The notes under the pieces: generated by a model
The model's input: the letters and a program-made list of their open reading frames with translations, nothing else
What the model was told of the DNA's origin: nothing
Databases searched by the model: none
Position numbers and translations under genes: made by a program
Assembly (NCBI GenBank): GCA_964465015.1
Contig: CAYXHP010000022.1
Coordinates: forward strand, 1,704-65,703
Length of the DNA stretch: 64,000 nucleotides
Direction of reading: 5' to 3'
Source of the DNA: an uncultured Gemmatimonadota bacterium
Lineage (GTDB): Bacteria > Gemmatimonadota > Gemmatimonadetes > Palauibacterales > Palauibacteraceae
Shown: positions 1 to 64,000 of the stretch, in pieces
Layout of the letters: each line of letters starts with the position of its first letter
Numbering within the stretch: position 1 is the stretch's first letter

Positions 1-956
1 AGCGCAAGCTCGCCCACAACATCACCTCCCTCGACGAGACGAACCGCGCGTTGACCGAAGCCCGGAACGAGCTGGTCCAGGCCGAGAAGCTGGCCTCGGT
101 CGGCCGCCTGGCGGCGGGCCTGGCGCACGAGATCGGCAACCCGTTGAGCTCCATCATGACGTACGCGGACGTCGGCCGCCGGCGCGGAGTCGAGGGGGAA
201 TGGCTGGACGGCCTGGTGCACGAGGCCCACCGGATCGACCGAATCGTGAGCGGGCTCCTGGATTACTCCCGGCCGAGGAGCGGACCGCCGGCGGTGGTGC
301 AGTCCAACGAGATCGTGCGGGAGACCGTCTCCCTGGTGGGCGTCCAGGGTCGCTTCAAAGACGTCGAGGTCGAGCTCGACCTCGAATCCGAGCTGCCGGA
401 GGTACACATCAACCCGGATCAACTGCAGCAGGTGCTGGTGAACCTCCTCCTCAACGCCGGCGATGCGGTCGAGGTGAGCCGCCTGGAGCGGGGTCAGGAG
501 CGGAGCTGGATACGGGTCTCCACCACTACTACGCGACACGCGGGCTCGCCCGAGGCGGTCACGCGCGTGCGGCGCAAGGACGACCCGGAGGAGGTGGACT
601 ACTCGCACCTGAGACGGTTCCAACAGCAGCCGGCGGAGGTACCGTTGCCGCATTTCGAGGAGGGACAGCGCCTCGTGTCGATCTCGGTCGAGGACGATGG
701 TCCGGGGATTCCGGATCACGAGATCGAGCGGGTGTTCGATCCGTTCTTCACCACCAAGGAGCCGGGTCGCGGGACCGGCCTGGGATTGGCCGTTTCGGCC
801 CACCTCGTCTATCACATGGGGGGCACCATCGAGGCGTCGAATCGCCCCGAGGGCGGCAGCGTGTTCACGATCCTGCTGCCCATAGCGGGAGAGAGGCCGG
901 TCGTGGAAACCGCCGACCGGCCGGCTCCGTCGGGCCGCAGGGAGGAGCTCAAGTGA
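1..956 (+). CDS. prsK: Sensor histidine kinase, C-terminal part; the 5' end lies outside the window. Has HisKA and HATPase_c motifs. By context probably the PEP-CTERM-system kinase PrsK.
   Basis: ORF 51..956 sits in a frame that stays open to the window edge. H-box AGLAHEIGNPL; ATPase G-boxes DDGPGIP and GTGLGLAV. Its stop overlaps the start of the following sigma-54 regulator. Confidence 0.85.
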   Translation, partial: RKLAHNITSLDETNRALTEARNELVQAEKLASVGRLAAGLAHEIGNPLSSIMTYADVGRRRGVEGEWLDGLVHEAHRIDRIVSGLLDYSRPRSGPPAVVQSNEIVRETVSLVGVQGRFKDVEVELDLESELPEVHINPDQLQQVLVNLLLNAGDAVEVSRLERGQERSWIRVSTTTTRHAGSPEAVTRVRRKDDPEEVDYSHLRRFQQQPAEVPLPHFEEGQRLVSISVEDDGPGIPDHEIERVFDPFFTTKEPGRGTGLGLAVSAHLVYHMGGTIEASNRPEGGSVFTILLPIAGERPVVETADRPAPSGRREELK

Positions 957-2320
957 GGGTCCTCATCGTCGACGATGATCCGGGCGTTCGACGCTCGATC
1001 TCCCTCATCCTGGAAGGGGAGGGGTACGAGGTGCTCACGGCCTCGGACGGCCAGGAGGGCCTGGACCTCGCCCTCGAGACCCATCCCGATCTCCTGCTGT
1101 GTGATGTGCGCATGCCTCGCCTCGAAGGCCTGGAGTTCCTGGACGAGTACCGGAAGGCGGGCGGCGAGGGGCTGGTGATCATGATCACCGCCTATGGGAG
1201 TACGGAGCTGGCCATCGAGGCCATGAAGCGGGGCGCCTACGACTACCTGGCCAAGCCGTTCTCGGCCGACGAGGCGCTCCTCGTGCTCAAGAAGGCCGAA
1301 GAGCGCGAGAAGCTGTGGCAGGAGGTGAACCGGCTTCGCGACGCGGTCAGCGTGGAACGCAGGTACGCGGGCATCGTCGCCACCAGCAAGGCGATGGAAG
1401 AGGCGCTCCTCCTGGCGGAGAAGGTGGCGCGACATCCCTCCACCGTCCTCATCACGGGCGAGAGCGGAACGGGCAAGGAGCTGATCGCCCGATTCATCCA
1501 CGACGCTTCCCCCCGCAAGGCGAGTCCGTTCATCCCGGTCAACTGCGGCGCCATCCCGGAGAACCTGCTCGAATCGGAGCTGTTCGGGCACGTGAAGGGT
1601 GCGTTCACGGGCGCGACGGACAACCGGGCCGGTCTGTTCGAGGAAGCGCACGGTGGCACGCTGTTTCTGGACGAGATCGGCGAGCTTCCGCTCAAGCTGC
1701 AAGTGAAGCTCTTGCGGGCGCTGCAGGAGGGCGAGATCCGAAGAGTGGGCTCCTCCACACCCAACCGTGTCGACGTGCGGGTGTTGGCCGCCACGGCACG
1801 GGACCTGGAGACGCTGGTCCGGGAAGGGGAGTTTCGGAGCGAGCTGTACTACCGGATCAACGTGGTGCGCATCCACCTGACGCCGTTGCGGCAGCGACCC
1901 GAGGACATCCCGCCGCTGGTTCGCCACTTCGTGGCACGCTTCAACCGCACGCTCGCGCTGGACATCGACAGCTTCGGCGCCGACGCCATGAAGGTCCTCA
2001 TGGACTACCCGTGGCCCGGCAACATCCGGGAGCTCGAGAACATCGTGGAGCGGGCCATGGTGCTCTCGGAGTCCCGCGAGATCGACGGCGCCACGCTGAC
2101 CGGTCTGCTCCCGGCGCCCGGCGAGAGCCCGATCGATCTCTCGGTGCAGGCTCTGTCGCCGGACGACCTCTCGGTGAAGCGCCACACGGCCCGGCTCGAG
2201 AGGCAGCTCATCGAGCGAGCGCTCGAGATCACCGAAGGGAACCGCACGCGCGCGTCGGAGCTCCTGGACCTGAGCTACCGGGCGGTGCTGTACAAGATTC
2301 GCGAATACGGTCTGGAATGA
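953..2320 (+). CDS. prsR: Sigma-54-dependent response regulator: NtrC family with REC, AAA+ sigma-54 activator and HTH domains. PrsR-like.
   Basis: GTG at 953 overlaps the kinase stop (GTGA). REC motifs VLIVDDDPG ... DVRMP. Walker A GESGTGKE. GAFTGA loop is present (HVKGAFTGA). C-terminal Fis-type HTH. The first ~250 aa of long ORF 200..2320 are Arg/Gly-rich read-through and were rejected. Confidence 0.9.
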   Translation: MRVLIVDDDPGVRRSISLILEGEGYEVLTASDGQEGLDLALETHPDLLLCDVRMPRLEGLEFLDEYRKAGGEGLVIMITAYGSTELAIEAMKRGAYDYLAKPFSADEALLVLKKAEEREKLWQEVNRLRDAVSVERRYAGIVATSKAMEEALLLAEKVARHPSTVLITGESGTGKELIARFIHDASPRKASPFIPVNCGAIPENLLESELFGHVKGAFTGATDNRAGLFEEAHGGTLFLDEIGELPLKLQVKLLRALQEGEIRRVGSSTPNRVDVRVLAATARDLETLVREGEFRSELYYRINVVRIHLTPLRQRPEDIPPLVRHFVARFNRTLALDIDSFGADAMKVLMDYPWPGNIRELENIVERAMVLSESREIDGATLTGLLPAPGESPIDLSVQALSPDDLSVKRHTARLERQLIERALEITEGNRTRASELLDLSYRAVLYKIREYGLE

Positions 2321-2639
2321 GCGACCGGCGGGCCGGGTGGGCCCGCTGTGGCCGTCCCTCCATCTCCACGATACGGGCGTCAGTCTGTGGACCGGGTGCC
2401 ACAGCCGGTCGGATCGGTTTTCGGGTATGGATCCTGCTAACACATTAAAGAGCAATACATTGAGTCCAAATGCGCTCGAAGCACGAAGCGTGCAGGGGTG
2501 GACGGCCGACGTGCACGGAATGCCGCCTGCACGAGGGATTTCGCGCACGCCGGAAAGGGCTCGAATCGACTACGGCGGGAGAGGTGGGGAAACGAGACGC
2601 GCCTCCCCCCGTGACCGCTCGACGAGGTGGAATCGCGAA

Positions 2640-3443
2640 GTGAGTACCCTCATACGGAATCGTTCCCGCTCCCGGGCACCCATCGGGTCTGTCGCCGGGA
2701 GTGTGGCGCTCTCCCTCGTGGCCGTGGCAGTGAGCACCGCCCTCGTGGCGCAGCAGCCCGTGACGCTGCCGGTCGCGACCGACACCACGCAGGGCGGGCA
2801 GATGGTGACCCGGTCGGAGCTGCAGGCCAGGCTCGACTCGCTGCGGTCCGCGGGTGACTCCCAGGCGGCCGCCCGTGTCGAGCAGCGGCTCCAGCGCGGC
2901 GACTTGCAGCCGGGCGACGTCCTCCAGGTGCAGGTGTGGGGCGATTCGTCCTTCAGCGGCAACTACGTGGTGAGCCCGCAGCGGACGATCCAGATCCAGG
3001 GGCTCACGGAGGTCGATCTCCACGGAGTGCTGTACTCGGAGGCGGATTCGGCCGTGGCGAAGGGACTCCAGGAGATCCTGCGCAGCCCGCGGGTGAGGGT
3101 GCAGTCGCTCACGCGGGTCGCGGTCCTGGGGGCCGTGAAGAACCCGGGCTTCTACGACCTGCAGCCCACCTCGTCGGTGGCCGACGCCCTGATGGTGGCG
3201 GGGGGACCGCAGCAGAGCGCCGATGTGAACAACATGCAGCTCGTGCGGAACGGGGAGAACGTGCTGCCAGACAAGGAGCCCGGCCTGACCACGATGACGC
3301 TCGCCGATCTGGGAGTGCAGCGAGGGGACCAGCTCTTGGTGCCTGCGCAGGGCCACGGGCTCAGCCTGCAGGTGATTCTGGGCGGCCTCGGGGCCCTGAT
3401 CGGACTGACATACGGAATCACCCGGCTCATCCGGGGACGCTGA
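2640..3443 (+). CDS. Polysaccharide export protein (Wza/EpsE-like, Poly_export/SLBB).
   Basis: GTG at 2640 opens a signal-peptide-like stretch (VAGSVALSLVAVAVSTALVAQQP). The remainder matches the polysaccharide export family by eye. The upstream part of ORF 2337.. has poor coding character. Start uncertain; ATG 2803 is the alternative. Confidence 0.7.
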   Translation: MSTLIRNRSRSRAPIGSVAGSVALSLVAVAVSTALVAQQPVTLPVATDTTQGGQMVTRSELQARLDSLRSAGDSQAAARVEQRLQRGDLQPGDVLQVQVWGDSSFSGNYVVSPQRTIQIQGLTEVDLHGVLYSEADSAVAKGLQEILRSPRVRVQSLTRVAVLGAVKNPGFYDLQPTSSVADALMVAGGPQQSADVNNMQLVRNGENVLPDKEPGLTTMTLADLGVQRGDQLLVPAQGHGLSLQVILGGLGALIGLTYGITRLIRGR

Positions 3444-3490
3444 CCGACCCGGCCCGGCGAACCCACGTGCTCAGGGAGAGAGGGACGAGC

Positions 3491-4375
3491 GTGTCGAATC
3501 GGTGGATGTGGCTGGAGGGAGAGGGTGGGGAGGCCGCCGAGGCCCTGATGCAGCGACGCATCCGTACGTCCGGAAGGACCACGTCCGCGGACCGGCCCTG
3601 GCCGGTGACGGGTGAGCTGATGAACGAACCGTCGATCCCAGCGAGCCAGTCGGAGGTCGACCTGGCCGATGCCGCGGAGCCGCGATCGGTCCGTGAGCTC
3701 TTGCTCCGGGCCGTGAACCTCGTGGTCGCCCTGGTGGCGCTGATCGTCCTCGCACCCGTCATGCTCCTGATCGCGATCGCGATCAAGGTCGACAGCCGGG
3801 GGCCGATCTTCTATCGGCAGCTTCGGATCGGACTGGACCGACGACGCGCCCCGGACGCCGCCGAGGGCGAGAACAAGCGCACCGCGGATCTGGGCGGACG
3901 GCCGTTCGTGATCTACAAGTTCCGCACGATGCTCGTGGACGCCGAGGCCGATACGGGGCCCGTCTGGACCCGGGGCGCGGACGACCGCGTGACGCGCGTG
4001 GGCCGATTCCTCCGCCATCACCGCCTGGACGAGCTCCCGCAGCTGTGGAACGTCGTCACCGGCGACATGGCCGTGGTGGGACCGCGGCCCGAGCGGCCCG
4101 GCTTCGTGCACGACCTCACGCAAGAGATCGAAGGTTACCCGCTGCGGCAGCGTGTCCGCCCCGGGATCACCGGTCTGGCGCAGGTGAATCGCGAGGCCGA
4201 CCAGTCCATAGACGACGTGCGCCGAAAGCTCCAGTACGACCTGGACTACGTGCGCCGGAGATCGCTGCTCCTGGACCTGTCCGTCATGATCCGCACGCCG
4301 CTCGTGATGATCCGCCGGGACGTGGTCGCATCGGAGGATGGGACCGAGTCCGGCGAGCGACCGGAGTCCCGATGA
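3491..4375 (+). CDS. Sugar transferase (bacterial polyprenyl-phosphate glycosylphosphotransferase, WbaP/EpsB C-terminal type); the priming enzyme.
   Basis: One TM (LLLRAVNLVVALVALIVLAPVMLLIAIAI) followed by the conserved Bac_transf block (PIFYRQ ... DELPQLWNVVTGDMAVVGPRP). GTG 3491 is preceded by the RBS-like GGGAGAGAGGGA. Alternative start ATG 3620. Confidence 0.8.
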   Translation: MSNRWMWLEGEGGEAAEALMQRRIRTSGRTTSADRPWPVTGELMNEPSIPASQSEVDLADAAEPRSVRELLLRAVNLVVALVALIVLAPVMLLIAIAIKVDSRGPIFYRQLRIGLDRRRAPDAAEGENKRTADLGGRPFVIYKFRTMLVDAEADTGPVWTRGADDRVTRVGRFLRHHRLDELPQLWNVVTGDMAVVGPRPERPGFVHDLTQEIEGYPLRQRVRPGITGLAQVNREADQSIDDVRRKLQYDLDYVRRRSLLLDLSVMIRTPLVMIRRDVVASEDGTESGERPESR

Positions 4376-5307
4376 TGACGCCGGCACGGAGCCTCGGGCA
4401 GGAGGCCCGGTCGCGGCCGCTGACGCTGGTGGTCGCGAGCGACCGGGAATGGTTCGTGATGGCGCTGGAAGCCGTGCTCCAGCCGCACGGATTCCGGCTG
4501 GGTCACGTGCGCAGCGCCGAGGAGCTGCTCGATGCGGTGGGCGAGCGACGTCCCGACGCCGTCCTGATCGACGATTCCCTGCCCGGGATGCCGCTTCCCG
4601 AGCTGTGCGGGAAGCTCGGCCGGCGCGGTCTCGCGCCCAGCGTGCCGGTGCTGCTCTACACGGCCTCCATGCTCTCCAACGAGGGCACGCTGGCCGCCGC
4701 GCTCGAGGCCGGCGCGTGGGCCATTCTCCCCGAGCCGATGCGGGCGGCCCGCATGCTCGCCGTCCTGCGGCGGCTCCTGTCGATCGGCCGCAGGATGCGG
4801 GGGCTCACCGAGGCTTCGGCCGAAGCGGGCCGAACCGTACTCTCCCGGGAGGAGTTGGAACGCTTCCTCCCTTTTCTCGAAGCGCTGGCCGAGCGTGAGC
4901 GGGCGGAGCTCAGCCTGGTCATGCTGGGTCCCACGCGGACGCCTGGAGGTGAGGTCGGTCCGGAGGCGGCGGTGGACACCGTGAGCCTGGTCCTGCGCCA
5001 CACGCGGCGCGCGGACCTGTGCGCCGAGCTGGAGGAGGACCAGGTGGCCGTCCTGGCCTACAACACCCCCGCCTCTGGAACCAGCGCGCTCGTGCGGCGT
5101 CTGAATCTGCTCGCCCTGGAGGCCGGGCCGGAAGACGCGGGCCCGAACCGGCTCAGCGCCGGGATCGTGCAGCTGTTCGCGGAGGGTGACCGGAGCGAAG
5201 CCGAGGAGGGCGCGGCACGCCGCCGCGCTCGTCTTTCGGCGGCCGAGCTGGCCCTGCTGGAGGCGCGCGCCGACGGCGGCGGAGTCCGGATGGCCGAGAA
5301 GAGCTGA
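4372..5307 (+). CDS. Response-regulator receiver-domain protein with a C-terminal domain of unknown function (possibly a degenerate GGDEF-like output domain).
   Basis: ATG 4372 overlaps the upstream stop (ATGA). REC-like N-terminus (LVVASD ... DAVLIDDSLPGMP ... LLYTAS). No GGDEF/EAL signature was recognised in the C-terminal ~170 aa. Confidence 0.6.
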   Translation: MMTPARSLGQEARSRPLTLVVASDREWFVMALEAVLQPHGFRLGHVRSAEELLDAVGERRPDAVLIDDSLPGMPLPELCGKLGRRGLAPSVPVLLYTASMLSNEGTLAAALEAGAWAILPEPMRAARMLAVLRRLLSIGRRMRGLTEASAEAGRTVLSREELERFLPFLEALAERERAELSLVMLGPTRTPGGEVGPEAAVDTVSLVLRHTRRADLCAELEEDQVAVLAYNTPASGTSALVRRLNLLALEAGPEDAGPNRLSAGIVQLFAEGDRSEAEEGAARRRARLSAAELALLEARADGGGVRMAEKS

Positions 5308-5810
5308 TGGCCCGGGCGCCGGTCGTCGGTCCCGAGGCGTCCGGGAACGGACACCTGCGGGACCCGGGTCGCACGGTCAGCGCCGTCATGGGGCTGCTGG
5401 GCGTGACCTTCAGCCTGGTCGGTCTGGTGGAGATCGCGCTCCTGTGGTTCCCCCTCAGCATGGGGGATGCCCTGTGGGAGTTCGGGACCTACGGCGGCAG
5501 CCTGGACCGGCTGCCGATGGTGGCGCTGGGGCTGGGGCTGCTGGGTCTGGCGGCCGTGTGGCATCCGGCGCGAAGCGTGGGCGCGGTGCGAGCCGTGGCC
5601 GTGCTGTTCGTGGTGCTGGGCGTCGTCCTGGTGGGTGTGGCGGCGCTCTACATCACGTCGGTGCCGGCCGCGCTCGGCAGAATGTCGGCGCAGGCCGTGC
5701 TCCGCGTGGAGAATGGACTGTTGCAGAGGGCCGTGGAGGCGTTTGCGTATCCGCTCGCCTTCCTGGGCCTCGGTTGGGTGCTGTGGCGGTCGGTGCGCCG
5801 TCCCGCATAG
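5307..5810 (+). CDS. Hypothetical integral membrane protein (about 4 TM).
   Basis: ATG overlaps the upstream stop (TGATG). Four long hydrophobic segments. High GC3. Confidence 0.6.
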   Translation: MARAPVVGPEASGNGHLRDPGRTVSAVMGLLGVTFSLVGLVEIALLWFPLSMGDALWEFGTYGGSLDRLPMVALGLGLLGLAAVWHPARSVGAVRAVAVLFVVLGVVLVGVAALYITSVPAALGRMSAQAVLRVENGLLQRAVEAFAYPLAFLGLGWVLWRSVRRPA

Positions 5811-5816
5811 GGCGGA

Positions 5817-5832
5817 CGGCACGCGAGGTGCA
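5817..5832 (+). promoter_or_regulatory. Candidate sigma-54 (RpoN) -24/-12 promoter in front of the PEP-CTERM protein gene.
   Basis: cGGCACGcgagGTGCA versus consensus TGGCACG-N4-TTGCA, with correct GG-N10-GC spacing. Sits in the 58-bp gap. Predicted TSS near 5843, giving a 26-nt leader with RBS GAGGAGG ahead of ATG 5869. Confidence 0.5.
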
Positions 5833-5868
5833 GGCATGACCCGCGGGTCACCGACCACGAGAGGAGGT

Positions 5869-6645
5869 ATGGTGATGACCAAGAGACGTTGGGCCTTCAT
5901 GATCGCGGCGGCGCTGCTGCTGGTGCCCGCCTACTACTTCTTAGGTCCGATGCTCGGGGCCCGGTCCGGTGCCTCGCACGCCCAGAGCGGACGTGGGCTG
6001 GCCAGCGCCGCGACGGTGCCGGCGGGAGCGTCGGCGGACGCGGGAATCGCCACGGCGGCATCGGGGGACCAGGGCGTCCCCACTGGCACGGCCCTGCGGT
6101 CGTCCGCGTCCCGGCGCTCGAGCGGCCGGTCGGCGGCGTCTCCCGCGCGCACGAAAGCCGCGGCCGGTGACGTGGCCCCCGGGGCCGAGGATGCCGGCTG
6201 CTCGCCGTCCTGGGCGCGCAGCTGTGGTCCGAACGACCGCCTGCTCGACGACACGCTGGCCGCCGCCGGCGCGTCGCTGGGGAGCTCGGATGGGGCTCCG
6301 ATGGCCACGGAGGCGCCGGTCCAGATCTCGCCGGCCGCCAGACGGGGCATGCTCGGCGCCGTGGCCGGCCTCGCCGGCGGTGGGATCGCCCTGGCGCTCA
6401 AGTCGGGCGGCCTGGCGGCCTCGGTGGACAACACGGGCGGAACCGTCGGCAACCCGAGCGGACCGAGCGGACCGAGCGGAAACGATCCGCCGTCGGACCC
6501 GCCGGGCCCGACGACCGCGACGCCGGAACCGCTGACCGGCACGCTGCTCGGACTGGGGCTCATGGGTTGGGCGGCCACGGAGCTGCGCCGCCGGCGTCAC
6601 ACCGGTGAGACCTCGACCGACGCCGGGGCGGACGGCATCAGCTGA
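5869..6645 (+). CDS. PEP-CTERM sorting-domain protein: secreted, low-complexity Ala/Ser/Gly-rich; an exosortase substrate.
   Basis: RBS GAGGAGG then ATG 5869. N-terminal signal/TM (MIAAALLLVPAYY). C-terminus is TPEPLTGTLLGLGLMGWAATELRRRRH, i.e. the PEP motif, a hydrophobic TM helix and an Arg cluster. Confidence 0.85.
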   Translation: MVMTKRRWAFMIAAALLLVPAYYFLGPMLGARSGASHAQSGRGLASAATVPAGASADAGIATAASGDQGVPTGTALRSSASRRSSGRSAASPARTKAAAGDVAPGAEDAGCSPSWARSCGPNDRLLDDTLAAAGASLGSSDGAPMATEAPVQISPAARRGMLGAVAGLAGGGIALALKSGGLAASVDNTGGTVGNPSGPSGPSGNDPPSDPPGPTTATPEPLTGTLLGLGLMGWAATELRRRRHTGETSTDAGADGIS

Positions 6646-6695
6646 CCGTCAAAGCCACGCGCCGTCTCCCCGGAGGGAGGCGCACATCGCTCGCC

Positions 6696-7505
6696 GTGGC
6701 CGCGGCCACGGTGAGCGCCTTCCTCCTCCTGTTCGGCCCCGGACTCGTGGAGCTGGTGGGTGACTGGCTCCGCGATACCGATTACCTGCACGGCTTCCTC
6801 CTCCTGGGCGTCGCGCTCTATCTGGCCTGGAGGGACCGCCGCCGCGCCGCGCCCTCCCCATCGCGCCGGGCGGGCGGTCTCGTCATCGGTGCCGCCGTGC
6901 TCCTCTTCCTCGTGGCCAGCGTCGCCTCGGAGCACTTCACGATGCGCCTGGCCGCGCTGGCGGCCGGTGCGGGCCTCGTCCTCTTCTACGTGGGCCCGGA
7001 GCAGCTTCGGGCGTGGTGGCTCCCCTTCGCACTCATGGTGTTCGCCATCCCGCTCCCGGAGGTCGTGGTGGGGACGGTGACGCTTCCTCTGCAGCTGTTC
7101 GCGTCGCGAAGCGCCGCGGCGCTGCTCCGGTTCCGGCATGTTCCGTCGACGGTCTCGGGCAACATCATCAATTTGCCGGGCCAGCGGCTGTTCGTGGCCC
7201 AGGCGTGCAGCGGCCTTCGGTCCCTGTCGGCCCTCTTCGGGCTCACGCTCCTCATGGGCGGCACCTGGCTCGACCGACCGGCCGACCGCATCGTGCTCCT
7301 GGTCGCCGCGCTCCCGGTGGCGTTGCTCGCGAACGTCTTCCGCATCTTCGTGACCGGCTTCCTGGCGTACTTCGTGGGCACGGGCGCGGTCACGGGCGAG
7401 GCACACGAGTCGGCGGGGCTCCTGGTGTTCGCGGCCGCCCTCGGCGTGCTCGGCCTGCTCGCCTGGATGTTGAAGAGCCGCGAGCGCTCGCGGGTGCGAG
7501 CGTGA
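6696..7505 (+). CDS. xrtA: Exosortase (XrtA/EpsH family transpeptidase).
   Basis: Polytopic membrane protein with the exosortase catalytic blocks: Cys in AQACSGLRS and the Asn-x-x-Arg in LANVFRIF. RBS GGAGGGAGG upstream of GTG 6696. It is followed by EpsI. Confidence 0.85.
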   Translation: MAAATVSAFLLLFGPGLVELVGDWLRDTDYLHGFLLLGVALYLAWRDRRRAAPSPSRRAGGLVIGAAVLLFLVASVASEHFTMRLAALAAGAGLVLFYVGPEQLRAWWLPFALMVFAIPLPEVVVGTVTLPLQLFASRSAAALLRFRHVPSTVSGNIINLPGQRLFVAQACSGLRSLSALFGLTLLMGGTWLDRPADRIVLLVAALPVALLANVFRIFVTGFLAYFVGTGAVTGEAHESAGLLVFAAALGVLGLLAWMLKSRERSRVRA

Positions 7506-8209
7506 GCGAGGTCGAGGGCGTGGGGGCGTCGCGGAGCGGCGCTGGCGGCGGTCGCCTGTGGGTGTCGCTCGTGCCCGCCGTGCTCCTGCTCCTCGGGGCG
7601 GGCGCCCGGACCGCGCTCCATCCCGGCCGCGAGCTGCCCCTCCAGGCCCCGCTCTCAGGCCTCGTGGGGTCCCTGGCGCGCTTCGGACCCTCGAGCGAGG
7701 TGCCTCTCGACCCGGCCAGCCGGAGCGTGCTGGCCGCCGACGACATCCTGTTCCGGAGGTATCGACCCTCGGGCGGAGGCGTCTTCGACGTCTTCGTGGC
7801 CTACTACGGTCGGCAGAAGGCGGGGAGCAGCATCCACTCCCCGCGGAACTGCCTCCCGGGGAGCGGCTGGGAGCCGCTGGAGCACCAGGAGGAGGCGGTG
7901 CATACGACCGTGGCGGATGGGCGGGTCAACCGCTACCTGGTCGAGGATGGCTCCGGCCGCCGCGCCCTCGTCTACTACTGGTACCAGGGGCGCGGGAGAA
8001 TCGTGGCGGACGAATACCGGGTGAAGTGGTACTTGCTTCGAGATGCCGTGCTCGAGCGACGCACGGACGAGGCCCTGATCCGGCTGGTGTTCGCGGTCGC
8101 ACCGGGCGAGACGGCCGACGTGGTGGCCGGGCGCACCCGTTCCTACGTGCAGCGGCTCGCCTCCGCCATGTGGGACTACCTTCCCCCCGCCAACGAGCCG
8201 GGGAGCTGA
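7502..8209 (+). CDS. epsI: EpsI family protein (exosortase-associated).
   Basis: GTG 7502 overlaps the exosortase stop (GTGA). N-terminal TM. Conserved block SIHSPRNCLPGSGW is typical of EpsI. The front half of long ORF 7013.. was rejected. Confidence 0.8.
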   Translation: MSEVEGVGASRSGAGGGRLWVSLVPAVLLLLGAGARTALHPGRELPLQAPLSGLVGSLARFGPSSEVPLDPASRSVLAADDILFRRYRPSGGGVFDVFVAYYGRQKAGSSIHSPRNCLPGSGWEPLEHQEEAVHTTVADGRVNRYLVEDGSGRRALVYYWYQGRGRIVADEYRVKWYLLRDAVLERRTDEALIRLVFAVAPGETADVVAGRTRSYVQRLASAMWDYLPPANEPGS

Positions 8210-8217
8210 CCGGGACG

Positions 8218-8967
8218 GTGCTCCGGGAGCGCCTGAGGAACCTGGCCGCCGTCCCCGTGCGCCGAGTGCGCAGTATCGCCGGGCTCCTGGAGCGCTGGCT
8301 TCACCCGCACCGCCGCCGGAGGGCCTCCGAGAGGGTGCGAGCCCTCTCCCCCCCGTTGCGCGTGGTGTTTCTCTGCCACGGCAACATCTGCCGGAGCCCT
8401 TACGCGGAGGCCGCATTCCGGGCCGCACTTCCGGCTGAGTTACGAGAGGAGATCAGGGTGTGCTCGGCCGGCTTCCACAAGTCGGGGCGCCCGAGCCCGG
8501 AGGAGGCGCGGCTCGAAGCGGCTTCCCGGGGCCTCGACCTGTCGGAGCACCGCTCTCGCCTGCTCGATCGGGAGACGGTCGAGGTCGCCGATCTGCTGGT
8601 CGTCATGGACGCCCGCCAGGCGCGGCGGCTCGAGGTCGGGTTTCTCGCGGCGCTGCGGGAGGCCGCGAGAACCGGCGGGCGGGCCGTCCGAGACCGTGGG
8701 CATGATGAGGTGGAGGTCGAACACGCCGAGGGCGAGGCCTCGGGCTCGGCCGGCGAAGAAGCTCTCTCCGCTGGCCAGGGAACAGCCGTGAGGGCCTCCG
8801 TGGAGACGTTGCCATCGGTGCTCGTGCTCGGTGACCTGGACTCGCAGATTCCGCCGCGGCGTGCCATCCGAGACCCTTATGGGCAGTCTCGCGAGGTGTT
8901 CGCCGACGTATTCGACCGCATCGACCGCTGCATCGGTACTCTCGCGGACCTCCTCCGGGGACCCTGA
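8218..8967 (+). CDS. Low-molecular-weight protein-tyrosine phosphatase (Wzb-like) carrying an internal ~50-aa acidic/Ala-rich insertion.
   Basis: P-loop VVFLCHGNICRSP. C-terminal IRDPYG ... DVFDRIDRCIGTLADLL (the DPY motif). Start ambiguous between GTG 8218 and GTG 8335; the latter leaves 10 aa before the P-loop and has GGAGGG upstream. Confidence 0.75.
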   Translation: MLRERLRNLAAVPVRRVRSIAGLLERWLHPHRRRRASERVRALSPPLRVVFLCHGNICRSPYAEAAFRAALPAELREEIRVCSAGFHKSGRPSPEEARLEAASRGLDLSEHRSRLLDRETVEVADLLVVMDARQARRLEVGFLAALREAARTGGRAVRDRGHDEVEVEHAEGEASGSAGEEALSAGQGTAVRASVETLPSVLVLGDLDSQIPPRRAIRDPYGQSREVFADVFDRIDRCIGTLADLLRGP

Positions 8968-9061
8968 CAGCGTGGTGCACATCGGCTCGCAGGAGGGCCC
9001 GGCCGCTGCGGGGTCGATACGGCTGCCGTGAAGCCGTCATTCCAGTCACCTGGGGGGCACT

Positions 9062-10267
9062 GTGACGCAGGATCGATCGGAGAGACGCGCCGGCCAGACG
9101 CGCAGGAGCCGGCGTCGTGCGCCGAAGCCGCTGACGTTGCTGGCCGTCGTGCTGGGCCTCTCCATTGGAGGGGAAGTCCTGCTGCGGCTCGAACCGCAGC
9201 TCTGTCCCCGTCAGGAGCAGTTGAAGATAGCCGAGACGACCGGGGGCTTCGACGACTTCGTCGACGATCCCTTGCTCGGAGCGCGTGCGCGCGGTGACGT
9301 GGACCAGGTGGAGCACACGCTCGACTACAGCTATCGCGTACGGCTCGATTCACTGGGATTCGCGAATGCCGAGCCGTGGCCCGATTCCGTGGAGGTGGCG
9401 GTCCTCGGCAACTCCCTCCTGTTCGGCCCGGGTGTGGGCCTGGAGGGCCAGTTCACGACTCTCATGGAGCGACAACTCGGTCCGGGGAGCGTTCTCAACC
9501 TGGGCCTGCCGGGCGGCTCGCCCATTCAGGAGCTACGGATCTACTCGAAGTACGCGGCGCCCCGACATCCACGAATCGTCATTGCCACCCTGTGGGTGGC
9601 CAGCGACGTCGACAATGCCGTCCAGTTCAGCCACTGGTTGTCGGAAGGCTCCCCGCCGGGCTTCACGGCCTACAGGATGGACTACCCCACCACCCATGGG
9701 AGCTTCACGTTTCTCCTTAGAGTGCGCGACTTGCTCAGCCGGTCCTATCTTCTCCGGGCCGCCTACTACTACGCCCGTTCGCTGGTCCGACCGGACAGCC
9801 TCACGGGCCGCGTGAGGTTCGAGAACGGTCAGGAGGTCTGGCTGTCCGTCCGGGAGGAGAGGCGGCTCGCCCGGGGGGCTCAGCGGCCGGGGCTGGACGT
9901 CGCGGACTTCATCGCACCTCTGCTCGAGCTACGTGCCCGGGCCGACTCGGCCGGTACCCGATTCGTGGTGGCCCTGCTGCCGAGCAAAGAGGAAGTCTAT
10001 GGCGCGTCGACGGATCCGGACGTCCTGAATACCGTGCGGGAGGTGCGAACGGCTCTCGACGCCGCCGACCTGCCCGTGGTGGACGTGTACCCGCCCTTCC
10101 GTTCCGAGGGCTTGGGCCGGCCGCTCTTCTACCGTCGAGACATCCACTTCAATCAGGACGGCAACGCCCTGGTTGCGCGAACCCTGCTCCGTTGGATCGC
10201 TCGACACGCTCCGTTGGAGACTCCCCGGGATACGAGGACCGCGCGGGAGGCGGGCGCGCCGCGATGA
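9062..10267 (+). CDS. Membrane-anchored SGNH/GDSL-hydrolase-like protein (paralog 1 of 4); a possible polysaccharide O-acyl esterase or transferase.
   Basis: GTG 9062 after a GGGGGG stretch. N-terminal TM (LTLLAVVLGLSIGG). Block I-like VAVLGNSLLFG and a DxxH block DIHFNQDGNALVA. Clearly paralogous to 22622..23911 and more distantly to 30998..32131(-) and 32340..33869(-). Confidence 0.7.
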   Translation: MTQDRSERRAGQTRRSRRRAPKPLTLLAVVLGLSIGGEVLLRLEPQLCPRQEQLKIAETTGGFDDFVDDPLLGARARGDVDQVEHTLDYSYRVRLDSLGFANAEPWPDSVEVAVLGNSLLFGPGVGLEGQFTTLMERQLGPGSVLNLGLPGGSPIQELRIYSKYAAPRHPRIVIATLWVASDVDNAVQFSHWLSEGSPPGFTAYRMDYPTTHGSFTFLLRVRDLLSRSYLLRAAYYYARSLVRPDSLTGRVRFENGQEVWLSVREERRLARGAQRPGLDVADFIAPLLELRARADSAGTRFVVALLPSKEEVYGASTDPDVLNTVREVRTALDAADLPVVDVYPPFRSEGLGRPLFYRRDIHFNQDGNALVARTLLRWIARHAPLETPRDTRTAREAGAPR

Positions 10268-10466
10268 TGGCGCTCCGGGCTCGGTCCGCCACAGGAGTGT
10301 TGCAGTCCGGCCACAACTGGAGAAGGGTACTCTCGCCGTCGCGGTCCCGTTCACACGGTGGGCGGCGCTCGGATGCGCGGGCGGGACGAGGGTATATCCC
10401 CCTGAACGCCAGTGAGTAAGAACCACGCTCGCCGCGCGTGCCGATCTTTACGCGGCCCCCCGTTCA

Positions 10467-10483
10467 ATGGTATGCTTTCTGCT
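10467..10483 (+). promoter_or_regulatory. Weak candidate sigma-54-type promoter (TGGTAT-N5-CTGC) in the AT-richer gap upstream of the GT2 gene.
   Basis: aTGGTATgctttCTGCt with GG-N10-GC spacing, inside the 380-bp lower-GC gap 10268..10649. Deviates from consensus at -24 (TAT instead of CAC). Confidence 0.25.
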
Positions 10484-10649
10484 CCGTTCAGCCGTCCGAG
10501 CCCGGCGGTAGGTCCGTTCGCCGGTACCGCGCACCGACCGTTCTCCGGGAGCCTTCGCATTGCCGCCAAGGACCAAACCCGCAGGTAACCGGGTCGACGT
10601 GCCAGGCGTGTCCCATCCTGCACAGAGCGTGGATGCTTTCCATGGTGGC

Positions 10650-11747
10650 ATGCCACGGACGGGGCGCGGACTCCGACCGTCCGTCTGCATGATCAACTTC
10701 AACGGCGCGGAATACCTGCGGGCATCGCTCGATGCACTGATGGGCATCGAGGCCTTCGTGGCCGAGATCCTCCTGGTCGACAACGCGTCGACCGATGGCA
10801 GTCGCGAGCTCGTGGAGACGCACTATCCGTCCGTGCGGGTCGTGGCGCTCGACGAGAACCGGGGAGCCGCCGCCGCTCGCAACGTCGCGCTGAGTGCTGC
10901 TCGAAGCGACGTGGTGTTGCTCCTGGATAACGATGTGACGCTGGCGGAGGCCGCGTTGGGCCGGCTGCTGGAGGCGCTGGGCGAGGACCCGTCCGTGGTG
11001 GCCGCGATGCCGGCCATCGTCTACGCCGGCGACCGTGAGACGGTTCAGTACGATGGAGCCGATGCCCACTTCCTGGGACAGCAGCTGCTCCACGACGAGG
11101 GCGTCCCCTACGAGACGCTGCCGATGGGCCAGCGCGACCTGGGCTCCGTCGTGAGCGCCTGCCTGGTGGTGCACCGCGGTCGCCTGCAGGAGAGAGCCGG
11201 CGGGGCGGAAGCCCTGGCGACCTTCGACGAAGACTTCTTCATCTACTTCGAGGATCACGATTTCGGCTATCGGATGAGAGCGCTCGGACTCCGGGTCGTG
11301 GCCGTGCCCCTGGCGCGCTGCTTCCACGAAGCGGGGACCCCCGGACTCTCCATCCGGGTCCTCGGATCGTACTCCGCTCTCCGGGTCTTCTGCCACATCA
11401 GGAACCGCTGGCTGTTCATCGCCAAGAACTATTCGCTTCGGACGCTGGCCGTGCTGGCGCCCATGCTGGTCGGCTACGAGGTCCTGCAGTTCGCCGCCTC
11501 GGCCAGGAAGGGGTGGCTCGCCCACTGGGCGCGCGCGGCAGGGTGGATGATTCGTCACCCGCGGCGGCTGGCCGCGAAGAGGAGACAGGTGCAACGGGCG
11601 CGCAGGGTGTCCGATGGTGAGCTGCTGAAGGGCGGCGCGGTACCGCTGAGGCGGGAGGCCATCGACACTCCGCTCGAGAGGGCCGCGAAGCGGCTCCTGG
11701 ATGTCGTGGCGGGGGGATACTGGCGACTGACGCGGGGGCTGCTCTGA
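10650..11747 (+). CDS. Family 2 glycosyltransferase.
   Basis: GT2 N-terminus PSVCMINFNGAEYL. DxD-like LLDNDV. ATG 10650 chosen because the upstream in-frame TTG 10560 region has low GC3 (non-coding character). Confidence 0.8.
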   Translation: MPRTGRGLRPSVCMINFNGAEYLRASLDALMGIEAFVAEILLVDNASTDGSRELVETHYPSVRVVALDENRGAAAARNVALSAARSDVVLLLDNDVTLAEAALGRLLEALGEDPSVVAAMPAIVYAGDRETVQYDGADAHFLGQQLLHDEGVPYETLPMGQRDLGSVVSACLVVHRGRLQERAGGAEALATFDEDFFIYFEDHDFGYRMRALGLRVVAVPLARCFHEAGTPGLSIRVLGSYSALRVFCHIRNRWLFIAKNYSLRTLAVLAPMLVGYEVLQFAASARKGWLAHWARAAGWMIRHPRRLAAKRRQVQRARRVSDGELLKGGAVPLRREAIDTPLERAAKRLLDVVAGGYWRLTRGLL

Positions 11748-11791
11748 GCAGCGGTCGAGGCAGGCGGGCGGGAGGGGCCGCCGGGTCGGAC

Positions 11792-13081
11792 GTGGCCGGT
11801 ACCGACCGTGCGGCGCCGACGGCCCGACGTCGTCTACGGATTGCGATCGTAGCCGCATGCCCCTTTCCGGAGCGGAGGGGAACTCCGGTCCGTATCGAGC
11901 GCATGGCCGAGTCCCTGTCGCGTCGGGGGCACGAGATCCACGTGGTCACGTACCCGTACGGCTCCGGAGAGGTGGCACCGGAGATCCTGGTCCACCGAGC
12001 GTCGCGGACCGGAACGCGATACAGGGCATTGCCGGGCCCTTCGCTGGACAAGCTCACGCTGCTCGACCCGCGGCTCGTGCGTGTCCTGCGGCGGCTTCTC
12101 CACAGCACGCCGATCGACGTCGTGTACGCGCACCACTACGAGGGGCTCCTGGTCGGGGCGGTCGCTCGAGCCGGGGTGGATGTGCCGCTCGTCTACGATG
12201 CGCACACGCTCTTGGCTTTCGAGCTGCCGGAGTACGGTCCGCGACTGCCGGTGCGGCTCAAGGGCGGGGTGGGTCGGGCGCTCGATCGTTGGCTACCGAC
12301 GCGGGCCGACCACGTCATCTCGGTCAGCTCGACGATCCGCGACTGGCTGCTCGAGTCGACGCGACTCGGTCCCGAAGACGTTACGGTCATCTCGAACGGG
12401 GTCTCCGCCGGGCTGTTCCCGGTCCCCGGACCGGACGATGTGCTGGGGGGCGGACGCATCGTGGTCTTCACGGGCAATCTCGCGGCCTACCAGGGCATCG
12501 AGCGTCTCCTGCGGGCCTTCCGGATCGTGGTCGACCAACGCCCCGACGCGCGGCTCCGGATCGTGACCGAGAGCTCCTTCACGGCCTACGAGGACCTCGC
12601 ACGGTCTCTCGGGATCCGCAGCTCGATCGACGTGGTCACGAGCGGCTTCGACGGAGTGCCGGCGCTGCTGGCGTCCGCCGACGTGGCCGTGAATCCGAGG
12701 CTCAACTGCACTGGAATCCCGCTGAAGCTCCTCAACTACATGGCGGCGTCGAAGCCCGTGGTCTCCTTCCGTAGCTCGGCCCCCGGTGTCGAACACGGTC
12801 GAACCGGCTGGCTGGCCGAGGACGGCGATGTCGAGGGGTTCGCCCACGGCATCCTGACGCTCCTGGGCGACCGAGCGAGGGCACGTTCGATGGGAGCGGC
12901 GGCTCGCTCGTTCGTCGAGGCCGAGCACACCTGGTCGAGGATGGCCGAGGCCGCGGAGGAGGTCTTCCTCTCGCTTCTCGATCCTTCGGTCGCCGACGTG
13001 CCCGCCGATGGTCTCTCGGCGTTGGAGATCGGCCGCTCGAGCGACGACATCTCCTCTCCCACCATGCGGAGCGGGACGTGA
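11792..13081 (+). CDS. Family 4 glycosyltransferase (GT-B, Glycos_transf_1).
   Basis: GTG 11792 with RBS GGGAGGGG about 18 nt upstream. N-terminal RIAIVAACPFPERRG and a C-terminal GT4 fold. Its stop overlaps the next GT4 start. Confidence 0.75.
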   Translation: MAGTDRAAPTARRRLRIAIVAACPFPERRGTPVRIERMAESLSRRGHEIHVVTYPYGSGEVAPEILVHRASRTGTRYRALPGPSLDKLTLLDPRLVRVLRRLLHSTPIDVVYAHHYEGLLVGAVARAGVDVPLVYDAHTLLAFELPEYGPRLPVRLKGGVGRALDRWLPTRADHVISVSSTIRDWLLESTRLGPEDVTVISNGVSAGLFPVPGPDDVLGGGRIVVFTGNLAAYQGIERLLRAFRIVVDQRPDARLRIVTESSFTAYEDLARSLGIRSSIDVVTSGFDGVPALLASADVAVNPRLNCTGIPLKLLNYMAASKPVVSFRSSAPGVEHGRTGWLAEDGDVEGFAHGILTLLGDRARARSMGAAARSFVEAEHTWSRMAEAAEEVFLSLLDPSVADVPADGLSALEIGRSSDDISSPTMRSGT

Positions 13082-14337
13082 AGGACCGGAGGCGTCCCTC
13101 GCTCCTGTACGTGGTGCCGGGCCACGTCTTCATGCCGTCGGCCGGACCCACGCGAAACGTGCTGAACCAGGCGCGGGCCATGGCCGCCTGGGCCGACGTG
13201 GCCGTCGCCTTCCGCAGCCTCACCGCGACTCCCGGGCCTACGGATCCGCGCATCGTGGCGATCGACCCTGGATCGGGGTCGACGGGAACGGACGACGCGG
13301 CGACCCGCGGCATGGGCTACCTGGAGTTCGCGGCCTATCTTCGACGCATCCGGCGATTCATGTTCGAGAGACTCGACACGCTGGATGTCGTTCTCGAGAA
13401 GGACTGGATGCTGACCGGCTACGTCGCACGATGGTGTCGGCGCAGGCGCGTGCCGTGCCTGCCGGTCAAGAACTGGGTCGCGGGCGGCGGCCCCTCTTCG
13501 CAGCAGGGTCTCGCCAAACGACTGCGGGCCGCCGTGGCATCGGAGCTCGAGGGCCGGCTCCTTCGGCGCGCCCCCGCGATCGTGGTCGAGACGGAGTTTC
13601 TCAAGTCGGCCGCGGTGTCGCGCTGGAACCTGGAGCCCGGGCGCATCGACGTGATAGGCCTGGGTGTCGACCGTGAGCTGTTCCGGCCGATGGACCGGAC
13701 TCGAGCGCGCGCCGACCTCGAGTTGCCCGCCAGCGGACGAATGCTCCTCTATGCCGGAATTCTCGATCGGACGCACGACCTGAGGCCACTCCTGGAGGCG
13801 CTCTGTCGGGTTCAGGACCGGGAGTTGTGCCTCCACGTGGTCGGAGATGGACCGTGTAGGCAGGAATACGAGGAGCTCGCCTCCGCGGCTCCCGGAGCGG
13901 TCCACTTCCACGGACGCGTCCCGCACGGGGACGTGCCCTTGTACGTGGCCGCATCGGATCTGTGCGTGGCGCCCTACGATACGCGAGCCTTCCCGGGAGG
14001 TGAGGTCGGCTATTCCACGCTGAAGGTCCGGGAGTACCTGAGCGCCGGGCGCCCCGTAGCGACGACGGGGAGCGGGTCCCTCCGCGACCTGGTGCGCGAG
14101 GACGTGACGGGCTTCCTCCTGGACAACGAGCCGGATCGCTGGTACGAGCTGCTCGCGTCGCGACGCACATGGGACCGACTGGCCTCCATGGCGGAGGCGG
14201 CGTCGGCGACCGATCTCCCGAGCTGGGACGATGTCGCACGCCGGTTCCAGCACGTGTGCATGCGGGAGATCTCGTCCTTCGGTGGCCGGTGTTCGTCTCC
14301 CGCCGAAGTGCTCCCCTGCGAGGCCCCGGGAGGCTGA
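13078..14337 (+). CDS. Family 4 glycosyltransferase.
   Basis: GTG 13078 overlaps the upstream stop (GTGA). The whole 419-aa ORF has high GC3. GT4-like C-terminal half (LLYAGILDRTHDLRPLLEAL ... GEVGYSTLKVREYLSAGRPVATT). Confidence 0.75.
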   Translation: MKDRRRPSLLYVVPGHVFMPSAGPTRNVLNQARAMAAWADVAVAFRSLTATPGPTDPRIVAIDPGSGSTGTDDAATRGMGYLEFAAYLRRIRRFMFERLDTLDVVLEKDWMLTGYVARWCRRRRVPCLPVKNWVAGGGPSSQQGLAKRLRAAVASELEGRLLRRAPAIVVETEFLKSAAVSRWNLEPGRIDVIGLGVDRELFRPMDRTRARADLELPASGRMLLYAGILDRTHDLRPLLEALCRVQDRELCLHVVGDGPCRQEYEELASAAPGAVHFHGRVPHGDVPLYVAASDLCVAPYDTRAFPGGEVGYSTLKVREYLSAGRPVATTGSGSLRDLVREDVTGFLLDNEPDRWYELLASRRTWDRLASMAEAASATDLPSWDDVARRFQHVCMREISSFGGRCSSPAEVLPCEAPGG

Positions 14338-14340
14338 TGG

Positions 14341-14799
14341 ATGTCGCTCTATGCCCTGGAAGTCTACGTCCACGTGGTGGCGGCCGTGGTGCTGGTCGGG
14401 TACTCCTCCTTCTGGCTGGTGATGTCCATGGCGCTGCGCCGGGAGGGCGGAGACCTGGACACCGAGGAGACGCTCGCGCTCATCGGCCGGTCGCGATGGC
14501 CGCCCTTCGTCGTCCCGGAGGGGTTGCGCGTTTCGATGGTGGTGCTCGGCTGGATCCTTATTCTGTTCATGGTCGCCAGCGGCGCGTTGCTCCTGCACGT
14601 TCGTGGAGTGGGACCGGCTCAACTGGGCTCCGGCGCCTTCTGGGCCGCCCGCTTCGGGCACGTCCTGGCCGTGAAGCTCGGGCTCCTGGGCCTGTTCGTG
14701 GTGGATCAGATCTGGCTCTCGGTTCGACCCTCTCCGCGGGGGACGCTTCTCGGAGCGGTGCTCGTCGCCCTGATCGCATGCGTATCCGTGCTCCTCTGA
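14341..14799 (+). CDS. Small integral membrane protein (~4 TM), paralog A; function unknown.
   Basis: ATG 14341 just after GGAGG. Hydrophobic profile. Paralogous to the next gene (HVLAVKLGLLGLFVVDQ versus HVLGVKLLLVLFMIGYQ). Confidence 0.65.
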   Translation: MSLYALEVYVHVVAAVVLVGYSSFWLVMSMALRREGGDLDTEETLALIGRSRWPPFVVPEGLRVSMVVLGWILILFMVASGALLLHVRGVGPAQLGSGAFWAARFGHVLAVKLGLLGLFVVDQIWLSVRPSPRGTLLGAVLVALIACVSVLL

Positions 14800-14810
14800 G
14801 AGTCTATAAC

Positions 14811-15236
14811 ATGACGATCTTTCGGCTCGTCCTCATGATTCACCTCCTGGCCGCCTTCATCTGGCTCGGCCACATGTTCTTCTGGTCGCTGTTCTCGGGC
14901 CCGGTGCTCAAGAAGATCGGACCTCCGCCCAAAGGCGAGCGGCTGCGGGAGTTGAGCCTGAGCATGGGAGGGCTGGGGTGGCCGGCTCTCGGTGTGCTCG
15001 TCGTCACCGGCAGCTATCTACTGTCCGTCCGCGGCATCCACCTCGCCGACCTGGTGAGGCCGGGCTTCTGGGCCCAACCCGGAACGCACGTGTTGGGCGT
15101 CAAGCTCCTGCTCGTGCTGTTCATGATCGGCTACCAGGCCGTGATCGGGCACCGCCGCGCTCCGCGGGCCATCTATCTGGACATGGGTGCGGCCCTCCTG
15201 GTGCTGGGCGCCTCCGTCCTGCTCGCGCGAGGTTGA
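14811..15236 (+). CDS. Small integral membrane protein (~4 TM), paralog B.
   Basis: ATG 14811. Internal start of ORF 14169..15236 chosen at the first TM. Tandem paralog of 14341..14799. Confidence 0.65.
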   Translation: MTIFRLVLMIHLLAAFIWLGHMFFWSLFSGPVLKKIGPPPKGERLRELSLSMGGLGWPALGVLVVTGSYLLSVRGIHLADLVRPGFWAQPGTHVLGVKLLLVLFMIGYQAVIGHRRAPRAIYLDMGAALLVLGASVLLARG

Positions 15237-15238
15237 GC

Positions 15239-16816
15239 GTGGTCGCCGCGGGTGCTCCCAGGGTCCTGGTGCTCGGACTCGATTTGGGCGATGGTCGCCT
15301 CCTGCGAGAGTGGGCCGCGCGCGGAGATCTTCCACATCTGGCGGGCTTGCTCGACGAGGGGTCGGCCGGGGAGCTCTCCACCACGGCAGAGCTGCTGCAT
15401 GTCTCGGCGTGGCCGACGCTGTATACGGGGGCGGATCCGGGGGTGCACGGCGTCTACTACACCTTCCAGGCCAGTCCCGGGCTGCAGGGCTACCGGCGAT
15501 TCGGGGCCGACCAGTACGGCGTTCCGACGGTGTGGAGTCTGCTGGGCCGGGGCGGAGTCCGGAGCACGGTCCTGGATGCTCCCTACACGCATCCCGAAGC
15601 GGCTCCGGGCGTCGCACAGATTCTCGACTGGGGGACCTGGGCACGTTACTGGAAGCCCGACTCGGTGCCGCCATCGATGCTTCGGAGGCTGCGTCGGAAG
15701 GTCGGGGACTACCCGCTGGGCCTGGAGGCACACGACCAGGGTCTCGCCGCCCTGGATCCCGATTTGCTCCAGCCACGGTTGCTCGAGAGCGTGGGTGCCA
15801 AGACGGACGCGATCCTGTGGCTCATGGACGCCGAGCCCTGGGACCTCTTCTTCACGGTCTACGGGGAGACGCACCTGGGCGGGCACTACCTGTGGCGACC
15901 GGCCCAGGACCGCGAGAAGGACGATCGTGATCTGCGGCTCCTCGGAGAGCTCTATCGGGCGCTGGACACGGGGATCGGCAGGATTCTCGCGGCCCTCCCC
16001 GAGGAGACGACGGTCTTCCTGGTCAGCGGTGACGCCGTCGCGCCCAACCACTCCGGCTGGCACCTGCTGCCGGACGTGCTGCGGCGTCTCGGCCACCTCG
16101 CGGAGCCCCAGGAGGGCTCGGCATCGGACGAGGACGCCGCTCCGCAGGAGGAAAAGGCCGGCCGCACGAGCCTGGATCCCGTGCGCATGCTTCGGGACCT
16201 CCTGCCGAAGGACTTTCGAAAGTCGCTGGCACGCCGTCTGCCCACCCGGCTCCGGGACACGCTCGCGCGTCGCGTCGACACGGCGAACATTGACTGGAGC
16301 CGGACGAGGGCCTTCACGCTTCCCACGGACCTCGAGGGCTGCATCCGGGTGAATCTGCGGGGGCGGGAGCCTCAGGGAGTGGTGGAGCCCGGCGAATACG
16401 ATGCCCTGTGCGACGAGATCACGGAGGAGCTCCGGGAGCTGGTGAATCCCGCGACCGGGCGGCCTGCGGTCGCCGACGTGGTGCGGTCGCGAGACCGGCT
16501 GGAGGGCCCCCGGTGCGACCGGCTACCGGACCTGGTGGTCCTGTGGTCGATGGAAGCCCCGATCGAGAGCCTGCGCTCTCCCCGCATCGGTGTCGTGTCC
16601 GCTCCGTCCCCCGACGCGAGGCCGGGAACGCACGCACCGCCCGGCTTCCTCCTCGTCCGGGGCCCCGGAGTGCCGCGAGGCGGCCTTCCAGAGGGGGCCC
16701 ACGTGCGGGATCTTGCACCCACGCTCCTGTCCCTGTACGGGGTGGAGAGGCCGGACTACATGAGAGGCTCGAGCCTTCTGGATCGCGCCCTCACGCGAGC
16801 GACAGAGGAGAGGTGA
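15239..16816 (+). CDS. Alkaline-phosphatase-superfamily protein (type I phosphodiesterase / nucleotide pyrophosphatase-like), paralog 1.
   Basis: GTG 15239 three nt after the upstream stop. N-terminal PRVLVLGLDLGDG ... HVSAWPTLYTGADPGVHG and HLGGHY are AlkP-core-like metal-site blocks. About 35% identical to 17892..19502. Confidence 0.7.
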   Translation: MVAAGAPRVLVLGLDLGDGRLLREWAARGDLPHLAGLLDEGSAGELSTTAELLHVSAWPTLYTGADPGVHGVYYTFQASPGLQGYRRFGADQYGVPTVWSLLGRGGVRSTVLDAPYTHPEAAPGVAQILDWGTWARYWKPDSVPPSMLRRLRRKVGDYPLGLEAHDQGLAALDPDLLQPRLLESVGAKTDAILWLMDAEPWDLFFTVYGETHLGGHYLWRPAQDREKDDRDLRLLGELYRALDTGIGRILAALPEETTVFLVSGDAVAPNHSGWHLLPDVLRRLGHLAEPQEGSASDEDAAPQEEKAGRTSLDPVRMLRDLLPKDFRKSLARRLPTRLRDTLARRVDTANIDWSRTRAFTLPTDLEGCIRVNLRGREPQGVVEPGEYDALCDEITEELRELVNPATGRPAVADVVRSRDRLEGPRCDRLPDLVVLWSMEAPIESLRSPRIGVVSAPSPDARPGTHAPPGFLLVRGPGVPRGGLPEGAHVRDLAPTLLSLYGVERPDYMRGSSLLDRALTRATEER

Positions 16817-16817
16817 C

Positions 16818-17888
16818 GTGGCCGTTCGAATCCTGCAGGTAGGTGCCGGAATCCGCGGAAAGCACTGGGCGGGCTTCGTCGACGACCACCCGGACTTCAC
16901 GTGCGTGGGCTTCGTGGACCCGGACGCGGCGGCCCTGGAGGCTTTGCGGGAGCGGTTCCCCGCCGAGGGGAAGGTCTTCCTGCGGGACCTCGATGAGGCG
17001 CTGGCTTCCACGGAGGCGGATGCCGCGCTCATCGTATCGCCGTCGGCCCTCCACGCGGACCACAGCTGCCAGGCCCTGGAGGCCGGACTCACGGTGATGG
17101 TGGAGAAGCCGCTGGCGACCTCGATCGAGGAGGCCGAGCGCGTGCTGGCCACGGCGCGCGGCACCGGCCGCACGGTCATGGTGGCCGAGAACTACCGCTA
17201 TTGGCCCTCCGAGCGCACCGTGCGCCAGCTGGTGGCCGAGGGCAGAATCGGCCGGATCGACTCCGCGACCCTCGTCGACCGCCGACACATGCCCAGCCAC
17301 ACGGAAGGCCCCTGGCTGGCCAGGATCGAGTATCCGCAGCTCCAGGAGATCGCGGTCCACCACTTCGACAGCCTGCGCGCGTTCTTCTCACGGGCGCCGT
17401 CCAGCCTGTCGGCGCATGTGTGGAATCCGGCGTGGAGCGATTACTCGCATGGGGCCGTGAGTCAGGTGCACCTGGATCTGGAGGGTGTGCGGGTCGAGTA
17501 CCTGGGCACGCTCAGCTCGCACCGGTTCAGCTTCGACCTCCGGGTGGAGGGCGAGGGAGGATCGATCTGGACGAACCGCAAGTACGTGGCGTGGCGTCCG
17601 GCCGGGAGTCGGTTCTTCCGGCCCGTCCGCCGGGTGGACGTGCCGCCCGGCGACGAGGCGTCCTACCCGAAGGGAGGGACCACCTCGCTCCTCAACGCGC
17701 TACGGGACGCGGTGGTGGACGGGACGGAGCCCGAGACGAGCGGTAGCGACAACATCTGGAACGTGGCCATGATCGAAGCGGCCAAGCGCTCGGACCGTGA
17801 GGGTCGCACGGTGTCCATCGAAGAAGTGTGGCCCGGGGCGCCCTCGCACGTCGAGGCCGGGCGGACGCCCGCCACGCCCGGGAGCTGA
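16818..17888 (+). CDS. Gfo/Idh/MocA family NAD(P)-dependent oxidoreductase.
   Basis: Rossmann N-terminus MAVRILQVGAGIRG ... EKPLA consensus. RBS GAGGAGAGG precedes GTG 16818. Confidence 0.8.
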   Translation: MAVRILQVGAGIRGKHWAGFVDDHPDFTCVGFVDPDAAALEALRERFPAEGKVFLRDLDEALASTEADAALIVSPSALHADHSCQALEAGLTVMVEKPLATSIEEAERVLATARGTGRTVMVAENYRYWPSERTVRQLVAEGRIGRIDSATLVDRRHMPSHTEGPWLARIEYPQLQEIAVHHFDSLRAFFSRAPSSLSAHVWNPAWSDYSHGAVSQVHLDLEGVRVEYLGTLSSHRFSFDLRVEGEGGSIWTNRKYVAWRPAGSRFFRPVRRVDVPPGDEASYPKGGTTSLLNALRDAVVDGTEPETSGSDNIWNVAMIEAAKRSDREGRTVSIEEVWPGAPSHVEAGRTPATPGS

Positions 17889-17891
17889 GCT

Positions 17892-19502
17892 GTGCCACGT
17901 GTCCTCCTCCTCGGCCTCGATTCGGCCGATGCAGAGCTCGTCGAGCGCTGGTGCGACGCGGGGGATCTTCCGCATCTGTCCGCCCTGCGTCGTGACGGCG
18001 TGTGGGGCCGACTGGGTACGACCGCCGACACCATGCACGTGTCCGCCTGGCCGACCCTCTACACCGGAGCCTCGCCGGGTCAGCACGGCATGTACCACGC
18101 CTACCAGGTCGAGTCCCACGTGCAGGGGGTCCACCGGACGCGCCCCGAGGAGTGTGCCCTCCCGCCATTCTGGAAGTTCCTCGATGACGCGGGTCGGCGG
18201 TGCGTCGTCTTCGACGCCTTCATGGACTACCGCCTGCCGGACTTCGGCGGACGCCAGATCCTGGAGTATGGCACCTGGACCTGGTTCGGAAAACCGTCGT
18301 CCACACCGCGGCGCTTGCGCAAGGAGCTCATCCGGAGCGTCGGTCCCTACCCTGCCCCCGAGCACCTGCACGTCCTGAGCGTTCCGGATCCCCGCGCTTT
18401 CCGAGACCAGCTCGTGGCAGGTGCGGAAGCCAAGGCCAGGGCGACGCGGTGGCTGCTCGGTCGGTCGGACTGGGACATGGCGTTCGTGACCTTCGGTGAG
18501 CCGCACGGCGGGGGACACTACCTATGGCACACGGGTGATTCGGACCACCCGGCCTCGCACGACTACGACATCTCCCCGGCGCCCGAGGCCCTGAGGGACG
18601 TCTACCGGGCGGTGGACGCGGCCATCGGGTCCATCCTGGAGTCCGTGGACGATTCCGTGACGGTCGCCGTGTTCTCGGGTGACGGCATGGGTCCCAATTA
18701 CTCGGCCTGTCATCTCATGCCGGAGTTTCTGCGGCGGAAGGGCTGGCTGGTGGACTCGGGGGGCTCGAACCCGGACGGGGAGCCCTCCGTGGCGGCGAAG
18801 AAGGGCCTCCTGTCCCGCGTGCGGGAGATGATTCCCATGGAGTTCCGGCAGATGGTTTCTCGCTGCATTCCGCGGAGTCTCCACTACAGCATGAGCATGA
18901 AGTGGGTGAACGATGGCATCGACTGGGATCGTTCACGGGTCTTCTGTATCCCGAACGCCAACGAAGGCTACTTTCGACTCAATCTCCGCGCTCGCGAGCC
19001 ACGGGGTATCGTCGAGCAAGGGGCCGAGATGGCCGGGATTCTCGAGGAGCTGTCGGATGAGCTGGGGTCCCTGGTGAATCCGGACAGGGGAGCACGCGCG
19101 GTGGACGCCGTGGTGCGGGCGGACGATCGCTTCCCGGGCAGGGCGCGAGACCGCCTGCCGGACGTGATCGCCTGCTGGGATCCGAGCGCTCGCATTCTGG
19201 ACCGGATCGAGGCCGCGCATTGGGGTCTGGTCGAGGGCCAGGCCGGGTACAGGACCGCCCCCTATTACACGGGCAACCACCGGCCCAATGCCTTCGTCAT
19301 CGCCCGAGGTCCCGGTATCACGCCGGGCGCGCGGCTCCGGGGCCACCACATCCGGGACCTGGCACCGACGATCCTGGCCCTGCTCGGTGTGGATCCACCC
19401 GCGCACTTCGAAGGTCGTGCGGTCGCGGAGATTTGTGGAACGGGCAGCCCCGAAGTCGGTGCCCTGAGCCCGAACGCGAGCGGTCATCCATGTGCGGAGT
19501 AG
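17892..19502 (+). CDS. Alkaline-phosphatase-superfamily protein (type I phosphodiesterase-like), paralog 2.
   Basis: GTG 17892. MPRVLLLGLDSADAE ... HVSAWPTLYTGASPGQHG ... HGGGHY. Paralog of 15239..16816. Confidence 0.7.
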   Translation: MPRVLLLGLDSADAELVERWCDAGDLPHLSALRRDGVWGRLGTTADTMHVSAWPTLYTGASPGQHGMYHAYQVESHVQGVHRTRPEECALPPFWKFLDDAGRRCVVFDAFMDYRLPDFGGRQILEYGTWTWFGKPSSTPRRLRKELIRSVGPYPAPEHLHVLSVPDPRAFRDQLVAGAEAKARATRWLLGRSDWDMAFVTFGEPHGGGHYLWHTGDSDHPASHDYDISPAPEALRDVYRAVDAAIGSILESVDDSVTVAVFSGDGMGPNYSACHLMPEFLRRKGWLVDSGGSNPDGEPSVAAKKGLLSRVREMIPMEFRQMVSRCIPRSLHYSMSMKWVNDGIDWDRSRVFCIPNANEGYFRLNLRAREPRGIVEQGAEMAGILEELSDELGSLVNPDRGARAVDAVVRADDRFPGRARDRLPDVIACWDPSARILDRIEAAHWGLVEGQAGYRTAPYYTGNHRPNAFVIARGPGITPGARLRGHHIRDLAPTILALLGVDPPAHFEGRAVAEICGTGSPEVGALSPNASGHPCAE

Positions 19503-21421
19503 CCGGACTCGCCTGCCTCCGCTCGGACTGCTCCCGGGCCCACGAAGTGGTCGTGGGCGCCCTGTGTGACCGGCAGGCGCATCGAGGGCCCGACGACCAG
19601 GGCGTCGTCGTTCTCGACGACGTGTGCCTGGGATCCCGACGCCTGAGCATCCTCGACGTCTCGGCGGCCGGCCACATGCCGATGTCGGACCCGACCGGCC
19701 GCTGGTGGGTGGTCCACAACGGGGAGATCTACAACTTCCGGGATATCCGGCGCGAGTTGGAAGGCGAGGGCCACGTCTTCGTTTCCGAATCGGATACGGA
19801 GGTGATCCTCCACGCCTTCATGGAATGGGGCACGGACGCCTTCCAGCGCTTCGTCGGGATGTTCGCCACCGCCCTGTACGACCGGAACACCCGGTCCCTG
19901 ACGCTGGTCCGGGACCGATACGGCATCAAGCCGCTCTACTACGTCGAGGTCGGCGGTCATCTCCTGTTCTCGTCGGAGCTGAAGGCCCTGCTGGACCGAA
20001 GTGCCCCGGCGAGGGTGGATCGCCAGAAGCTCACCGAGTGGCTCCTGTACCGGAACGTGGATGCGCTCACGCCCGAGACGCTCGTGGAGGGCGTTCGCTC
20101 CGTCATGCCCGGACAGATCCTCCAGGTCCGGGGCGGGGAGATCATCGAGAGCACCTTCTACCAGCCACTCTCGTTCGTGGACGAGACCGTCTATCGCGAG
20201 CAGAGGACGGCGGGCTCCGCCGAGCTGGTGGAGCGGGTCGAAGGGACCCTCCGGGAAGCGGTCCGCTCACGACTCGTGAGCGATGTCCCGGTGGGCACGC
20301 TGTGCAGTGGCGGCCTCGACTCGAGCCTGGTCACGGCGCTGGCCGCCGAGTTCACGACGCAGATCACGGCGTTCCACGTCTCCGTCGCCGAGGCCCCCAA
20401 CCTCGATGAGCGGAGGTTCGCCGAGCGGCTCACCCGGAATCTGGGCATCGAGCTGGTCTCCCACGACCTCACCGCCGCCTCCTTCCGGGCCACGCTGCCC
20501 CGGGCGGTCTACCATTCGGACCTGCCGCTGACACACCCCAACTCGGTCGCCTATCTACAGATCAGTGAGGTGGCGAGAGCCCACGGAGTGATCGTCCTGC
20601 AGTCCGGGGAAGGGGCCGACGAGCTGTTCGGGGGCTACAGCTGGAGCTACCGCAGGCTCCGGACGCTGCAACGGCTGCGAGGATTGCTGCGCCTGGTGCC
20701 GGGTTCCATGGTGGACCGATTCATCCTGTTGGCCTACTCCATGGCCGGACTCCCGGCCACCACGCACAAGTTCCGTGAGGTCCTGCCTGCGACGGTGGCG
20801 GCGATCGACCGGTTCGCCCGGGAGGACTGGGCGGCCCGGTGCGAGGAAGCCTACGGGTTCGTGGACGACGCCATGGATCGTCGCCTGCTGGGACGGATGC
20901 TCGCCGACCTGAGCGACTTCCTGGCTCCCCTCCTCCGTCGCCTGGACCGGATGACGATGGCGGCCTCGGTGGAGTCCCGCGTGCCCTTCCTGGATCACCG
21001 GCTGGTGCACCAGGCGATCAACCTCCCGCTGTCCTACCGGATCGGGGCCCGGGCCGACAAGTGGCTCCTGAAGAGGGTGGCGGACACGCACCTCCCGCGC
21101 AGCAACGTGTGGCGGAAGAAGATGGGATTCCCGCTCCCGCTCGGCGACTTCATCGGTCCACTCGCCATCCTGGAGGCTTTCACGGATGGGTTCTGCGAGC
21201 GCATCCTCGGCTACGCGCGCAGCGCCCTCGAGGACCGGGTGACGCGTTGGGCAGAAGATCCCTTCGCCTTCTTCGGACTGCTGACCCTGGAGATGTGGGG
21301 CCGGATGTTCGTGATGGGCGAGGAGCTCGGAGAGGTGGAGTTCCGCTTCGGTGTCGAGGCCGGGGCCGGCGACCGAGTCGAGGTCGCGGATACCCGTAGT
21401 CGCGCGGTCGGCACGGGATGA
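19490..21421 (+). CDS. Asparagine synthase (glutamine-hydrolysing) family amidotransferase, of the type associated with exosortase systems.
   Basis: Starts MCGVAG with the catalytic Cys2. Class-II glutamine amidotransferase domain. Synthetase-domain SGGLDSS PP-loop. Overlaps the upstream gene by 13 nt. Confidence 0.85.
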   Translation: MCGVAGLACLRSDCSRAHEVVVGALCDRQAHRGPDDQGVVVLDDVCLGSRRLSILDVSAAGHMPMSDPTGRWWVVHNGEIYNFRDIRRELEGEGHVFVSESDTEVILHAFMEWGTDAFQRFVGMFATALYDRNTRSLTLVRDRYGIKPLYYVEVGGHLLFSSELKALLDRSAPARVDRQKLTEWLLYRNVDALTPETLVEGVRSVMPGQILQVRGGEIIESTFYQPLSFVDETVYREQRTAGSAELVERVEGTLREAVRSRLVSDVPVGTLCSGGLDSSLVTALAAEFTTQITAFHVSVAEAPNLDERRFAERLTRNLGIELVSHDLTAASFRATLPRAVYHSDLPLTHPNSVAYLQISEVARAHGVIVLQSGEGADELFGGYSWSYRRLRTLQRLRGLLRLVPGSMVDRFILLAYSMAGLPATTHKFREVLPATVAAIDRFAREDWAARCEEAYGFVDDAMDRRLLGRMLADLSDFLAPLLRRLDRMTMAASVESRVPFLDHRLVHQAINLPLSYRIGARADKWLLKRVADTHLPRSNVWRKKMGFPLPLGDFIGPLAILEAFTDGFCERILGYARSALEDRVTRWAEDPFAFFGLLTLEMWGRMFVMGEELGEVEFRFGVEAGAGDRVEVADTRSRAVGTG

Positions 21422-21497
21422 GACCGTCTCGGTCGCCGCTCGTGGCCGGAGGGCGTCCGGCCCGCGTGCTCACCGCCCCTCGCCGGAGAGATCCCTG

Positions 21498-22625
21498 ATG
21501 CGGATCGGCATCACCATGCTGAGCCACGATCCGACGTGGGGGGGCATAGGGGTCTACACGAGACAGGTCGTGAGGAACCTGCTCGCGGTCGACCCGGACG
21601 ACGAGTACGTACTGATCTACCCGCAATTCGGGCATTCGCGCGAGCACATGGGTGAGTACGAGGCCGCGCACGAGAACGTCACCGAGGTGGAGACGCGGCG
21701 CTCGCTCCACTGGACGACGTACTGGGACCAGGTCGTCGTGCCGGGGGTCGCCCGGGCCCACGAGGTGGACCTGCTGTTCAATCCGTTCTGGTCCGTGCCG
21801 GTCTTCGCCGATTACAAGACGGTGATGACGGTGCATGGAATCGATTCGCACGTGGTGCCCGAATCGCTGAGCCCGCGCGATCGCTTCGAATGGGCACTCC
21901 ACGCCCGCCTCTGGGTGCACCGCGCCGATGCCGTGATCTCGATCTCCGACATGATGACGCGGGACCTGGTCCGTTTCGATCATCTGCCGGTGGAGCGCAT
22001 TCGGAGGATCTATCATGGCTGCGGCGAGCATTTTAGACCGATCCGGGAGCGCGAGCTCCTCGAGGCGGCGCGTCGGCGATTTCGGTTGCCCGAGCGCTTC
22101 ATCCTCTTCGTCGGACGCCTGTTTCCGCAGAAGAACTTCCAGAACCTCCTGCGTGCCTTCCACGCCATTTCGGATCGGGTCCCGCACGCGCTCGTCGTGG
22201 TCGGCCAGCCGCGCTGGAAGTACGGTGACGACCTGCGGCTGGTACAGGAGTTGGGTCTGAAGCAACGGGTGCACCTCATGGACCACGTGGCGAACGAGGA
22301 CCTGCCCGCGCTCTACAGTCTGGCCGATTGTTTCGCTTTCCCCTCGCTCTACGAGGCGTTCGGTCTCGTGGGAGTGGAAGCCATGGCATGCGGATGTCCG
22401 GTGGCCGCCGCGCGCGCCGGCGCCCTTCCGGAGGTCCTCGGCGATGCGGCCGTGTTCTACGATCCCCAGGACGTGGACGAGATGGCCGAAAGGCTGCTGA
22501 CGGTGCTGTGCGACGAGTCCGAGCGGTCGCGGTGCATCCAGCGTGGTCTGGAGCGAGCCCGGGAGTTCACCTGGCGCCGGACGGCGACCGAGACCCTGCG
22601 GCTCTTTCGGGAGCTGGCCGGATGA
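21498..22625 (+). CDS. Family 4 glycosyltransferase.
   Basis: ATG 21498 after GGAGAG. MRIGITML N-terminus. C-terminal GT4 EX7E-like region (FPSLYEAFGLVGVEAMACGCPV). Confidence 0.8.
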   Translation: MRIGITMLSHDPTWGGIGVYTRQVVRNLLAVDPDDEYVLIYPQFGHSREHMGEYEAAHENVTEVETRRSLHWTTYWDQVVVPGVARAHEVDLLFNPFWSVPVFADYKTVMTVHGIDSHVVPESLSPRDRFEWALHARLWVHRADAVISISDMMTRDLVRFDHLPVERIRRIYHGCGEHFRPIRERELLEAARRRFRLPERFILFVGRLFPQKNFQNLLRAFHAISDRVPHALVVVGQPRWKYGDDLRLVQELGLKQRVHLMDHVANEDLPALYSLADCFAFPSLYEAFGLVGVEAMACGCPVAAARAGALPEVLGDAAVFYDPQDVDEMAERLLTVLCDESERSRCIQRGLERAREFTWRRTATETLRLFRELAG

Positions 22626-23911
22626 AGCGCTCGTTGGGATTCCGGGACTATGTCTGGCTCGGTCTGACCGTGCTCGCGCTCCTCGCAGCGGCCGGAGAGA
22701 TCACTCTCCGCCTGGTACCGAGCCTCAGCCCGATCGCCGACGCGGAAAGCCGCATGCGTCGCCTACGTCCGGACCGAACGCCGATCTCGCGCAGAATCAA
22801 GAGGCAGCTGGTCGCGGCTCCCGCACGGTACAGGGAGGATCCGTACCTGGGCGCTGTACTGGCTCCGTCGGAGCACGACACTTACCGCACCCCGGATTTC
22901 GACTGGTCATGGGGCACTGACAGTCTCGGATTCGTCAACCACGAGCCCTGGCCCGAGCACCCGGACGCCGTGGTGCTGGGCAGCTCCCTGGTGATGGCTC
23001 CAGGCGTCGGAATGGACGGGCGGTTCTCAACGGTCCTGGAGCGCCGTTTCGGTCGCGCCATACTGAACCTGGGGTCCCCGGGGGCCGGTACCGAAATGGA
23101 GGATCGGATCGAGCAGAAGTTCGCCGAGCCGCTACGGCCGCCGCTGGTGATCGATGCCCTCTGGTTGGCGAGCGACATCGACAACACGCTCGAGTTCCAC
23201 GACTGGCTGAAGGAAGAGCCAGGTGAGGCGTTCACCCCGTATCGCATGAGCTACTGGAACTCGCACTCAGCCGCTACGCCGCCTGCCCGGTTGGCGCGCC
23301 TGCTCGACCATTCTGCGCTGTGGAGAGCCGTCCACCTGTCCGTGAAGGCGCTCGCGATCCGACAGCACATCCGGGAGGCGGTACTGCTCCCGCATGGCGA
23401 CACGATCTTCCTGTCGGTCCGGGTGCAGCATCGCCTGGCCCTGGGCCTCGACCGCGGCCCCGAGCCCGACATGAAGGACATCTTCCTGGAGCCGCTCCAG
23501 CGAATGCAGCGGCGGATCGAGGCCAGGGGCGGCCGCTTCCTGGTCGTCCTGCTGCCCAGCAAGGAGGCCATCTACGGGGCGGCGGCGTACCCGGCCGTCA
23601 TGCGAGCTCTCCGGCAGACTCGCCAGGGCCTGGCCCGCAGGGGCATCCAGTACCTGGACCTCACCGATGTATTCCGGGCGGCAGGTCGGGAGCCATCCCC
23701 ATACTATCCGCTGGACATCCACTACACGCGCCTCGGCAACCAGCTCATCGCCGACGCGATCGCCGACTGGATCGTGGCGAACCGGGCATTCGGTGTGCCG
23801 GCCCCGGCCCACGGCAAGTCTGCGCCTCCGTCCACCTCTCAGGCAGGACGGACCACCCGGGGGACCGCGGCTTCCGTCACGCTGAGGAGGCCTCGAACCG
23901 AGGGGCGCTGA
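22622..23911 (+). CDS. Membrane-anchored SGNH-hydrolase-like protein (paralog 2 of 4).
   Basis: ATG 22622 overlaps the upstream stop (ATGA). TM LGLTVLALLAAAG. VVLGSSLVMAPGVG and DIHYTRLGNQLIA blocks. Collinear similarity with 9062..10267. Confidence 0.7.
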   Translation: MKRSLGFRDYVWLGLTVLALLAAAGEITLRLVPSLSPIADAESRMRRLRPDRTPISRRIKRQLVAAPARYREDPYLGAVLAPSEHDTYRTPDFDWSWGTDSLGFVNHEPWPEHPDAVVLGSSLVMAPGVGMDGRFSTVLERRFGRAILNLGSPGAGTEMEDRIEQKFAEPLRPPLVIDALWLASDIDNTLEFHDWLKEEPGEAFTPYRMSYWNSHSAATPPARLARLLDHSALWRAVHLSVKALAIRQHIREAVLLPHGDTIFLSVRVQHRLALGLDRGPEPDMKDIFLEPLQRMQRRIEARGGRFLVVLLPSKEAIYGAAAYPAVMRALRQTRQGLARRGIQYLDLTDVFRAAGREPSPYYPLDIHYTRLGNQLIADAIADWIVANRAFGVPAPAHGKSAPPSTSQAGRTTRGTAASVTLRRPRTEGR

Positions 23912-24005
23912 GGTCGCGGCTCATCTCAACACACGCTATGATGGTATACCCGTGCGAACCGCGCCTGTCGACGGTTCCACCTGTGCAGGAGCGTCGAGGT
24001 CGAGC

Positions 24006-24665
24006 ATGGATAGACGGTTGCGGACGCTCCTCCTCCTGGCGGCATCCGAGAAGTCCTATCTCTCGCGTATGGTGAGGCGCCTCAAACCTCGCGTCATCCC
24101 GGACGCGGACAAGCGACCGGAAGCCCAGGGTGATGGTCGCTATGCCGACCTCGAGAGCGGAGAAGAGGCTCGCTACGCCTTCGTCGCGGGGTACCTGAGC
24201 CAGGTGGGCGGCGATGGTTCTCCCTCGGTGCTCGACGTGGGTTGCGGTCCCGGTATCCTGCAGCCGTACCTGTCGCGGCACGGGTATGCACGCTACCTCG
24301 GGATAGACTTCGCTCCCAACAACATCGCCGTGGCCAGCCGCCGAGCCGACGAGAACACGAGCTTCGAACTGGCCCGGGCCACGGAGTATGAGCCGCTCGA
24401 CACCTTCGATCTCATCGTTTTCAACGAGATGCTGTACTTCCTCGACGATCCCGTCGGCTGCATTCGATCGTACATGCGGCATCTCGAGCCGGGAGGCCTG
24501 GTCGTCACCTCCAATACGATCGATTTCGCGACGCTGGGTCTCGTTCGCGCGCTTCGCACGAGTCTTCCCATCCTGGACGAGACCCTGGTCGTCAACGCGG
24601 CTGGATTCGGCTGGGTGATCCAGGCTGTCGGCGAGCGAAAGGGATCAGTCCTGGAGAGTCGCTGA
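24006..24665 (+). CDS. Class I SAM-dependent methyltransferase.
   Basis: Motif I VLDVGCGPG. Start taken at ATG 24006 (MDRRLRT). Upstream GTG 23952 lies in an AT-richer promoter-like stretch. The 3' end overlaps the convergent flippase gene by 21 nt. Confidence 0.7.
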   Translation: MDRRLRTLLLLAASEKSYLSRMVRRLKPRVIPDADKRPEAQGDGRYADLESGEEARYAFVAGYLSQVGGDGSPSVLDVGCGPGILQPYLSRHGYARYLGIDFAPNNIAVASRRADENTSFELARATEYEPLDTFDLIVFNEMLYFLDDPVGCIRSYMRHLEPGGLVVTSNTIDFATLGLVRALRTSLPILDETLVVNAAGFGWVIQAVGERKGSVLESR

Positions 24666-26243
24666 GCCGCCGGATACGGAGGCAGCCTCCTGCACCGCCC
24701 GGGCGCTCGGAATCACGAGGTCTTGAGCGTCGATTTCGCCCAGCAACCACAGCACTCCGAGATAGGCTGCGGCCAGCCCTGTGAGCTTCACGAGGACGAG
24801 CAGTCCCGACGTGTGCACGAAGATCGCCGGAACGGCCACCACGAGTGATGCGATCGCGACCCTGATCGATGTGCCGAGGGGAACGGGTGGCCCGAACTCG
24901 CGCCACGTCAGCACCGTGATTGTGACTCCGACGCCGAACATTCCGAGCATCAGCGAGAGAGCTGCGCCCATCGGGCCCATCGACGGAATCAGAAGGTAGT
25001 TCGCCAGGCCTACCACCGGCATGAAGGCGAGGAGGACGCCGGCCGTCGCACGCTGCCGGCCGGCAGCCATGAGACCGTAGGCCAGTGAGTCCAGGAGCGC
25101 GAACCATGCATAGGCGATCAGTTGCACGGTCAGGAAGATCCCTCCACTCGCGTAGTCGCTCGAGTAGACGAGGCTCATGAGGGAGGATGCGCTTCCCCCC
25201 AGGATGACCACCGCGGGAGCGCCCAGGATCAGGGAGAAGCGGCCCGCCTCGCGCACGTGCTCGTGTGCCCCTCTGCGGTTTCCCTCGGAGAGAGCCCAGG
25301 CGACAGAGGACAGCACGACGCCTGACTGGACGATGGGGATCACCGTCAGCATCTGGGAGATCTTGAGGGCTGCGACGTAGCGGCCGATGACGGCTGCGTC
25401 CCCGTGCCAGAGACTGCCCAGCGACCAGAGGTCGAGGCTCGTGAGGACGTTCAGACACACCACGAACATGCTGATCTGGCCTCCCAGGGAGACCACCTCG
25501 CGCATCAAGGACCACACCGGTCGAAAACCCTCCGGTGGGTATCGCACGACGAGGTAGAGGAGCGCGGCACAGGATGCCAGCACGTTGACCACGAGCGCGC
25601 GCCCGACCGACATCCCGAGGTAGACCAGCGCGATGGCTCCGAGGCACTTCGTCGCTCCCAGCAGCACCTGACTCGCCGCCAGGGGTCCGAATCGTCGACG
25701 TCCGTTGAGCGCCCCGGTGTATCCGGCGCAGGCAGCCGAGAAGGGAACATCCAGGAGGGCCAGGCGAAACAGGCGAGCGCCATCCGCGATGCCGAAGAGA
25801 TGGCCGAGCCGAGGCGCCAGGTACCACCCGATCGCAAAGACCAGGAGCGACGTCACGAGCAGCACGGCGCGCGCCGATTGCTCCACCTCCCTCGTCTGGG
25901 ACTGGTGATCGGGGATCAGCTTCCCCAGGGCTCCGGGTACGCCGATGAAGCTCAACATCTCCAGCCAGACGAGCACGGACAGCAGGAGGCCGTACACTCC
26001 GAAGGCCGCGGGCGCGAGGGTGCGGGCCAGTATCACGGAGCCCACATAGCTGAGCACCAGGAAGATGGCCCGCCCGACCAGCAGCTGTCGGGTTCCGCGC
26101 TTCTGGGTCAGCTGCGCCTCGTCTGGTGTGGACGAGCCGTCCGCCGCCCCGGTCATGCCGGGACTTTCGTCGGCCACGAGGTCTTTCACCTTCAGCTCCT
26201 GTTCATTCCGGACCGCATCGGCATGAACGCACCCGGCGCGCAT
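24645..26243 (-). CDS. Polysaccharide biosynthesis flippase (Wzx-like, MOP/oligosaccharidyl-lipid flippase family).
   Basis: About 12-14 TM helices. Conserved flippase-like layout. Start could be the internal ATG at 26156 (MTGAADG ...); the first 29 codons have somewhat lower GC3. Confidence 0.75.
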   Translation of the reverse strand: MRAGCVHADAVRNEQELKVKDLVADESPGMTGAADGSSTPDEAQLTQKRGTRQLLVGRAIFLVLSYVGSVILARTLAPAAFGVYGLLLSVLVWLEMLSFIGVPGALGKLIPDHQSQTREVEQSARAVLLVTSLLVFAIGWYLAPRLGHLFGIADGARLFRLALLDVPFSAACAGYTGALNGRRRFGPLAASQVLLGATKCLGAIALVYLGMSVGRALVVNVLASCAALLYLVVRYPPEGFRPVWSLMREVVSLGGQISMFVVCLNVLTSLDLWSLGSLWHGDAAVIGRYVAALKISQMLTVIPIVQSGVVLSSVAWALSEGNRRGAHEHVREAGRFSLILGAPAVVILGGSASSLMSLVYSSDYASGGIFLTVQLIAYAWFALLDSLAYGLMAAGRQRATAGVLLAFMPVVGLANYLLIPSMGPMGAALSLMLGMFGVGVTITVLTWREFGPPVPLGTSIRVAIASLVVAVPAIFVHTSGLLVLVKLTGLAAAYLGVLWLLGEIDAQDLVIPSARAVQEAASVSGGSATLQD

Positions 26244-26363
26244 CCAACGTGGGTGATGGCTCGGGGGTGGCTCCGCGTTTCGTGGTGCGGCGGCCCGCGC
26301 TCTGCCGCGCCCGGAAGGGAGCTAAGTGGGAGAAGGGAGTGACCGCTTCATGAACTCCCGGGG

Positions 26364-27893
26364 TCATTCGGGGCTCTGGTCCAGCCAGTATCGCCACAGA
26401 TCGCAGACGTCGTCGAGGCTCTCGAATACATGACCGTGTCGACTCGGTATCATCTTGAGGAACCAGGAGGCCTTCCCGGCCAGGGATGGATCGCAGAATA
26501 CCAGGACGGAGCCGTCGCCGTGAAGGACCGATCGGATGAGGGACCACAGCAGCCGGGGGGTGGGCCGGTCCGCGAGGGAGATTCGCAGGCGCGGCTCGCG
26601 CACGTCCGAAAGATCGGTGGGGGGCTCGCCAACGGCAACGACGTCCAGTCGGGCGTTCGGAAACAATCTCGCCAGCAGTCGGATCTGTTCGGAGAGATCG
26701 CGGACCCGATGCCCGATCAGAAGAGTGAGACGGCGTAGGCGTGCCCGGCGCTCGAACAGGTTCCTCGCGATCTCATCGACCGGCGCTCGAGGCCTTGCTC
26801 TGAGCAGCACGAGGGGAGCGTGCGGAAGATCCGGTGGACGCTTCAGCTGCCACAGCGTCTCCGTGTAGCCTCCATCGTTGCCGGAGGTCGCACGCGCGTA
26901 GCCCTCGATGATCGGCCGTAGCGTTCCCGGCTCGAACTGGGATGCGTAGATCCTCAGACACTCAAGCTTGTCCTCGAGTACGCGGCCCACCCCGAAGGTG
27001 CGCCGCTCGAGGACAGCGCCCCGGCGGCGGAGCAGCTCCACGACCGCGTTCGCGGTACCGGGATGCTCCTCCGCGTACGGGAGGTCCTCGTACAACATGA
27101 CCTTCCTGGTCGCGAGCTCGCTCCAGTGCTCGGAAGCGAGCTGAAGGCCTGCGTCTCTCGTCAGCCGGTGGTCGAAGTGGTTGCCGAGTCCGAGCGGAAG
27201 CCAGACTTCGTCCGCCGAGGTCTCCAGAATCCACGACCCGAGCCGCTCCGAGATCCGCTCGACTTCCGCGCGAGACGGCGGTGCGTGTCGGTACATGCTC
27301 TGTCGCTTGAGGGTCGCCCGGATATCGCCGGTGAGGTACCGATCCGGGTCGATGTAGCGGATCGTGACATCGGGCTCTTCGAGCGTGTGGTAGCGGGCCT
27401 GCAGGAACCGCGCGGCGAGCATCGACTCCTGCCTTCGAAGAGCGGTGATCCGGTCCACGTCGAAGTCGCCGACCTCCGGGTCCGCCAGATAGAACGTCGC
27501 GTTGGAGCGTGACACCACGGAGAGGACGTGTATGCGCGCGGCACCGCGTCTGAGGAGGAGCGTGCCCCCGGCGCTGAGTGCCACGTCGTCCGGGTGCGGC
27601 TCGATCGCGAGGACGCTCGGACCGGCATCCGGAAGGGTCGGTGGAACCAGCGTCACGACTCCCGCCGCCCACAGTCGGGCGAGTGCCTTCACTCCCGATG
27701 CGCCCGGCAGGAGGGATCGAATGTCGCGGCTACCGTCGAGTGCGGTGAGGACCTCGAGAAGCGCCGGTCCGGCATCGAGCACGGGTCGCCGCGCCTCGAG
27801 AAAGAAGATGGCGTCGCCCCGTACCCTGAAGTGTGGAAGCCTGCACGGGATCCAATCCGGGTGCGCCTCCACGAAGGCGCGCCGTCGGTCCAT
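26364..27893 (-). CDS. PIG-L/LmbE-family N-acetylglucosaminyl deacetylase domain protein with a ~200-aa C-terminal extension of unknown function.
   Basis: PIG-L signature IEPHPDDVALSAGGTLL. Start chosen at Met86 of ORF 26364..28148 (MDRRRAFVEAHPDW) because the first 85 codons are Arg-rich read-through. Confidence 0.65.
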   Translation of the reverse strand: MDRRRAFVEAHPDWIPCRLPHFRVRGDAIFFLEARRPVLDAGPALLEVLTALDGSRDIRSLLPGASGVKALARLWAAGVVTLVPPTLPDAGPSVLAIEPHPDDVALSAGGTLLLRRGAARIHVLSVVSRSNATFYLADPEVGDFDVDRITALRRQESMLAARFLQARYHTLEEPDVTIRYIDPDRYLTGDIRATLKRQSMYRHAPPSRAEVERISERLGSWILETSADEVWLPLGLGNHFDHRLTRDAGLQLASEHWSELATRKVMLYEDLPYAEEHPGTANAVVELLRRRGAVLERRTFGVGRVLEDKLECLRIYASQFEPGTLRPIIEGYARATSGNDGGYTETLWQLKRPPDLPHAPLVLLRARPRAPVDEIARNLFERRARLRRLTLLIGHRVRDLSEQIRLLARLFPNARLDVVAVGEPPTDLSDVREPRLRISLADRPTPRLLWSLIRSVLHGDGSVLVFCDPSLAGKASWFLKMIPSRHGHVFESLDDVCDLWRYWLDQSPE

Positions 27894-28009
27894 TTCGGGC
27901 TCCGACGCGCCGGCTTGCGAGGCACGGGCTCGGGGCTCCCGTTCGACCTCCGGCAGCTCGCGATCGGACGGGTCCGGAGAGATCTCGATCCGTGGCAAGC
28001 GAGTGTTCC

Positions 28010-29620
28010 TCAGTTCGGCCGCCGCTTCAGGTGATCGGCCAGCCTCAGGGCCAGCGCGACGATCGTGAGCGTCGGGTTCTTGTGACTGGCAGACGGGAAG
28101 ACGGAGCTGCCCGCGACGTAGAGGCCGTGCACGCCGTGCACCCGACACTCCGTGTCGACGACCCCCGTCCGCGGACTGACGCTCATTCGCGTCGTGCCCA
28201 TGTGGTGCGACGCGTCCGTGAACATCAACTCCCCGGTTCCCGGGTCCAGCTCCCCGAGACCGGTCCTCTCGAGGCGCTGCTGTAGCACTGCCTGCAGGCG
28301 ACGCGCCGACCTGGCTACCTCACTGGCGATCTTCCAGTTCAGCACGAGCCGGTTCGCCCCGAGGGCATCACGCTCCCGCGAGAGGGTCACCCGGCTCTCC
28401 GGATCCGGCGGTTGCTCGCAGAAGTACACGACGACCCGGTCTCGCGCACTGCGGCCCGCGGTCAGCGCCTTCCGCGCGTGCCAGTACGCCCGGTAGAGGC
28501 CGTGCGGGACGAGCTCGCGGGGAGTGAGCAGGTAGAGAAGACCCGCGATGTCTCCCATGTCGGCGCCACCAATCTCCCATCGCCGTCCCGCGTGCCCCCG
28601 TCTCAGGAGCACCTTCATCGTTCGGATGAAGGACTGATAGCCCTTCTCCGTGTACTCCGAATGCTCCACCTCGAGCGTGGCGTAGTGATCGAGCAGCCCC
28701 TCCGTTCGTTGCACGTGGCGCGACAGCCCCAACCCGAACTGAACGCTGCCCTCGGAGATCGGGCAGCCTTCGAGCAGCGACAATCGCACCCCCTCGCGGA
28801 GACGCACTTTCCCGAACACGGCCCTTGGATGGTCCATGAAGTAGCGTCCCACCACGTCGTAGCGATTCCCGATGCCGCACTCCTGTCCATCACGTGAGAG
28901 CAGGAGGAGCCGTGGATTCTCCAGTCCACCACAAGCCAGCACCACGACCCTGGCCCGCACGCGGAGGTGGTTACGGCCGAGTGTGGCCGCCTCGACCGAC
29001 TCGACCGACGTACCCTCGGGATTGAGATGCACCTTGATGGCGTTGGCGTGGAGCACGAGCCTGGTGGTACGTGAGCTCCGCAGGGCCGACTTGTGCGCCG
29101 CGCCGAAGCGCTTCGGTCTCCTGGCCCACAGAGAGACGGTCGGATCGATCGCTTCGCCCCCGTACAGCGCCCGTTCGCCCGCGCTCAGGGCGTCCTCGTG
29201 GCGTCCCTCTTCGAACTGGTCGAAGGCCGGCAGCCCCAATATCCGCGAGGCCCTGGGGTAGTACGCGAGCAGCTCCGAGTAGGGAATGGGCCACCCGCTG
29301 TCGGGCACCCAGCTTCGCGGCTCCAGGTCTCGAGGCAGGAACCGCATGCTCCTGCCGGCCCAGAGATTACAGCTACCGCCGTAGTAGCGCGCTCGGGACA
29401 TGAAGTTACGACGAATCGGATATCCACGACTGTCGAGGTCGTGGAGGACCTGCGTGGCCTGCTCCGGCTGGAACCCACCTCCTTCCAGTACGCACACCTC
29501 GCGTCCGGAACGTTCGAGCTCGCCGGCGATCGTCAGGCCCGCGGCGCCGGCGCCGACCACGCAAACGTCCGCCGTGAGCTCGACATCCGGCTCGAGGTCG
29601 CGGGCGTCCAGAATGGTCAC
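28010..29620 (-). CDS. GMC-family FAD-dependent oxidoreductase (choline dehydrogenase-like).
   Basis: FAD-binding ADVCVVGAGAAGLTIAGELERSG. C-terminal GMC block GTTRMS ... HGVHGLYVAGSSVFPS. GTG start 29620 overlaps the stop of the upstream GH1 gene (GTGA). The N-terminal 350 aa of the long ORF were rejected. Confidence 0.8.
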   Translation of the reverse strand: MTILDARDLEPDVELTADVCVVGAGAAGLTIAGELERSGREVCVLEGGGFQPEQATQVLHDLDSRGYPIRRNFMSRARYYGGSCNLWAGRSMRFLPRDLEPRSWVPDSGWPIPYSELLAYYPRASRILGLPAFDQFEEGRHEDALSAGERALYGGEAIDPTVSLWARRPKRFGAAHKSALRSSRTTRLVLHANAIKVHLNPEGTSVESVEAATLGRNHLRVRARVVVLACGGLENPRLLLLSRDGQECGIGNRYDVVGRYFMDHPRAVFGKVRLREGVRLSLLEGCPISEGSVQFGLGLSRHVQRTEGLLDHYATLEVEHSEYTEKGYQSFIRTMKVLLRRGHAGRRWEIGGADMGDIAGLLYLLTPRELVPHGLYRAYWHARKALTAGRSARDRVVVYFCEQPPDPESRVTLSRERDALGANRLVLNWKIASEVARSARRLQAVLQQRLERTGLGELDPGTGELMFTDASHHMGTTRMSVSPRTGVVDTECRVHGVHGLYVAGSSVFPSASHKNPTLTIVALALRLADHLKRRPN

Positions 29621-30918
29621 GGGCGCGCGGCTCCTTCCGCGCCGCCCGCATGCCCGCCGCGTCGTGCGGAGCCAGCGGTCGACGGATGGGCCACTCCGAG
29701 CTCCGGACTTCGGCAGATGACGCCGAAGCGATCGACTATGGGACGGGCGGTCCTCCGCTGGGTGGCGAAGTCGACGCCGAAGAGTCCGAATCGCGGCGCA
29801 GTGCCGAGGGTCCACTCGTAGTTGTCCATCAGGGACCAGTAAAAATAGCCGCGTACGTCGACCCCCTCCTCCAGGGCTCGGGCCACGGCCTGTACATGGT
29901 CCACCAGGAACCGGGTTCTCAGCTCCTCGTCCGTCGTTGCGACACCGTTTTCGGTGATCAGAATCGGAACACCGTAGCGGGAGAATCGGTCGAGCGTGGT
30001 GAACAGCCCGTCCGGGTAGATCTCCCAGCCCATATCGCTGCGGGCTCCGCGGTCCGCGTGGTGGTCGGCCGTGCACTCGGTGCCCGCGAACGGTATCACC
30101 CCACGCCCCCGTCCGCTGACGATCGTCCGGGTGTAGTAGTTGATTCCCAGGAAGTCGAAGGACGGCTCGGGGCCCGCTCCCAGCAGACGGAAGAAGGCTC
30201 GGTTGAGGACCGCATCCCTGGTCCACGCCGCCAGCCTGTCCCGCGGGCTCGACGGATCGCATGGCTGGATCAGGGGAGCGCTGTGAGCGAAGCCGACCTT
30301 CGCGCTCGGGTCGGCGGAGCGCACCTTCGAACGGGCCGCCCGATGGGCGCGGGCCAGATGGATCGCCGCCCGAACGGCCCCTCCCCACGCCCTGCCGCGG
30401 CAGGGCGGCCAGTCGCCGACGACGTAGCCGTGTTTGACGTATACCGTAGGCTCGTTGATGGTGACCCAGTACCGGACCTTCCCGGCGAGCCGATCGGCCA
30501 GTCGGTCCACGAAACGCGCGAACAGGCTCACCGTCTCGCCTCGAGCCCACCCTCCTCTCTCCGCCACCCACGAGGGGAGGGTGAAGTGGAAGAGCGTCGG
30601 AACCGGCTCGAGCCCCCGGGCGAGAAGCGAATCGATCACGGCCTCGTAGTGATCGATCGCGTGACGATTCCACGACCCTTCGACGGGCTCAATTCGGCTC
30701 CACTCGATGGAGAAGCGATGAGCATTGTGGCCCGCTGCCAGGGCGAGATCGAAGTCGGAGTCGAAGAGCTCGAAGTGTCGGCACGCCGCACCCGACTTCT
30801 CGGGGAGCCTCCCCGCCTGCTCGTAGGCCCACCAATCGTTCCACCGGTTGGCCCCTTCGACCTGGTGGCTGGACGTGGCTGCCCCCCAGAGGAAGTCCTG
30901 GGGAACGGCGATCCGCAT
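29617..30918 (-). CDS. GH1-family beta-glucosidase.
   Basis: Starts MRIAVPQDFLWGAATSSHQVEGA. NEP acid/base TINEPTV and nucleophile ITENG motifs. Start at Met106 of ORF 29617..31233. Confidence 0.85.
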   Translation of the reverse strand: MRIAVPQDFLWGAATSSHQVEGANRWNDWWAYEQAGRLPEKSGAACRHFELFDSDFDLALAAGHNAHRFSIEWSRIEPVEGSWNRHAIDHYEAVIDSLLARGLEPVPTLFHFTLPSWVAERGGWARGETVSLFARFVDRLADRLAGKVRYWVTINEPTVYVKHGYVVGDWPPCRGRAWGGAVRAAIHLARAHRAARSKVRSADPSAKVGFAHSAPLIQPCDPSSPRDRLAAWTRDAVLNRAFFRLLGAGPEPSFDFLGINYYTRTIVSGRGRGVIPFAGTECTADHHADRGARSDMGWEIYPDGLFTTLDRFSRYGVPILITENGVATTDEELRTRFLVDHVQAVARALEEGVDVRGYFYWSLMDNYEWTLGTAPRFGLFGVDFATQRRTARPIVDRFGVICRSPELGVAHPSTAGSARRGGHAGGAEGAARP

Positions 30919-30997
30919 CGCCGTGCTCCCGAGCGCTGAGTTCAGGGCAGCCGGACAGTCGGCGGCGGGGGAAGGCGAGGTGACGGGCATTCGCACG

Positions 30998-32131
30998 TCA
31001 ATGGGAAAGTCCGCCGAGGCCATATTGCCCGGCGTCACGTTCGATCCGCGCCAGGACGGCGGCGGCAATGACACGGTATCCGGCCGCATCGGGATGACCA
31101 TCGACCTGGAAGAAGAGTCGCTTCTCCTGTCGGGCCTGCTCCTGCATGGGACCCGTGAGATCCAGATAGGGAATGCCCCGGCTGCGTAGTGCCTCGACCA
31201 GCGACGGGAGCAGCGGAGGGACCGTGTCTCCACGGAGCGGGAGGTACACGTCCTCCTTGGTCGGAAACACCAGGACGAGAAACGCCGTGCCGTGACTGGC
31301 TGCGATGGCCTGCGTCTTCTCGATGGATTCCATGACGCTCTGGAAGACGGGCTGATCCGGCTTGGCCAGCCCCACCTGATTCTCCAGGAACGAAGGCGCG
31401 AAGATGAGGCGGGTGTGGTCGGGAAACTCCATGGGTGGCGTGCTTCGGAACCGTCTCCTCAGGGTGCGGAAGGTCTCCGCCACGAACCAGTACACGTACG
31501 ATCGCTCGAGAATGGACTGCAGGAGACTGGGTGATCTTCCGTGACGGAACTTCCAGGTCGCGTAGCGTCCCGGACGGCCGGCGCGGAGCCAGCGATCGAA
31601 CTCCTGTTCGTCCTGCAGGTCGTTGCCCGGGAACAGTCCGAAGAGAAGGAGCTTGGGCTGAAAGGCCGTCCCGTACCGTTCGTAGACTCTCAAGTACTGC
31701 TTGGGCGCGTAGCCGGGCAGGCTCAGGTTGACGAGGCGGATGCCGGGGAGAGCTTCCTCGACGAGCGTCGACCACGTGGAATCGTAGTCCACGCCATAGC
31801 CGAAGCCCTCGGAGTCTCCGATCACGACGATCCCGGCCGAATCCGGCAAGGGGGATGGATTACGGAATCCGAGGGAGTCGGTCGCGTAGTCGAAACGTAC
31901 GTCGCCAGCGACTACCCGGCCGTGGTGATTGGGCGGATACAGGTAGCCAACATACGGGTCCGCTCTCTCGACATCGTCGTTGTCCTTCATCCAGTGGATC
32001 TTCACCCGTGCGGAGGCGGGCAGGTTGTTCGGGAACTCCCGAAGGAAGGCTTCCGTGCAGGCGAGTATGACGAGGACGCTGGCCAGAAGCAGTCCGAGAT
32101 TGACGAGGATGCGTTTCGCGGTCGAGGGCAT
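30998..32131 (-). CDS. Membrane-anchored SGNH-hydrolase-like protein (paralog 3 of 4).
   Basis: Start at internal ATG (MPSTAKRILVNLGLLLASVLVIL, a signal anchor). GDS block VVIGDSEGFGYG. DGHP block QVDGHPDAAGYRVIA. Confidence 0.7.
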   Translation of the reverse strand: MPSTAKRILVNLGLLLASVLVILACTEAFLREFPNNLPASARVKIHWMKDNDDVERADPYVGYLYPPNHHGRVVAGDVRFDYATDSLGFRNPSPLPDSAGIVVIGDSEGFGYGVDYDSTWSTLVEEALPGIRLVNLSLPGYAPKQYLRVYERYGTAFQPKLLLFGLFPGNDLQDEQEFDRWLRAGRPGRYATWKFRHGRSPSLLQSILERSYVYWFVAETFRTLRRRFRSTPPMEFPDHTRLIFAPSFLENQVGLAKPDQPVFQSVMESIEKTQAIAASHGTAFLVLVFPTKEDVYLPLRGDTVPPLLPSLVEALRSRGIPYLDLTGPMQEQARQEKRLFFQVDGHPDAAGYRVIAAAVLARIERDAGQYGLGGLSH

Positions 32132-32339
32132 CTTCCATCTCTGTCCGGGGCCGTGGCGAAGGCCTGAGGCTTCCCCCTGAAGACGGTTGCTCATACGACT
32201 GGGTCCTGCAGGTTGAATGCCGGACCAAAGTGAGGGATGAAGGCGGACGCGGCCATGCCGCGCGAGGAGTCCGGGCCGCGGCATCGGCAGCGTGCTTCTG
32301 AACTCGGGAGGTGCGGGGACGACGGACCTCGGTGCTCCA

Positions 32340-33869
32340 TCAAGCCTTGGGTCGAGGCGAGAGCGGTCGCGTGTCGTCGGCGTGCGACACTCGGTGTGTC
32401 GCCGCATCCCCACGTGCCGACGGGGTCGACGAGACGTGGGGTGCAGTCCGGCCTCCCGGCTCGAGCGGCACGGCGCGCGCGGGTCTCCAGAGACCATCGC
32501 GAGCGATGGCCTGGACCGAGAGGCTGGCGGCCAGGCGCTGTCCCGCATTGCTCCAGTGATCGTTACCGCCTCGGAGATAGAGCGCGGCCGGATCGTGCGA
32601 CCGGAAGGCCGGGAACAGGTTCAGGGTCGGGATGGAGTCCTGCCGGCCTATGGCTTCGACCACTGCCGACAGGTTGGACCTCTGGTAGGCCGGGTAGAGG
32701 GACGAGTCGACCCGGTAGACGTAGCCCGGCACCTCGTCCTCGGCCGTCGGGATGATCAGCAGGAGCATCGGGATCCCGTGGCTCCGAACCACGCTGTCCA
32801 TTCGGGTGATGACCCGATCCATGAGGGTCACCTTGTACCGGGCCGATGGTCCGTCCGGCGCCGCGCTGACGTCGGCATCGTAGCCGTCGGCGAGCAGGTT
32901 CGTGACCACATCGTCGTGTCCGAGGACGTAGTCCCGGTACTCGGCCTCGCGATCTCGCATCCACTCCCGGGTGGTCGTGGCGGAGGCCGGGTTGCCCTCG
33001 ACGGGAACCTCGTCGCCCTCCGGCACGAACCGGCTCGATTCGAGGCGGTCCACGGTGCGCTCGAACAGCTTCAGGACCAGCGGCCCGTGTCGCGCCATCA
33101 GGAACTTGCGGCGAACGGACCCGGCCAGCCTGTAGTGGTTCCGAACCAGCCGGCCCCCGGAGTCCAGTCGGAAGAGCTTGTTCCGGAGGAGGTCGCCGAA
33201 GTCGTTGCCGGTGTAGATGCTGACGATGACGAGGTCGGGCTTGAGCCGCGTCAGATCGCGCTCCATTCGGATGCACTCTTGATCGGGACCGTAGCCGGTC
33301 ACCCCAGCGTTCACGACCTCGACTGGCGTGCGGAAGTAGGCCCCGAGCATGCGCTGGAGCTGGCTCGTGTAGGTGTCGGCCTCAGCGGAGTACTCCGCGG
33401 CGATGAACGAGTCGCCGAACACCACGACCCGTCGTGAGCTGTCTGCCGACCCGCGCAGCTCGGGTCCGCGGAAGCCTTGCCGGTCGATGTGCACGCGGAT
33501 CGTCTGGCCGCCGTTGATCGGCAACCGATGATAGTCCCGGCTGGCCGCCGGTATGTACTCGAACAGGTCGTCCGACCGCAGCCGGAAGAGCGTGGAGAAG
33601 TCGTCGGGGACCGTGAGGCGGAGTCCGATTTCGGCGATCACCAGACCGATCAGGGACGAAGCGGTGAGCAGCAGCAGCCGCGTTCTCCACTTGCTGGACG
33701 CCAGGCCCGCGGCCACGACCACGGCGCCGAAGGCTGCCACCAGGATCTGAGACCATCCGGGACCGGATCGCTGAGGGCTCGATGGGCAGACGGTGACAGC
33801 GACCACGAGGACCAGCATCCCGAAGATGCCGAGGGCTATCCTGGTCGCCGGCCTCCGCTCCTGTTCCAT
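32340..33869 (-). CDS. Membrane-anchored SGNH-hydrolase-like protein (paralog 4 of 4) with a 3-TM N-terminus.
   Basis: Start at internal ATG (MEQERRPATRIALGIFGMLVLVV), with GGAGG 6 nt upstream on the minus strand. GDS block VVVFGDSFIAAEY. GGNDHWSNAG (DxxH). Confidence 0.65.
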   Translation of the reverse strand: MEQERRPATRIALGIFGMLVLVVAVTVCPSSPQRSGPGWSQILVAAFGAVVVAAGLASSKWRTRLLLLTASSLIGLVIAEIGLRLTVPDDFSTLFRLRSDDLFEYIPAASRDYHRLPINGGQTIRVHIDRQGFRGPELRGSADSSRRVVVFGDSFIAAEYSAEADTYTSQLQRMLGAYFRTPVEVVNAGVTGYGPDQECIRMERDLTRLKPDLVIVSIYTGNDFGDLLRNKLFRLDSGGRLVRNHYRLAGSVRRKFLMARHGPLVLKLFERTVDRLESSRFVPEGDEVPVEGNPASATTTREWMRDREAEYRDYVLGHDDVVTNLLADGYDADVSAAPDGPSARYKVTLMDRVITRMDSVVRSHGIPMLLLIIPTAEDEVPGYVYRVDSSLYPAYQRSNLSAVVEAIGRQDSIPTLNLFPAFRSHDPAALYLRGGNDHWSNAGQRLAASLSVQAIARDGLWRPARAVPLEPGGRTAPHVSSTPSARGDAATHRVSHADDTRPLSPRPKA

Positions 33870-34024
33870 GCAGCCTCCGGAAATCTCGGGTTTGCCATCC
33901 TCCGGCCGTGACTTCCCGTGCATGCATGCAGCGTGCGAGTCTCGGTCCAGGCCGGTCCCGATCCGAGAGGGGAGGCGTCGCCGACGGCGCGGCCATCCGC
34001 AGACCCCAAGTGACATAACGAGAA

Positions 34025-34040
34025 GGGCACATTCCGTGCG
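34025..34040 (+). promoter_or_regulatory. Candidate sigma-54 -24/-12 promoter in the divergent intergenic region upstream of the carbamoyltransferase operon.
   Basis: gGGCACattccGTGCg with GG-N10-GC spacing. Sits 300 nt upstream of ATG 34341 in an AT-richer 470-bp gap. A sigma-70-like TTGAAA-N16-TAGATA (34162..34189) is also present. Confidence 0.35.
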
Positions 34041-34340
34041 GCTGTGGCCGGCCCGACTCGGCTGTGCCGGTCGCAGCGGATGGCGGTGTGCGGCTCCGGC
34101 GTCTGTTGCAATGTGCCTACAAGATCGGCAGACCGCCGCGGCGAGCCCCGAACGCAGGACTTTGAAAAGCTATTCATCCCAACTAGATACGCTCATCACC
34201 TGTTGGACGGAGGAATGGCGTACTTATCTTGCACAGCGTGGCTGCCCGAGAAGAACGCGCGGCCGGCCGCCGTGCGAAATCACGCTGATCCGTTCGGCGC
34301 ACGTGTGGCCCCGGCGAGGGTTCAGGAAGGACGTTCATAC

Positions 34341-36308
34341 ATGGCTTCAGACCTTTCGATGCAGACCCGGCATTCCTCCGGGAGCGCCGGCTCGCCCGGC
34401 AGCCCGCGCTACGTTCTGGGCCTGTCGGCCTTCTACCACGACAGCGCCGCGTGCCTGCTCCGGGACGGGGAGATCGTGGCCGCTGCTCAGGAGGAGCGCT
34501 TCACGAGAGAGAAGGGAGACGCCTCGTACCCTTCCCACGCCGTGGAGTATTGCCTGAAGGAAGGCGGCATCTCGGTCGCCGATCTCGAGGTCGTCGCTTT
34601 CTACGACAAGCCGCTCCTGAAGTTCGAGCGAATCCTGGAGACGTATGTGGGCATCGCTCCCAGGGGCTTCCGCTCCTTCCTGAAGGCGGGACCGCTGTGG
34701 ATCAAAGAGAAACTCTTCATCGACCGCGACCTGGCGGACCAGCTGGGCTGGGAGGGCGACATCCTCTACGCCGAGCATCACGAGTCCCACGCGGCCAGCG
34801 CATTCTACCCGTCACCGTTCGACGAAGCCGCGATCGTCACGATGGACGGCGTCGGCGAATGGGCCACTGCGTCCATCGGAGTGGGGCGGGGCAGCGAGAT
34901 CGAGCTCCTGCGGGACCTTCGGTGGCCCGACTCCCTGGGACTGCTCTACTCGGCCTTCACGTACTACACGGGCTTCAAGGTCAACTCGGGCGAATACAAG
35001 GTGATGGGGCTGGCGCCTTACGGCGAGCCCAGGTTCGTCGACCTCATCCTCGGCGAGCTGATGGACTTGCGCGACGACGGCTCCTTCCGGTTGAACCAGG
35101 AGTACTTCGACTACCTGGGCGGACTGACGATGACGAGCCGCAAGTTCGATGAGCTGTTCGGTGGCCCGCCGCGTTCGCCCGAATCGAAGATCACGCAGCG
35201 GGAGATGGACCTGGCCCGATCGGTCCAGGAGGTGTGCGAGGAAGTCATGCTCCGGATGGTACGCACCGCGCACCGTGAGACCGGGCTGTCGAACCTCTGC
35301 CTGGCGGGCGGGGTGGCGCTGAACTGCGTGGGGAACGGCCGCATCCTCCGGGAAGGGCCTTACGAGGAGCTGTGGATCCAGCCGGCCGCCGGCGATGCCG
35401 GAGGCGCGCTGGGCGCGGCGCAGCTCGCGTGGCACCGCCACCTGGGGCAGGAGCGCGCGCCGGCCTCCGTGTACGCGGTGAGTGCCGGCGCGGTCGAAGA
35501 GCGGCAAGTCGCCGAGGCCGGCGGTGGCACCGCGGTGGCGACGCGCCCGCGGGCCCGGGACCGGATGCGAGCCGCCTGCCTGGGCCCCTCCTTCAGCCCT
35601 GAAGAGATCGAGACCTATCTGGCGACGCGCGGCGCACCCGCCCACAAGCTCGATCGCGAGGCGTTGATCGAGCGGACCGCGGAGCTCCTCTCAGACGGCA
35701 ACGTGGTGGGCTGGTTCGCCGGCCGCATGGAGTTCGGGCCACGTGCCCTGGGATCGAGGAGCATCCTGGGCGACCCGCGAAGCCCCGAGATGCAGCGCAC
35801 GATGAACCTCAAGATCAAGTTCAGGGAGAGCTTCCGTCCATTCGCGCCGAGCGTCTTGCTGGAGCGGGTCCAGGACTACTTCGACCTGGATCGTGAGTCT
35901 CCCTACATGCTCCTGGTCGCGCCCGTGCGCGAGGAGCGCAGGTGTCCTCCGGCGGAGGGCGACTCGGAGCTGTGGGGCATCGAGCGACTGAATCGCCCAC
36001 GCTCGGACATCCCCGCCGTGACGCACGTGGACTACTCGGCTCGCGTGCAGACCGTCTCGGCGGAAGACAACCCGGCCTACCACGCTCTCCTGTCCGCCTT
36101 CGAGCGGCGCACGGGATGCGGCTTGCTCGTGAACACATCGTTCAACGTGAGGGGCGAACCGATCGTCTGTTCGCCTCGGGACGCGTATCGCTGCTTCATG
36201 CGGACGCACATGGATTGCCTGGTCCTGTGGCCGTACCTCCTCTTCAAGGAGGAGCAGCCGGAATGGCACGAGGAGGGAGATTGGAGAGAGAAGATACCGC
36301 TCGACTGA
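34341..36308 (+). CDS. Carbamoyltransferase (NodU/CmcH family; probably O-carbamoylation of a sugar).
   Basis: RBS AGGAAGGA then ATG 34341. Carbam_trans_N (VLGLSAFYHDSAACLL ... HHESHAASAF) and C-terminal domain. The first 99 codons of ORF 34044.. have non-coding character. Confidence 0.85.
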   Translation: MASDLSMQTRHSSGSAGSPGSPRYVLGLSAFYHDSAACLLRDGEIVAAAQEERFTREKGDASYPSHAVEYCLKEGGISVADLEVVAFYDKPLLKFERILETYVGIAPRGFRSFLKAGPLWIKEKLFIDRDLADQLGWEGDILYAEHHESHAASAFYPSPFDEAAIVTMDGVGEWATASIGVGRGSEIELLRDLRWPDSLGLLYSAFTYYTGFKVNSGEYKVMGLAPYGEPRFVDLILGELMDLRDDGSFRLNQEYFDYLGGLTMTSRKFDELFGGPPRSPESKITQREMDLARSVQEVCEEVMLRMVRTAHRETGLSNLCLAGGVALNCVGNGRILREGPYEELWIQPAAGDAGGALGAAQLAWHRHLGQERAPASVYAVSAGAVEERQVAEAGGGTAVATRPRARDRMRAACLGPSFSPEEIETYLATRGAPAHKLDREALIERTAELLSDGNVVGWFAGRMEFGPRALGSRSILGDPRSPEMQRTMNLKIKFRESFRPFAPSVLLERVQDYFDLDRESPYMLLVAPVREERRCPPAEGDSELWGIERLNRPRSDIPAVTHVDYSARVQTVSAEDNPAYHALLSAFERRTGCGLLVNTSFNVRGEPIVCSPRDAYRCFMRTHMDCLVLWPYLLFKEEQPEWHEEGDWREKIPLD

Positions 36309-36685
36309 CGCCGACCGAGGGGCGCAAGTTCGGCCTGACGGTCGGTGCCGCCTTCCTGGTCCTGGGAGGCATATCCTACTGGCGCGGCCACCGAATCCCC
36401 GTGTTCGTCCTCGGCGGTCTCGGCCTGCTCCTCGTGCTCGGCGGCCTGGTCGTGCCAGGTCGGCTCGGGCCCGTCGAGCGCGCCTGGATGGGCCTGGCGA
36501 AGGCGATCTCACGGGTCACCACGCCCATCTTCATGGCGGTCGTATACTTCCTGGTCCTCACGCCGGCCGGTGTCATCGTCCGTTGGGTTGGACACGACCC
36601 GCTGCTGCACGAGGCGGAAGAGGGAAGCTACTGGAGGTCGCGCTCCATGTCGGAAGGCAAGAGCGACCTCACGCGACAGTTCTAG
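36263..36685 (+). CDS. SxtJ-like small membrane protein.
   Basis: EGRKFGLTVGAAFLVLGGISYW and two more TM helices, typical of the SxtJ family that co-occurs with carbamoyltransferases. Start uncertain: ATG 36263 overlaps the upstream gene by 46 nt. Confidence 0.55.
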   Translation: MARGGRLEREDTARLTPTEGRKFGLTVGAAFLVLGGISYWRGHRIPVFVLGGLGLLLVLGGLVVPGRLGPVERAWMGLAKAISRVTTPIFMAVVYFLVLTPAGVIVRWVGHDPLLHEAEEGSYWRSRSMSEGKSDLTRQF

Positions 36686-36702
36686 GACGGAGGAGCGTAG
36701 AC

Positions 36703-36861
36703 ATGGCTCGACGTTCGATGGCGGGCGAGATTTGGGACTTCCTGAAGGTTCGCAAGAAGTGGTGGCTCCTGCCCATCATTGTCATGCTCGCGGCGGTGGG
36801 CGCGCTGATCGTGTTCGCGCAGGGCTCGGCGCTGGCGCCGTTCATCTACACGATCTTCTAG
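36703..36861 (+). CDS. DUF5989-like small membrane protein (52 aa).
   Basis: MAGEIWDFLKVRKKWWLLPIIVMLAAVGALIVFAQG is the conserved small protein found after carbamoyltransferase and SxtJ. RBS GGAGCG. Internal Met of ORF 36583..36861. Confidence 0.6.
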   Translation: MARRSMAGEIWDFLKVRKKWWLLPIIVMLAAVGALIVFAQGSALAPFIYTIF

Positions 36862-36864
36862 CTT

Positions 36865-38514
36865 CTAGCGTCCCGCGGCGGGTGTCTCTCCAGGGCCCAT
36901 GGCCCGGGAGGACGCGTCTCCCCCGCGGCCGGTGACGGCGGCCAGGATGGCCTGTGCGCGGGTCCGGGCCGCCGGCGAGGCTGGCCCTCGAACTGCGAGC
37001 TCGGTTCGTCGCTCGAGGAGGTCGGCGATCGTGCATGCCATCTCGCACTCGGCGCCGTAGGCCAGTTGCGCGCCGAACACCGGAGAATCGACCTCGATCC
37101 TCTCCAGGAGCTCCGGCCGGTCGGCGGCGAGGGCCAGGACGTCCCGGAACCTTGCGCCGTGCGTATGGAGAAGGTGGGCGCGACAGTCGGTCGGCAGAAA
37201 GCCGACCTCCTCGTCGGCCTGCCGGGTCAGCTCGCTCCAAGACGAAAGCCGGCCACCCGGCAACGGGGTGTCGGCGGTTCGACACGGCGGGACGCTGTTC
37301 TCCAGGAAGCGAAACACGCGACCGACCGTCTCCTGGGCCACCCACCTCGCCGTGGTGAACTTGACCGGTAAGACCGAAAAGGCGCCCGGTGTGCCGGACG
37401 ACGCGTGGTCGGTGATGCGGTCATGGCGCAGCAGGCGCACCGGCTCGGTGGGTGCGGTGCGCAGCGCCGGCAGTAACCCGTGCTGCACCCCCAGTACCTG
37501 GTCGGATCGGATGCGAAGTCCGGTACCCGGCGCGTTCACTTCCTCCAGGAAGCGCTCCACGTAGAGAGCCGTGTCGAGGACGGCCGAAGGTGCCATCCGG
37601 TAGTGGGCCGTTCCGATGAGAGTTCGGCTTCGCCACGGCGCCACGAAGAGCCGGCGGGCACCCATGTGCACGACGGAGCCGGGGTCGGATGTCCTGCCAG
37701 CCACGGTGAAGGCGACATCGTGAACGGGGTGGTCGACCACCAGGTTGAGGGCCACCGACAGCGTCACATCCGGGCTGGCCCCGTCCAGGCCCCACTGACC
37801 GGCGAGGTGCAGCGCCTGCGCTCCCGTGGCGTTGACGAGCGATCTCGTATGTATGTCGAGCGCGCCGCCGGAGAGCAGGTCCGTACAGCGAACGCGCAGG
37901 CCGTCGCGGCTGGCCGTGATCGCCCGGGCTTCCACGTGGTTGGCGAGCGCGGCGCCGTCCTGCTCCGCCGCGCACACGATGTCGAGCACGAGGCGGGTGG
38001 GACTGTACATCTGGGCGTCGTGGAAGACCACGGCTCCGGTGAGGTCCGGGTCGTCGATCTCCGGGGCCCGTTCCAGGGCTTCCCGCCGTGAGAGAGCGTG
38101 GCCCGGCGGCAGGTGCCGGGCCGGGTCGAGTCCGCGATTCCGGTCCCGGCCCATTAGGTCGATCACGGCGAGGGCCGCACGAAGGAGAGGCCGGCGCGCC
38201 GCGCCCCTTCGATACGTGGGCACCAGGAAGGGGAGCGGTTCCACCAGGTGGGGCGCCACACGCAGCCACATCGAGCGCTCGCGTATGGAGCGTCGCGCGC
38301 CGAGCAGCTCCAACCGCTGGAGATAGCGAAGGCCGCCGTGAATCGTCCGAAAGCACTGCGCCGATGCGCCCGCTCCGAAGTCCGCCCGTTCTACGAGACC
38401 CACCCGGAGACCGCGCTGTGCCGCGTCGCGAGCGACCCACGCTCCGGTCACCCCTCCACCGATCACCAGAAGGTCCAGCAGGTCGTCCGACAGTCCGGTG
38501 AGGTCTCGTATCAT
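36865..38514 (-). CDS. FAD-dependent glycerol-3-phosphate dehydrogenase-like oxidoreductase (GlpD/DAO family).
   Basis: N-terminal LVIGGGVTGAWVARDAAQRGLRVGLVE ... FGAGASAQCFRTIHGGLRYL dinucleotide-binding and GlpD-like blocks. Convergent with the DUF5989 gene. Confidence 0.75.
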   Translation of the reverse strand: MIRDLTGLSDDLLDLLVIGGGVTGAWVARDAAQRGLRVGLVERADFGAGASAQCFRTIHGGLRYLQRLELLGARRSIRERSMWLRVAPHLVEPLPFLVPTYRRGAARRPLLRAALAVIDLMGRDRNRGLDPARHLPPGHALSRREALERAPEIDDPDLTGAVVFHDAQMYSPTRLVLDIVCAAEQDGAALANHVEARAITASRDGLRVRCTDLLSGGALDIHTRSLVNATGAQALHLAGQWGLDGASPDVTLSVALNLVVDHPVHDVAFTVAGRTSDPGSVVHMGARRLFVAPWRSRTLIGTAHYRMAPSAVLDTALYVERFLEEVNAPGTGLRIRSDQVLGVQHGLLPALRTAPTEPVRLLRHDRITDHASSGTPGAFSVLPVKFTTARWVAQETVGRVFRFLENSVPPCRTADTPLPGGRLSSWSELTRQADEEVGFLPTDCRAHLLHTHGARFRDVLALAADRPELLERIEVDSPVFGAQLAYGAECEMACTIADLLERRTELAVRGPASPAARTRAQAILAAVTGRGGDASSRAMGPGETPAAGR

Positions 38515-38827
38515 GTGAACCTCCTGCCGCAGGACCTGAACCAGAGCCGCGATTCGGTCCGCTCAGGGTGGACGCCGGTGGGGAGGTGCTGACGCTTCGA
38601 TGGCCGACACCATTCTAACCCATGGCGAGAGCAGGCACCGGATGGGCCACCCGTGAGATCCGCCTGGCCGATGGGTGCGACACGAGGCTGCCGATGCTCC
38701 CGCCATTCCCCGGAAGGACGGGCCGATGTAGGATGCATGCAACGGTCGGAGACGGCCACAGATGTCCCTGGACTCCACAAACCCCTGGGACCGGGTACGA
38801 TGCGGCGCCGGCCGCGAGGGCCGAGCG

Positions 38828-38843
38828 CGGCACGACCATTGCC
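38828..38843 (+). promoter_or_regulatory. Candidate sigma-54 -24/-12 promoter immediately upstream of the GT2 operon.
   Basis: cGGCACGaccaTTGCc: near-perfect TGGCACG-N4-TTGC with correct spacing, inside the 340-bp divergent gap. The predicted TSS falls only a few nt ahead of ATG 38857 (leaderless-like), which lowers confidence. Confidence 0.4.
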
Positions 38844-38856
38844 CTCGAGAGGTGCC

Positions 38857-39813
38857 ATGACCCGCGCCCCGAGAATCTCCGTCGTCGTGCCTCTCTTCAA
38901 CGAAGAGGCCTCCGCCCCTCACCTGATCGAGGCCGTCCGCGAGGCACTCGTGACCGGTGACGAGTGGGAGCTACTCCTCGTCGACGATGGAAGCCGGGAC
39001 CGAACAGTGGAGGTCGTCCGCGCCGAAGCCCGCAAGGACCCGAGGATCCGCCTGTTGCGCCTGGCGAGGAACTACGGCCAGACGGCCGCCATGCAGGCGG
39101 GGTTCGACCATGCTCGGGGCGACGTCGTGGTGAGCATGGATGGAGATCTGCAGAACGATCCCCGGGACATCCCCCGGCTGGTACGCGAGCTGGAGCGAGG
39201 CTACGACCTCGTAGCCGGCTATCGCGAGCATCGAAAGGACCGACTTCTGTCCCGCAAACTGCCGTCCTGGGTGGCGAATCGCCTGATCCGCTGGGTGACG
39301 GGGGTACCGATCCGTGACAATGGCTGCTCTCTCAAGGCCTACCGCAGAGCGCTCCTGGGGAGGGTCCGCCTCTATTCGGAGATGCACCGATTCATCCCGG
39401 CCGTCTCGGCCGGGATGGCGGGCGCGAGGATCACCGAGGTGCCGGTACGGCATCACGCGCGGCGCTACGGCGAGAGCAAGTACGGGCTCGCGCGCACCTG
39501 GCGCGTTCTCGCCGACCTGGTCACGATCACGATGATCCGCTGGTTCCGGCAGCGGCCGCTGGCGCTGTTCGGATGGGCCGCGGCCGGATCGCTTCTTCTC
39601 TCCTTCTTCCTGGGGATCGGCAGTGTGGTCGCCATGATGCGGTTCGGTTCGACCAAGTCCGTGGCCCTGGTACTTCCCGGCGCCGCGTTTCTGTTCCTCG
39701 GCCAGGCCGTCTATTTTCTCATGCTCGGTCTCATCGGGGAGGAGGTCGTGCGCGTCCACGCCGGGGAGACCGCAGCCACGATCCTCGGCCACCAGATGGG
39801 AGGCGGGTCGTGA
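38857..39813 (+). CDS. Family 2 glycosyltransferase (polyprenyl-phosphate sugar transferase-like, GtrB/ArnC/DPM1 type) with C-terminal TM helices.
   Basis: RBS GAGAGGTG then ATG. ISVVVPLFNE ... LLLVDDGSRD ... VSMDGDLQND (DxD). Two C-terminal TMs. Confidence 0.85.
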   Translation: MTRAPRISVVVPLFNEEASAPHLIEAVREALVTGDEWELLLVDDGSRDRTVEVVRAEARKDPRIRLLRLARNYGQTAAMQAGFDHARGDVVVSMDGDLQNDPRDIPRLVRELERGYDLVAGYREHRKDRLLSRKLPSWVANRLIRWVTGVPIRDNGCSLKAYRRALLGRVRLYSEMHRFIPAVSAGMAGARITEVPVRHHARRYGESKYGLARTWRVLADLVTITMIRWFRQRPLALFGWAAAGSLLLSFFLGIGSVVAMMRFGSTKSVALVLPGAAFLFLGQAVYFLMLGLIGEEVVRVHAGETAATILGHQMGGGS

Positions 39814-39851
39814 TCCCGGGACAGAGTCTACGCCGGCGCGAGGTCCGGGGG

Positions 39852-40835
39852 ATGAGGGAAGAGCCCGCGATGCCCGCTCCAGATTCAGCCGGTCCGACCA
39901 TCTCCGTGTCGGTCATCGTGCCGATCACGGAACGTCCAGCGGAGCTCTGCGCACTCTACCGGGAGTACTCCGCGGTACTGGCCGCCTCGGACCGCGCCTT
40001 CGAGTTCGTGTTCGTGGTCGAGCCGTGGAACCGCGAGCTCACAGCCGGCCTGACGGCACTCCGGAGGGAGGGCCAGCCGATCGAGGTGATCGAGGCCGGG
40101 CAGACCGTCGGAGAGGCGTCTCTCATGAGACTGGGCGCCGAGCACGCCCGAGGGGACATCCTGGTGACGCTTCCCGCCTACTATCGCATCGAGGCCTCGG
40201 CGCTCCCCGGGCTCATCCGCGAGGTCGAGGCGGGCGCGGATCTGGTGGTCGCCCGCCGTTGGCCCCGGCGGGACTCGTGGGTCAACCGGATGCAGACCGC
40301 GGCGTTCCACGCCCTCCTGAGGGGCGTGGGCCGTGGCCGGTTCGACGACGTGGCGTGTGGCGTACGCGCGATGCGACGAGAGGTCGTGGACACCGTACCC
40401 CTGTATGGCGACTTTTACCGCTTCTTTCCGCTCCTCGTCCAGCAGGAGGGATTTCAGGTGCGTCAGGTGGACGCGCCCCAGCACCCGCTCGACCAGCGGA
40501 CGCGGGTGTACGGCCCCGGGGTGTACGTCCGCCGGCTCATCGACCTGCTCGGCGTCTACTTCCTGCTCCGGTTCAGTCACAAGCCGCTGCGCTTCTTCGG
40601 ACTCGTGGGGAGTGTCCTCTCCGGTGTGGGGGGCGGGATCCTCCTGGTCGTGCTGGCGCAGCGACTCGGTGGACAGGGGATCGCCGATCGGCCACTCCTC
40701 CTCCTGGGCGTGCTGCTGTTCACGCTGGGCTTCCAGGCCATCGCGCTCGGGCTCGTGGGTGAGATCATCGTCCACCTGAGCGCGTCCAGCGCCCGGATGT
40801 ACCGACTCCGAGACGAGGAAGACGGCCCGTCGTGA
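39852..40835 (+). CDS. GT2-like protein paralogous to the preceding gene; DxD motifs look degenerate, so possibly non-catalytic.
   Basis: ISVSVIVPITERP ... C-terminal TMs (LVGSVLSGVGGGILLVVL). Collinear with 38857..39813, but the DDGS/DGD positions are replaced. Start candidates are GTG 39810 (GTGA overlap), ATG 39852 and ATG 39870. Confidence 0.6.
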   Translation: MREEPAMPAPDSAGPTISVSVIVPITERPAELCALYREYSAVLAASDRAFEFVFVVEPWNRELTAGLTALRREGQPIEVIEAGQTVGEASLMRLGAEHARGDILVTLPAYYRIEASALPGLIREVEAGADLVVARRWPRRDSWVNRMQTAAFHALLRGVGRGRFDDVACGVRAMRREVVDTVPLYGDFYRFFPLLVQQEGFQVRQVDAPQHPLDQRTRVYGPGVYVRRLIDLLGVYFLLRFSHKPLRFFGLVGSVLSGVGGGILLVVLAQRLGGQGIADRPLLLLGVLLFTLGFQAIALGLVGEIIVHLSASSARMYRLRDEEDGPS

Positions 40836-41746
40836 ACGACGGTGCTTCCCGTTCCGCGCACCGGCGCCACATCTTCACCGTGGACCTGGAGGAGTACTTC
40901 CAGGTGCACGTCTTCGAGGACATCATCCAGCGGGCCGAGTGGGGCGTGTTTCCGAGCCGGGTCGAGCGGGCCACGGACAAGCTTCTCGAGCTCCTGGACG
41001 ATCACGGCGGGCGGGCCACCTTCTTCGTCCTCGGCTGGATCGCCGAGCGTCATCCCAACCTCATCCGGCGCATCGATGCGTTGGGACACGAGATCGCCTC
41101 ACACGGTTGGTGGCATCGGCGGGTGACGGACCTGGGACCCGAGTTGTTTCGAGAGGACGCGGGCGACGCCAAGGCGATCCTGGAGGACATCGTCGGGAAG
41201 CCCGTGGTCGGGTTTCGCGCCCCCAGCTTCTCCCTCGTTCCGGGAACCGAGTGGGTGTTCGATGCTCTCGCCGAGCTGGGCTACCAGTACGACTCCAGCA
41301 TCTTCCCCATCCGGCGCTCGGGTTACGGTTACCCCGGCGCGCCCACCCAGCCGCACATCGTGAGCGGGTCGTCGGGCTCCCTGCTCGAGCTGCCGCTGAC
41401 GACCCTGGGCTGGTCCGTCGCCCGCCTTCCGGCGGCCGGCGGGGCCTACTTCCGGCACCTGCCGTACGGGTGGACCCGCAAGGCGCTCGAGCAGATGCAG
41501 GCGCAGGGCGTCTCCGCCGTGTTCTACATCCACCCGTGGGAGCTGGACCCGCACCAGCCCCGTATCCCGGTCTCGCCCATGGCGCGCATGCGCCACTACC
41601 GCGGCATCGAGCACACGCCCCGGCGCCTGGCGCGGCTCCTGTCCGAGTTCTCCTTCACCTCGGTCGCCGACCACTACGGGCTCCAGGGCACCACCGCCAC
41701 GTCCGCCAACCTGGAGGACCTCCCGAAGGTCGACCGTGTCACCTGA
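40832..41746 (+). CDS. Polysaccharide deacetylase family protein of the XrtA/PEP-CTERM-associated type.
   Basis: GTG 40832 overlaps the upstream stop (GTGA). HIFTVDLEEYFQ ... RATFFVLGWIAERHP ... GHEIASHGWWH, a NodB-like fold with a DUF3473-like C-terminus. Confidence 0.75.
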   Translation: MNDGASRSAHRRHIFTVDLEEYFQVHVFEDIIQRAEWGVFPSRVERATDKLLELLDDHGGRATFFVLGWIAERHPNLIRRIDALGHEIASHGWWHRRVTDLGPELFREDAGDAKAILEDIVGKPVVGFRAPSFSLVPGTEWVFDALAELGYQYDSSIFPIRRSGYGYPGAPTQPHIVSGSSGSLLELPLTTLGWSVARLPAAGGAYFRHLPYGWTRKALEQMQAQGVSAVFYIHPWELDPHQPRIPVSPMARMRHYRGIEHTPRRLARLLSEFSFTSVADHYGLQGTTATSANLEDLPKVDRVT

Positions 41747-42809
41747 GGTCCGCGAGTACTCCGGATCCGCGGGGGAGTGGGATGCTTTCGTGCGAGAGAG
41801 CGCCGCATGGACGCACTTCCACCAGTACGGTTGGAAGCGCATCATCGAGCACGTGTTCGGGCACGAGTGCCTCTACCTGTGCGTGCGAGGCGATGAAGGT
41901 GAGGGAGCTCGAGGGGCGGGCCAGGAAGCGCCGGGAGGGGGAGGCGGGCTCCGTGGCATCCTACCGCTTGTCCGGGTGCGGAGCCCCGTGTTCGGGCACT
42001 ACCTGGTGTCGATGCCGTTCCTGAACTACGGCGGTCCGCTGGGGGACGCTGAGGCCGTACGGGCCCTGGCGGAGGCCGCCCTCGCGCGGTCTCGGGCCGA
42101 CGGCGCCGACCTTCTGGAGCTCCGGAGCCGCACGGAGCTTCCGGTGGATCTCCCGGTCTCACATCGCAAGGTCACGGTGCTGCTGGACCTGCCGGAGGAC
42201 GACGCGGAGATCCTGTGGGACGCGCTCAAGTCGAAGGTGCGGAGCCAGGTGCGCCGCCCTCGCAAGGAGGGCGTCACCATACGGTTCGGCGCCGACCAGG
42301 TGGAGCCCTTCCACCAGGTGTTCGCCGAGCACATGCGGGACCTGGGAACGCCGGCGCAGGGTCTCGAGCTCTTCCGCGCCATCGCCCGGGAGTTCCCGGA
42401 CTCGGCCGTGTTCGGATGCGCTTACCTGGACGGCCGGCCGGTGGCGTGCGGCTGCGGCTTCGAGTGGAACGGCGAGTTCGAGATCACGTGGGCCTCGGCG
42501 CTCCGCGAGTACAGCAGGATCGCCCCGAACATGCTCCTGTACTGGTCGTTCATGGAGCGCGCCATCGAGCGCGGGCTCGGGCTGTTCAACTTCGGGCGCT
42601 GCACGCCGGGGAGCGGTACGCACCGCTTCAAGCAGCAGTGGGGCACCCGGGACGAGACGCTGTGGTGGTACCAGGATGGACGCGGGGAGACCGAAGCGAC
42701 CCCCTCGCCGGACGAGGGGCTGTACGCGTGGGGCGTCAAGGTCTGGCAGCGGCTCCCGGTTCCGGTCGCCACGGCGCTCGGGCCGCGGATCGTGAAGTAC
42801 ATTCCCTAG
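41736..42809 (+). CDS. FemAB-like/GNAT acyltransferase (exosortase-system-associated type).
   Basis: GTG 41736 overlaps the upstream gene by 11 nt. C-terminal LLYWSFMERAIERGLGLFNFGRCTPGSGTHRFKQQWG is characteristic of the FemAB/CelD-like acetyltransferase family. Confidence 0.7.
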   Translation: MSPEVREYSGSAGEWDAFVRESAAWTHFHQYGWKRIIEHVFGHECLYLCVRGDEGEGARGAGQEAPGGGGGLRGILPLVRVRSPVFGHYLVSMPFLNYGGPLGDAEAVRALAEAALARSRADGADLLELRSRTELPVDLPVSHRKVTVLLDLPEDDAEILWDALKSKVRSQVRRPRKEGVTIRFGADQVEPFHQVFAEHMRDLGTPAQGLELFRAIAREFPDSAVFGCAYLDGRPVACGCGFEWNGEFEITWASALREYSRIAPNMLLYWSFMERAIERGLGLFNFGRCTPGSGTHRFKQQWGTRDETLWWYQDGRGETEATPSPDEGLYAWGVKVWQRLPVPVATALGPRIVKYIP

Positions 42810-42861
42810 CGCCGCAGATGCGTCCGCCGGCCGCCCCCCCTCCGGTCCCGACCCGCCGCTG

Positions 42862-44145
42862 ATGTCCTTTCGGCGGCAGCTCCCGGTCCGCTCTCCCGTG
42901 ACAGGGCGGGGGCTACTGGCGGGACTCGCCGGACTGGGAGGGGGAGCCGCCGCTGCGGTGCAGGCGGCCGAGGAAGCCGTCCGCACGCGCTGGAGCCCGG
43001 ACGCGCTGGCTCTCGTGGACAGCGGCACCTCGGCGCTCGCTCTCGCCCTCCGCGGAGCGGCCACCCTCCGGGAGGCGGCCGGCGTTCCCGAGCCCCTGGT
43101 CGCGCTCCCCGCCTACGGTTGCTACGACCTGGCCACCGCGGCGCTGGCCGCCGGGGTACGCGCCGTACTCTACGACGTGGATCCCGGCACGCTCGCCCCC
43201 GTCGTGGCGAGCCTCGAGGCGGCGCTCGAGCGAGAGCCCGCGGCCGTGGTCCTCGCCTACCTGTACGGTTATCCCATCGACGTGGCCGGCCTCGGCGAGC
43301 GGATCCGCTCGGCCGGCGCTCTGGTGGTGGAGGACGCGGCGCAGGGGTCCGGCCTCCGGATCGGGGACCGGCCGGCCGGGACGCTCGGGGACCTCGCGGT
43401 CCTGAGCTTCGGGAGGGGGAAGGGCATCGCCGCGGGGGGAGGCGGAGCGGTCCTGGCCCGGGGGGAGAGGGCCGTCGGGGCGCTGGAGGCCTCCGGCGCC
43501 GCGCGCGTCCACCCTCCTGCACGCGGCTGGGGCGCCGCCGCATCGTTCGCCGCCCAGTGGACGCTCGCGCGGCCGGCCGCCTACGGTATCCCCGCCTCGC
43601 TGCCGTTCCTGGGCCTCGGCGAGACACGCTTCCACCAGCCGTGGTCGCCCGGTCCGATCACCGGCTTCTCGGCCGCCGTCATCCCGGTGGCGCTGGAGCT
43701 CGAGGCGGCCGAAGTGCGGGGCCGGCGGGCGCGGGCGGAGCGGCTGCTGGAGTGGATGGAGGGCCGGGTTCGGTCGCGAGGGCGGCATCCGGAAGGGTTC
43801 GGGGCTCCGCGTTCCGCCATTTCCGCGGAGCCCGGGTACCTCCGGCTCCCGGTGCTGGTCTCCCCGGCCCTCCGCCTCCGGTTCGACTCGGACGCCGCCC
43901 GCCGGCTGGGGGTCATGCCGGGCTACCCCGAGTCCCTGGACCGCCTGAACGGCTTCGGCGAGCGGTGCCTGGTCGTTCGCGGCGGGTGCCCGGGCGCCCG
44001 CCGACTGGCGGCGGAGCTGTTCACGCTGCCCACGCATGGGAAGGTGAGCGCGCGGGACGAGGCGGCGCTCGTAGCGTGGCTCGAGGCGGCCGGCCCCGGA
44101 CCCGCGAGTTCCGGGGACGACGATTCGGGCGAGGTCGGCACGTGA
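42862..44145 (+). CDS. DegT/DnrJ/EryC1/StrS-family PLP-dependent aminotransferase.
   Basis: ALVDSGTSALALALRG ... VLYDVDPGTL ... VVEDAAQGSG ... SFGRGKGIAAGGGGAV (the Lys in FGRGK is the PLP site). The N-terminal ~35 aa are low-complexity, so the start is uncertain. Confidence 0.65.
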   Translation: MSFRRQLPVRSPVTGRGLLAGLAGLGGGAAAAVQAAEEAVRTRWSPDALALVDSGTSALALALRGAATLREAAGVPEPLVALPAYGCYDLATAALAAGVRAVLYDVDPGTLAPVVASLEAALEREPAAVVLAYLYGYPIDVAGLGERIRSAGALVVEDAAQGSGLRIGDRPAGTLGDLAVLSFGRGKGIAAGGGGAVLARGERAVGALEASGAARVHPPARGWGAAASFAAQWTLARPAAYGIPASLPFLGLGETRFHQPWSPGPITGFSAAVIPVALELEAAEVRGRRARAERLLEWMEGRVRSRGRHPEGFGAPRSAISAEPGYLRLPVLVSPALRLRFDSDAARRLGVMPGYPESLDRLNGFGERCLVVRGGCPGARRLAAELFTLPTHGKVSARDEAALVAWLEAAGPGPASSGDDDSGEVGT

Positions 44146-45368
44146 GGCCGCGGCGGGCTCTGGTGACATGCGGGGAGCAGCGCTCCTCCCTCGCCGCGGT
44201 GCGGTCGCTCGGACGGGCCGGCCATGAGGTTCATGTGGTCTCGGAGCTCGGGCGCTCGCTGGCCGGCGCGTCGCGGTTCGCGAGGGAGGACGTGCGCGTC
44301 CCCTCGCCGCTCTCCGAGCCCGCCGCCTATGCCGACGCGGTGGGCAGGGCGATCGAGCGAGCACGGATCGACGTCCTCCTCCCCATGACCGATCCCGCGC
44401 TACTCGCCCTCCTCCCCGAGCGCGGCCGCTGGCCGGACACCGCCGTGCCGTTCCCGGACGCCGAGATCTACCGGCGGGTGTCGGACAAGGGCGCGCTCCT
44501 GGAGCGAGCCGCCTCCCTGGGACTGGCCGTTCCCGACGAGGTCCGGATCGACCGGCCCGAGACGGCGGCCGAGGTCGCGGGGGAGGCCGCCGCGGGCGCG
44601 CTCTCTTTCCCGGTTGTGCTCAAGCCGTCCCGGTCCGTGGTCGGGGGAGCGGGGCAGACGCGCCGGAAGACCGGCGTGGCCTATGCCCTCGACGCCGATG
44701 ACCTGCGGCGCCGCCTGTCCGAGCTGCCCTCCGAGGCGTTTCCGGTCCTCCTGCAGCGCCACGTGTCGGGGCCCGGTGTGGGCGTCTTCCTCCTCCTGTG
44801 GGACGGGGAGCTCCGGGCCGCGTTCGCGCACCGCCGGATCCGCGAGAAGCCTCCCTCCGGGGGCGTGAGCGTCTACCGCGAGAGCATCGCGCTCGAGGCG
44901 GACCTCCTGGCCCGGTCCAGAGAGCTCCTGGAGTCCTTCGAGTGGTGCGGCGTGGCCATGGTCGAGTACAAGCTCGACCGGGAGTCGGGGACGCCGTACG
45001 TGATGGAGGTGAACGGGCGCTTCTGGGGCTCGCTCCAACTGGCCATCGACGCCGGAGTCGACTTCCCGGCGCGTCTGGTGGAGCTGGCCTGCGGAGAGGC
45101 GCCGCCGCGCGGCGAGGGAGTCCATCCGACCTACCGATTGGGCGTGCGGAGCCGGTGGTGGTGGGGCGAGGTGGACCATTTCCTGGCGCGCGTCCGGGGC
45201 GGGAGGCGAGAGGACGCCCCACCGCTCGACGTGCAGCTGGGTGGCCGGGGCAGGGCGCTGGTCGACCTCCTCACGCCCTGGCACCGGGGCGACCGCTGGG
45301 AGGTCCTGCGGGCGAGCGACCTTCGTCCCTTCCTCCGGGAGACGTCCGACTGGGTTCGGGGAAGGTGA
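44142..45368 (+). CDS. ATP-grasp domain protein.
   Basis: GTG 44142 overlaps the upstream stop (GTGA). PVVLKPSRSVVGGAG ... VLLQRHVSGPGVGVFLL ... MVEYKLD ... VMEVNGRFWGS, a typical ATP-grasp fold. The first 340 codons of ORF 43119.. were rejected. Confidence 0.75.
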   Translation: MRPRRALVTCGEQRSSLAAVRSLGRAGHEVHVVSELGRSLAGASRFAREDVRVPSPLSEPAAYADAVGRAIERARIDVLLPMTDPALLALLPERGRWPDTAVPFPDAEIYRRVSDKGALLERAASLGLAVPDEVRIDRPETAAEVAGEAAAGALSFPVVLKPSRSVVGGAGQTRRKTGVAYALDADDLRRRLSELPSEAFPVLLQRHVSGPGVGVFLLLWDGELRAAFAHRRIREKPPSGGVSVYRESIALEADLLARSRELLESFEWCGVAMVEYKLDRESGTPYVMEVNGRFWGSLQLAIDAGVDFPARLVELACGEAPPRGEGVHPTYRLGVRSRWWWGEVDHFLARVRGGRREDAPPLDVQLGGRGRALVDLLTPWHRGDRWEVLRASDLRPFLRETSDWVRGR

Positions 45369-45615
45369 GCGAGCCGCGCCGTCAGGACGACCTCGGGCCG
45401 GTCTCGCCGGGTCCGGTTCCCGGCCGGCCGCCCCGCGCGCGTCCGGACCCCCGACCTGTCGCGCGAGTCCTACATGTGAGAAGGGCGGCGTCCCCGGAGC
45501 GCAGCTCGTTCTGTACAGGTAACACACGATATCGCAACACCTTGTATGCTGCGCACATTCGTCGTTTCGCGGCGTACCCATCTTGCACTCCCACGCGGAA
45601 CATGAGGCGAGGTCC

Positions 45616-46731
45616 ATGACCGGGCCGCCCCGGACCATCGCCCTCCTGCTCGAGTCCGACGGCCCCGGCGGCGCCGAGCAGATGCTGCTGGACCTGGCCA
45701 TCGAGCTCCGGGGGCGGGGATACGACGTGTGCCCGGTCGGGCCCGATGTCGGCTATGGCTGGCTGCCGGAGCGGCTGCGGGAGGCGGGCTTCGAGCCCGA
45801 GTTCTTCCACCTTCGCCGGCCGGTGGATCCGGCCTGCGCGCTGGGCCTGGCGCGGATCCTTCGCGGGCGGGGCGTGGATGTGCTCCACAGTCACGAGTTC
45901 ACGATGGGGGTCTACGGTGCGGCGGCCGGGGCGCTGATCGGCCGGCCTCAGATTCTCACGATGCACGGGGGGACACGGTGGGCGGGGGCCCGGCGCCGCA
46001 GGATCGCGCTCCGCTGGGCCGCGCGCCGCAGTAGCCGACTCGTGGCGGTCTCGGAGTCGACCGCTCGCTTCCTGGAGGAGCATCTGGATCTCCCGGAGGG
46101 TGCGGTGCTGACCGTCGTGAACGGCGTGCCCGAGCGTAAAGGCTCGGCCGAGCCCGTGCGCCGGGAGCTGCACCTGGGCGAGGACGAGCGACTGGTCCTG
46201 TCGGTCGGCAACCTCTATCCGGTGAAGGGCCACGACGTGCTGGTGCGGGCCGCGGCCGAGCTGGCTCGCCGACGCCCGGAGCTCCGGTGGCGGGTGGCCG
46301 TGGCTGGACGCGGGGAGGAGGAGGACGAGCTGCAGAGCCTGGCGGCGGAGCTCGGCATCGCCGGGCGGCTCGAGCTGCTGGGCTACCGCGCCGACGTGGC
46401 CGATCTTCTGGCCGCCGCCGACGTGTTCGTGCTCCCGTCCCGCTCCGAGGGGCTGCCGTTGGCGCTTCTCGAGGCGATGTTCGCCGGGCTGCCGATCGTG
46501 GCCTCGAACGTGGGTGGGATCCCGGAGGTGGTGGAGGACGGAGAGGAGGCGCTCCTGGTGCCGGTCGAGGATGCCGGCGCCCTGGCGGGAGCGCTGGAGC
46601 GACTGCTGACGGACGTCGAGCTGGCCCGTGACCTGTCGGACCGCGCCCGGCGTCGGGCCCGGAAGGACTACAGCGTCTCGGCCATGGCCGGCCGGTACGT
46701 ACAGTTGTATCGGGAGGCCGTGGCAGGATAG
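45616..46731 (+). CDS. Family 4 glycosyltransferase.
   Basis: RBS GAGGCGAGG then ATG 45616 (MTGPPRTIALLLESDGPGG). C-terminal GT4 block VLPSRSEGLPLALLEAMFAGLPIVASNVGGIPEVV. A 250-bp AT-richer gap lies upstream. Confidence 0.8.
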   Translation: MTGPPRTIALLLESDGPGGAEQMLLDLAIELRGRGYDVCPVGPDVGYGWLPERLREAGFEPEFFHLRRPVDPACALGLARILRGRGVDVLHSHEFTMGVYGAAAGALIGRPQILTMHGGTRWAGARRRRIALRWAARRSSRLVAVSESTARFLEEHLDLPEGAVLTVVNGVPERKGSAEPVRRELHLGEDERLVLSVGNLYPVKGHDVLVRAAAELARRRPELRWRVAVAGRGEEEDELQSLAAELGIAGRLELLGYRADVADLLAAADVFVLPSRSEGLPLALLEAMFAGLPIVASNVGGIPEVVEDGEEALLVPVEDAGALAGALERLLTDVELARDLSDRARRRARKDYSVSAMAGRYVQLYREAVAG

Positions 46732-46789
46732 AGGGGGCGCCGGCGGCGCCCTCGCGACACGAATGCCACCCGCCGCGCAGGGAGGCGAC

Positions 46790-48634
46790 ATGCCTGGCAT
46801 CTATGGTGTGATGGACCGGTCCAACATGGGCGCCGAGCGGCTGTCGGCGCTCGGAAGCCGAATGGCCGCGGCCCTCCGGACCCAGCCATGGCTCCTCACC
46901 GAGCAGTGGTGCGCCCCGGGCCTGTGCGCAGGACGTGTGCACCTGGGGATCCTCCATTCCGCTCCGCAACCGATCGCCGCGCCCGGAGCCAGCCTCCGTG
47001 CGTGGTTCGACGGCCTCGTGTATCCGGAAGACGAGAAGCGCGGCCGCGCGCCGACCGGCCAGGAGGTGGACGCCTGGCTCCGGGGTGGGGAGACGGCGTT
47101 CGCCGGCGTGGACGGCGAGTACGCCCTGGCGCTGTGGGAGAAGGCGGAGGGGCGCCTCACGCTGGTCACGGACCGACTGGGCTACCGGCCGCTGTACGTG
47201 GCTCAGACCCGGAGCTGGTTCGCGTACGCCTCGGAGGTCAAGGCGATCCTGGCCATCATGGACCGGACGCCTCCCCTCGACCGAGTGGCCCTGCGCCAGT
47301 TCCTGGCCTTCCAGCGAATCTGGGGTCGGCGCACCTGGTGGGAGGGGATCGAGCTCCTCCCCCCGGCGGCCCTCCTGCGAGTGGACCATTCCGGGCGGAG
47401 GGAGCGAAGGTACTGGAGCTTCGACGACATTCGCCGGGAGCCGCGCCCCATCGAGGAGGTGATCCCCGAATTCGTGCGGCTGTGGTCCCGCTCGATCGCG
47501 CGCCGGCGCGGTCGCGGCCCCATGCCTCACCTCCTGAGCGGAGGCCTCGACTCCCGCCTGGTCATGGCGGAGCTCCGGCGCCAGGGGCAGCCGCTCACCG
47601 CCTTCACGTTCGGCGAGCCCGGATGCGCCGACATGAGGATCGCCGCCCGCGCGGCGCGGGTCGCGGGGGTCGAGCACCGCCGGCTGCCGTTCGACGAGGT
47701 GAGCTGGTGGCACGGCCGGGCCACGGGGATCTGGCAGACCGATGGTCACGCCAGCGCCGTCGACCTGCACGCCGTGCGCGCGGCCGACGCTCTCCGCATG
47801 GGCTGCCGGCAGACCATAAAGCACGGTGTCGGAAACAACCTGCCGGGCGGGCTTCTGCCGCTGAAGTACGATCTGGGCGGCTGGCCTTCCACGGGCGAGT
47901 ACGAGGCCCGGATCCGATTCCACGACAATCCCTTCATCTGCGAAGAGGAGGCGGTCGAAGCGAGCGGCCCCGACATCGAGCCCGTGATCGATGGGCCGAG
48001 CCCGGTGGCGGTCGCCCTGCTGGCCAGCGCCCGGCGCAAGACGCTACCCGGCTGCTACGCCCTCATGGCCCACTGTGAGGTGCTGATCCCGGGGATCGAC
48101 CTGGAGATCCTCCGCCTCCTGGTCGGCGGCCTCACGGACGAGCAGCGACACCACGGAGGCTTCTACAGGCCCTTCCTCACCTCGCGGTATCCCGAGTACT
48201 TTCGGGACATTCCCTGGCAGCAGACCGGTCGGGGGCTGGACGAGAGCTGGCCGGTCGAGCAGGCGCGGGAGTGGGTGCGACGCATCGGCCGCAAGCTAGG
48301 GCGACCCGTGGGCAGGCCCGCCTACTTCGCGGACTACGACCGGCTCGTGGCCAGCTCGGCGCCGCTGCGCTGGCTGAGGGGCCAGGAGCTGCTCACCGAC
48401 CACTACATGGACGGTGCGGCGAGCCGATACCTGGAGAACGTGCCCGGTGAGAAGGGCTGGAGCAGGCACGCTCTCACGCTCCTCACGATCGAGACCTACC
48501 TTCGGCAGGTGGAGGGGAGACCGACGGCGGCCGCAGAGCGGCCAGCCGGGCGCGAGCTCCCGGTCCCGGCGGAGCGGCGCCCGACGCGAGGCGTGGCGGT
48601 GTCGCGGGCGGCAAGTGCCGAGGCGAGAGCGTGA
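46790..48634 (+). CDS. Asparagine-synthase-family protein lacking the N-terminal catalytic Cys (second exosortase-associated amidotransferase homolog).
   Basis: RBS AGGGAGG then ATG 46790. Starts MPGIYG rather than MCG. Synthetase-domain PP-loop LSGGLDSRLV. Collinear with the AsnB fold. Confidence 0.75.
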   Translation: MPGIYGVMDRSNMGAERLSALGSRMAAALRTQPWLLTEQWCAPGLCAGRVHLGILHSAPQPIAAPGASLRAWFDGLVYPEDEKRGRAPTGQEVDAWLRGGETAFAGVDGEYALALWEKAEGRLTLVTDRLGYRPLYVAQTRSWFAYASEVKAILAIMDRTPPLDRVALRQFLAFQRIWGRRTWWEGIELLPPAALLRVDHSGRRERRYWSFDDIRREPRPIEEVIPEFVRLWSRSIARRRGRGPMPHLLSGGLDSRLVMAELRRQGQPLTAFTFGEPGCADMRIAARAARVAGVEHRRLPFDEVSWWHGRATGIWQTDGHASAVDLHAVRAADALRMGCRQTIKHGVGNNLPGGLLPLKYDLGGWPSTGEYEARIRFHDNPFICEEEAVEASGPDIEPVIDGPSPVAVALLASARRKTLPGCYALMAHCEVLIPGIDLEILRLLVGGLTDEQRHHGGFYRPFLTSRYPEYFRDIPWQQTGRGLDESWPVEQAREWVRRIGRKLGRPVGRPAYFADYDRLVASSAPLRWLRGQELLTDHYMDGAASRYLENVPGEKGWSRHALTLLTIETYLRQVEGRPTAAAERPAGRELPVPAERRPTRGVAVSRAASAEARA

Positions 48635-49731
48635 AGGAGGTCGCGAAGCGACTGATGGTCCGCTCGGCGAGCCTGCCCGGCCTGGGGAGCTCGCTTCGAT
48701 CGCTGCTCCGGGGCCGGGCCACGGTGTTCATGCTCCATCGGTTCCGGGTGCCGGGACTCGGGGTTGCCGGCCACGATCCCCGGCATCTGCGGTCCACCCT
48801 CGCCTTGCTGCGAAGAGAGGGGTACGAGCTTCTACCGCTCGAGGAGCTATTCCGGCGGTTGATCGCCGACGATGAGAGGCTCGCCGGTGCGGTGGCCTTC
48901 ACGCTGGACGACGGGTACGCCGAGCAGGCGAGCGTCGCCGGGGCCATCTTCGCGGAGTTCGATTGTCCGTCCACGACCTTCCTCACCTCCGGCTTCCTAG
49001 ACCGGCAGGTGTGGATGTGGTGGGATCAGATCGATTTCGTCGTGCAGGGGGCACTCGAGGAGCGCATCCCGGTCCTGATGCGGACGGTGCCCGATCTTCC
49101 GCCACCGGAGGGCGGTTGGACACGATACGCGGCTCGGGAGGCCCTGACGGCATGGTGCAAGACGCTCCCGGACGACGAAATGCGATCGACCGTGCGAGAG
49201 GTAGCTGCGGTCGCCGCCGTGGACCTTCCTGAGGAGGCACCGACCCGATATGCGCCAATGACGTGGGCCGAGGCGCGCCGGTGGGAGACTCGCGGCATGA
49301 CCTTCGGACCGCATACCGTGACGCACCCGATCCTGTCCCGTACCGTGGACCGGCAGTCGGCATGGGAGCTGGACCAGTCCTGGCGGAGATTGATGGAGGA
49401 GCTCGAGAAGCCCGTGCCGATCTTCTGCTATCCGAATGGGCAGGCGGATGACTTCGGCGAGCGCGAGATCGAGACCCTGCGATCCCTGGAGCTTCTGGGA
49501 GCGGTCTCGGGACGGAGCGGGTACGCCGCCAGCCGGACGCGGTCTTCGCGCGAGCGGTGGAACTTCGAAGTGCCGCGCTTTTCGTGGCCCGAGTCGACCA
49601 CCGACATGCTCCAGTACGTGACCGGCATCGAGCGGTTGAAGGAACTCATCCGAGGAGAGGACAGGCATGCGGCGACGGGCGTGGAGCGGTCGACGGCGGA
49701 TGATTTCTGGCTCGGCGCCGGGAGGGCTTGA
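48631..49731 (+). CDS. Polysaccharide deacetylase (NodB/CE4 family).
   Basis: GTG 48631 overlaps the upstream stop (GTGA). NodB motif 1 AFTLDDGY ... FGPHTVTHPIL (motif with His). Confidence 0.75.
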   Translation: MKEVAKRLMVRSASLPGLGSSLRSLLRGRATVFMLHRFRVPGLGVAGHDPRHLRSTLALLRREGYELLPLEELFRRLIADDERLAGAVAFTLDDGYAEQASVAGAIFAEFDCPSTTFLTSGFLDRQVWMWWDQIDFVVQGALEERIPVLMRTVPDLPPPEGGWTRYAAREALTAWCKTLPDDEMRSTVREVAAVAAVDLPEEAPTRYAPMTWAEARRWETRGMTFGPHTVTHPILSRTVDRQSAWELDQSWRRLMEELEKPVPIFCYPNGQADDFGEREIETLRSLELLGAVSGRSGYAASRTRSSRERWNFEVPRFSWPESTTDMLQYVTGIERLKELIRGEDRHAATGVERSTADDFWLGAGRA

Positions 49732-49734
49732 GTC

Positions 49735-50358
49735 GTGAGCCTCCTCGGATCGCTCCGCAGGAGGTTCGAGGAGGCGCGCACGCGTCGGCGCTGGGACCAG
49801 CTCCGCGCTCTCGGCATGAAGATCGGCGCCGACGTGTACCTTCCGGCCTCCACGCACATCGACGCCAGTCACTGCCATCTGATCAGCATCGGCGACCATT
49901 GCGGCTTCGGCCCCGAGTGCCTGATCCTGGCCCATGACGCCCAGATGGACGAGTTCCTGGATGCGGCGCGCATCGGCCACGTAACGATCCACCCCTCCTG
50001 CCACATCGGGGCCCGCACGGTCATCCTCGCGGGCGTCGAGATCGGGCCTAGGACGCTGGTCGGAGCCAACTCCGTCGTCACCTCCACGCTCCCGCCCGAG
50101 ACCGTCTGCGCGGGGAATCCGGCCCGGGTGCTGTGCTCGCTGGACGAGTACCTGGAGCGCCACCGCCGGGCTATCCAGTCCGGTCCCAGGTTCGAGTACG
50201 AGCTCTACGACATCCGGGCGCTGACCCCCGAGCGCCGGCGGGAGCTCGTGGAAGCGTGTGCCCGGGGCGACACCTACATGGTGGGAGGACGCTCCGCCGA
50301 GCTCCGCGGCGAAGGTGGGTCGCTACGCACGGCGTCGGAGGGTGAGTCGGCGCCGTAG
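49735..50358 (+). CDS. Left-handed beta-helix (hexapeptide-repeat) acetyltransferase.
   Basis: GTG 49735. Hexapeptide repeats IGDHCGFGPECLILAHD ... IGARTVILAGVEIGPRTLVGANSVV. Confidence 0.75.
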   Translation: MSLLGSLRRRFEEARTRRRWDQLRALGMKIGADVYLPASTHIDASHCHLISIGDHCGFGPECLILAHDAQMDEFLDAARIGHVTIHPSCHIGARTVILAGVEIGPRTLVGANSVVTSTLPPETVCAGNPARVLCSLDEYLERHRRAIQSGPRFEYELYDIRALTPERRRELVEACARGDTYMVGGRSAELRGEGGSLRTASEGESAP

Positions 50359-50514
50359 TCCCCGGAGTCGCGTCCTGAAACAATTTGTCAACATGCGAAG
50401 CCATTGCATGGGACGGGTTTCCGTGCAGAAGTGGAACTCGTTGCCGTAAAACGAGATGGTGCGAGGCATGGTGCTCGCATAAAAGGAAAAGCGCGCGGGT
50501 AGATAGCGCACGTC

Positions 50515-50612
50515 CACCGAACAAGTGAGGCAAACCCGGCGAAAGCCGGGGACGCAAAGTCACGGGGCTGTAGCGGCGAGGTCGCCGCCACGTCGGCCGG
50601 GCTGCCGGTGGG
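50515..50612 (+). promoter_or_regulatory. c-di-GMP-I (GEMM) riboswitch-like element, copy 1, in the leader of a Big_2 lipoprotein gene.
   Basis: AGGCAAACC-CGGC-GAAA-GCCG-GGGACGCAAAGUCACGGGGCU ... matches the GEMM core (GGCAAACC, a GNRA-capped hairpin, GGGACGCAAAGYC). Closing P1 is CCACCG ... CGGUGG. A second hairpin GCGGCGAGGUCGCCGC. Located in a 390-bp non-coding, lower-GC gap. Confidence 0.65.
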
Positions 50613-50809
50613 TCGTCGAGGTCCGGAGCCAAAGCTCCGGCTTCAGGCCGGGATGAGACGGCGAGCGACCGGTGGACGAGATGAAGGCGGGAGCCCCGGT
50701 GGGGCACCGCGCGATCGTTCACCGAGAACTCGGAGACTCACCCGTGAGCACCTACTCGCTTGCCCCCGTCGACGGCGGGGCGTCCACGAGCTCCCGGATC
50801 CACCCCGGT

Positions 50810-51445
50810 GTGGCGCGAGCCACTGCCGGCATCCTCCTCGCCGGAGTCGCGCTCGTTCTCGGAGCCTGTGCCAACAATCCCGCAGCCCCCGCGGACACGT
50901 CCACGAGCGGTGCGGCCACCGTCGTGTCCGTCCAGCTCAGCCCCTCCCCACTGAGCCTCATGGCGTCCCAATCGACCGGCTTGAGCGCGATGGCCAAGGA
51001 CGCGTATGGCAATCCCGTCACGGTGCAGCTGACGTGGAGCAGCTCGGACTCCAGTGTAGCCACCGTGGACAATGAGGGCACCGTGACCGGCATCACGGCC
51101 GGCGACGTCACCATCCAGGCCGCGGTCGGCGGGGTGACCGGGTCGGCCGATGTGACGGTCCAAGCCGACACCACGGGCGGCTCCTCCTCCCAGGCTCCGG
51201 TCGCAAGTGTCGCCGTGTCACCGTCGGCGGACACGCTCGCGGCGGGCGATTCCGTCAACCTCACCGCCACCCCCACAGACGCCTCGGGCAACACCGTCTA
51301 TGGCGTGCCCATCGGCTGGTCCAGCTCGGACACGGCCGTCGCGACGGTCAGCGGAGGTGAGGTCCATGCCCTGAAGGCGGGAAGCGTCACGATCTCGGCC
51401 GTGGCCGACAGCGTAACCGGGACGGCGACGATTCTCGTCCACTAG
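50810..51445 (+). CDS. Secreted lipoprotein with two bacterial Ig-like (Big_2) domains.
   Basis: Lipoprotein signal VARATAGILLAGVALVLGAC (lipobox LGAC) followed by two Big_2 repeats (VQLSPSPLSL ... GTVTGITAGDVTIQA; VAVSPSADTL ... ALKAGSVTISAV). The start is uncertain: ATG 50672 and GTG 50744 are in frame upstream. Confidence 0.65.
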   Translation: MARATAGILLAGVALVLGACANNPAAPADTSTSGAATVVSVQLSPSPLSLMASQSTGLSAMAKDAYGNPVTVQLTWSSSDSSVATVDNEGTVTGITAGDVTIQAAVGGVTGSADVTVQADTTGGSSSQAPVASVAVSPSADTLAAGDSVNLTATPTDASGNTVYGVPIGWSSSDTAVATVSGGEVHALKAGSVTISAVADSVTGTATILVH

Positions 51446-51461
51446 CATTCCATCCGGGGAC

Positions 51462-51488
51462 GGCGGAGCGCGTCTTCCGCGCGCTCCG
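51462..51488 (+). terminator. Rho-independent-type terminator hairpin after the first Big_2 gene.
   Basis: Perfect 11-bp inverted repeat GGCGGAGCGCG-tcttc-CGCGCTCCGCC, 17 nt after the stop codon. There is no U-tract, as is common in high-GC genomes. Confidence 0.5.
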
Positions 51489-51725
51489 CCGCCTCCATTC
51501 CTGCCAACGCCACCCCTCTCCACTTCCCCCGGTCCTCTCCTCCGTCTCCTTCTCTCGACGCCCCCGGGAGCGGTTGAAACCCACCCCTGAAAGATCTTCC
51601 CACCCGGACACTGATTGCAGCATCTGACAGGTCAGAGGCGATTCTAAGTCCTTGACCAACAACACTGTTAGTCAAGGTATGCATCTCGCCTGTGGGTTCG
51701 CCGGACGCGCGAGCATTCGCGTCTG

Positions 51726-51815
51726 TCCGCCGAAAAAGGCAAACCCGGGCGAAAGCCGGGGACGCAAAGCCACGGGGCTACAGCGGTCCAACCGCCATGC
51801 CAGCCGGGCTGCCGA
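51726..51815 (+). promoter_or_regulatory. c-di-GMP-I (GEMM) riboswitch-like element, copy 2, in the leader of the second Big_2 lipoprotein gene.
   Basis: AAAAAGGCAAACCCGGGCGAAAGCCGGGGACGCAAAGCCACGGGGCU ... is nearly identical to the copy-1 core. The downstream blocks GGUCCGGAGCCA and CUUCAGGCCCGG are also shared with copy 1. Confidence 0.65.
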
Positions 51816-52147
51816 GCGGTCGCTGTGGTCCGGAGCCACCGCGCATGTGCTTCAGGCCCGGTTGAGCCGCCGCGTGATCGGATGAAGAGAGTGTGGGCTC
51901 GCTATTGAGCCCGCGAGTCCTATCCCCCGACTCCGGAGCCTGACTCGTGTTCGACGCCCAAGGCGCATCGTGCGCCCACTCCCGAGCTGCATTCGACGCT
52001 GATTCGAATCATTCCCCAGGTCTTGACCGATCCTTCAGGAGCACCCTGCCCGAATCGTGCGAACGTCGCACGGCGGGACCTTCGCCACACGTCGGTGTAC
52101 GCTCTCGGATCCGTAGATGGTTATCGCTACGGCATCTGGGAGGATCG

Positions 52148-54016
52148 ATGGTCGCCTGCTACGTGGCTCTGACGCTCACGGCGTGCGCCAACAATCCAGC
52201 GGCGCCGGGCAGTACCTCATCGCCCGGTCCACTGGTCGAGGTGGCGTCGGTCGATCTCCACCCTGCCTCGATGAGTCTCGAGAGCGGCCAGTCGACCCTT
52301 CTGCAGGCCAGCGTGAAGGACAAGAACGGCAACAACGTCACTGTCAAAGTGGCGTGGTCCACGAGTGACGCGAGCGTCGCCACCGTGGATTCCACCGGCA
52401 CCGTTCGAGCCACCGGCTCGGGCAAGGCCACGATCAAGGCGAGCTCGCACGGGAAAGGTTCTCACACCCGTGTCAAGGTCAGCAGTCCGCCAGTGAGCGG
52501 GAGTCCGACGGACACGTCGTCGACCTCCTCGAGCGGATCGGCTGGAACGGTGGCCACCATCACGCTGACTCCGAGGCTGGACACCCTGGCTGTCTCCGAG
52601 ACGGTCAACCTGACCATGGTCCCGCGGGACGCCAGCGGTCACATCTTGACCGGCATCTCGGTGAGCTGGTCGAGCAGCAACACGTCGGTGGCGACCGTGG
52701 ACGGCGGCCTGGTCACCGCCAAGGGGGCGGGGTCGGCCACGATCACCGCGTATTCGGGCGGGGTCTCGGGCACGTCCTCGATCGTGGTGACTGGTGACGC
52801 CTCGTCGTCGGGTTCCCAGTCCACGGCGTCGGTAGCCATGGTCCAGGTCACGCCGGGCTCGGTCACTCTGGATCCAGGCCAGACCATCGATCTCACGGCC
52901 ACGCCCCTGGACGCATCCGGGAACGTCGTATACGGGGTCGGCGTCACCTGGTCGACCACCAACGCCTCGGTCGCGACGGTGAGCGGCGGCAAGGTGACGG
53001 CCGTGAACGCCGGTTCGGCCAAGATCGTGGCTTTGGCTGGCGGGATGTCCGGTTCGGCGAGCGTGACCGTGAACGATCCCCCGGTCTCGGCGGCACCGAC
53101 GCCCTCCGGAGACGCTTTGCTGAATGGGTGCACGGTCAGCGAGTCGAACAACACACCATCTTGCTCAACGCCTTCGGGCTGGACGCTCATCGCGAAGGAG
53201 GGCTTCGGCGGCGGCAGTGTCCATCAAGGCGAGATCGACACGGGCCAGTACGGGCCCGCCATCGACTGCGGCTTCAGCCACACCGGAAGCTGCTCGCTCC
53301 GGCAGGACATTTCTGGCGACGGCGGCTCCTACCGAAACTGGCACATCAAGAAGGGCACGATCGGATCGCGACACGAGATCTACGTCTCCTACTGGGAATA
53401 CCTGACGACGGGTGCCACCGAGCAGGTGAACTTCTTCATGGTTCTCGCCGACAACCAGGGTAGCCATACGGCCAACTCGCCCTACGAGTACGTCCTGCAG
53501 GATCGCTGGGGCGATGTGTCGACGAGTGCCAACTCGACCACTTGCAAGAACGGCGTGGGTCCGTACAACAACTACAAGTGCCAGAGCGGCCACCTGGTCG
53601 TCGAATCGGTGTGCGCCCCCTGCACCAACAACATCGCCCGGTCCTACTACGGCAACTGGCGTGACATGGCCGTCGGCAAGTGGGTTCACTTCGAGTGGCA
53701 CTACAAGGCCAACACTCAGAACGGTGCCGGCGGGAACGCGGACGGAGAGATCCAGCTCTTCGTAAACGGCGTCTCCGAGCTGCACAAGACGGGCGTCGTC
53801 ATCAACGGCCCCAACGACATGACCGGCATGTACGTACAGGTGGGCGGTTACTACATGGCCCGCTGGTGGACGAACTCCGCCGGCAACACCTGCTCGGCCG
53901 TGGATGCCGCGGGTGCGGTCTATCACTTCGGGCAGTTCACGCAGTTCAACCCGCCCTGCCCGCAGCCGTCGAGCTTCAAGCGTTACATGGACGACATCAT
54001 CGTCCTGGCGAGGTGA
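52148..54016 (+). CDS. Secreted lipoprotein with three Big_2 domains and a ~300-aa Cys-rich C-terminal domain of unknown function (possible carbohydrate-active or binding jelly-roll domain).
   Basis: RBS GGGAGGA then ATG 52148. Signal MVACYVALTLTAC. Three Big_2 repeats. The C-terminal region has about 14 Cys (GCTVSESNNTPSCS, CKNGVGPYNNYKCQSGHLVVESVCAPC, PPCPQP). The upstream 67 codons of ORF 51947.. have low GC3. Confidence 0.75.
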   Translation: MVACYVALTLTACANNPAAPGSTSSPGPLVEVASVDLHPASMSLESGQSTLLQASVKDKNGNNVTVKVAWSTSDASVATVDSTGTVRATGSGKATIKASSHGKGSHTRVKVSSPPVSGSPTDTSSTSSSGSAGTVATITLTPRLDTLAVSETVNLTMVPRDASGHILTGISVSWSSSNTSVATVDGGLVTAKGAGSATITAYSGGVSGTSSIVVTGDASSSGSQSTASVAMVQVTPGSVTLDPGQTIDLTATPLDASGNVVYGVGVTWSTTNASVATVSGGKVTAVNAGSAKIVALAGGMSGSASVTVNDPPVSAAPTPSGDALLNGCTVSESNNTPSCSTPSGWTLIAKEGFGGGSVHQGEIDTGQYGPAIDCGFSHTGSCSLRQDISGDGGSYRNWHIKKGTIGSRHEIYVSYWEYLTTGATEQVNFFMVLADNQGSHTANSPYEYVLQDRWGDVSTSANSTTCKNGVGPYNNYKCQSGHLVVESVCAPCTNNIARSYYGNWRDMAVGKWVHFEWHYKANTQNGAGGNADGEIQLFVNGVSELHKTGVVINGPNDMTGMYVQVGGYYMARWWTNSAGNTCSAVDAAGAVYHFGQFTQFNPPCPQPSSFKRYMDDIIVLAR

Positions 54017-54939
54017 GCCGAGTCATCGCACGAGGCGGAGCAACAGGGACGTGCTCAAGCGCAGATGGGTCGAATGCCCGTTCCCCTTCGGGCCTCTTCG
54101 GCACCTCGGGATGAGAGTCGGTGAGGGAGGCATGCGGCGCGGAAGGAATCGGGCACCCGGCCGCACGGTTGCGGTGCCCGCCTTCCGCGCCTCCCCGCCA
54201 CGGAGGCGCGGGGGGGGCTGTGAGCTTCCCCCGATCCCTGGGCCCCGACGGGATGGTTCGGAAGAGTATGGCGCGATGCCGAGCTGTCCGGGCAAGGGAT
54301 GGGCGGGCGTTCTCGCGGTTGATGGCATGGCCGGAGAGCTCGAGCTCAGGATCGTAACTACCCTCACGGCCGCGGCCGACTCTCCGTCCGGAGCCGTTCT
54401 TCGGACCGTGCGGCTCGTGTCCCATGCAGTCCACGAACCGTTTCCAGTCGGAGCCGCGGGCTCTGCCCGATCGGGTCGACCGGCAGGCCACCCTCGTGCG
54501 CTGCCCACCTGCCATGAAGCCTTCCAACCACACTCGACCGGGGAACGGGACCGACGCGATGCTTGCGAGGCCGAATCTGTCCTCTCCCAGCCGGTCCTGT
54601 AGCGACTCCAACATCATGAAGTCACGGAACGCCCAGGCGTAGGCCGGGGGTGCACGGCTGCGGATCCCCGCTGGCACGGTGCAGCCGGGCTCGGCCGGCC
54701 ACCGCTCGTCGCTGCGATGAGAAGAGCGCCGCGCTTGCGCTTCACCCCCCGTCGAGGCGCTCTCTGATCCACCGACGAACGGCGGAGTTCCGCATTCTCG
54801 ACGAGTCATCGGCCGCCGCGTACCTTCTGTCGAGGTCTACGGCCCTCCCGATCTCACGAGATTCGCGACCGTGGCTTGCGATGGGGGCCGATCTGGTGTC
54901 TGAGACATTCGCTCGACCGGTTTCACACCGCGGGGTTCT

Positions 54940-56166
54940 GTGAGTCGTCCTGAAATTCTCTTTCTGTCCCACTGCTTGCCCTATCCTCCAGCCAGTGGGG
55001 TCACCAATCGTACGTATCACATCCTCGAGCAACTGGGTCGGGAATTCGAGGTGTCCGTGGTGGCCTTCTCACGGAGAGAGCACCAGAAGTCATCCGAGGC
55101 CATACGCAAGGCCGCTCAAGGACTTCGGGGCATCGTCCACGAGGTCTACCCGCCGGCGCCGCTGCCCTCGGAGCGGTCGGTACTCCGGCGAGCGTTCGCT
55201 CATGTCCGCAGCGTGGCGTCGGGCAAGCCGTACACGGTGTTCGAGTATCGAAGTGCGACCTTCAGCCGCGGCCTGGCGGAGGCCATGGCGTCGCGCCGCC
55301 CGGATCTGGTCCACCTCGACAGCCTCGATCTCGCCGGCTTCATCGGACTCCTGCCCGATGCTCCGATCGCGTGCACTCACCACAGTGTGGAATCCGAGCT
55401 CCTTCGCTTGCGGGCCGAACACATTCGTCCGCGGCTCCTCGGCTCATACCTGAAGTTCCAGGCCGAGCTCATTGAGGATTCCGAACGAGAATTCTGTCCG
55501 CTCATGGCGACCAACATCATGATGTCGGATACGGATGCGCGTAGGCTCGAGTCGCTGGTCCCGGGTTCACGGACCGATGTGGTGCCGAATGGCGTGGATA
55601 CGACCGCGCTGAGCCCTCCCGGCGAGCCCCGGGACACGGACCGGATCGTCTTTCTCGGTCCGACCTACGTGTATCCCAACTTCGACGCCCTGTCCTTCTT
55701 CCTGAAACAGGTCTGGCCCCTCGTCCGATCGGCGGATAGAAAGCTGAGGTTCGAGATCGTCGGCAAGGTATCCACGAGGCACAGGGAGAGGTTCGAGGCG
55801 GAGAACGTCACGTGCCTGGGACACGTCGATGACTTGAAGGCGACCGTCGGGCGCGCCCTCTGTTCGGTCGTTCCAATTCGAATTGGGGGGGGGACCCGCC
55901 TCAAGATACTCGACTCGTGGGCGCTCGGAACGCCGGTGGTCTCCACATCGATCGGCTGTGAAGGTCTCGAAACCAGGGATGGCCGGAACATCTTGATCCG
56001 AGACGATCCCCGGGAGTTCGCGGCTGCGATCCTGGAGTTACGAAGGAACGCCGACCTGCGTGACACGCTGGGCGACGCCGGCCGACAGACGGCCGAGTCG
56101 GCCTATGCCTGGAGCGTGGTCGGAGACAGGATTCGGGGCATCTACCGGAGGCTCATCGACGCCTGA
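54940..56166 (+). CDS. Family 4 glycosyltransferase of the PEP-CTERM/exosortase-associated sugar transferase type.
   Basis: GTG 54940 (MSRPEILFLSHCLPYPPASGVTNR). The C-terminal GT4 fold was recognised by eye. Notably lower GC and GC3 (about 60%) than the rest of the locus. Confidence 0.75.
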   Translation: MSRPEILFLSHCLPYPPASGVTNRTYHILEQLGREFEVSVVAFSRREHQKSSEAIRKAAQGLRGIVHEVYPPAPLPSERSVLRRAFAHVRSVASGKPYTVFEYRSATFSRGLAEAMASRRPDLVHLDSLDLAGFIGLLPDAPIACTHHSVESELLRLRAEHIRPRLLGSYLKFQAELIEDSEREFCPLMATNIMMSDTDARRLESLVPGSRTDVVPNGVDTTALSPPGEPRDTDRIVFLGPTYVYPNFDALSFFLKQVWPLVRSADRKLRFEIVGKVSTRHRERFEAENVTCLGHVDDLKATVGRALCSVVPIRIGGGTRLKILDSWALGTPVVSTSIGCEGLETRDGRNILIRDDPREFAAAILELRRNADLRDTLGDAGRQTAESAYAWSVVGDRIRGIYRRLIDA

Positions 56167-58232
56167 TCGGGGGCGAGCTCCCGGGAATCACGGGAGGCGG
56201 AGAGCTCCCGGGCTACGACTTCGCTCAGCGACCGATCGTATTCTCTGGCCGCGAAGACTCTGGCCGCGTTGACGGCCGGCTTTCCGGGGCGCAAGAGCTT
56301 CTGAGCCAGGACGGCGATCCAGGAGAGCGGAACGAGGACCGGGGGTGGTAGCCACACCACCGTCAGGTCGGGGTTCGATGCGCGGAGCCTGGCGATCAGG
56401 TCGCGTTTCGTGAGCGCTTCCGGCGACAGAAGGTTGATGACGTCGGGAGCATCATCGAAGCGCACCGCGAACTCGGCAATCGCACGCGCGGCGAAATCGA
56501 GGTCCACGAGGTCCAGGGTATCGCCGGGCGAGCCCACGGCCACGAAGATGTTTCCGACCCGCTTGCCGAGCCGTCCGGGCGGCTCGAAGTCGTCCATGTC
56601 CACGATCGCCCCTGGACGTACCACCTTCACGTGGACTCCGAGCTCGTTCCCGAGGTCGACCGCCAGGCGCTCGGACTCGAGCTTCCCCCACACGTAGGGT
56701 CCCGAGCCCCGGCTGTCGGGCTCGAGGGGAGTGGACTCGCTGGCCGCCGCACCTCCGCTCGGACGAGCGACGACGGCGAGGCTGCTGACGTGTACGAGCC
56801 GCTTCACGCCCGCCTCCGCCATGGAGCGCACGACGTGCTCGGTCGCGTCCAGGGAGAGGCGCTGATGCTCCTCCCAACCCCCCGAGGTCGCGGCGGCACA
56901 ATGCACCAGGCAATGGACACCCTCGAGCAGGTCCGGCGGGAGCCCGTCGGCCAGATCGGCCGTCACGTACTCGACACCCGGAACACGATCCCACGGGGCC
57001 GGCAGCCGACGGGACAGTACGCGCACCGGAAAGCCTCGCTCGGTCAGCCGTTCCACCACGGAGGCTCCGAGAAAGCCCGTGCCGCCGGTCACCAGCACCC
57101 GTCGATCGCCTGTGGAGGGAAGGCTCGAAGGCGCTTCCTCTGGTGAGGACACGGCCGGCGTCTCGTCCCGACCCGCTTTCTCCAGCCGTTCGCGGACGAT
57201 GGAGCAGACCCGCACGGTGTCGATGATGCTCTCAGCCGTGAGGGGTGGCTCCCGATGTCCCAGGATCGAGGCATAGAACGCGTCGAAGATCTCCGCGAGG
57301 CCCGGGTAACTGCGCTTTCTCTGAAGCACCCGACCGGCCAGGGAGACCGTCGTGCCCAGGACCATCTGCTTCGAGACGCGGTAGGGGTCGAGTAGCTTGT
57401 CGATACCCGATGAGCCCGGCCCGATGCGCCGCTGTACCGTGCTGCGCACGAAGTCGGCATGGACGCGGCCGTTGGTTCCCACGACATCCAGGTAGCTCTC
57501 GACGGGGCGAGCGCCCAGGGAGACGGTGAGTGTCCCGGTCAACTGTCCACGGCCGACGAGGGCGTGCACCGTCCCACCCGGACGTACGTCGACCGACAAC
57601 ACCTCGCTTTCGCCCTGGGGCTGCAATCGCTCCAGGAAGTCGAGCAGGAGGTACACGGGGTGCGGGAGTATGTCCAGCAGCTGGAGGTCCGCCCGCAGCG
57701 GCGGCCGTCCCCCGGCTCTGGAGTCGGTCGGGCGAAAGGAGAAATAGCTCTCGACATGCACGGGCGTGCCGAGGGCCGACAGGAGCTCCCGCGTCTCGAT
57801 CGACGGAGCCTCGAACAGGAGCTGGTGACCCGCACACAGCCCTAGGCCCCTCGCGGCGGCCGACGCCGTCAGCTCCCGTGCGGCCCGGGCGCTTTCGGCG
57901 AACGGCTTCTCCACGTAGACGTGGCAGCCGGCTTCGAGGGCCTTTCGCGTGAGATCTTCGTGCGTGGACGGAGGTGTCACGATGTGAACGATGTCGGCGG
58001 CGGTATCTTCGAGGAGCTCGTCCAGGCTGGAGGCTCCCCGGGCTCCCGTGCAGAGCTTCAGCGCTTCCTCGAGAGAAGCCTCCGAAGGATCGGCGATCCC
58101 GACCACCGTAGTGGGCGCTTCCGTCCGCTGAATGGCCGTGGCGTGATGGCGGGCCATCTCGCCTGCTCCGGCGATCGCGACGCGCAGGGTCCCCGCGTTC
58201 GGGCTAGTGGGCCCGAGGGAAGGCTCAGACAT
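56142..58232 (-). CDS. Bifunctional fusion: an N-terminal Gfo/Idh/MocA oxidoreductase domain plus a C-terminal NAD-dependent epimerase/dehydratase (extended SDR) domain.
   Basis: N-terminal LRVAIAGAGEMARHH ... EKPFA. C-terminal VLVTGGTGFLGASVVERL and YVWGKLESE (YxxxK). RBS GGAGGAAG upstream. The 3' end overlaps the convergent GT4 gene by 25 nt. Confidence 0.8.
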   Translation of the reverse strand: MSEPSLGPTSPNAGTLRVAIAGAGEMARHHATAIQRTEAPTTVVGIADPSEASLEEALKLCTGARGASSLDELLEDTAADIVHIVTPPSTHEDLTRKALEAGCHVYVEKPFAESARAARELTASAAARGLGLCAGHQLLFEAPSIETRELLSALGTPVHVESYFSFRPTDSRAGGRPPLRADLQLLDILPHPVYLLLDFLERLQPQGESEVLSVDVRPGGTVHALVGRGQLTGTLTVSLGARPVESYLDVVGTNGRVHADFVRSTVQRRIGPGSSGIDKLLDPYRVSKQMVLGTTVSLAGRVLQRKRSYPGLAEIFDAFYASILGHREPPLTAESIIDTVRVCSIVRERLEKAGRDETPAVSSPEEAPSSLPSTGDRRVLVTGGTGFLGASVVERLTERGFPVRVLSRRLPAPWDRVPGVEYVTADLADGLPPDLLEGVHCLVHCAAATSGGWEEHQRLSLDATEHVVRSMAEAGVKRLVHVSSLAVVARPSGGAAASESTPLEPDSRGSGPYVWGKLESERLAVDLGNELGVHVKVVRPGAIVDMDDFEPPGRLGKRVGNIFVAVGSPGDTLDLVDLDFAARAIAEFAVRFDDAPDVINLLSPEALTKRDLIARLRASNPDLTVVWLPPPVLVPLSWIAVLAQKLLRPGKPAVNAARVFAAREYDRSLSEVVARELSASRDSRELAPDQASMSLR

Positions 58233-58669
58233 GCGGGCTTCCTCCGGGCCACGGGGGGCGAAGCGGCGGGGCCTCGAGGCTGTGGCGCGAACGCAACAGA
58301 CAGGAGAAGCGCCGACCCTGCCGGCGAGGACCGAAGCCGCCGCGCATCACCCGTCCTGGGGTCCGGGCGGCGTCTGGCTCGCGTCGCCCGCTGCATGCGC
58401 TCCGCGGCGCGAACCGGGCCCCCATCTTGCGCATCATGGGAGGCTGGCATCTACATTTCGCGACAGCTACCGCCGATGGTGGCGCGCCACGATCCATAAT
58501 CGAGCAGGTCATGCAGAGATCTTCCGCCAGTGGATACGAGATAGGTGCCGTTGCGGCCCCGGGCGGCCTGTCGCCAGCCTCCGGCCGTCACGGTGCTCGG
58601 GGCCGCCTAGGAGCAAGAGCCGCGCCGCAGGAGAATCTGGCGTTTCCGCGCGAGCCGGTACGGATCCTG

Positions 58670-59986
58670 ATGTTCTCGCTCGTCTTCATCACCATCAGTC
58701 GGATACACCAGTTTCTGCCGATTGGCGCGCTACACCCTGCCATGGTGCTCGTGTTCCTGGCGGCCCTCTATACGCTCATGAACCCGAGCTCGTTGAACCG
58801 ATCGGCCATGAAGAGCTGGTCGGCCAAGATCATGATAGCGCTCGGCTTGATGGCCTGCCTGTCGGTGCCGTTCGGCATCTCGATCGGAGGTGCCGGGAGC
58901 TTCGTCCTGTTCGAGTACTCCAAGGTGATCATTCTGGGTCTCCTGGTGCTCCTGGCCATGCGTGACGCCCGGGACCTGGCGTTTCTGACATGGGGCTACG
59001 TCGTCGCGTGCGGGATGCTGGCCGTCCTGGCGGTTCTGTTCATCGGCATTTCCAAGCACCAGGGTCTGGCGGGCTACGATGCCAACGATGTCAGCCTCGT
59101 GGTGCTGGTCGGGCTGCCGCTGAGCCTGATGATGTTCCAGGCGTCGACCGGCACACGGAAGCTCATCAGCCTCGCGGTCGTGATCGGGATCGCGGCCACA
59201 CTGGCCATGTCCCGCTCTCGCGGCGGATTCGTGGGTCTGGTCGTAGTGGGTGCCACGCTGCTCGTCGTCCTGAAGCGCGTACCTCTCTGGAAGCGCATCG
59301 CCTTCGTGGTGGTTCTCGGTGGTGGGCTGGTACTGACGGCGCCGGGAAATTACTGGGAGACCATGCAGACCATGCTGCATCCCACACAGGACTACAACTG
59401 GTCATCCAGCTATGGGCGGAAGGAGGTGTACAGCCGGGGGCTGGGCTACATGGCTTCCCATCCGTTCACCGGTCTCGGAGCCGGCAACTTCGGACGCGCC
59501 GAGGGGACCCTCTCGAACGTCGTATCGAAGTACAACGACACACAGCGAGGCCAGATCAAGTGGTCGGCCGCCCACAACTCGTTCATTCAGGCCGGAGCGG
59601 AAATGGGATATCCCGGCCTGATCCTCTTCTGCATCCTGGTCTTCGGTGGTCTGTGGCGCACCATACGCCTGAGACGACGGTTGCCGCCGAGCTGGGCTGA
59701 GGGCGACGCGGAGGAGCGGTTTCTGTACTATGCGGCCCTCTACCTGCCGGTGTCCTTCGTCGCTTTCGCTTCGGCGGGCTTCTTCCTGTCTTTCGCCTAC
59801 CGGGATCCGATCTATCTTCTCGCCGCGTTCGTGGGCGGTCTCTACATCTCGGTGGATGCCCGCGTGCGAAAGATCCGTGCGGCTCAGGCCGAGCGGGTGC
59901 GACTGGCCCCGGGGAGGCGGCGCGACTCCCGTGGGCGCGCCCAGCGGGTCACGCGTGGACGCGGAAACGTGCGGCGCCGAGGCTGA
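58670..59986 (+). CDS. O-antigen ligase/Wzy-like polymerase-family membrane protein.
   Basis: About 10-12 TMs with a large periplasmic loop carrying the Wzy_C-like block (LAMSRSRGGFVGLVVVG). Start chosen at ATG 58670; the first 81 codons of ORF 58427.. have non-coding GC3. Start is uncertain. Confidence 0.65.
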   Translation: MFSLVFITISRIHQFLPIGALHPAMVLVFLAALYTLMNPSSLNRSAMKSWSAKIMIALGLMACLSVPFGISIGGAGSFVLFEYSKVIILGLLVLLAMRDARDLAFLTWGYVVACGMLAVLAVLFIGISKHQGLAGYDANDVSLVVLVGLPLSLMMFQASTGTRKLISLAVVIGIAATLAMSRSRGGFVGLVVVGATLLVVLKRVPLWKRIAFVVVLGGGLVLTAPGNYWETMQTMLHPTQDYNWSSSYGRKEVYSRGLGYMASHPFTGLGAGNFGRAEGTLSNVVSKYNDTQRGQIKWSAAHNSFIQAGAEMGYPGLILFCILVFGGLWRTIRLRRRLPPSWAEGDAEERFLYYAALYLPVSFVAFASAGFFLSFAYRDPIYLLAAFVGGLYISVDARVRKIRAAQAERVRLAPGRRRDSRGRAQRVTRGRGNVRRRG

Positions 59987-60926
59987 GCTCGGATCGGGCG
60001 CGACCATCGGTTCCTCGCGCTCCTACCTGAAGCGGGCCGCGGAGCGGCTCCTCCTGCTCGGCCCGGCGTGGGTGGCTCGCGCCCGGCGCCGCGGTCACTC
60101 CCTCATCCTGGCCTACCACGACGTCGTGCCCGACGGTGCTCCGATCGCGGGAGAGGCGTCGCTCCACGTGCCTCGTCGTCGGTTCGCGGAGCACCTGGAC
60201 GTGATCTCGCGCCGTGCGGACGTGGTGTCGCTGCGCGACCTGTTCGAGAGGACGGCCCAGGGCCGTCGCCCACGCGTCGCCATCACGTTCGACGACGCCT
60301 ACCGAGGCACGGTGACGGCCGGGATCGAAGAGCTGGTCTCGCGCGGACTGCCCGCCACCGTCTTCGTCGTGCCCGGCCGTCTGGGAGGACGGGGATTCTG
60401 GTGGGATCTCCTCGCCGATCCCTCGACGGGCGAGCTCCCCCCCGGGGCACGTGACGAGGCTCTGGGCCCGCAGGCGGGTCGCCAGGAGGAGGTCCTCGCC
60501 TGGGCCGGGACGGTGGGGCTGCCGGTCTTCCCCGGGCTACCGCCCCACGCGCTGTCCGCCAGCGAGGCCGAGCTCGAGCGTGCCGCCGGCGAGCCGGGCA
60601 TCACGGTCGGCTCACACACCTGGAGCCACCCCAACCTCGCGCGCCTCTCGGACGCGGAGTGCGCGGAGGAGATCGAGCGCTCCGTGGCCTGGCTGGAGGC
60701 ACGCTTCTCTTCGTTCATACCGTGGATCTCGTATCCGTACGGCTACGAGTCCCCTGCGGCGTGCCGGGCGGCCAGGGAGGCCGGCTGCGAGGGAGGCCTG
60801 CTCATCACCGGCGGCTGGCTGGCGACCGGCGAGCTCGACCGGTATCGGCTTCCGCGGCTCAACGTCCCCGCCGGTCTCTCGTCCGAGGGACTCGAGCTCA
60901 GGCTCTCCGGCCTCCTGAACGGTTGA
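59955..60926 (+). CDS. Polysaccharide deacetylase (NodB/CE4 family), third copy.
   Basis: GTG 59955, internal to ORF 59730... LILAYHDV ... VAITFDDAYRG ... GSHTWSHPNL (NodB motifs). Overlaps the upstream gene by 32 nt and the convergent downstream gene by 29 nt. Confidence 0.7.
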   Translation: MDAETCGAEAELGSGATIGSSRSYLKRAAERLLLLGPAWVARARRRGHSLILAYHDVVPDGAPIAGEASLHVPRRRFAEHLDVISRRADVVSLRDLFERTAQGRRPRVAITFDDAYRGTVTAGIEELVSRGLPATVFVVPGRLGGRGFWWDLLADPSTGELPPGARDEALGPQAGRQEEVLAWAGTVGLPVFPGLPPHALSASEAELERAAGEPGITVGSHTWSHPNLARLSDAECAEEIERSVAWLEARFSSFIPWISYPYGYESPAACRAAREAGCEGGLLITGGWLATGELDRYRLPRLNVPAGLSSEGLELRLSGLLNG

Positions 60927-62385
60927 TCGCCGCCTCCAGCGCGTCCAAGAGCTTCTCGGCCTGGGCCCGCCGGCTGAGCTGCGGGAGCCCCCGGGCCAGG
61001 GGCGCGGGCCTCTCCCCGCTCCGGAAGGCCAGGTAGCGCTTCTTCACCGCCGCCTCGATCGCCTCGACGTCCCCCGGATCGACCAGGTCCGCGCCCGAGT
61101 CCCGCAGCAGGCGTCCCGTCGCCGTGTCCGGGCTCTCCATGGCCAGCAGCCAGGCCGGGAAGCACAGGTACTCGAATACCTTGGACGGGATCGACAGGTC
61201 GCTGTCCTGGGGCAGGTTCACGAGCACCGCGGATCCGGCCAGGTGGCGCGTGAGCCGGTCCCGGGTCATGAAGGCGCGCGTAGTGAGGAAGGCGGGATCC
61301 AGACCGGCCTCGTCGGCGATCCGCTCGAGCGGGACGCCTCCGAAGCGCTCCACGTGCCCGATGAACTCCAGCCCGAGCTCGGCGGGCTCGAGCCGCAGCT
61401 CCTGCACCAGGCGGCCGGCGGCGCGGAACAGGGCCGTGGGGTCGCGGTCCAGGTACAGAGTTCCCGCGAACGTGATGAGGAACCGGTCGCGGGGGCCACA
61501 GTCGCGGATGGACACCTCGTCGAAGCCGTTCATGACGGCCAGGATGCGACCCGCGGCCTCGGGATGCGCCTCCCGCAGGGCCTCGGCCGCGGGCACCGTA
61601 TTGCACGCGACCACGGTCGCCTCGGCGACAGCGCGGCCTTCGTGCCGACGCGCCAGCGCGTACCACAACGGGCTGGCCAGGTGCTCGGGAAGGCGGGGCT
61701 GCAGGCTCCAGGGGTCGCGCATGTCCATCACGAAGGGCAGACGCCGGCTGCGGGCCAGGCGGCGTCCGACTTCGTGGACCATGTGAGGCGGGCCGCAGGT
61801 GAGCACCGTCGCGTAGCTCGTGCGCCGGCAGAGCGCCCGTCCCAGCTTCGTCGCTCGCCGGGCCCAGGCACCTTCGCGGGCGTAGGCGGAGGCCGCGAAG
61901 TACGCCCTGCGCAGCCAGGCCGGGTCCAGGGGGTGCCATCCGAGCACGTCCCTTCCCAGGGAGTGCCCGTCGCCGCCCGCCTCAGCGCTGGCTTCGGACG
62001 GGGCGGGTCCCTCCGGAGCCGGAATCTCGGTTCCGCCGGATGGCCGGAGGCCTCGCAGCCCGGCCACGGCCGCGCTCGCCATCTCCTCCGCCCGCTCGCG
62101 AAGGAGCGGGGGGTCGGGGATGGCGAAGATCCGCGTGCCGGAAGGAAGGTCTCCGAGCCGCGCGGGATCGGAGCGAGCGAGCCCGGCGGGGTCCAGAGCC
62201 AGCACGTCCAGCCGGTAGCCGCGCTCGGCGGCGAACGCGGCCAGCTTCTGCCATCGTAGGGCGCCGGCGGCCTCGCTCGGCGGGAAGTGATAGCTCACCA
62301 GGAGCAGGGGCCGGGCGCCCTCGGGCGCCGGCCCCGCGTCGAACCAGGGGACGATCCCTCTGTCTCCACCCGCGTCGGAGCTCAC
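60898..62385 (-). CDS. Family 4 glycosyltransferase.
   Basis: N-terminal PLLLVSYHFPPSEAAGALR (Glyco_trans_4-like). The C-terminal GT4 fold was recognised by eye. High GC3 over the whole ORF. Confidence 0.7.
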   Translation of the reverse strand: MSSDAGGDRGIVPWFDAGPAPEGARPLLLVSYHFPPSEAAGALRWQKLAAFAAERGYRLDVLALDPAGLARSDPARLGDLPSGTRIFAIPDPPLLRERAEEMASAAVAGLRGLRPSGGTEIPAPEGPAPSEASAEAGGDGHSLGRDVLGWHPLDPAWLRRAYFAASAYAREGAWARRATKLGRALCRRTSYATVLTCGPPHMVHEVGRRLARSRRLPFVMDMRDPWSLQPRLPEHLASPLWYALARRHEGRAVAEATVVACNTVPAAEALREAHPEAAGRILAVMNGFDEVSIRDCGPRDRFLITFAGTLYLDRDPTALFRAAGRLVQELRLEPAELGLEFIGHVERFGGVPLERIADEAGLDPAFLTTRAFMTRDRLTRHLAGSAVLVNLPQDSDLSIPSKVFEYLCFPAWLLAMESPDTATGRLLRDSGADLVDPGDVEAIEAAVKKRYLAFRSGERPAPLARGLPQLSRRAQAEKLLDALEAAINRSGGRRA

Positions 62386-63677
62386 GCGGATGTCCCGGCC
62401 TCGACTGCCTCCCGCAGGAGGAGGGAGAGATCGGCCTCGGCGAGCCTCGCCTCCAGCCGCGAAGCCTCCTCTTCACCGAGGTCTCCGGCCATGGTCCTCG
62501 CAATTCGCAACACCAGAGCGTCCCAGTCGTGCGCCCTCGCCACCCGCCTTCGGGCCTCGCGGCGCTCGTGAGCGTTCTCGGCCGGTGAGAGCGCCGCCTC
62601 GATGGCGCGACTCCACCCCTCGGGACCCTCGGCCAGCGTCACGACCTGGTCGAACTCGCGCAGCGTGCGGATGGGCGTCCCGACGACCGGTCGACCGGTG
62701 GCCAGGTACTCGTGCAGCTTCAGGGGGTAGATGCACTCCGTGTAGGGATTCACGTCGTAGGGCATCAGGCAGACGTCGAAGTGCTGGGGATAGGCCGAGA
62801 GCGCCTCGGGCGGCTTGGCGCCGAGAAAGTGGATGTTTCCGAGTTCCTCCAGGAGAGAGAGCGGCGCTTCGAGCTCGGGGTGGGGCGCATGGCCCCCCAC
62901 CAGCACGAAGTGCCACTCGGGATGACCCCGGGCCAGTGCCACCACGAGATCCCAGTCGAGTTGCTTCTTGAGCCAACCCGCGTACCCGATGCGAGGGTGG
63001 GGCACCCGGGCCAGGTCCTCCGGCTCGGGCACCGGCGTGGAGAACGCAGCGAAGTCCACCCCGTTCGGGACCAGCGACGTGCGAGGGTTGACGCCCCCTT
63101 TCTTCTCCATCAGGGCCGGAGAGTGGATGAACACCCGGTCCGCCTCCTCCAGCAGCCGCCGCTCGGGGGGTGGGATCGGCCGCTCCTCCGCCACGAACGT
63201 GTACTCGTCGTCGATGTGATAGCAGACGAGGTCCGTCTCGACCTCGGCCAGGGCCGGCTCGAACCCGGGCCGCCACAGGTAGAGAATCCGCTCCCGGCAG
63301 CCGCGCCGGTCCAGTATCCGGGTCCCGGATCGGAGCCGCGCTCGGTACGCTCGCTCGGCCAGACCGCGCGGGCGGTGAAAGTGGGGCAAACGGAAGTCGC
63401 TCCGGTGCACCACCAACCCGGGCTCGGGGCGCGCATCGCGCGGCGACCAGCGTCCCGGGTGAGCCAGGAGGTCCCGCCAGTGGGGCGGCGGGTCCATCCA
63501 CACCACCTGGAAGTAGCCGGCCAGGCGGCGGAGCACCTGGTGGCGCGGCATCCACGGGTCGGTCCACCGGTCGGGGACCAGCGCCAGTACTCCCACGTCG
63601 GGGAGGAGCGGGCGCCCCGTCTCGACGGCTCGGGCGGCACGCGCGCGCCGACTCACCCTCGGCTCGGAAGCGCTCAC
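62382..63677 (-). CDS. Family 4 glycosyltransferase.
   Basis: GT4 C-terminal block HFLGAKPPEALSAYPQHFDVCLMPYD ... EYLATGRPVVGT. Start chosen at GTG 63677 (alternative 63656) because the first 67 codons of ORF ..63878 are Arg-rich read-through. Its stop overlaps the start of the downstream gene. Confidence 0.65.
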   Translation of the reverse strand: MSASEPRVSRRARAARAVETGRPLLPDVGVLALVPDRWTDPWMPRHQVLRRLAGYFQVVWMDPPPHWRDLLAHPGRWSPRDARPEPGLVVHRSDFRLPHFHRPRGLAERAYRARLRSGTRILDRRGCRERILYLWRPGFEPALAEVETDLVCYHIDDEYTFVAEERPIPPPERRLLEEADRVFIHSPALMEKKGGVNPRTSLVPNGVDFAAFSTPVPEPEDLARVPHPRIGYAGWLKKQLDWDLVVALARGHPEWHFVLVGGHAPHPELEAPLSLLEELGNIHFLGAKPPEALSAYPQHFDVCLMPYDVNPYTECIYPLKLHEYLATGRPVVGTPIRTLREFDQVVTLAEGPEGWSRAIEAALSPAENAHERREARRRVARAHDWDALVLRIARTMAGDLGEEEASRLEARLAEADLSLLLREAVEAGTSA

Positions 63678-64000
63678 ACGCGGCCCTCCCGGGTCTCGGC
63701 CGGGCTCTCTCCCCGGCTCGCGTCGTCGCCGCCCGCCAGGCCTGTCGTCCACCGTTGGCGCATCCGCCCCCAGGTCACGGCCGCATCCATGGCTCGCTCG
63801 AACGCTCCCGCCCGGTCGCCGCGCACCCAGCGCGCTACCGCCACGGACACGCTTCCCAGTCCCTCGCGCACCATCCACGCGGGAATCCGGGCGGGAGGAC
63901 CGGAACCGGTCGCGCCGCCGGCGGCCGTGTACTCGAGCGACCGTCCGAAACGCACGCCGCGGCTGAGTAGCCAGCCCAGGCCGAGCTGCTCGGCCCGGAT

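Follow-up and report, generated by a model that had tools for sequence, protein, structure and literature searches.

The window, i.e., the whole 64-kb stretch of DNA analysed here, is an exosortase/PEP-CTERM-type exopolysaccharide locus of an uncultured bacterium that is most closely related to Gemmatimonadota (Longimicrobiales-like) metagenome-assembled genomes, with protein identities of 57-73%; about 90 related loci (L-numbered, e.g., L001 and L084) served as the comparison set. A two-component pair opens the window (Table 1). The top NCBIfam matches of the kinase are AtoS and ZraS, and the kinase of the syntenic pair in the relatives is a HAMP-HisKA-HATPase protein of ~400 aa. The activator matches PF00158 with 244 bits, as well as PF00072 and PF02954, and its translation shows both the GAFTGA and the Walker A motif. 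It is a genuine sigma-54 activator of the NtrC family, and it is not PrsR.

The sequence-only reading had placed the locus under PrsR, and in its full form the three GGCAC-N5-KTGC sites (sites 1-3) are operon promoters driven by PrsK/PrsR through a PEP-CTERM box. Sites 1-3 do lie between genes, point the same way as the next gene and have the right spacing, and PrsR (TIGR02915) ranks third among the models for the activator; however, its score of 388.5 bits is below the curated cutoff of 502.6, the AtoC and NtrC models score higher, the kinase of the relatives does not resemble PrsK, PrsT was not found, and the whole window holds zero TTTACA and zero TGTAAA, i.e., no proteobacterial PEP-CTERM box. 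The organism is also no proteobacterium. We regard this version as a whole as very unlikely.

Table 1. Regulator genes, palindromes and -24/-12-type elements in the window. Palindromes were scored with the matrix derived from the relatives alone.
Feature	Position	Strand	Remarks
Sensor histidine kinase	3..956	+	cut by window start; HisKA + HATPase_c domains; activator's partner
NtrC-family sigma-54 enhancer-binding protein	953..2320	+	REC, AAA+ with GAFTGA, Fis-type HTH
Enhancer-like palindrome TGTGGA-CCGGGT-GCCACA	2386..2403		12.2 bits, rank 4 in window, intergenic
Sigma-54-type promoter (predicted) gGGTATG-gatc-CTGCT	2423..2438	+	precedes export / sugar-transferase / REC / HpsJ / exosortase operon
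Half enhancer TGTTGCA	5719..5725		99 nt upstream of site 1, within HpsJ-like gene
Site 1, cGGCACG-cgag-GTGCa; cGGCACGcgagGTGCa	5817..5832	+	9.5 bits, rank 15; lineage matrix rank 10; 43 nt before PEP-CTERM-like gene (5875-6645)
Enhancer palindrome TGTTGC-AGTCCG-GCCACA	10298..10315		19.2 bits, joint top in window, intergenic
Sigma-54 promoter (predicted) TGGTATG-cttt-CTGCT; TGGTATGctttCTGCT	10468..10483	+	17.3 bits, rank 1; 206 nt before GT2 gene at 10689
Site 2, gGGCACA-ttcc-GTGCg; gGGCACAttccGTGCg	34025..34040	+	6.7 bits (background level), rank 57; lineage matrix rank 1430
Enhancer palindrome TGTTGC-AATGTG-CCTACA	34104..34121		16.3 bits, rank 3, intergenic; divergent region before carbamoyltransferase operon
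Atypical -24/-12-like element TGGCGTACTTATCTTGCA	34216..34233	+	GG-N12-GC; 105 nt before ATG 34338
Weaker enhancer-like palindrome TGTAGG-ATGCAT-GCAACG	38727..38744		11.6 bits, rank 7, intergenic
Site 3, cGGCACG-acca-TTGCc; cGGCACGaccaTTGCc	38828..38843	+	11.3 bits, rank 5; GT2 / GT2 / deacetylase / FemAB operon; -12 C 15 nt before ATG 38857
Enhancer-like palindrome TGTCGC-GCGAGT-CCTACA	45457..45474		12.1 bits, rank 5, intergenic; before GT4 gene at 45616
Twin of 34216, CGGCGTACCCATCTTGCA	45570..45587	+	GG-N12-GC; about 30 nt before GT4 start codon
Enhancer palindrome TGTGGC-GCGAAC-GCAACA	58281..58298		19.2 bits, joint top, intergenic; divergent region 58233-58669
Weak -24/-12-like candidate gGGcccc-catc-TTGCg	58416..58431	+	GG-N10-GC; before O-antigen-ligase-like gene

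The 18-bp palindrome and the -24/-12 motif

An 18-bp palindrome, TGT(T/G)GC-N6-GC(A/C)ACA, is conserved across the window and its relatives, and it is the enhancer that the sequence-only reading had failed to recognise by eye. A matrix built from the relatives alone found six window matches of at least 11.5 bits, all six of them intergenic, with 0.126 expected (0/2000 shuffles); the intergenic GC content (0.676) is near the window mean, and base composition therefore cannot account for this enrichment. In the reverse test, a matrix made from four window sites matched, at 12 bits or more, 26% of 61 regions upstream of carbamoyltransferase orthologues versus 1.7% of 1405 control windows. Downstream of each of the six enhancers, at 38-171 nt, there is a -24/-12-type element preceding an operon; motifs, enrichment, pairing and conservation are all direct observations. 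Many relatives carry a palindrome of the 34104 type upstream of their carbamoyltransferase orthologues. In the exosortase cassettes of seven relatives, the sigma-54 sites follow the activator gene and precede the sugar-transferase and HpsJ genes, with palindromes at a constant 67-68 nt or 91-94 nt; a motif of the 2386 type precedes the promoter of L084 and that of L087 by 67-68 nt. In the window, the start of enhancer 2386 lies 38 nt from the promoter GG, which is unusually near.

The four -24/-12 motifs named by the sequence-only reading are present as described on direct reading, i.e., on the + strand, between genes and with GG-N10-GC spacing. The pattern GGCAC-N5-KTGC, which was picked post hoc after the sites had been seen, has three matches in 64 kb (sites 1-3) with 1.33 expected, and 19 of 100 whole-window shuffles reach at least three, so the total count is not significant; within the ~5.1-5.6 kb of intergenic DNA it is three against 0.14 expected (P≈0.003), and the genic count is zero against 1.5. 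The general sigma-54 matrix is approximate (modelled on the Barrios 1999 compilation and not itself a published table), and with it intergenic matches number 7 versus 1.27 expected at 9.4 bits or more and 21 versus 5.55 at 6.6 bits or more (0/1000 shuffles each), 15 of the 21 being oriented toward the next gene. The proposed matrix check returned this intergenic enrichment, but matches inside genes reach the scores of sites 1 and 3, and the matrix score alone fails to split the two classes. Scoring also inverted the proposed ranking, in which 10468 was the weaker motif: it comes first, followed by sites 3, 1 and 2 (ranks refer to 128,000 scored positions). Four elements, 2423, 34216, 45570 and 58416, had been overlooked, two of them with the odd GG-N12-GC spacing.

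The high genic scores would also fit a locus without sigma-54, in which the -24/-12 matches are chance in GC-rich DNA and an ordinary transcription factor acts on sigma-70/ECF-type promoters with the palindrome as its operator. Half of the palindrome-linked elements are without the canonical form (34216 and 45570 are GG-N12-GC; 58416 is without the YAY core), and TTGAAA-N16-TAGATA was seen by eye at 34162-34189. Against this stand the fixed palindrome-promoter distances, the GAFTGA activator gene immediately upstream of a conserved site, the conservation of site 3 and the N10-specific, one-strand enrichment in the relatives (both below), and a sigma-70 scan that gave nothing relevant in these regions. 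We consider this explanation improbable.

Elements 10468, 2423, 38828 and 5817

The best site in the window is 10468, which belongs to the enhancer-promoter set: enhancer 10298 lies 171 nt upstream (P<0.01). It has GGTATG-N4-CTGCT in common with element 2423, which is intergenic once the start of the export gene is corrected to 2640. L001, L084 and L087 have a positional homologue of 2423 after their activator gene (TGGTGCG-N4-YTGCA), as does L093 (AGGCTTGGATCTTGCT).

Site 3 (38828) is a conserved, putative sigma-54-type promoter and a member of the same set. The palindrome at 38727 is 102 nt before it (P=0.03 for a window of such size), and stronger copies than 38727 occupy the orthologous positions in L089, L090, L091 and L092. 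GG-N10-(T/C)TGC with its -12 C 13-16 nt ahead of the ATG of the orthologous glycosyltransferase was found in four of six related lineages (L034/L040, L089, L090, L092), the chance probability of this conservation being ~7e-8; the order that recurs in the four is palindrome, GG-N10-YTGC, 13-16 nt, ATG. Such a distance implies a near-leaderless mRNA. Please note that a Shine-Dalgarno-like GAGAGG would fall outside the site 3 transcript.

Site 1 (5817) is a plausible candidate promoter by its sequence, as its distance to the ribosome-binding site and start codon is compatible with that role. No full palindrome was found upstream of it (top enhancer-matrix score 1.9 bits). The half enhancer there is one of three TGTTGCA copies in the window, the other two being enhancers 10298 and 34104. 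The PEP-CTERM-like gene is an orphan without orthologue in the relatives, and site 1 may, just short of an even chance, be an internal promoter for this inserted gene and the exosortase.

The carbamoyltransferase operon and the N12-spaced elements

Site 2 had been taken as the carbamoyltransferase promoter, and this assignment probably does not hold: the true start, ATG 34338, is 298 nt away rather than adjoining, and no enhancer was found upstream of the site (0.2 bits, P=0.8). The site is itself a hairpin, GCAC-ATTCC-GTGC, flagged in the terminator scan, and it sits upstream of the 34104/34216 enhancer-element pair, which is the pair matching the relatives' layout. L003 and L004, the nearest relatives by carbamoyltransferase, do have a canonical CGGCATGCSGCTTGCT at a comparable distal position, which favors the PrsK/PrsR version with its three promoters; however, the site 2 region and theirs show no significant local alignment (P=0.05-0.28). 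Site 2 is probably a chance match, and it is unlikely to be real.

The enhancer-linked element is instead 34216, the positional homologue of canonical promoters in the relatives, which carry N10 sites at the equivalent position. Its GG is 113 nt past the start of enhancer 34104, it is the top N12-spaced match in the window (13.5 bits), and in a MAFFT alignment L003 and L004 have their TTTTGC element opposite it. Upstream of the carbamoyltransferase orthologues, sigma-54 sites of at least 12 bits number 10 on the + strand versus 1 on the - strand. Sorted by spacing, matches of at least 11 bits number eight at N10, five at N9 (weaker; none reaches 13 bits) and zero at each of N8, N11 and N12, indicating that the sigma-54 signal is specific to N10.

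Elements 34216 and 45570 are twins: they share GGCGTAC-NN-ATCTTGCAC, are identical at 16 of 18 bases, and place the GG 113/114 nt from the enhancer start, while the spacer DNA between enhancer and element is unrelated. Read at N10, both have CG at -25/-24 instead of GG. The candidate at 58416 is tentative, as it was picked by eye; it has CCCATCTTGC in common with the 45570 element, its GG is 136 nt past the enhancer start, and the lineage matrix gives it just 6.35 bits.

Sigma-54 promoters are sensitive to spacing, N12 was seen in no relative, and L003 and L004 keep the canonical distal site while their proximal element has no GG at N10. These points agree with a mixed control, i.e., 2423, 10468 and 38828 are read by sigma-54, and 34216, 45570 and 58416 are served by another sigma factor or are decayed and silent, with site 2 or a sigma-70-type promoter driving the carbamoyltransferase operon. 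However, the likeness of the twins and their equal enhancer distance despite unrelated spacer DNA argue for a selected functional element and not for decay, and mixed control seems unlikely to us.

Proposed control and known systems

The intergenic enrichment, the conserved enhancer and the conservation in relatives support sigma-54 promoters at these operons, and the locus is likely switched on through them together with the conserved 18-bp enhancer. Two of the four sites first noted fall in this set: as promoters before operons, 10468 and 38828 stand, with enhancer and/or orthologous conservation, 34025 probably drops out, and site 1 has a half enhancer. The palindrome stands ahead of at least six transcription units, each time followed 38-171 nt on by a -24/-12-type element. 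In our model, the phosphorylated activator would bind the palindromes and, through looping of the DNA and ATP hydrolysis, open sigma-54 holoenzyme complexes at the promoters, so that the operons for polysaccharide export, exosortase, glycosyltransferases and carbamoyltransferase would be turned on jointly. We infer the binding of the palindrome by the activator, sigma-54 as the sigma factor and the positions of transcription start.

The NifA site is TGT-N10-ACA and the TyrR box is TGTAAA-N6-TTTACA. Compared by motif alone, the palindrome resembles both in its TGT/ACA outer triplets and as a dyad upstream of a -24/-12 promoter; here, however, 12 nt separate the outer triplets (TGT-N12-ACA), and the inner ones are TGC/GCA.

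It is established for Proteobacteria that sigma-54 controls PEP-CTERM and exopolysaccharide genes (PMC1569441, PMC9850573), and such control was inferred across phyla (PMC3162934). Among the closest described systems is PrsK/PrsR/PrsT (Haft et al. 2006, PMC1569441), which likewise has an NtrC-family response regulator beside exosortase and exopolysaccharide genes, and an activator motif followed by a -24/-12 promoter before PEP-CTERM/polysaccharide genes. The present locus differs in its activator, which is below the PrsR cutoff, in its short HAMP-HisKA kinase and in that no PrsT was found. Its enhancer is TGTTGC-N6-GCMACA, whereas the PEP-CTERM box is a 17-nt motif ending in TTTACA and reported in Proteobacteria only (PMC1569441); unlike that regulon, the host is Gemmatimonadota-like and most of the targets are operons for biosynthesis, not single PEP-CTERM genes. 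An experimental precedent for sigma-54 transcription of a PEP-CTERM gene is pepA of Aquincola tertiaricarbonis, which is RpoN1-dependent with a TGGCAC...CTGCTT promoter and an upstream enhancer (PMC9850573); its start site was mapped and RpoN dependence tested genetically, whereas site 1 is known from sequence, with a half enhancer and a gene without orthologue. Francke et al. 2011 (PMC3162934) described sigma-54 as controlling the bacterial exterior in a general survey without this lineage's enhancer or operon set. The mechanism itself is not new; what is new here is a lineage-specific version of a known type of control.

Sigma-54-like elements in the locus

Genes in the window were called with a codon-usage model, their starts being mended by the database's gene calls and by orthologue alignments, and domains were assigned by NCBIfam and Pfam scans of the window proteins. 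The exosortase model TIGR02602 was reached (152.9 versus a cutoff of 105.55), and the EpsI model likewise. The closest relatives are Gemmatimonadota/Longimicrobiales genome bins with a protein identity of only 57-73%, which makes base-level footprinting impossible.

Features of the locus, in window coordinates; spacings run from palindrome start to the GG of the element
Feature	Position	Strand	Remarks
Histidine kinase		+	5' end cut by window start; NCBIfam/Pfam
NtrC-family sigma-54 activator	953-2320	+	PF00158, 244 bits; GAFTGA and Walker A in translation; Fis-type HTH
Polysaccharide export gene	2640-3443	+	
Priming sugar transferase, then REC-domain protein, then HpsJ-like protein		+	after export gene
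PEP-CTERM-like protein	5875-6645	+	after HpsJ-like gene
Exosortase, EpsI, then many glycosyltransferases		+	after PEP-CTERM-like gene
Carbamoyltransferase/SxtJ/DUF5989 triad	34338-36861	+	
Operon of two GT2 genes, XrtA-type deacetylase, FemAB	from 38857	+	
Site 1	5817-5832	+	cGGCACG-cgag-GTGCa
Site 2	34025-34040	+	gGGCACA-ttcc-GTGCg
Site 3	38828-38843	+	cGGCACG-acca-TTGCc
10468 site	10468-10483	+	TGGTATG-cttt-CTGCT
Palindrome and element	2386, 2423		38 nt
Palindrome and element	10298, 10468		171 nt
Palindrome and element	34104, 34216		113 nt
Palindrome and element	38727, 38828		102 nt
Palindrome and element	45457, 45570		114 nt
Palindrome and element	58281, 58416		136 nt

The sequence-only reading had proposed sigma-54 promoters at four motifs, and all four lie where it placed them, on the + strand and with GG-N10-GC spacing. 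Over the whole window the count of GGCAC-N5-KTGC is unremarkable, because the three matches (sites 1-3; 1.33 expected) are equalled or exceeded in 19 of 100 whole-window shuffles. All three are intergenic, in about 9% of the window, where 0.14 would be expected (P≈0.003). We gave 128,000 positions log-odds scores, against a background of 69% GC, with an approximate general sigma-54 matrix after the Barrios 1999 compilation, not a published table. The 10468 site, previously labeled the weaker candidate, ranked 1st and is the best in the window (17.3 bits); site 3 ranked 5th (11.3 bits), site 1 15th (9.5 bits), and site 2 57th (6.7 bits). The 10-nt spacing is exact at 2423, 5817, 10468, 34025, 38828, and 58416; the elements at 34216 and 45570 have 12 nt.

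Genic matches reach 12-16 bits (extended consensus TGGCACG-N4-TTGCW), so matrix scores alone decide nothing, and single exact GGCAC-N5-TGC matches in GC-rich DNA are not trustworthy one at a time. As a set, the intergenic matches are enriched: seven score at least 9.4 bits (1.27 expected) and 21 at least 6.6 bits (5.55 expected), 15 of these 21 being co-directional with the next gene. The GC content of intergenic DNA (0.676) is nearly equal to the window average, so that the excess is not a matter of base composition. A lineage-specific matrix from 25 sites of relatives was dropped since it separated intergenic from genic matches no better and penalized site 3 for the C at -11.

Two long stretches (51446-52240 and 54017-55050) are without a confident gene call, and the GC content is 0.64-0.65 in 2-kb windows over this region (52001-56000), lower than elsewhere. 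There are c-di-GMP-I aptamers (Rfam RF01051, gathering score 35) at 50519-50609 (+, 67.6 bits) and, inside the first of these stretches, at 51728-51816 (+, 78.2 bits), each upstream of a lipoprotein-like gene with Big_2-like Ig repeats (50672-51445 and ~51947-54016). A sigma-54-like site, AGGCATGGTGCTCGCA (50464-50479, 9.9 bits), precedes the first aptamer by 40 nt. The match at 51787 (- strand) is an artefact inside the second riboswitch, on the opposite strand.

A conserved palindrome, the proposed enhancer

An enhancer matrix was made from nine palindromes, all from relatives. In the window, it ranked 58281, 10298, 34104, 2386, and 45457 first to fifth and 38727 seventh, all six being intergenic; the sixth-ranked match (21496) coincides in part with a start codon and seems fortuitous. 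Six intergenic palindromes of at least 11.5 bits compare with 0.126 expected, and none of 2000 shuffles gave as many. Conversely, when four window sites supplied the matrix, matches of at least 12 bits turned up in 26% of the regions upstream of carbamoyltransferase in relatives versus 1.7% of control windows. The shared palindromic enhancer, for which a search had been recommended, was thus found as a conserved TGTTGC-N6-GCMACA-type motif, and each of its six intergenic copies precedes a -24/-12-type element facing an operon (see the table for the pairs). Site 2 has no such upstream palindrome and site 1 has a half site only. A candidate element at 58612-58627 (- strand) was not adopted, as it would put the enhancer inside its own transcript.

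Carbamoyltransferase orthologues come from 80 metagenome loci of relatives, in which strong canonical sites (e.g., TGGCATGCGTCTTGCT, TGGCACCGGAATTGCA, and TGGCGTGAGAATTGCT) precede the conserved N-terminus by 45-190 nt, the -12 C typically being 37-75 nt before the start codon. Sites of at least 12 bits number 10 on the + strand versus one on the - strand; at 11 bits or more, eight have N10 spacing and five weaker ones N9 (none of them with 13 bits or more), and N8, N11, and N12 do not occur. In many of these loci a TGTTGC-N6-GCAACA palindrome is found ~100 nt further upstream. The 2423 site (gGGTATG-gatc-CTGCT) has its core in common with the 10468 site; its positional homologue after the activator gene is TGGTGCG-N4-YTGCA in three related loci (L001, L084, and L087), whereas a fourth (L093) has AGGCTTGGATCTTGCT. 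These cassettes have further sigma-54 sites before the sugar-transferase and HpsJ genes, with palindromes at a fixed 67-68 or 91-94 nt.

A second palindrome type, TGTGGG-N6-GCCATA, occurs in four exosortase cassettes (L001 7395, L085 9324, L086 7072, and L087 1953), and in L093 that position (8097) is taken by a palindrome of the consensus type, TGTGGCCGCCGTCCAACA. In every case a sigma-54 site follows at 91-94 nt and is in turn followed by a sugar-transferase or HpsJ gene. No counterpart is present in the short 3444-3505 gap of the window. On the - strand, TGGACCGAGACTCGCA (33934-33949) lies 65 nt before a divergent GDSL/AlgX-like gene (start 33869), and ~156 nt separate it from the palindrome at 34104; this palindrome could accordingly serve both divergent operons.

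Candidate promoter layouts at the individual operons

The layout of site 3 recurs in the GT2 orthologues of four of six related lineages, i.e., palindrome, GG-N10-(T/C)TGC, 13-16 nt, and ATG (AGGCACCTCAGCTGCT in L034/L040, cGGCCCCGGACTTGCT in L089, CGGCACACGCGTTGCC in L090, and CGGCACGAGGGTTGCC in L092), for which the chance probability, from the measured motif density, is ~7e-8. The near-leaderless layout itself, in which 13-16 nt separate the -12 C from the start codon, is shared by five lineages; the Shine-Dalgarno is not conserved. Because the start predicted from site 3 falls at, or within ~3 nt of, the start codon, and a Shine-Dalgarno is absent upstream of GT2 in L089 to L091, we infer from these sequences that the GT2-operon transcript may be leaderless or nearly so; if true, activator-dependent transcription of this operon would give a leaderless or near-leaderless mRNA. 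A sigma-54-like TGGTTCAGGTCCTGCG on the - strand (38528-38543) has the same layout, 14 nt before the start of a divergent GlpD-like gene (38514); it is not conserved before the DAO gene in L091.

For site 1, the predicted start is ~30 nt before the PEP-CTERM-like start codon, with GAGGAGG between. Its score is decent; once the enhancer-supported sites are taken away, the two remaining co-directional intergenic matches fit the background expectation, and no full palindrome was found upstream. The heptamer TGTTGCA has three copies in the window, two of them enhancers and the third 99 nt upstream of site 1, which was noticed post hoc and deserves modest weight. The PEP-CTERM-like protein is an orphan, matching only itself among 5.8 billion proteins; its C-terminus reads TPEP-LTGTLLGLGLMGWAA-ELRRRR, then a 15-residue tail (in L001-L082, no PEP-CTERM-like C-terminus was found), and it stays just under the curated cutoffs (PF07589, 18.8 versus 20.7; TIGR02595, 9.6 versus 16). 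The gene is inserted between HpsJ-like and exosortase genes that are direct neighbors, with no gene between them, in the cassettes of all seven relatives examined. In relatives, HpsJ and the exosortase are often closely preceded by a sigma-54 site (L085, L092, and L093), making an internal promoter at site 1 plausible. We regard a real promoter here as nearly, not quite, an even call. A perfect 12-nt palindrome, GACCCGCGGGTC (5838-5849), lies exactly at the start predicted from site 1.

Site 2 had been read as a promoter candidate upstream of the carbamoyltransferase operon. It has the motif, the spacing, and the intergenic position; its matrix score is at background, no palindrome was detected upstream of it (0.2 bits, P=0.8), and the start codon is 298 nt away, with the 34104 enhancer in between. 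The site is a hairpin in its own right, as flagged by a scan for sigma-70 promoters and terminators over 33.8-39 kb, which otherwise gave one irrelevant promoter-like match. In the related loci L003 and L004, a canonical site is placed comparably far upstream, and a half site of the TGTGGC type comes after it; aligned locally with these loci, the region around site 2 shows no significant similarity, though they are alike by eye. The element that fits the relatives' carbamoyltransferase layout is 34216-34233 instead. Site 2 is probably a chance match, and we think it quite unlikely to be real. A small 52-aa gene (36703-36861, +; Pfam DUF5989, E=1.5e-25), overlooked by the codon-usage gene caller, makes up an SxtI/J/K-like triad with the carbamoyltransferase and SxtJ-like genes; of the 80 metagenome loci, 51 have carbamoyltransferase paired with SxtJ.

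The element at 34216-34233 (TGGCGTACTTATCTTGCA) has a twin at 45570-45587 (CGGCGTACCCATCTTGCA), identical at 16 of 18 bases. Both read GGCGTAC-NN-ATCTTGCAC, with the GG 113 or 114 nt after the enhancer start, and the DNA between enhancer and element is unrelated in the two. GG and GC are 12 nt apart; at an N10 reading, CG replaces GG. No match to GGCGTAC-NN-ATCTTGC was found in any of 93 related loci, and the N12 layout was seen in no relative. If these elements are active, the strict sigma-54 spacing rule would be broken. That both the near-leaderless promoter and the N12 elements are real in this lineage is a tentative proposition, which we hold to be possible and rather on the improbable side. 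The near-leaderless layout and the 12-nt spacing are two concrete cases in which the rules for sigma-54 promoters could be tested at this locus.

The regulator and the PrsK/PrsR/PrsT system

The sigma-54 enhancer-binding regulator of the sequence-only reading is present: the gene at 953-2320 encodes a protein with an AAA+ domain and a GAFTGA loop, for which an exact look-up gave no match. Its attribution to PrsR does not hold. The activator reaches 388.5 bits on TIGR02915 (PrsR), below the curated cutoff of 502.6, and scores higher on the AtoC (482.7) and NtrC (430) models. The truncated kinase is not PrsK-type (TIGR02916), its best matches being AtoS and ZraS, and its orthologues in relatives are ~400-aa HAMP-HisKA-HATPase proteins; PrsT (TIGR02917) has no match among the 50 window proteins scanned. 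The PEP-CTERM box (motif 1; PMC1569441) spans 17 nt, has TTTACA at its end, and precedes the sigma-54 site by 32-92 nt; there is no TTTACA or TGTAAA hexamer in the 64-kb window, indicating that the enhancer found here is not the proteobacterial box. The original sigma-54 interpretation is supported in part, by the 10468 site and site 3; it loses PrsR and probably site 2.

PrsR/sigma-54 control of PEP-CTERM genes was predicted in Proteobacteria only (PMC1569441), sigma-54 control of pepA in Aquincola has been demonstrated experimentally (PMC9850573), and exopolysaccharide genes are tied to sigma-54 across phyla (PMC3162934). For PEP-CTERM/exosortase systems, such control has so far been described only for Proteobacteria, via PrsR and the TTTACA box; a putative analogous enhancer-promoter regulon is now reconstructed for an exosortase polysaccharide locus of Gemmatimonadota-like soil/sediment bacteria, and TGTTGC-N6-GCMACA can be used to predict this regulon in metagenome-assembled genomes. 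The regulatory logic is like that of the proteobacterial PrsK/PrsR/PrsT regulon. On each of the defining features examined (regulator cutoff, kinase/PrsT, and TTTACA box), the locus falls outside that system. With an activator of another subfamily and another, clearly defined enhancer, the regulon of the window is a new lineage-specific form of a known sigma-54 regulon.

Follow-up and report, generated by a model that had tools for sequence, protein, structure and literature searches.

What do four related SGNH-hydrolase-like proteins do in a single exopolysaccharide (EPS) locus? We addressed this question in a stretch of 64 kb of DNA from a Gemmatimonadota bacterium (hereafter the window), for which an initial annotation had suggested that four paralogous membrane-anchored proteins might be O-acyltransferases or esterases acting on the polymer. 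All four open reading frames were recovered with the same ends and are called here P1 (9062..10267, plus strand, 401 aa), P2 (22622..23911, plus strand, 429 aa), P3 (30998..32131, minus strand, 377 aa) and P4 (32340..33869, minus strand, 509 aa). The products of P1, P2 and P4 are identical in independent public gene calls, and P3 starts 21 codons further upstream in the public call, giving 398 aa. Upstream of P2 lies a GT4 gene whose stop shares 4 nt with the start of P2.

By aligning the proteins pairwise and against profiles, we could confirm that the four are paralogs, with a homology far beyond chance, P4 being a distant member. In BLASTP, P1 and P2 share 37% identity over 375 aa (E ~1e-66), and both align to P3 with 28-30% identity over ~360 aa (E ~1e-25). 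P3 and P4 share 25% identity over 410 columns (E 5e-4), and a profile built without P4 detects P4 with 69 bits (E 1.5e-17). Against this P4-free profile, the N-terminal half of P4 scores 52 bits, whereas its C-terminal half can hardly be recognised by sequence (12.9 bits). When searched against all six-frame ORFs of the window, the family HMM retrieved exactly P1-P4 and no others.

Hydropathy and the helices of the AF2 models indicate a single transmembrane (TM) segment in P1 (a signal-anchor helix at about residues 23-43, followed by the SGNH domain), in P2 and in P3, and three N-terminal TM helices in P4, which also has an enlarged helical insert. The N-terminal TM anchor attributed to all four is a single helix in P1-P3 and consists of three helices in P4. 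Positively charged N-termini precede the single hydrophobic helices of P1-P3, and in P4 it is the loop joining TM2 to TM3 (SSKWRTR) that is most basic, which would place its domain outside. The TM helix ends in an E-x-x-L-R-x-x-P motif that hardly varies in the family, and the catalytic domain follows it. From these sequence features we infer that P1-P4 are type-II membrane-anchored proteins with the SGNH domain facing the periplasm.

The SGNH fold proposed for the paralogs was supported by structure prediction for P1 and P4, and P2 and P3 were assigned to it by alignment. The AF2 model of P1 reached a pLDDT of 91.8 and that of P4 a pLDDT of 73, with the core blocks of 10 residues above 90. 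With both models, the best Foldseek match was CgnD (8a2n), followed by TesA/TAP-type enzymes and acetyl-xylan esterases, and the listed top-50 PDB matches were SGNH/GDSL-type enzymes. In addition, the SGNH domain is extended at its N-terminus by a beta-hairpin, and ~115 residues that separate block III from block V form a helical cap or insert. Among the Pfam families suggested beforehand, ALGX (PF16822, gathering score 26.5 bits) was matched by P1 (42.8), P2 (48.6) and P3 (35.9) and fell below the threshold in P4 (18.3), while Lipase_GDSL_2 (PF13472, gathering score 32.9) was matched by P4 (47.9) and stayed just below the threshold in P1 (28.6), P2 (30.1) and P3 (32.5). DUF1574, also suggested, and DltD gave no match in P1-P4 at E<=1, and the Leptospira LA_2486/LA_2490 GDSL families of NCBIfam gave weak partial matches far below their cut-offs. 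The ALGX matches covered model positions 4-146 of 268 only. Annotating such proteins as "AlgX acetyltransferase" is an over-interpretation.

Every motif quoted in the initial annotation could be located, and the blocks follow the order S-G-N-H in all four proteins, with the Ser (around residues 110-150) ahead of the DxH (around 345-440). P1 carries block I GNS at 9407-9415 (residues 116-118, nucleophile Ser118), block II NLGLPGG at 9497-9517 (Gly151), block III ASDVDN at 9599-9616, where Ser181 replaces Asn, then PSKEE at 9980-9994 and block V DIHF at 10139-10150 (residues 360-363; Asp360, His362). The corresponding elements of P2 are GSS at 22979-22987 (residues 120-122; Ser122), NLGSPGA at 23066-23086, ASDIDN at 23168-23185, PSKEA at 23555-23569 and DIHY at 23714-23725 (residues 365-368; Asp365, His367). 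In P3 we found GDS within 31805-31819 (residues 105-107; Ser107), NLSLPGY at 31709-31729, GNDLQD at 31610-31627 (Asn170), PTKED at 31250-31264 and DGHP at 31091-31102 (residues 344-347; Asp344, His346), and in P4 GDS within 33402-33416 (residues 152-154; Ser154), NAGVTGY at 33291-33311, GNDFGD at 33192-33209 (Asn222), PTAED at 32736-32750 and NDHW at 32553-32564 (residues 436-439; Asn436-Asp437-His438). The C-terminal block had been read as DxxH, but its actual spacing in P1-P3 is D-x-H (DIH, DIH and DGH), as in AlgJ/AlgX; apart from this spacing, the blocks of P3 are all canonical and make up an active site of the esterase type. Block III has Asn in P3 and P4, Ser in P1 and P2 (ASD) and Trp in a neighbouring clade. 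Lacking that Asn, P1 and P2 would fit transferase chemistry, and the AlgX family lacks it too; it is also absent from the plant TBL acyltransferases.

Across 62 family sequences, the block I Ser, the block V His and the block II Gly are invariant, and at least 90% also have the Asp of DxH. The GNS of P1, previously taken as a possible sign of inactivation, recurs in 13 sequences closely related to P1 and in two from the neighbouring clade, and in SGNH enzymes the residue preceding the nucleophile Ser has no catalytic role. With Ser and His invariant throughout, GNS is thus a subfamily signature rather than decay. Judging from the motifs, the doubtful triad is that of P4, where block V reads N-D-H and Asn436 occupies the i-2 position from which the Asp is missing. 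Lineage-specific motifs that are maintained in close relatives indicate purifying selection on each copy, and because P1, P2 and P3 each have lineage-specific active-site variants, their specificities are probably non-redundant. The variants fit distinct specificities of the paralogs, and the GNS of copy 1 does not mark it as inactive.

At E<1e-30, the wider family comprises ~950 representative clusters; it is uncharacterised and widespread, and combines the canonical S-G-N-H block order with an AlgJ-like strand-plus-DxH block V. In a comparison of 30 related neighbourhoods (±10 kb each), at least two family copies lay within 10 kb of each other in 12 of the 30 loci. The four genes had been interpreted as a local expansion within one EPS cluster, but P1, P2 and P3 represent ancient lineages, and loci with at least two copies also occur in Acidobacteriota and Proteobacteria. 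P4, for which a search of 5.8 billion proteins in public data found no close relatives, is a lineage-specific divergent copy adjoining P3. Recurrent neighbours of family genes in Gemmatimonadota, Acidobacteriota and Alpha-/Gammaproteobacteria are AsnB, Wzx, Phosphodiest and GFO genes. The AsnB-type gene directly neighbours a P1/P2-type gene, or overlaps with it, in many loci of different phyla. In many family loci no exosortase was seen within 10 kb, and some members lie outside polysaccharide loci (for example in L033).

The four genes were rightly placed in an EPS cluster, and the exosortase (EpsH) gene (6609..7505, plus strand; TIGR02602, 152 bits for a cut-off of 105) marks this cluster as a polysaccharide locus of the exosortase/PEP-CTERM (XrtA) type. 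Also above their cut-offs were the XrtA-system deacetylase (TIGR03006, 335 for 276) and a FemAB-like protein (TIGR03019, 274 for 260), and the XrtA-specific model and the amidotransferase model TIGR03108 scored under theirs. An AsnB-type glutamine amidotransferase is encoded at 19220..21421 (plus strand), the public gene call of 643 aa implying a later start than that of the ORF. On the minus strand, the genes run in the order P4-P3-GH1-GMC-PIG-L-Wzx, the GH1-like glycosidase (29677..30918) being directly downstream of P3, as a GH1-like gene also is syntenic with P3-type genes in two related loci (L002 and L034), and the Wzx-type flippase (24645..26243) coming last. Divergently from P4 and P3, O-carbamoyltransferase, SxtJ and DUF5989 genes occupy 34044..36861 (plus strand), and this arrangement recurs beside family genes at several of the related loci. 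The cluster further encodes a protein with a Wzy_C domain, an exporter of the Poly_export/SLBB (Wza) type and a weak PEP-CTERM candidate.

If P1-P4 worked like AlgJ or AlgX, an MBOAT partner would be expected. In current models, extracytoplasmic polymer acylation in bacteria proceeds via MBOAT/SGNH pairs or AT3-SGNH fusions and, to our knowledge, the genes of the known pairs (AlgIJFX, PatAB, WssHIFG, DltBD) are encoded together. However, the 64-kb window encodes no MBOAT or AT3 donor protein, its polytopic proteins of that size being Wzx and the Wzy_C protein only, and neither an AlgI-type MBOAT nor AlgF is encoded near P1-P4. Among 41 polytopic ORFs from the 30 related neighbourhoods (at least 300 aa and at least 6 hydrophobic segments, a filter through which a fragmented gene might slip), none was an MBOAT, and the only AT3 candidate was an AT3-SGNH fusion. 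The searches covered 64 kb here and ±10 kb in the relatives, so that other parts of the genome could still encode an MBOAT or AT3 protein. It is nevertheless unlikely that P1-P4 receive acyl groups from a donor protein of either type.

The reading that we favour, with about even confidence, is that P1-P4 are periplasmic, membrane-tethered SGNH esterases or transesterases that edit the polysaccharide of the exosortase locus. In this reading they would be catalytically competent, with an esterase rather than a transferase chemistry and the polymer as their substrate. The retention of the block II Gly, which is lost in PatB and OatA, and of GND in P3 and P4 points to the esterase side. In such a scheme, the Wzx flippase would first bring the lipid-linked repeat unit across the membrane, after which P1-P4 would form an acyl-Ser intermediate. 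Ester-type substituents would thereby be removed, or repositioned by transesterification, on the repeat unit or on the nascent polymer near the membrane surface.

Other explanations have to be weighed against this one, and two of them keep the proteins as transferases. They might be AlgJ/AlgX/PatB-like O-acyltransferases, an MBOAT or AT3 protein encoded elsewhere loading an acyl-Tyr from which the Ser of each paralog would take the acyl group for a different position of the polymer. This would agree with the ALGX scores above threshold in P1-P3, with a C-terminal half that aligns best to AlgJ, the P-x-K...VY and DxH elements included, with an N-terminal anchor like those of AlgJ, PatB and DltD, with the absence of the block III Asn from P1 and P2, as in the AlgX family, and with several copies per locus, which recall the AlgJ and AlgX pair. 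Nevertheless, we consider it rather unlikely, given the lack of donor genes in the window and the single AT3-SGNH fusion in the related neighbourhoods, and given blocks that are not permuted, a block II Gly that is kept, unlike in PatB and OatA, and an N-terminal half that resembles TesA and not AlgJ, AlgX or PatB1. Alternatively, the proteins could be transacylases that need no donor protein. They would take the acyl group from a donor accessible in the periplasm, such as phospholipid of the membrane (the source used by GCAT-type SGNH enzymes) or a flipped repeat unit that is already acylated, and pass it on, with P1/P2-type and P3-type enzymes possibly acting in sequence. A catalytic domain held close to the membrane after E-x-x-L-R-x-x-P, the missing linked MBOAT/AT3 and the co-occurrence across phyla of two subfamilies with different oxyanion holes would suit such enzymes, but the argument is purely inferential, block II is hydrolase-like and we know of no precedent among bacterial EPS systems, so that we hold it to be improbable. 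With as little confidence, one may speculate that a periplasmic acyl-editing system free of MBOAT and AT3 proteins has two conserved halves, the P1/P2-type and the P3-type proteins, in which one (with the non-canonical Ser/Trp oxyanion hole) captures the acyl group from a membrane-accessible donor, for instance a lipid or an acylated lipid-linked repeat unit, and the other transfers it to, or removes it on, the polysaccharide, the family being an unpermuted precursor of AlgJ/AlgX.

The two remaining explanations question the catalysis or the substrate. It is slightly more improbable still that some copies are catalytically dead scaffolds. P4 could be such a copy, with Asn436 where all but one of the other aligned sequences have Asp, with its weakly scoring C-terminal half, its ALGX score below threshold and its lack of close relatives; yet it retains Ser154, Gly192, Asn222 and His438 and has an adjacent Asp437, its GC3 of 0.82 is of the coding type and its SGNH core is confidently predicted. 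P1 and P2 could be suspected for their missing block III Asn, but P1 has Ser118, Gly151, Asp360 and His362, and its GNS is conserved. Finally, a role on proteins or peptides, for instance in processing PEP-CTERM proteins by analogy with CgnD, seems very improbable: the leader-peptide hydrolase CgnD is the top Foldseek match of both models and shares the beta-hairpin region by sequence, and the locus has an exosortase and the weak PEP-CTERM candidate, but the TM-scores to CgnD are modest, CgnD carries DxxH and GGS motifs and works in a cytoplasmic pathway as a soluble protein, the family neighbours are sugar-modifying enzymes and Wzx instead of exosortase, and in many family loci the surrounding 10 kb showed no exosortase.

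The MBOAT/SGNH-or-AT3 rule would be put to the test by a widespread family of membrane-anchored SGNH proteins that has no linked donor and that occurs, in soil Gemmatimonadota, Acidobacteriota and Proteobacteria, in polysaccharide loci of the exosortase type that depend on Wzx. If the proteins are de-acylases, they would represent a dedicated periplasmic tuning of polymer properties; otherwise, they may point to an undescribed donor route.

Compared with known systems, P1-P4 share with TesA/TAP and acetyl-xylan esterases the block order, the block I Ser, the block II N-x-x-x-x-G and, in P3 and P4, GND. The N-terminal half aligns with TesA at ~5e-6, Gly151 of P1 corresponding to the block II Gly of TesA, and classical SGNH esterases predominate among the Foldseek matches after CgnD, with target TM-scores of ~0.7. 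In contrast to these esterases, P1-P4 are twice as long, have the TM anchor, the beta-hairpin extension and the helical insert, carry DxH (P1-P3) instead of DxxH and replace the oxyanion Asn by Ser (P1/P2) or Trp (neighbouring clade). CgnD, which liberates the crocagin core by splitting off the leader peptide (PMC10070186), matches both models at E ~1e-8 with TM-scores of 0.44 and 0.57 and has in common with them the SGNH core and the N-terminal beta-hairpin region before block I (DPxLG...D..GF). However, it is a soluble RiPP-pathway amide hydrolase with GGS and D-R-V-H, whereas P1-P4 are membrane-anchored with DxH or N-D-H. Like PatB, the C-terminal domain of OatA and DltD, P1-P4 would be membrane-tethered extracytoplasmic SGNH domains acting on envelope polymers; those proteins are genetically linked or fused to a donor protein, which P1-P4 are not, and in PatB and OatA the block II Gly is replaced by Ser or Asn in a type I turn (PMC12148441), whereas it is invariant in the P1-P4 family.

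With AlgJ/AlgX, which O-acetylate alginate in Pseudomonas, P1-P4 share the SGNH-like fold, a putative Ser-His-Asp chemistry, the D-x-H block V (P1-P3) and the presence of at least two paralogs in one exopolysaccharide locus. AlgJ in particular also has the N-terminal membrane anchor and the P-x-K...VY strand before block V; its residues 30-144 (4o8v) align with the C-terminal 110 residues at E 6e-11, DxH falling on the DTH of AlgJ. Enzymes of the AlgX family are circularly permuted (H-S-G-N), with Tyr in block III and GTSYS as block I (PMC9487903), whereas P1-P4 are unpermuted (S-G-N-H), with GDS, GNS or GSS in block I, GND or ASD in block III and the block II Gly. The AlgX/AlgJ likeness first proposed holds for the C-terminal strand and DxH block, in comparison with AlgJ, but does not extend to the block order, block I or block III. 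By combining the canonical block order with an AlgJ-like block V, the family bridges the canonical SGNH esterases and the permuted AlgJ/AlgX, which makes it useful for understanding the origin of the permutation.

By searching all six-frame ORFs of the window with the family HMM, we recovered four matches only: P1 (9062-10267, plus strand, 401 aa), P2 (22622-23911, plus strand, 429 aa), P3 (30998-32131, minus strand, 377 aa) and P4 (32340-33869, minus strand, 509 aa), the four SGNH esterase-like paralogs of the initial annotation, whose quoted motifs are all present. The P1, P2 and P4 products are identical in the public gene calls for the same contig, in which P3 starts 21 codons further upstream. 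BLASTP aligned P1 to P2 with 37% identity over 375 residues (E ~1e-66), P3 to P1/P2 with 28-30% identity over ~360 residues (E ~1e-25) and P4 to P3 with 25% identity over 410 columns (E 5e-4), confirming the paralogy. The four had been expected to align over their C-terminal halves as well. MAFFT did align them end to end, but the score of P4 against a family profile built without it (69 bits, E 1.5e-17) is owed almost wholly to the N-terminal half, with just 13 bits for the C-terminal one. Similarly, the N-terminal TM anchor attributed to all four is a single segment in P1-P3, whereas P4 has three (hydropathy and AlphaFold helices). Since P4 adjoins P3 on the same strand, has P3 as its best match in the window and has no close relative found in a collection of 5.8 billion proteins, it fits a lineage-specific, fast-diverging duplicate.

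AlphaFold2, supplied with a 62-sequence alignment, gave a confident model of P1 (pLDDT 91.8, pTM 0.88): besides the SGNH core, it has a TM helix, a beta extension of four strands and, separating block III from block V, a helical insertion ~115 residues long (blocks I, II, III and V being the SGNH motif blocks with Ser, Gly, Asn and His). For P4 the overall confidence is lower (73), but the core is confidently modelled. Foldseek matched both models to SGNH enzymes of the PDB, which bears out the proposed fold: CgnD (8a2n) ranked first, followed by TesA/TAP, acetyl-xylan esterases and other GDSL esterases, and neither AlgJ nor AlgX was among the best 50 PDB matches. Compared with the PDB as a sequence profile, the family falls into two parts, the N-terminal one TesA-like and the C-terminal one AlgJ-like. 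Blocks I-II match TesA-type hydrolases (~5e-6), and the last ~110 residues have as best match AlgJ (4o8v, residues 30-144; 45 bits, E 6e-11), the aligned stretch taking in D-x-H as well as a strand with P-x-K...VY. Searched alone against the PDB, the N-terminal half (blocks I-III) returned TesA-type hydrolases only, and no match to the C-terminal halves of AlgJ, AlgX or PatB1. In Pfam, ALGX (PF16822) lies above the gathering score in P1-P3, in their C-terminal halves only (model positions 4-146 of 268), and Lipase_GDSL_2 is above threshold in P4 and just under it in P1-P3; neither DUF1574, suggested initially, nor DltD matched any of the four.

None of the 62 aligned sequences departs from Ser, His and the block II Gly, and at least 90% have the Asp of the C-terminal motif, which is DxH and not DxxH as first read. 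The family alignment also indicates that the active-site signature is kept lineage by lineage. In blocks I, III and V, respectively, the P1 clade (13 close relatives) carries GNS, ASDVDN and DIHF; the P2 clade GSS, ASDIDN and DIHY/F; a neighbouring clade, whose relatives in the genome scan are Alphaproteobacteria MAGs, GDS (GNS in two), AWDIDN and DIHL; the P3 clade (~30 sequences) GDS, GND and DGHP; and P4 GDS, GND and NDHW. Ser181 in P1 and Ser184 in P2 occupy the position of the oxyanion Asn, and the full canonical oxyanion hole is kept in P3 and P4. Because GNS is a conserved signature of the P1 lineage at a non-catalytic position, it is not evidence of decay, contrary to what had been proposed for P1. 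In P4, Asn436 stands where all but one of the other aligned sequences have Asp, and Asp437 directly precedes His438, giving the appearance of a one-residue deletion relative to family proteins such as P0032 (NDPHW). In all lineages the TM helix ends, on its periplasmic side, in a nearly invariant E-x-x-L-R-x-x-P (P1 residues 38-45), which may mark a conserved contact at the membrane surface, either with a partner protein or with a lipid-linked substrate.

The window is a large exosortase-type EPS locus. It encodes an exosortase (EpsH), an XrtA-system deacetylase (TIGR03006) and a FemAB-like protein (TIGR03019), the latter two above cut-offs, together with a Poly_export/SLBB (Wza-type) exporter, Wzx, a Wzy_C-domain protein, many glycosyltransferases, two AsnB-type amidotransferases, a methyltransferase, a PIG-L-like protein and a GMC oxidoreductase. 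A GT4 gene overlaps P2 by 4 nt from upstream, and P4-P3-GH1-GMC-PIG-L-Wzx form one minus-strand run. Literature searches on exosortase/PEP-CTERM with SGNH/GDSL and on Gemmatimonadota exosortase EPS found nothing relevant. A 392-aa domainless ORF (5467-6645, plus strand) ends in a weak PEP-CTERM motif (E 0.003, under the gathering score). The exosortase gene follows directly and overlaps it, so that the ORF product is a candidate exosortase substrate. In the 469-aa ORF at 7558-8967 (plus strand), a low-molecular-weight phosphotyrosine phosphatase domain covers residues 269-359 only, and the real gene is likely to be far shorter than this ORF. Two paralogous Phosphodiest (PF01663) proteins, both without NCBIfam match, flank a GFO/IDH/MocA oxidoreductase at 14978-19502 (plus strand), an arrangement also seen in related loci L003-L006, L014, L025, L028, L030 and L031; with AsnB, Wzx and SGNH genes, it makes up a module whose conservation extends from Gemmatimonadota to Acidobacteriota. 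Between GT4 and Phosphodiest lies a 152-aa ORF that has no Pfam matches (14341-14799, plus strand), directly followed by a 141-aa ORF in the public gene call; several Gemmatimonadota loci keep the 152-aa ORF in this place at 48-55% identity.

An exhaustive profile search returned 948 representative clusters of the family at E<1e-30. By scanning species-representative genomes with the P1/P2 clade, a sample biased toward that clade, we obtained 30 loci, all from MAGs of Gemmatimonadota, Alpha- and Gammaproteobacteria (Steroidobacteraceae), Acidobacteriota, Methylomirabilia and one Actinomycetes-labelled contig. Synteny mapping revealed a recurring order (GT4, GFO, Phosphodiest, GFO, Phosphodiest, Wzx, SGNH, AsnB, SGNH) in Gemmatimonadota, with a closely similar form in Acidobacteriota (L025, L028, L031) and shorter subsets in Proteobacteria (L015, L020); AsnB frequently abuts P1/P2-type genes, and some members lie outside polysaccharide loci (for example L033). 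At least two copies occur within 10 kb in 12 of the 30 loci, and a syntenic locus of one Gemmatimonadales MAG holds P1-, P2- and P3-type genes together. In a NJ tree P1, P2 and P3 fall in separate clades, P2 being sister to the neighbouring, alphaproteobacterial-type clade, so the duplications appear to be old rather than a local expansion within one EPS cluster. One Gemmatimonadales MAG encodes, between its P2-type and its P1-type gene, a protein of 868 aa that has 13 hydrophobic segments, matches no Pfam family and is absent from the window (L001/L017 7241-9844, plus strand; L006 1639-4317, minus strand); another MAG has a 64%-identical homologue.

Next to P3, an 887-aa ORF in another frame hides an intact GH1-like glycosidase gene (29677-30918, minus strand) with TINEP and ITENG motifs and no signal peptide; the GMC oxidoreductase truly encoded by this ORF starts only at ~29620. 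L002 and L034 are syntenic with the window for the order P3-type SGNH, GH1, GMC, Wzx. We rejected P0048 (778 aa, from a 1.9-Mb MAG contig) as an SGNH-GH1 fusion and Rosetta-stone evidence: its 95-residue linker is Arg/Gly/Ser-rich, low-complexity and out-of-frame-looking and its GH1 part lacks the N-terminus, which makes a frameshift artefact of a long-read MAG the most likely origin. Divergent from P4/P3 lies a trio (34044-36861, plus strand) of an O-carbamoyltransferase (Carbam_trans_N/C) and two small membrane proteins, SxtJ (36305-36685) and a DUF5989/SxtK-like protein (36700-36861), an accessory set familiar from saxitoxin clusters that sits here within an EPS locus. The trio adjoins a P3-type gene in L034, and a carbamoyltransferase is next to family genes in L006, L011 and L020. 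A functional link, considered for this repeated adjacency and the CgnD/CgnI parallel, was set aside, the adjacency concerning only ~5 of ~33 loci.

Taken as a whole, the initial interpretation stands for the SGNH fold, the polysaccharide context and the sub-functionalisation of the paralogs, and falls for DxxH, the AlgX type, the GNS defect and the local expansion. What is new is a widespread SGNH family, distinctive in its architecture, that has no linked acyl-donor protein. Known extracytoplasmic SGNH acyltransferases are loaded from an acyl-Tyr carried by an MBOAT or AT3 partner, and this partner is, to our knowledge, encoded with them. No MBOAT or AT3 protein is encoded in the 64-kb window, in which the ORFs with at least six hydrophobic segments are those of Wzx, the Wzy_C protein and the exosortase only. 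Among the 41 polytopic ORFs of the related neighbourhoods, Pfam identified flippases, PMT_2 and transporters, with no MBOAT and, for AT3, a single AT3-SGNH fusion.

The SGNH domain is predicted to be periplasmic by the positive-inside rule. With moderate confidence, we propose that P1-P4 are periplasm-facing serine esterases or transesterases, which would edit ester-type substituents, either of the nascent polymer or of the repeat unit once flipped, with specificities differing between lineages. The main rival is a classical acetyltransferase relay fed by an MBOAT/AT3 partner whose gene is unlinked. Such a relay, which we consider unlikely, is favoured by the resemblance of block V to that of AlgJ, by the lack of the block III Asn in P1/P2 and by loci that hold more than one paralog. 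Transacylation independent of any donor protein appears less probable still. Loss of activity, plausible for P4 only, is given slightly less credence again, and peptide processing by analogy with CgnD, the first-ranked structural match, would be highly improbable.

By definition, AlgX-family enzymes have circularly permuted blocks (H-S-G-N), with Tyr in block III, GTSYS in block I and DXH in block V (SGNH review, PMC9487903). Among these features P1-P4 have DXH only, and their blocks follow the canonical S-G-N-H order; therefore they are not strict AlgX-family members, and the best description is that of an SGNH family of canonical order, hitherto uncharacterised, whose block V resembles that of AlgJ. 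The top structural match of both models, CgnD, is a crocagin leader-peptide hydrolase. Finally, in PatB and OatA the block II Gly is replaced, which disfavours hydrolysis (PMC12148441), whereas this Gly is invariant in the P1-P4 family.

Follow-up and report, generated by a model that had tools for sequence, protein, structure and literature searches.

The window analysed here, a 64,000-nucleotide stretch of contig CAYXHP010000022.1 from an uncultured Gemmatimonadota bacterium, carries an exosortase EPS locus in which five genes occupy positions 14341-19502 of the forward strand. The initial annotation had described these as two tandem genes for small proteins with four transmembrane (4-TM) helices, followed by genes for an AlkP-family enzyme, a Gfo/Idh/MocA oxidoreductase and a second AlkP-family enzyme, and all five are present as it placed them. 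The block and its relevant neighbors are as follows:

6696-7505: EpsH, of the exosortase EPS locus
7502-8209: EpsI, of the same locus
10689-11747, forward strand: GT2a, soluble family-2 glycosyltransferase (Pfam PF00535, 4.5e-24); start uncertain, possibly up to 10512
11792-13081, forward strand: GT4a, glycosyltransferase with Pfam GT4 domains
13078-14337, forward strand: GT4b, glycosyltransferase (Pfam GT4), directly upstream of the cassette
14341-14799, forward strand: TM-A, 152 aa, 4-TM protein paralogous to TM-B
14811-15236, forward strand: TM-B, 141 aa, 4-TM protein of the CopD/HemJ-like group
15239-16816, forward strand: AlkP1, GTG start, 525 aa, PF01663, predicted cytoplasmic NPP-fold metalloenzyme paralog
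16818-17888, forward strand: Gfo, GTG start, 356 aa, Gfo/Idh/MocA NAD-dependent sugar oxidoreductase
17892-19502, forward strand: AlkP2, GTG start, 536 aa, PF01663, second NPP-fold paralog
19490-21421, forward strand: AsnB-type glutamine-dependent amidotransferase with N-terminal Cys2 (TIGR01536, 425.7 bits, cut-off 267)
24645-26189, reverse strand: Wzx-type flippase (Polysacc_synt; Pfam PF13440 and PF01943)

Independent gene calls on public contigs of identical sequence reproduce the lengths of the first four block proteins (152, 141, 525 and 356 aa). GT4a and GT4b overlap by 4 nt, spacers of 3, 11, 2, 1 and 3 nt separate the genes from GT4b through AlkP2, and the AsnB start lies inside the end of AlkP2 with a 13-nt overlap, so that the 3-4-nt gaps originally reported are roughly right. 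No terminator-like site was found on the forward strand between 8 and 27 kb. The proposal that the genes form a single coupled unit is borne out by the constancy of their order, by spacers that are short or negative and by gene fusions.

A genomic-context search for the same five-gene block recovered the arrangement TM-A–TM-B–AlkP1–Gfo–AlkP2–AsnB in 44 species-level genomes, whose loci were found through a TM-B motif, usually between a GT2-GT4-GT4 series and a Wzx flippase. The carriers belong to the Gemmatimonadota, the Alpha- and Gammaproteobacteria, the Thermodesulfobacteriota and unclassified bacteria, and the cassette thus spans at least 44 bacterial species and at least three named phyla, within polysaccharide-synthesis operons. 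One carrier, at locus L041, is the cultured Marinimicrococcus flavescens YIM 152171. The same gene order recurs in 44/44 genome loci, with median spacers of 7.5, -1, 10.5 and 4.5 nt, the value of -1 nt being that of the TM-B/AlkP1 junction (42 loci). AlkP2 lies ~13 kb off in one locus (L029) and Gfo is absent nearby in another (L024), indicating that strict adjacency is not obligatory, and reordered variants, such as GT4b-(Gfo)-AlkP1-TM-Gfo-AlkP2-AsnB and the L121 locus, keep the same parts together. This recurring order, together with the linkage to GT4b in metagenomes detailed below, establishes that the five genes are real and their arrangement far beyond chance; the cassette is conserved and presumably horizontally spread. 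The window locus does contain EpsH and EpsI, but neither was found within 10 kb of the cassette in the 44 other genomes, and the block is therefore not a feature of exosortase loci. Its standing as an unrecognised module was upheld: four of the five proteins lack an NCBIfam model, and literature searches returned no published description of the cassette.

The conserved unit reaches beyond five genes. Homologs of GT2a lie upstream of the cassette in 35/44 genome loci, GT4a is present in 37/44 and GT4b in 42/44. GT4b orthologs from metagenomes (38-52% identity) have cassette genes downstream in ~37 of the 41 contigs that offer 1.5 kb or more of sequence on that side, making GT4b the tightest partner of the cassette. 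In most of the 44 loci AlkP2 is followed, as a rule without an intervening gene, by a homolog of AsnB with 50-67% identity (the ORF was extracted in 35), and Wzx is present in 24/44, directly after AsnB in many other genomes. GT2a, GT4a, GT4b, AsnB and Wzx are the constant partners of the block. Within the cassette, covalent fusions join TM-A to TM-B (300 aa; L001, L046 and L047) and Gfo to AlkP2 (P0096 and P0242; 901 and 890 aa), and a distant subfamily contains a tandem AlkP~AlkP fusion (P0251). These predicted fusion proteins argue for a physical complex.

Both AlkP proteins score above the Pfam PF01663 cut-off of 23 bits (AlkP1, 64 bits, E = 2.4e-17; AlkP2, 91.6 bits, E = 9.4e-26), the HMM search assigning them to this type and not to the sulfatase or phosphoglycerol-transferase types. 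They share 38% identity (E = 3e-116) and fall into separate orthologous groups, with identities of 41-97% within and at most 43% between groups; they are, by sequence, ancient paralogs. The AF2 model of AlkP2 (pLDDT 87.5) has the Xanthomonas (Xac) NPP as its top Foldseek match (E = 1.8e-15). No hydrophobic segment, TM helix or signal peptide was found in AlkP1, AlkP2 or Gfo, in line with the earlier description of the AlkPs as paralogs devoid of TM and signal sequences, and the cassette enzymes are for this reason predicted to be cytoplasmic.

Both AlkP paralogs keep metal-site residues, and the conserved residues of AlkP1 comprise H49, E203, H205, H209, D264, N269, H463 and D489; position 10 is Glu in 30/44 orthologs. 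An invariant His occupies the position of the Thr nucleophile, and 'GD' stands in place of the 'DH' metal ligands. These two substitutions weaken a reading as simple NPP-type phospho-ester addition or removal, the role initially suggested. Across the wider family the nucleophile position is highly variable, with S/T49, D263 and H264 found together in only 7/139 representatives; given this variability and the absence of the canonical nucleophile, the AlkPs may not perform classical phosphoryl transfer. The AlkPs also carry an Arg-rich helical insertion, described as basic and amphipathic, with invariant R311, R319 and R324, and R362 and R368 are likewise invariant.

Gfo matches Pfam PF01408 (4.2e-24) and PF22725, and its orthologs keep GxGxxG, E96-K97-P98, H181-H182-x-D184 and 11 invariant Arg residues. 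With its catalytic motifs intact, it is predicted to be competent. Among solved structures it lies closest to 1,5-anhydro-D-fructose reductase and inositol 2-dehydrogenase (E = 2e-19), and it falls far below every NCBIfam equivalog cut-off (e.g. 94 bits against 355 for iolG).

TM-A and TM-B share 31% identity (E = 6e-11) and contain four hydrophobic helices each; the AF2 model of TM-B (pLDDT 84) likewise has four helices. TM-B carries the motif WLGHMF(F/V)W, with H11, H21, W25, K98, Q109 and H114 invariant or nearly so in the alignment, and is the most conserved component of the cassette. TM-A orthologs conserve H11, G20, W25, P59, R63 and K112, and present a conserved motif of their own, R52-W53-P54...P59...R63, in a predicted cytoplasmic loop. 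H11 is invariant in both proteins, and each also conserves a Lys in TM3. The TM proteins are predicted to have both termini in the periplasm, for TM-B by the positive-inside rule, and their loops 1 and 3, K/R-rich and strongly conserved, are predicted to be cytoplasmic. Among 41 TM-B family members, 34 match Pfam CopD (best 1.5e-8) and 17 match UPF0093/HemJ (best 1e-4), while the window proteins score below gathering thresholds. The TM-B family is small (207 clusters), with AlkP1 adjacent in 44/44 genomes, and forms a dedicated family within the CopD/HemJ-like group.

From gene structure, paralogy, conservation and fusions, together with folds, residue conservation and predicted topology, we infer a physical complex, the class of its substrate and each chemical step as follows. 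We tentatively propose, with somewhat less than even confidence, that the cassette encodes a membrane-tethered cytoplasmic complex that builds or alters a sugar intermediate carrying phosphate, which the co-inherited glycosyltransferases would use before amidation by AsnB and flipping by Wzx. In an operon of the form GT2-GT4-GT4-[cassette]-AsnB-Wzx, with TM-A, TM-B, AlkP1, Gfo and AlkP2 as core, TM-A and TM-B would form a pseudo-symmetric 8-helix heterodimer with periplasmic termini, whose conserved loops, facing the cytoplasm, would dock an assembly in which AlkP1 and AlkP2, as a heterodimer, are joined by the NAD-dependent Gfo. The substrate would be an anionic phosphate-bearing sugar, linked either to a nucleotide or to undecaprenyl diphosphate; Gfo would oxidise or reduce a ring position, and the AlkP pair, as a two-metal-site enzyme devoid of the usual Thr/Ser nucleophile, would cleave or transfer at the phosphate or diphosphate. 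The product would then pass to GT4b, GT4a and GT2a.

Counted for this reading were gene order, reshuffled variants, spacers, fusions, paralogy, the TM family, topology, the Gfo motifs, the basic insertion, the tie to GT4b and the cytoplasmic enzymes; counted against it were the absence of the canonical AlkP nucleophile, the sub-cut-off scores of Gfo against all NCBIfam equivalogs and the L029 and L024 exceptions. In addition, the intramembrane residues H11, H21, K98 and Q109 of TM-B, all invariant, would be superfluous in a passive anchor and point to a cofactor or catalytic role outside the proposed model.

Under a first alternative, the cassette would be a decoration module. Its AlkP pair would put phospho-ester substituents, such as phospho-alcohols or sugar-phosphates, onto the lipid-linked repeat unit or the polymer, or strip them off; preparing the alcohol or sugar would fall to Gfo, and binding the lipid substrate to the TM pair. 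Membrane-anchored AlkP-superfamily transferases using lipid donors are established (EptA, LtaS, BcsG), and the NPP fold and PF01663 assignment of the AlkPs, their basic amphipathic insertion and the constant adjacency of two duplicated pairs are all consistent with such a module. The known lipid-dependent enzymes, however, are periplasmic and use a Thr/Ser nucleophile, whereas the cassette AlkPs are predicted to be cytoplasmic and have His at that position. Moreover, the cassette is not an optional extra but is inherited together with its glycosyltransferases, a pattern that suits precursor or acceptor synthesis better than dispensable decoration; we regard the decoration module as unlikely.

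It is distinctly improbable that TM-A and TM-B instead form a small HemJ-like b-type cytochrome, binding heme between the two conserved TM1 histidines and coupling a membrane-located step of sugar oxidation to the respiratory chain or quinone pool. HemJ has been reported as a dimeric membrane b-type heme protein (PMC13564367), and the HemJ and CopD matches of the family, the shared H11 and TM3 Lys, and top fold matches to heme-binding helix bundles (cytochrome bd, cytochrome b561 and NOX5) all point in this direction, as does a GMC flavoprotein oxidoreductase nearby in 17/44 loci. Those fold matches, however, are non-significant (E ≥ 1), the window TM proteins are sub-threshold in Pfam and the GMC enzyme lies outside the constant core; Gfo/Idh/MocA enzymes pass hydride to NAD(P), with no known direct route to heme, and the AlkP pair would be left without a role.

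The loss of the canonical nucleophile and the variability of its position could also mean that the AlkP paralogs catalyse nothing and instead bind substrate, act as a scaffold or regulate, leaving the chemistry to Gfo and AsnB only. Throughout the sampled phyla, however, the potential metal ligands are complete in both paralogs and many of their polar residues do not vary, and H49 tracks D264, being found in 10/13 proteins with D264 as against 3/85 with H264. This co-variation has the look of a ligand exchange compensated at the second position, with selection preserving an intact site, and non-catalytic AlkPs seem quite doubtful.

Finally, import or insertion of a metal ion, copper or other, by a CopD-like TM pair for the AlkP sites is very improbable: among Pfam models the TM family matches CopD best, the sites are unusually His-rich (H49, H205, H209 and H463) and TM-B has an invariant intramembrane H21-M22 pair, but H205, H209 and H463 are kept in thousands of wider AlkP-like clusters, against 207 TM-B clusters, so that most AlkP relatives presumably have no TM partner, no CopC-like partner is present and the CopD assignments are annotation only. 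Some sources name TM family members 'copper resistance protein D'.

Comparison with known systems situates the AlkPs near the NPP branch, exemplified by Xanthomonas NPP (PDB 2GSN, 7MW8), ENPP1/3 and phosphonoacetate hydrolase. They share its core fold (TM-score at most 0.64 on the target for the Foldseek match above), its PF01663 assignment, the first metal-ligand Asp (D54 of the NPP, D10 here), the TG and HG motifs and the C-terminal His (H463). Sequence identity, however, is just 12-17%, and sequence searches against solved structures gave best E-values of 0.08 (single sequence) and 0.0026 (profile). The NPP Thr90 nucleophile is replaced by His49, 'S-D-H-G-M' by 'S-G-D-G-M' and 'D-x3-H' by 'H-x3-H', with an invariant Glu ahead of the latter motif; unlike NPPs, the cassette proteins are predicted to be cytoplasmic, are ~140 residues longer, with a β-rich insert besides the Arg-rich helical one, and come as an obligate pair of paralogs accompanied by a TM protein.

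In EptA/MCR-1, LtaS, BcsG and OpgB, which modify envelope glycans, an AlkP-fold catalytic domain is likewise joined to a membrane part of several helices. These are single polypeptides of sulfatase type (PF00884) whose catalytic domain is periplasmic and has a Thr/Ser nucleophile, whereas in the cassette the membrane part is a separate CopD-like protein and the PF01663 enzyme, putatively cytoplasmic, has no Thr/Ser at that position.

The adjacent, paralogous 4-TM pair of ~110-150 aa in a glycan-modification operon resembles the heterodimeric small flippases of the ArnE/ArnF type, which were considered for it; its Pfam matches are to CopD/HemJ, with none to EamA/SMR. Four TM helices, a TM1 His and a TM3 Lys are shared with CopD, HemJ (UPF0093, PgdH2), DUF4149 and DUF2269 units, many family members match the CopD and UPF0093 profiles, and the two paralogs, sometimes fused, recall the HemJ dimer. 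In contrast to that group, the TM family is small and separate, has its own signature motif, always adjoins AlkP1 and is unconnected with copper or tetrapyrrole genes.

Gfo, for its part, has the N- and C-terminal Pfam domains, GxGxxG, EKP lysine and H-x-x-D motif of the Gfo/Idh/MocA family, yet differs from inositol 2-dehydrogenase, 1,5-anhydro-D-fructose reductase and the WbpB/WlbA-type UDP-GlcNAc(A) 3-dehydrogenases in forming its own orthologous group tied to AlkP2, covalent fusions included.

The five genes singled out by the initial annotation occupy exactly the span it gave, 14341-19502, and are followed by an amidotransferase gene:

14341-14799, + strand: TM-A, small membrane protein, 152 aa
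14811-15236, + strand: TM-B, small membrane protein, 141 aa
15239-16816, + strand: AlkP1, AlkP-superfamily protein, 525 aa, GTG start
16818-17888, + strand: Gfo, Gfo/Idh/MocA oxidoreductase, 356 aa, GTG start
17892-19502, + strand: AlkP2, AlkP-superfamily protein, 536 aa, GTG start
19490-21421, + strand: AsnB-type amidotransferase, 13-nt overlap with AlkP2

A spacer of 3 nt separates the glycosyltransferase gene GT4b from TM-A, and those within the block are 11, 2, 1 and 3 nt. Throughout the 10.5-22.6 kb interval of the window, which has a GC content of ~68%, every gene lies on the + strand with short or negative spacers, and no terminator-like site was found on that strand. Public gene calls on contigs with identical DNA give the same protein lengths. 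TM-A and TM-B, with four hydrophobic helices each, are 31% identical, and zero NCBIfam models were obtained for them or for the two AlkP proteins. The latter are 38% identical over their full length, and AlkP1, Gfo, AlkP2 and AsnB carry neither a hydrophobic segment nor a signal peptide, in keeping with the earlier description of the AlkP proteins as paralogs devoid of membrane or export sequences.

The block sits in a large exosortase exopolysaccharide (EPS) locus, directly downstream of three glycosyltransferase genes (GT2a, GT4a and GT4b) and 7 kb downstream of the exosortase-locus genes EpsH and EpsI. The main landmarks of this locus are:

3548-4375: Bac_transf priming transferase
6696-7505: EpsH
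7502-8209: EpsI
24645-26189: Polysacc_synt (Wzx flippase)
58670-59986: Wzy_C

The Bac_transf, Wzy_C and Polysacc_synt genes, together with several GT2 and GT4 genes, identify a Wzx/Wzy-type heteropolysaccharide operon. The locus further comprises a histidine kinase, a sigma-54 regulator, Poly_export and AlgX-like proteins, AsnB, the glycosyltransferase GT4c, the flippase, a PIG-L deacetylase, a GMC oxidoreductase, a GH1 hydrolase, a carbamoyltransferase with an SxtJ-like protein, deacetylases and a Wzy-like protein. The carbamoyltransferase, of NodU/CmcH type (34359-36308, +), and the small SxtJ-like protein that follows it (36281-36685, +) form a pair that also adjoins the cassette in distant genomes (L046, L047 and L001), lying beside a third AlkP paralog in L001 and L047. 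A second sugar-modification block at 41976-50358 (+) encodes a FemAB/Acetyltransf_6-like protein, a DegT aminotransferase, an ATP-grasp protein, a GT4, a second, divergent AsnB-like protein (46811-48634), a deacetylase and a hexapeptide acyltransferase. On the opposite strand, the ORF at 56142-57980 (-) has at its N-terminus the last part of a Rossmann domain of Gfo/Idh/MocA type (34% identity to the cassette Gfo) and after it an NAD-dependent epimerase/dehydratase domain, and its start is probably mis-set, unless it is a fusion. Two c-di-GMP-I riboswitch aptamers (RF01051, gathering score 35) on the + strand, at 50519-50609 (67.6 bits) and 51728-51816 (78.2 bits), each precede a gene encoding a Big_2 Ig-like domain protein (50924-51445 and 52550-54016). 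This placement points to regulation by c-di-GMP of surface or matrix proteins at the border of the EPS locus.

When 185,579 species genomes were scanned with the TM-B motif WLGHMF(F/V)W, 44 loci were returned, in the Gemmatimonadota, Alphaproteobacteria (Geminicoccaceae), Gammaproteobacteria (Steroidobacteraceae), Thermodesulfobacteriota and unclassified bacteria; Marinimicrococcus flavescens YIM 152171 (L041) and Geminicoccaceae strain 1502E (L040) are cultured carriers among them. The five-gene block thus recurs in other genomes, a point that the initial annotation had left to a genomic-context comparison. AlkP1 directly follows TM-B in all 44 loci, and Gfo and AlkP2 come next, in unchanged order, in 41-43 of them; an AsnB ortholog succeeds them in most, often trailed by a Wzx flippase gene, which in many other genomes stands directly after AsnB. 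Median spacers within the cassette are 7.5, -1, 10.5 and 4.5 nt. The upstream partners are likewise retained (GT4b in 42/44 loci, GT4a in 37/44 and GT2a in 35/44). In the reverse test, a metagenome scan with a GT4b alignment, cassette genes followed the GT4b ortholog in ~37 of the 41 contigs with enough downstream room, at GT4b identities of only 38-52%. The closest relatives of AlkP2 (≤70% identity) occur in metagenome-assembled genomes of Gemmatimonadaceae, where they are named only as "alkaline phosphatase family protein" or "predicted AlkP superfamily phosphohydrolase/phosphomutase".

Reshuffled variants also occur (GT4b-(Gfo)-AlkP1-single TM-Gfo-AlkP2-AsnB and Gfo-AlkP-AlkP-TM-TM-AlkP), and because the parts remain together despite these changes in order, they argue for functional coupling more strongly than one arrangement inherited from a shared ancestor would. 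Natural fusions join TM-A to TM-B in one 300-aa protein (L001, L046 and L047) and Gfo to AlkP2 in proteins of 901 and 890 aa. Together with the short or negative spacers and the order kept elsewhere, these fusions uphold the proposal that the tight packing reflects a coupled unit. AlkP1 and AlkP2 form distinct orthologous groups, with identities of 41-97% within and ≤43% between groups, indicating that the duplication is old, and both copies are kept everywhere. A second cassette architecture was observed in six metagenome contigs (L115, L116, L125, L126, L132 and L121), in which a single, more divergent TM protein (27-30% identity to TM-B) lies between AlkP1 and Gfo, often with a second Gfo; L121 has three AlkP and two TM genes. 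In L029/L003 (SCUD01000046.1), AlkP2 (P0117) is displaced by ~13 kb while TM-A, TM-B, AlkP1, Gfo and AsnB are still together, and in L024 Gfo is missing nearby; these exceptions are possible natural experiments on which parts need co-translation.

In none of the 44 other genomes does an EpsH or EpsI homolog lie within 10 kb of the cassette, and no PEP-CTERM-associated NCBIfam model scored above its cut-off. The first of these results rules out an exosortase-specific accessory module: the cassette is not exosortase-specific. A literature search on AlkP-type proteins in exosortase/EPS loci, COG3379, AlkP-MocA-AsnB sets and CopD/HemJ found no description of the cassette either, so the view that this pairing is not a recognised part of exosortase EPS loci stands. 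A PIG-L deacetylase partner, following an MshA/MshB-like logic, was discarded, as it accompanies the cassette in only 1/44 loci.

Both AlkP proteins match PF01663, the nucleotide pyrophosphatase/phosphodiesterase (NPP) branch of the AlkP superfamily, well above its gathering threshold of 23 (AlkP1, 64 bits; AlkP2, 91.6 bits), as the initial annotation had anticipated for an HMM search. The competing assignment it had named, to sulfatases or phosphoglycerol-transferases (here the PF00884 branch, which also covers phosphoethanolamine-transferases), is ruled out by the lack of any PF00884 match at E ≤0.01 and of any TM segment; the AlkPs match choline-sulfatase only marginally (E 0.088). Plain sequence searches with the AlkPs detected no solved structure. 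When the AF2 model of AlkP2 (pLDDT 87.5) was compared with the PDB using Foldseek, the top 50 matches were all NPP/ENPP, phosphonoacetate hydrolase or PafA (E down to 1.8e-15), the best being Xanthomonas NPP, ENPP1/3/5/7, phosphonoacetate hydrolase and PafA, at 12-17% identity.

The active site departs from this fold assignment at the nucleophile, defined here as a Thr or Ser at a helix N-terminus, with the Gly of the TG motif 10 residues further on. In a profile alignment with Xanthomonas NPP, D54 lies opposite D10 and the nucleophile Thr90 opposite an invariant His49, with equal spacing to the TG motif (T-F-P-N-H-Y-T-L-V-T-G in NPP, H-V-S-A-W-P-T-L-Y-T-G in the cassette AlkPs), leaving the canonical position of the cassette AlkPs without Thr or Ser. 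A helix starts at residue 49 in the AlkP2 model, supporting this mapping, and in canonical relatives from this family the column holds T or S (P0251). Similarly, the S-D-H-G-M string of NPP lies opposite S-G-D-G-M, so that D257 and H258 become G263 and D264. Among the remaining canonical bimetal ligands (D54; D210/H214; D257/H258; H363), D210/H214 and H363 plausibly correspond to the invariant E203/H205/H209 and H463. H49, E203, H205, H209, D264, N269, H463 and D489 are conserved in both paralogs (44 AlkP1 and 41 AlkP2 orthologs), while Ser51, two residues past His49, is Ala in 5/44 AlkP1 orthologs and position 10 is Glu in 30/44. H49 co-varies with D264, being present in 10/13 proteins with D264 vs 3/85 with H264, and the third AlkP paralog of L047 combines Ser49 with His264. 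We infer that the cassette clade has shifted the second metal site's His ligand into the nucleophile position, with the metal site intact and the alkoxide nucleophile gone. Both paralogs, otherwise acidic, share an insertion that is helical, amphipathic and rich in Arg, with R311, P315, R319, R324 and P327 invariant.

The wider AlkP-like family comprises 19,288 clusters at 50% identity (profile search; E ≤1e-3). Across its representatives (P0241-P0390), D10, W53, H65, H205, H209, R362, R368, H463 and D489 are almost always present, the nucleophile column is variable, with S (30), V (21), H (18), N (17), A (16) and P (12), and the canonical S/T49, D263 and H264 are kept in only 7/139. A large branch of the AlkP superfamily thus seems to do without the usual nucleophile. 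Unusual architectures include P0251 (1104 aa, distant subfamily), a tandem AlkP-AlkP fusion with canonical T/S and SDHG motifs, P0306 (830 aa), with a glycosyltransferase-like N-terminal domain fused to AlkP, and P0290 (717 aa), with a partially duplicated AlkP. Plasmid-borne distant relatives (22-27% identity), haloarchaeal and cyanobacterial, lie in other glycan or natural-product contexts, and none of those annotated as "alkaline phosphatase family proteins" is a characterised member. The AlkP-like query matched 54 plasmid records, 52 of them haloarchaeal, with one to four distant AlkP-like genes per haloarchaeal plasmid. All four haloarchaeal plasmid regions inspected (L052, L054, L055 and L056) contain such a gene; a 336-aa "GNAT family" gene directly follows it in L052 and L054 and lies ~1.6 kb upstream in L056, a flippase directly follows it in L055, and a polysaccharide deacetylase gene lies upstream in L054. 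In plasmid p1 of Planktothrix agardhii (L053, NZ_LR882945.1), the order dioxygenase, AlkP (26% identity), NadB-like flavoprotein, AsnB and aminotransferase indicates that the association of AlkP, oxidoreductase and AsnB recurs with a different type of oxidoreductase.

TM-B is the best-conserved component of the cassette (49-77% identity to the window protein among the relatives listed), with invariant H11, W25, K98 and Q109, nearly invariant H21 and H114, and a strongly conserved first loop. In TM-A, H11, W25 and the TM3 Lys are retained, H21 and H114 are absent, and a conserved loop carries a motif of its own, RWP...P...R. Based on K+R counts, loops 1 and 3 are predicted to be cytoplasmic and both termini to lie outside, in agreement with the natural TM-A-TM-B fusion. 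The TM-B family is small, reaching 207 clusters even by profile search, with no domain fusions and with "uncharacterized membrane protein" or "copper resistance protein D" as the most informative names. Among 41 family members, Pfam scans matched CopD in 34 (best 1.5e-8), UPF0093/HemJ in 17 (best 1e-4), DUF4149 in 7 and DUF2269 in 2; the window TM-B scores 19 bits against the CopD/HemJ models (PF05425, PF03653; cut-off 32.1) and TM-A is unmatched. A reading of the TM pair as an ArnE/F- or GtrA-type flippase found no family support, and GT2a is soluble and not GtrB-like.

Gfo matches PF01408 (4.2e-24) and PF22725 (9.3e-8), placing it in the Gfo/Idh/MocA family. Its 42 orthologs keep G9/G11/G14 of the GxGxxG motif, E96-K97-P98 and H181-H182-x-D184, and the enzyme is probably active; eleven invariant arginines are also present, and the substrate is plausibly anionic. 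Its nearest relatives of solved structure are 1,5-anhydro-D-fructose reductase and inositol 2-dehydrogenase (E 2e-19 to 5e-18). All NCBIfam equivalog scores, including the best, iolG (94.3 bits vs 355), and UDP-GlcNAcDh_Arch (71.2 vs 450), fall so far under their cut-offs that substrate specificity is not readable from homology.

Together, these results demonstrate a conserved set, inherited together and in some cases fused, that lies between glycosyltransferases and a flippase and consists of a pair of membrane subunits, a pair of AlkP-fold subunits, a competent NAD-type sugar oxidoreductase and an amidotransferase. As a tentative model, TM-A and TM-B would pair as a heterodimer and, through their cytoplasmic loops, tether an AlkP1/AlkP2-Gfo assembly to the membrane; this assembly would make or remodel a sugar that bears phosphate (a nucleotide sugar or one linked to Und-PP). 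GT4b, GT4a and GT2a would then use this sugar, AsnB would amidate it and Wzx would flip it. The tie to GT4b favours such precursor or acceptor synthesis over a dispensable decoration. The addition or removal of phospho-ester substituents on the polymer, envisaged in the initial annotation, appears unlikely.

Another reading, which we also consider unlikely, is a new membrane-bound glycan-precursor machine in which an AlkP heterodimer, with the Thr nucleophile and His ligand swapped for a His/Asp pair, would perform chemistry other than classical covalent phosphoryl transfer, as the swap implies, served by a cofactor-binding (heme or metal) HemJ/CopD-like heterodimer and coupled to NAD-dependent sugar oxidation. 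The invariant intramembrane His, Lys and Gln of TM-B exceed what a mere anchor would require and keep a cofactor-based alternative alive. The TM-B model (pLDDT 84) has no significant fold match in the PDB, heme proteins included, and conserved His, Met and Lys are the only features seen in TM-A and TM-B that would suit heme or copper binding. A redox link like that of HemJ, which is described as a dimeric, membrane-bound b-type heme protein (PMC13564367), is improbable. We would likewise give little credence to non-catalytic AlkPs, and a role in metal supply is very improbable. A substitute priming phosphoglycosyltransferase made of the AlkP and TM pairs is unneeded in the window, which has an ordinary Bac_transf gene.

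In our view the cassette is a module, made up of known superfamilies, that serves polysaccharide operons in an accessory or precursor role. It stays whole across soil and sediment bacteria from three or more named phyla, nearly all of them uncultured, and its tie to a particular glycosyltransferase set suggests that it probably specifies a shared feature of environmental exopolysaccharide. Solving it would provide a chemistry for a large orphan AlkP branch seemingly without a nucleophile, a role for a CopD/HemJ-like membrane protein outside copper or heme metabolism, and better annotation of EPS loci in metagenomes. The glycan-precursor machine, if true, would give a first function to the ~19,000-cluster "COG3379-like" AlkP family of bacterial, cyanobacterial and haloarchaeal glycan loci; the gain would be modest if the cassette were an ordinary sugar-phosphate phosphatase and dehydrogenase. 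With respect to known systems, Gfo is a bona fide member of its family that reaches no specific equivalog, and TM-A and TM-B resemble CopD/HemJ no more closely than the wider group does. The cassette AlkPs share with NPPs the fold and PF01663 membership and differ from them in having no Thr/Ser nucleophile, and we therefore call AlkP1 and AlkP2 NPP-fold proteins, not NPPs.
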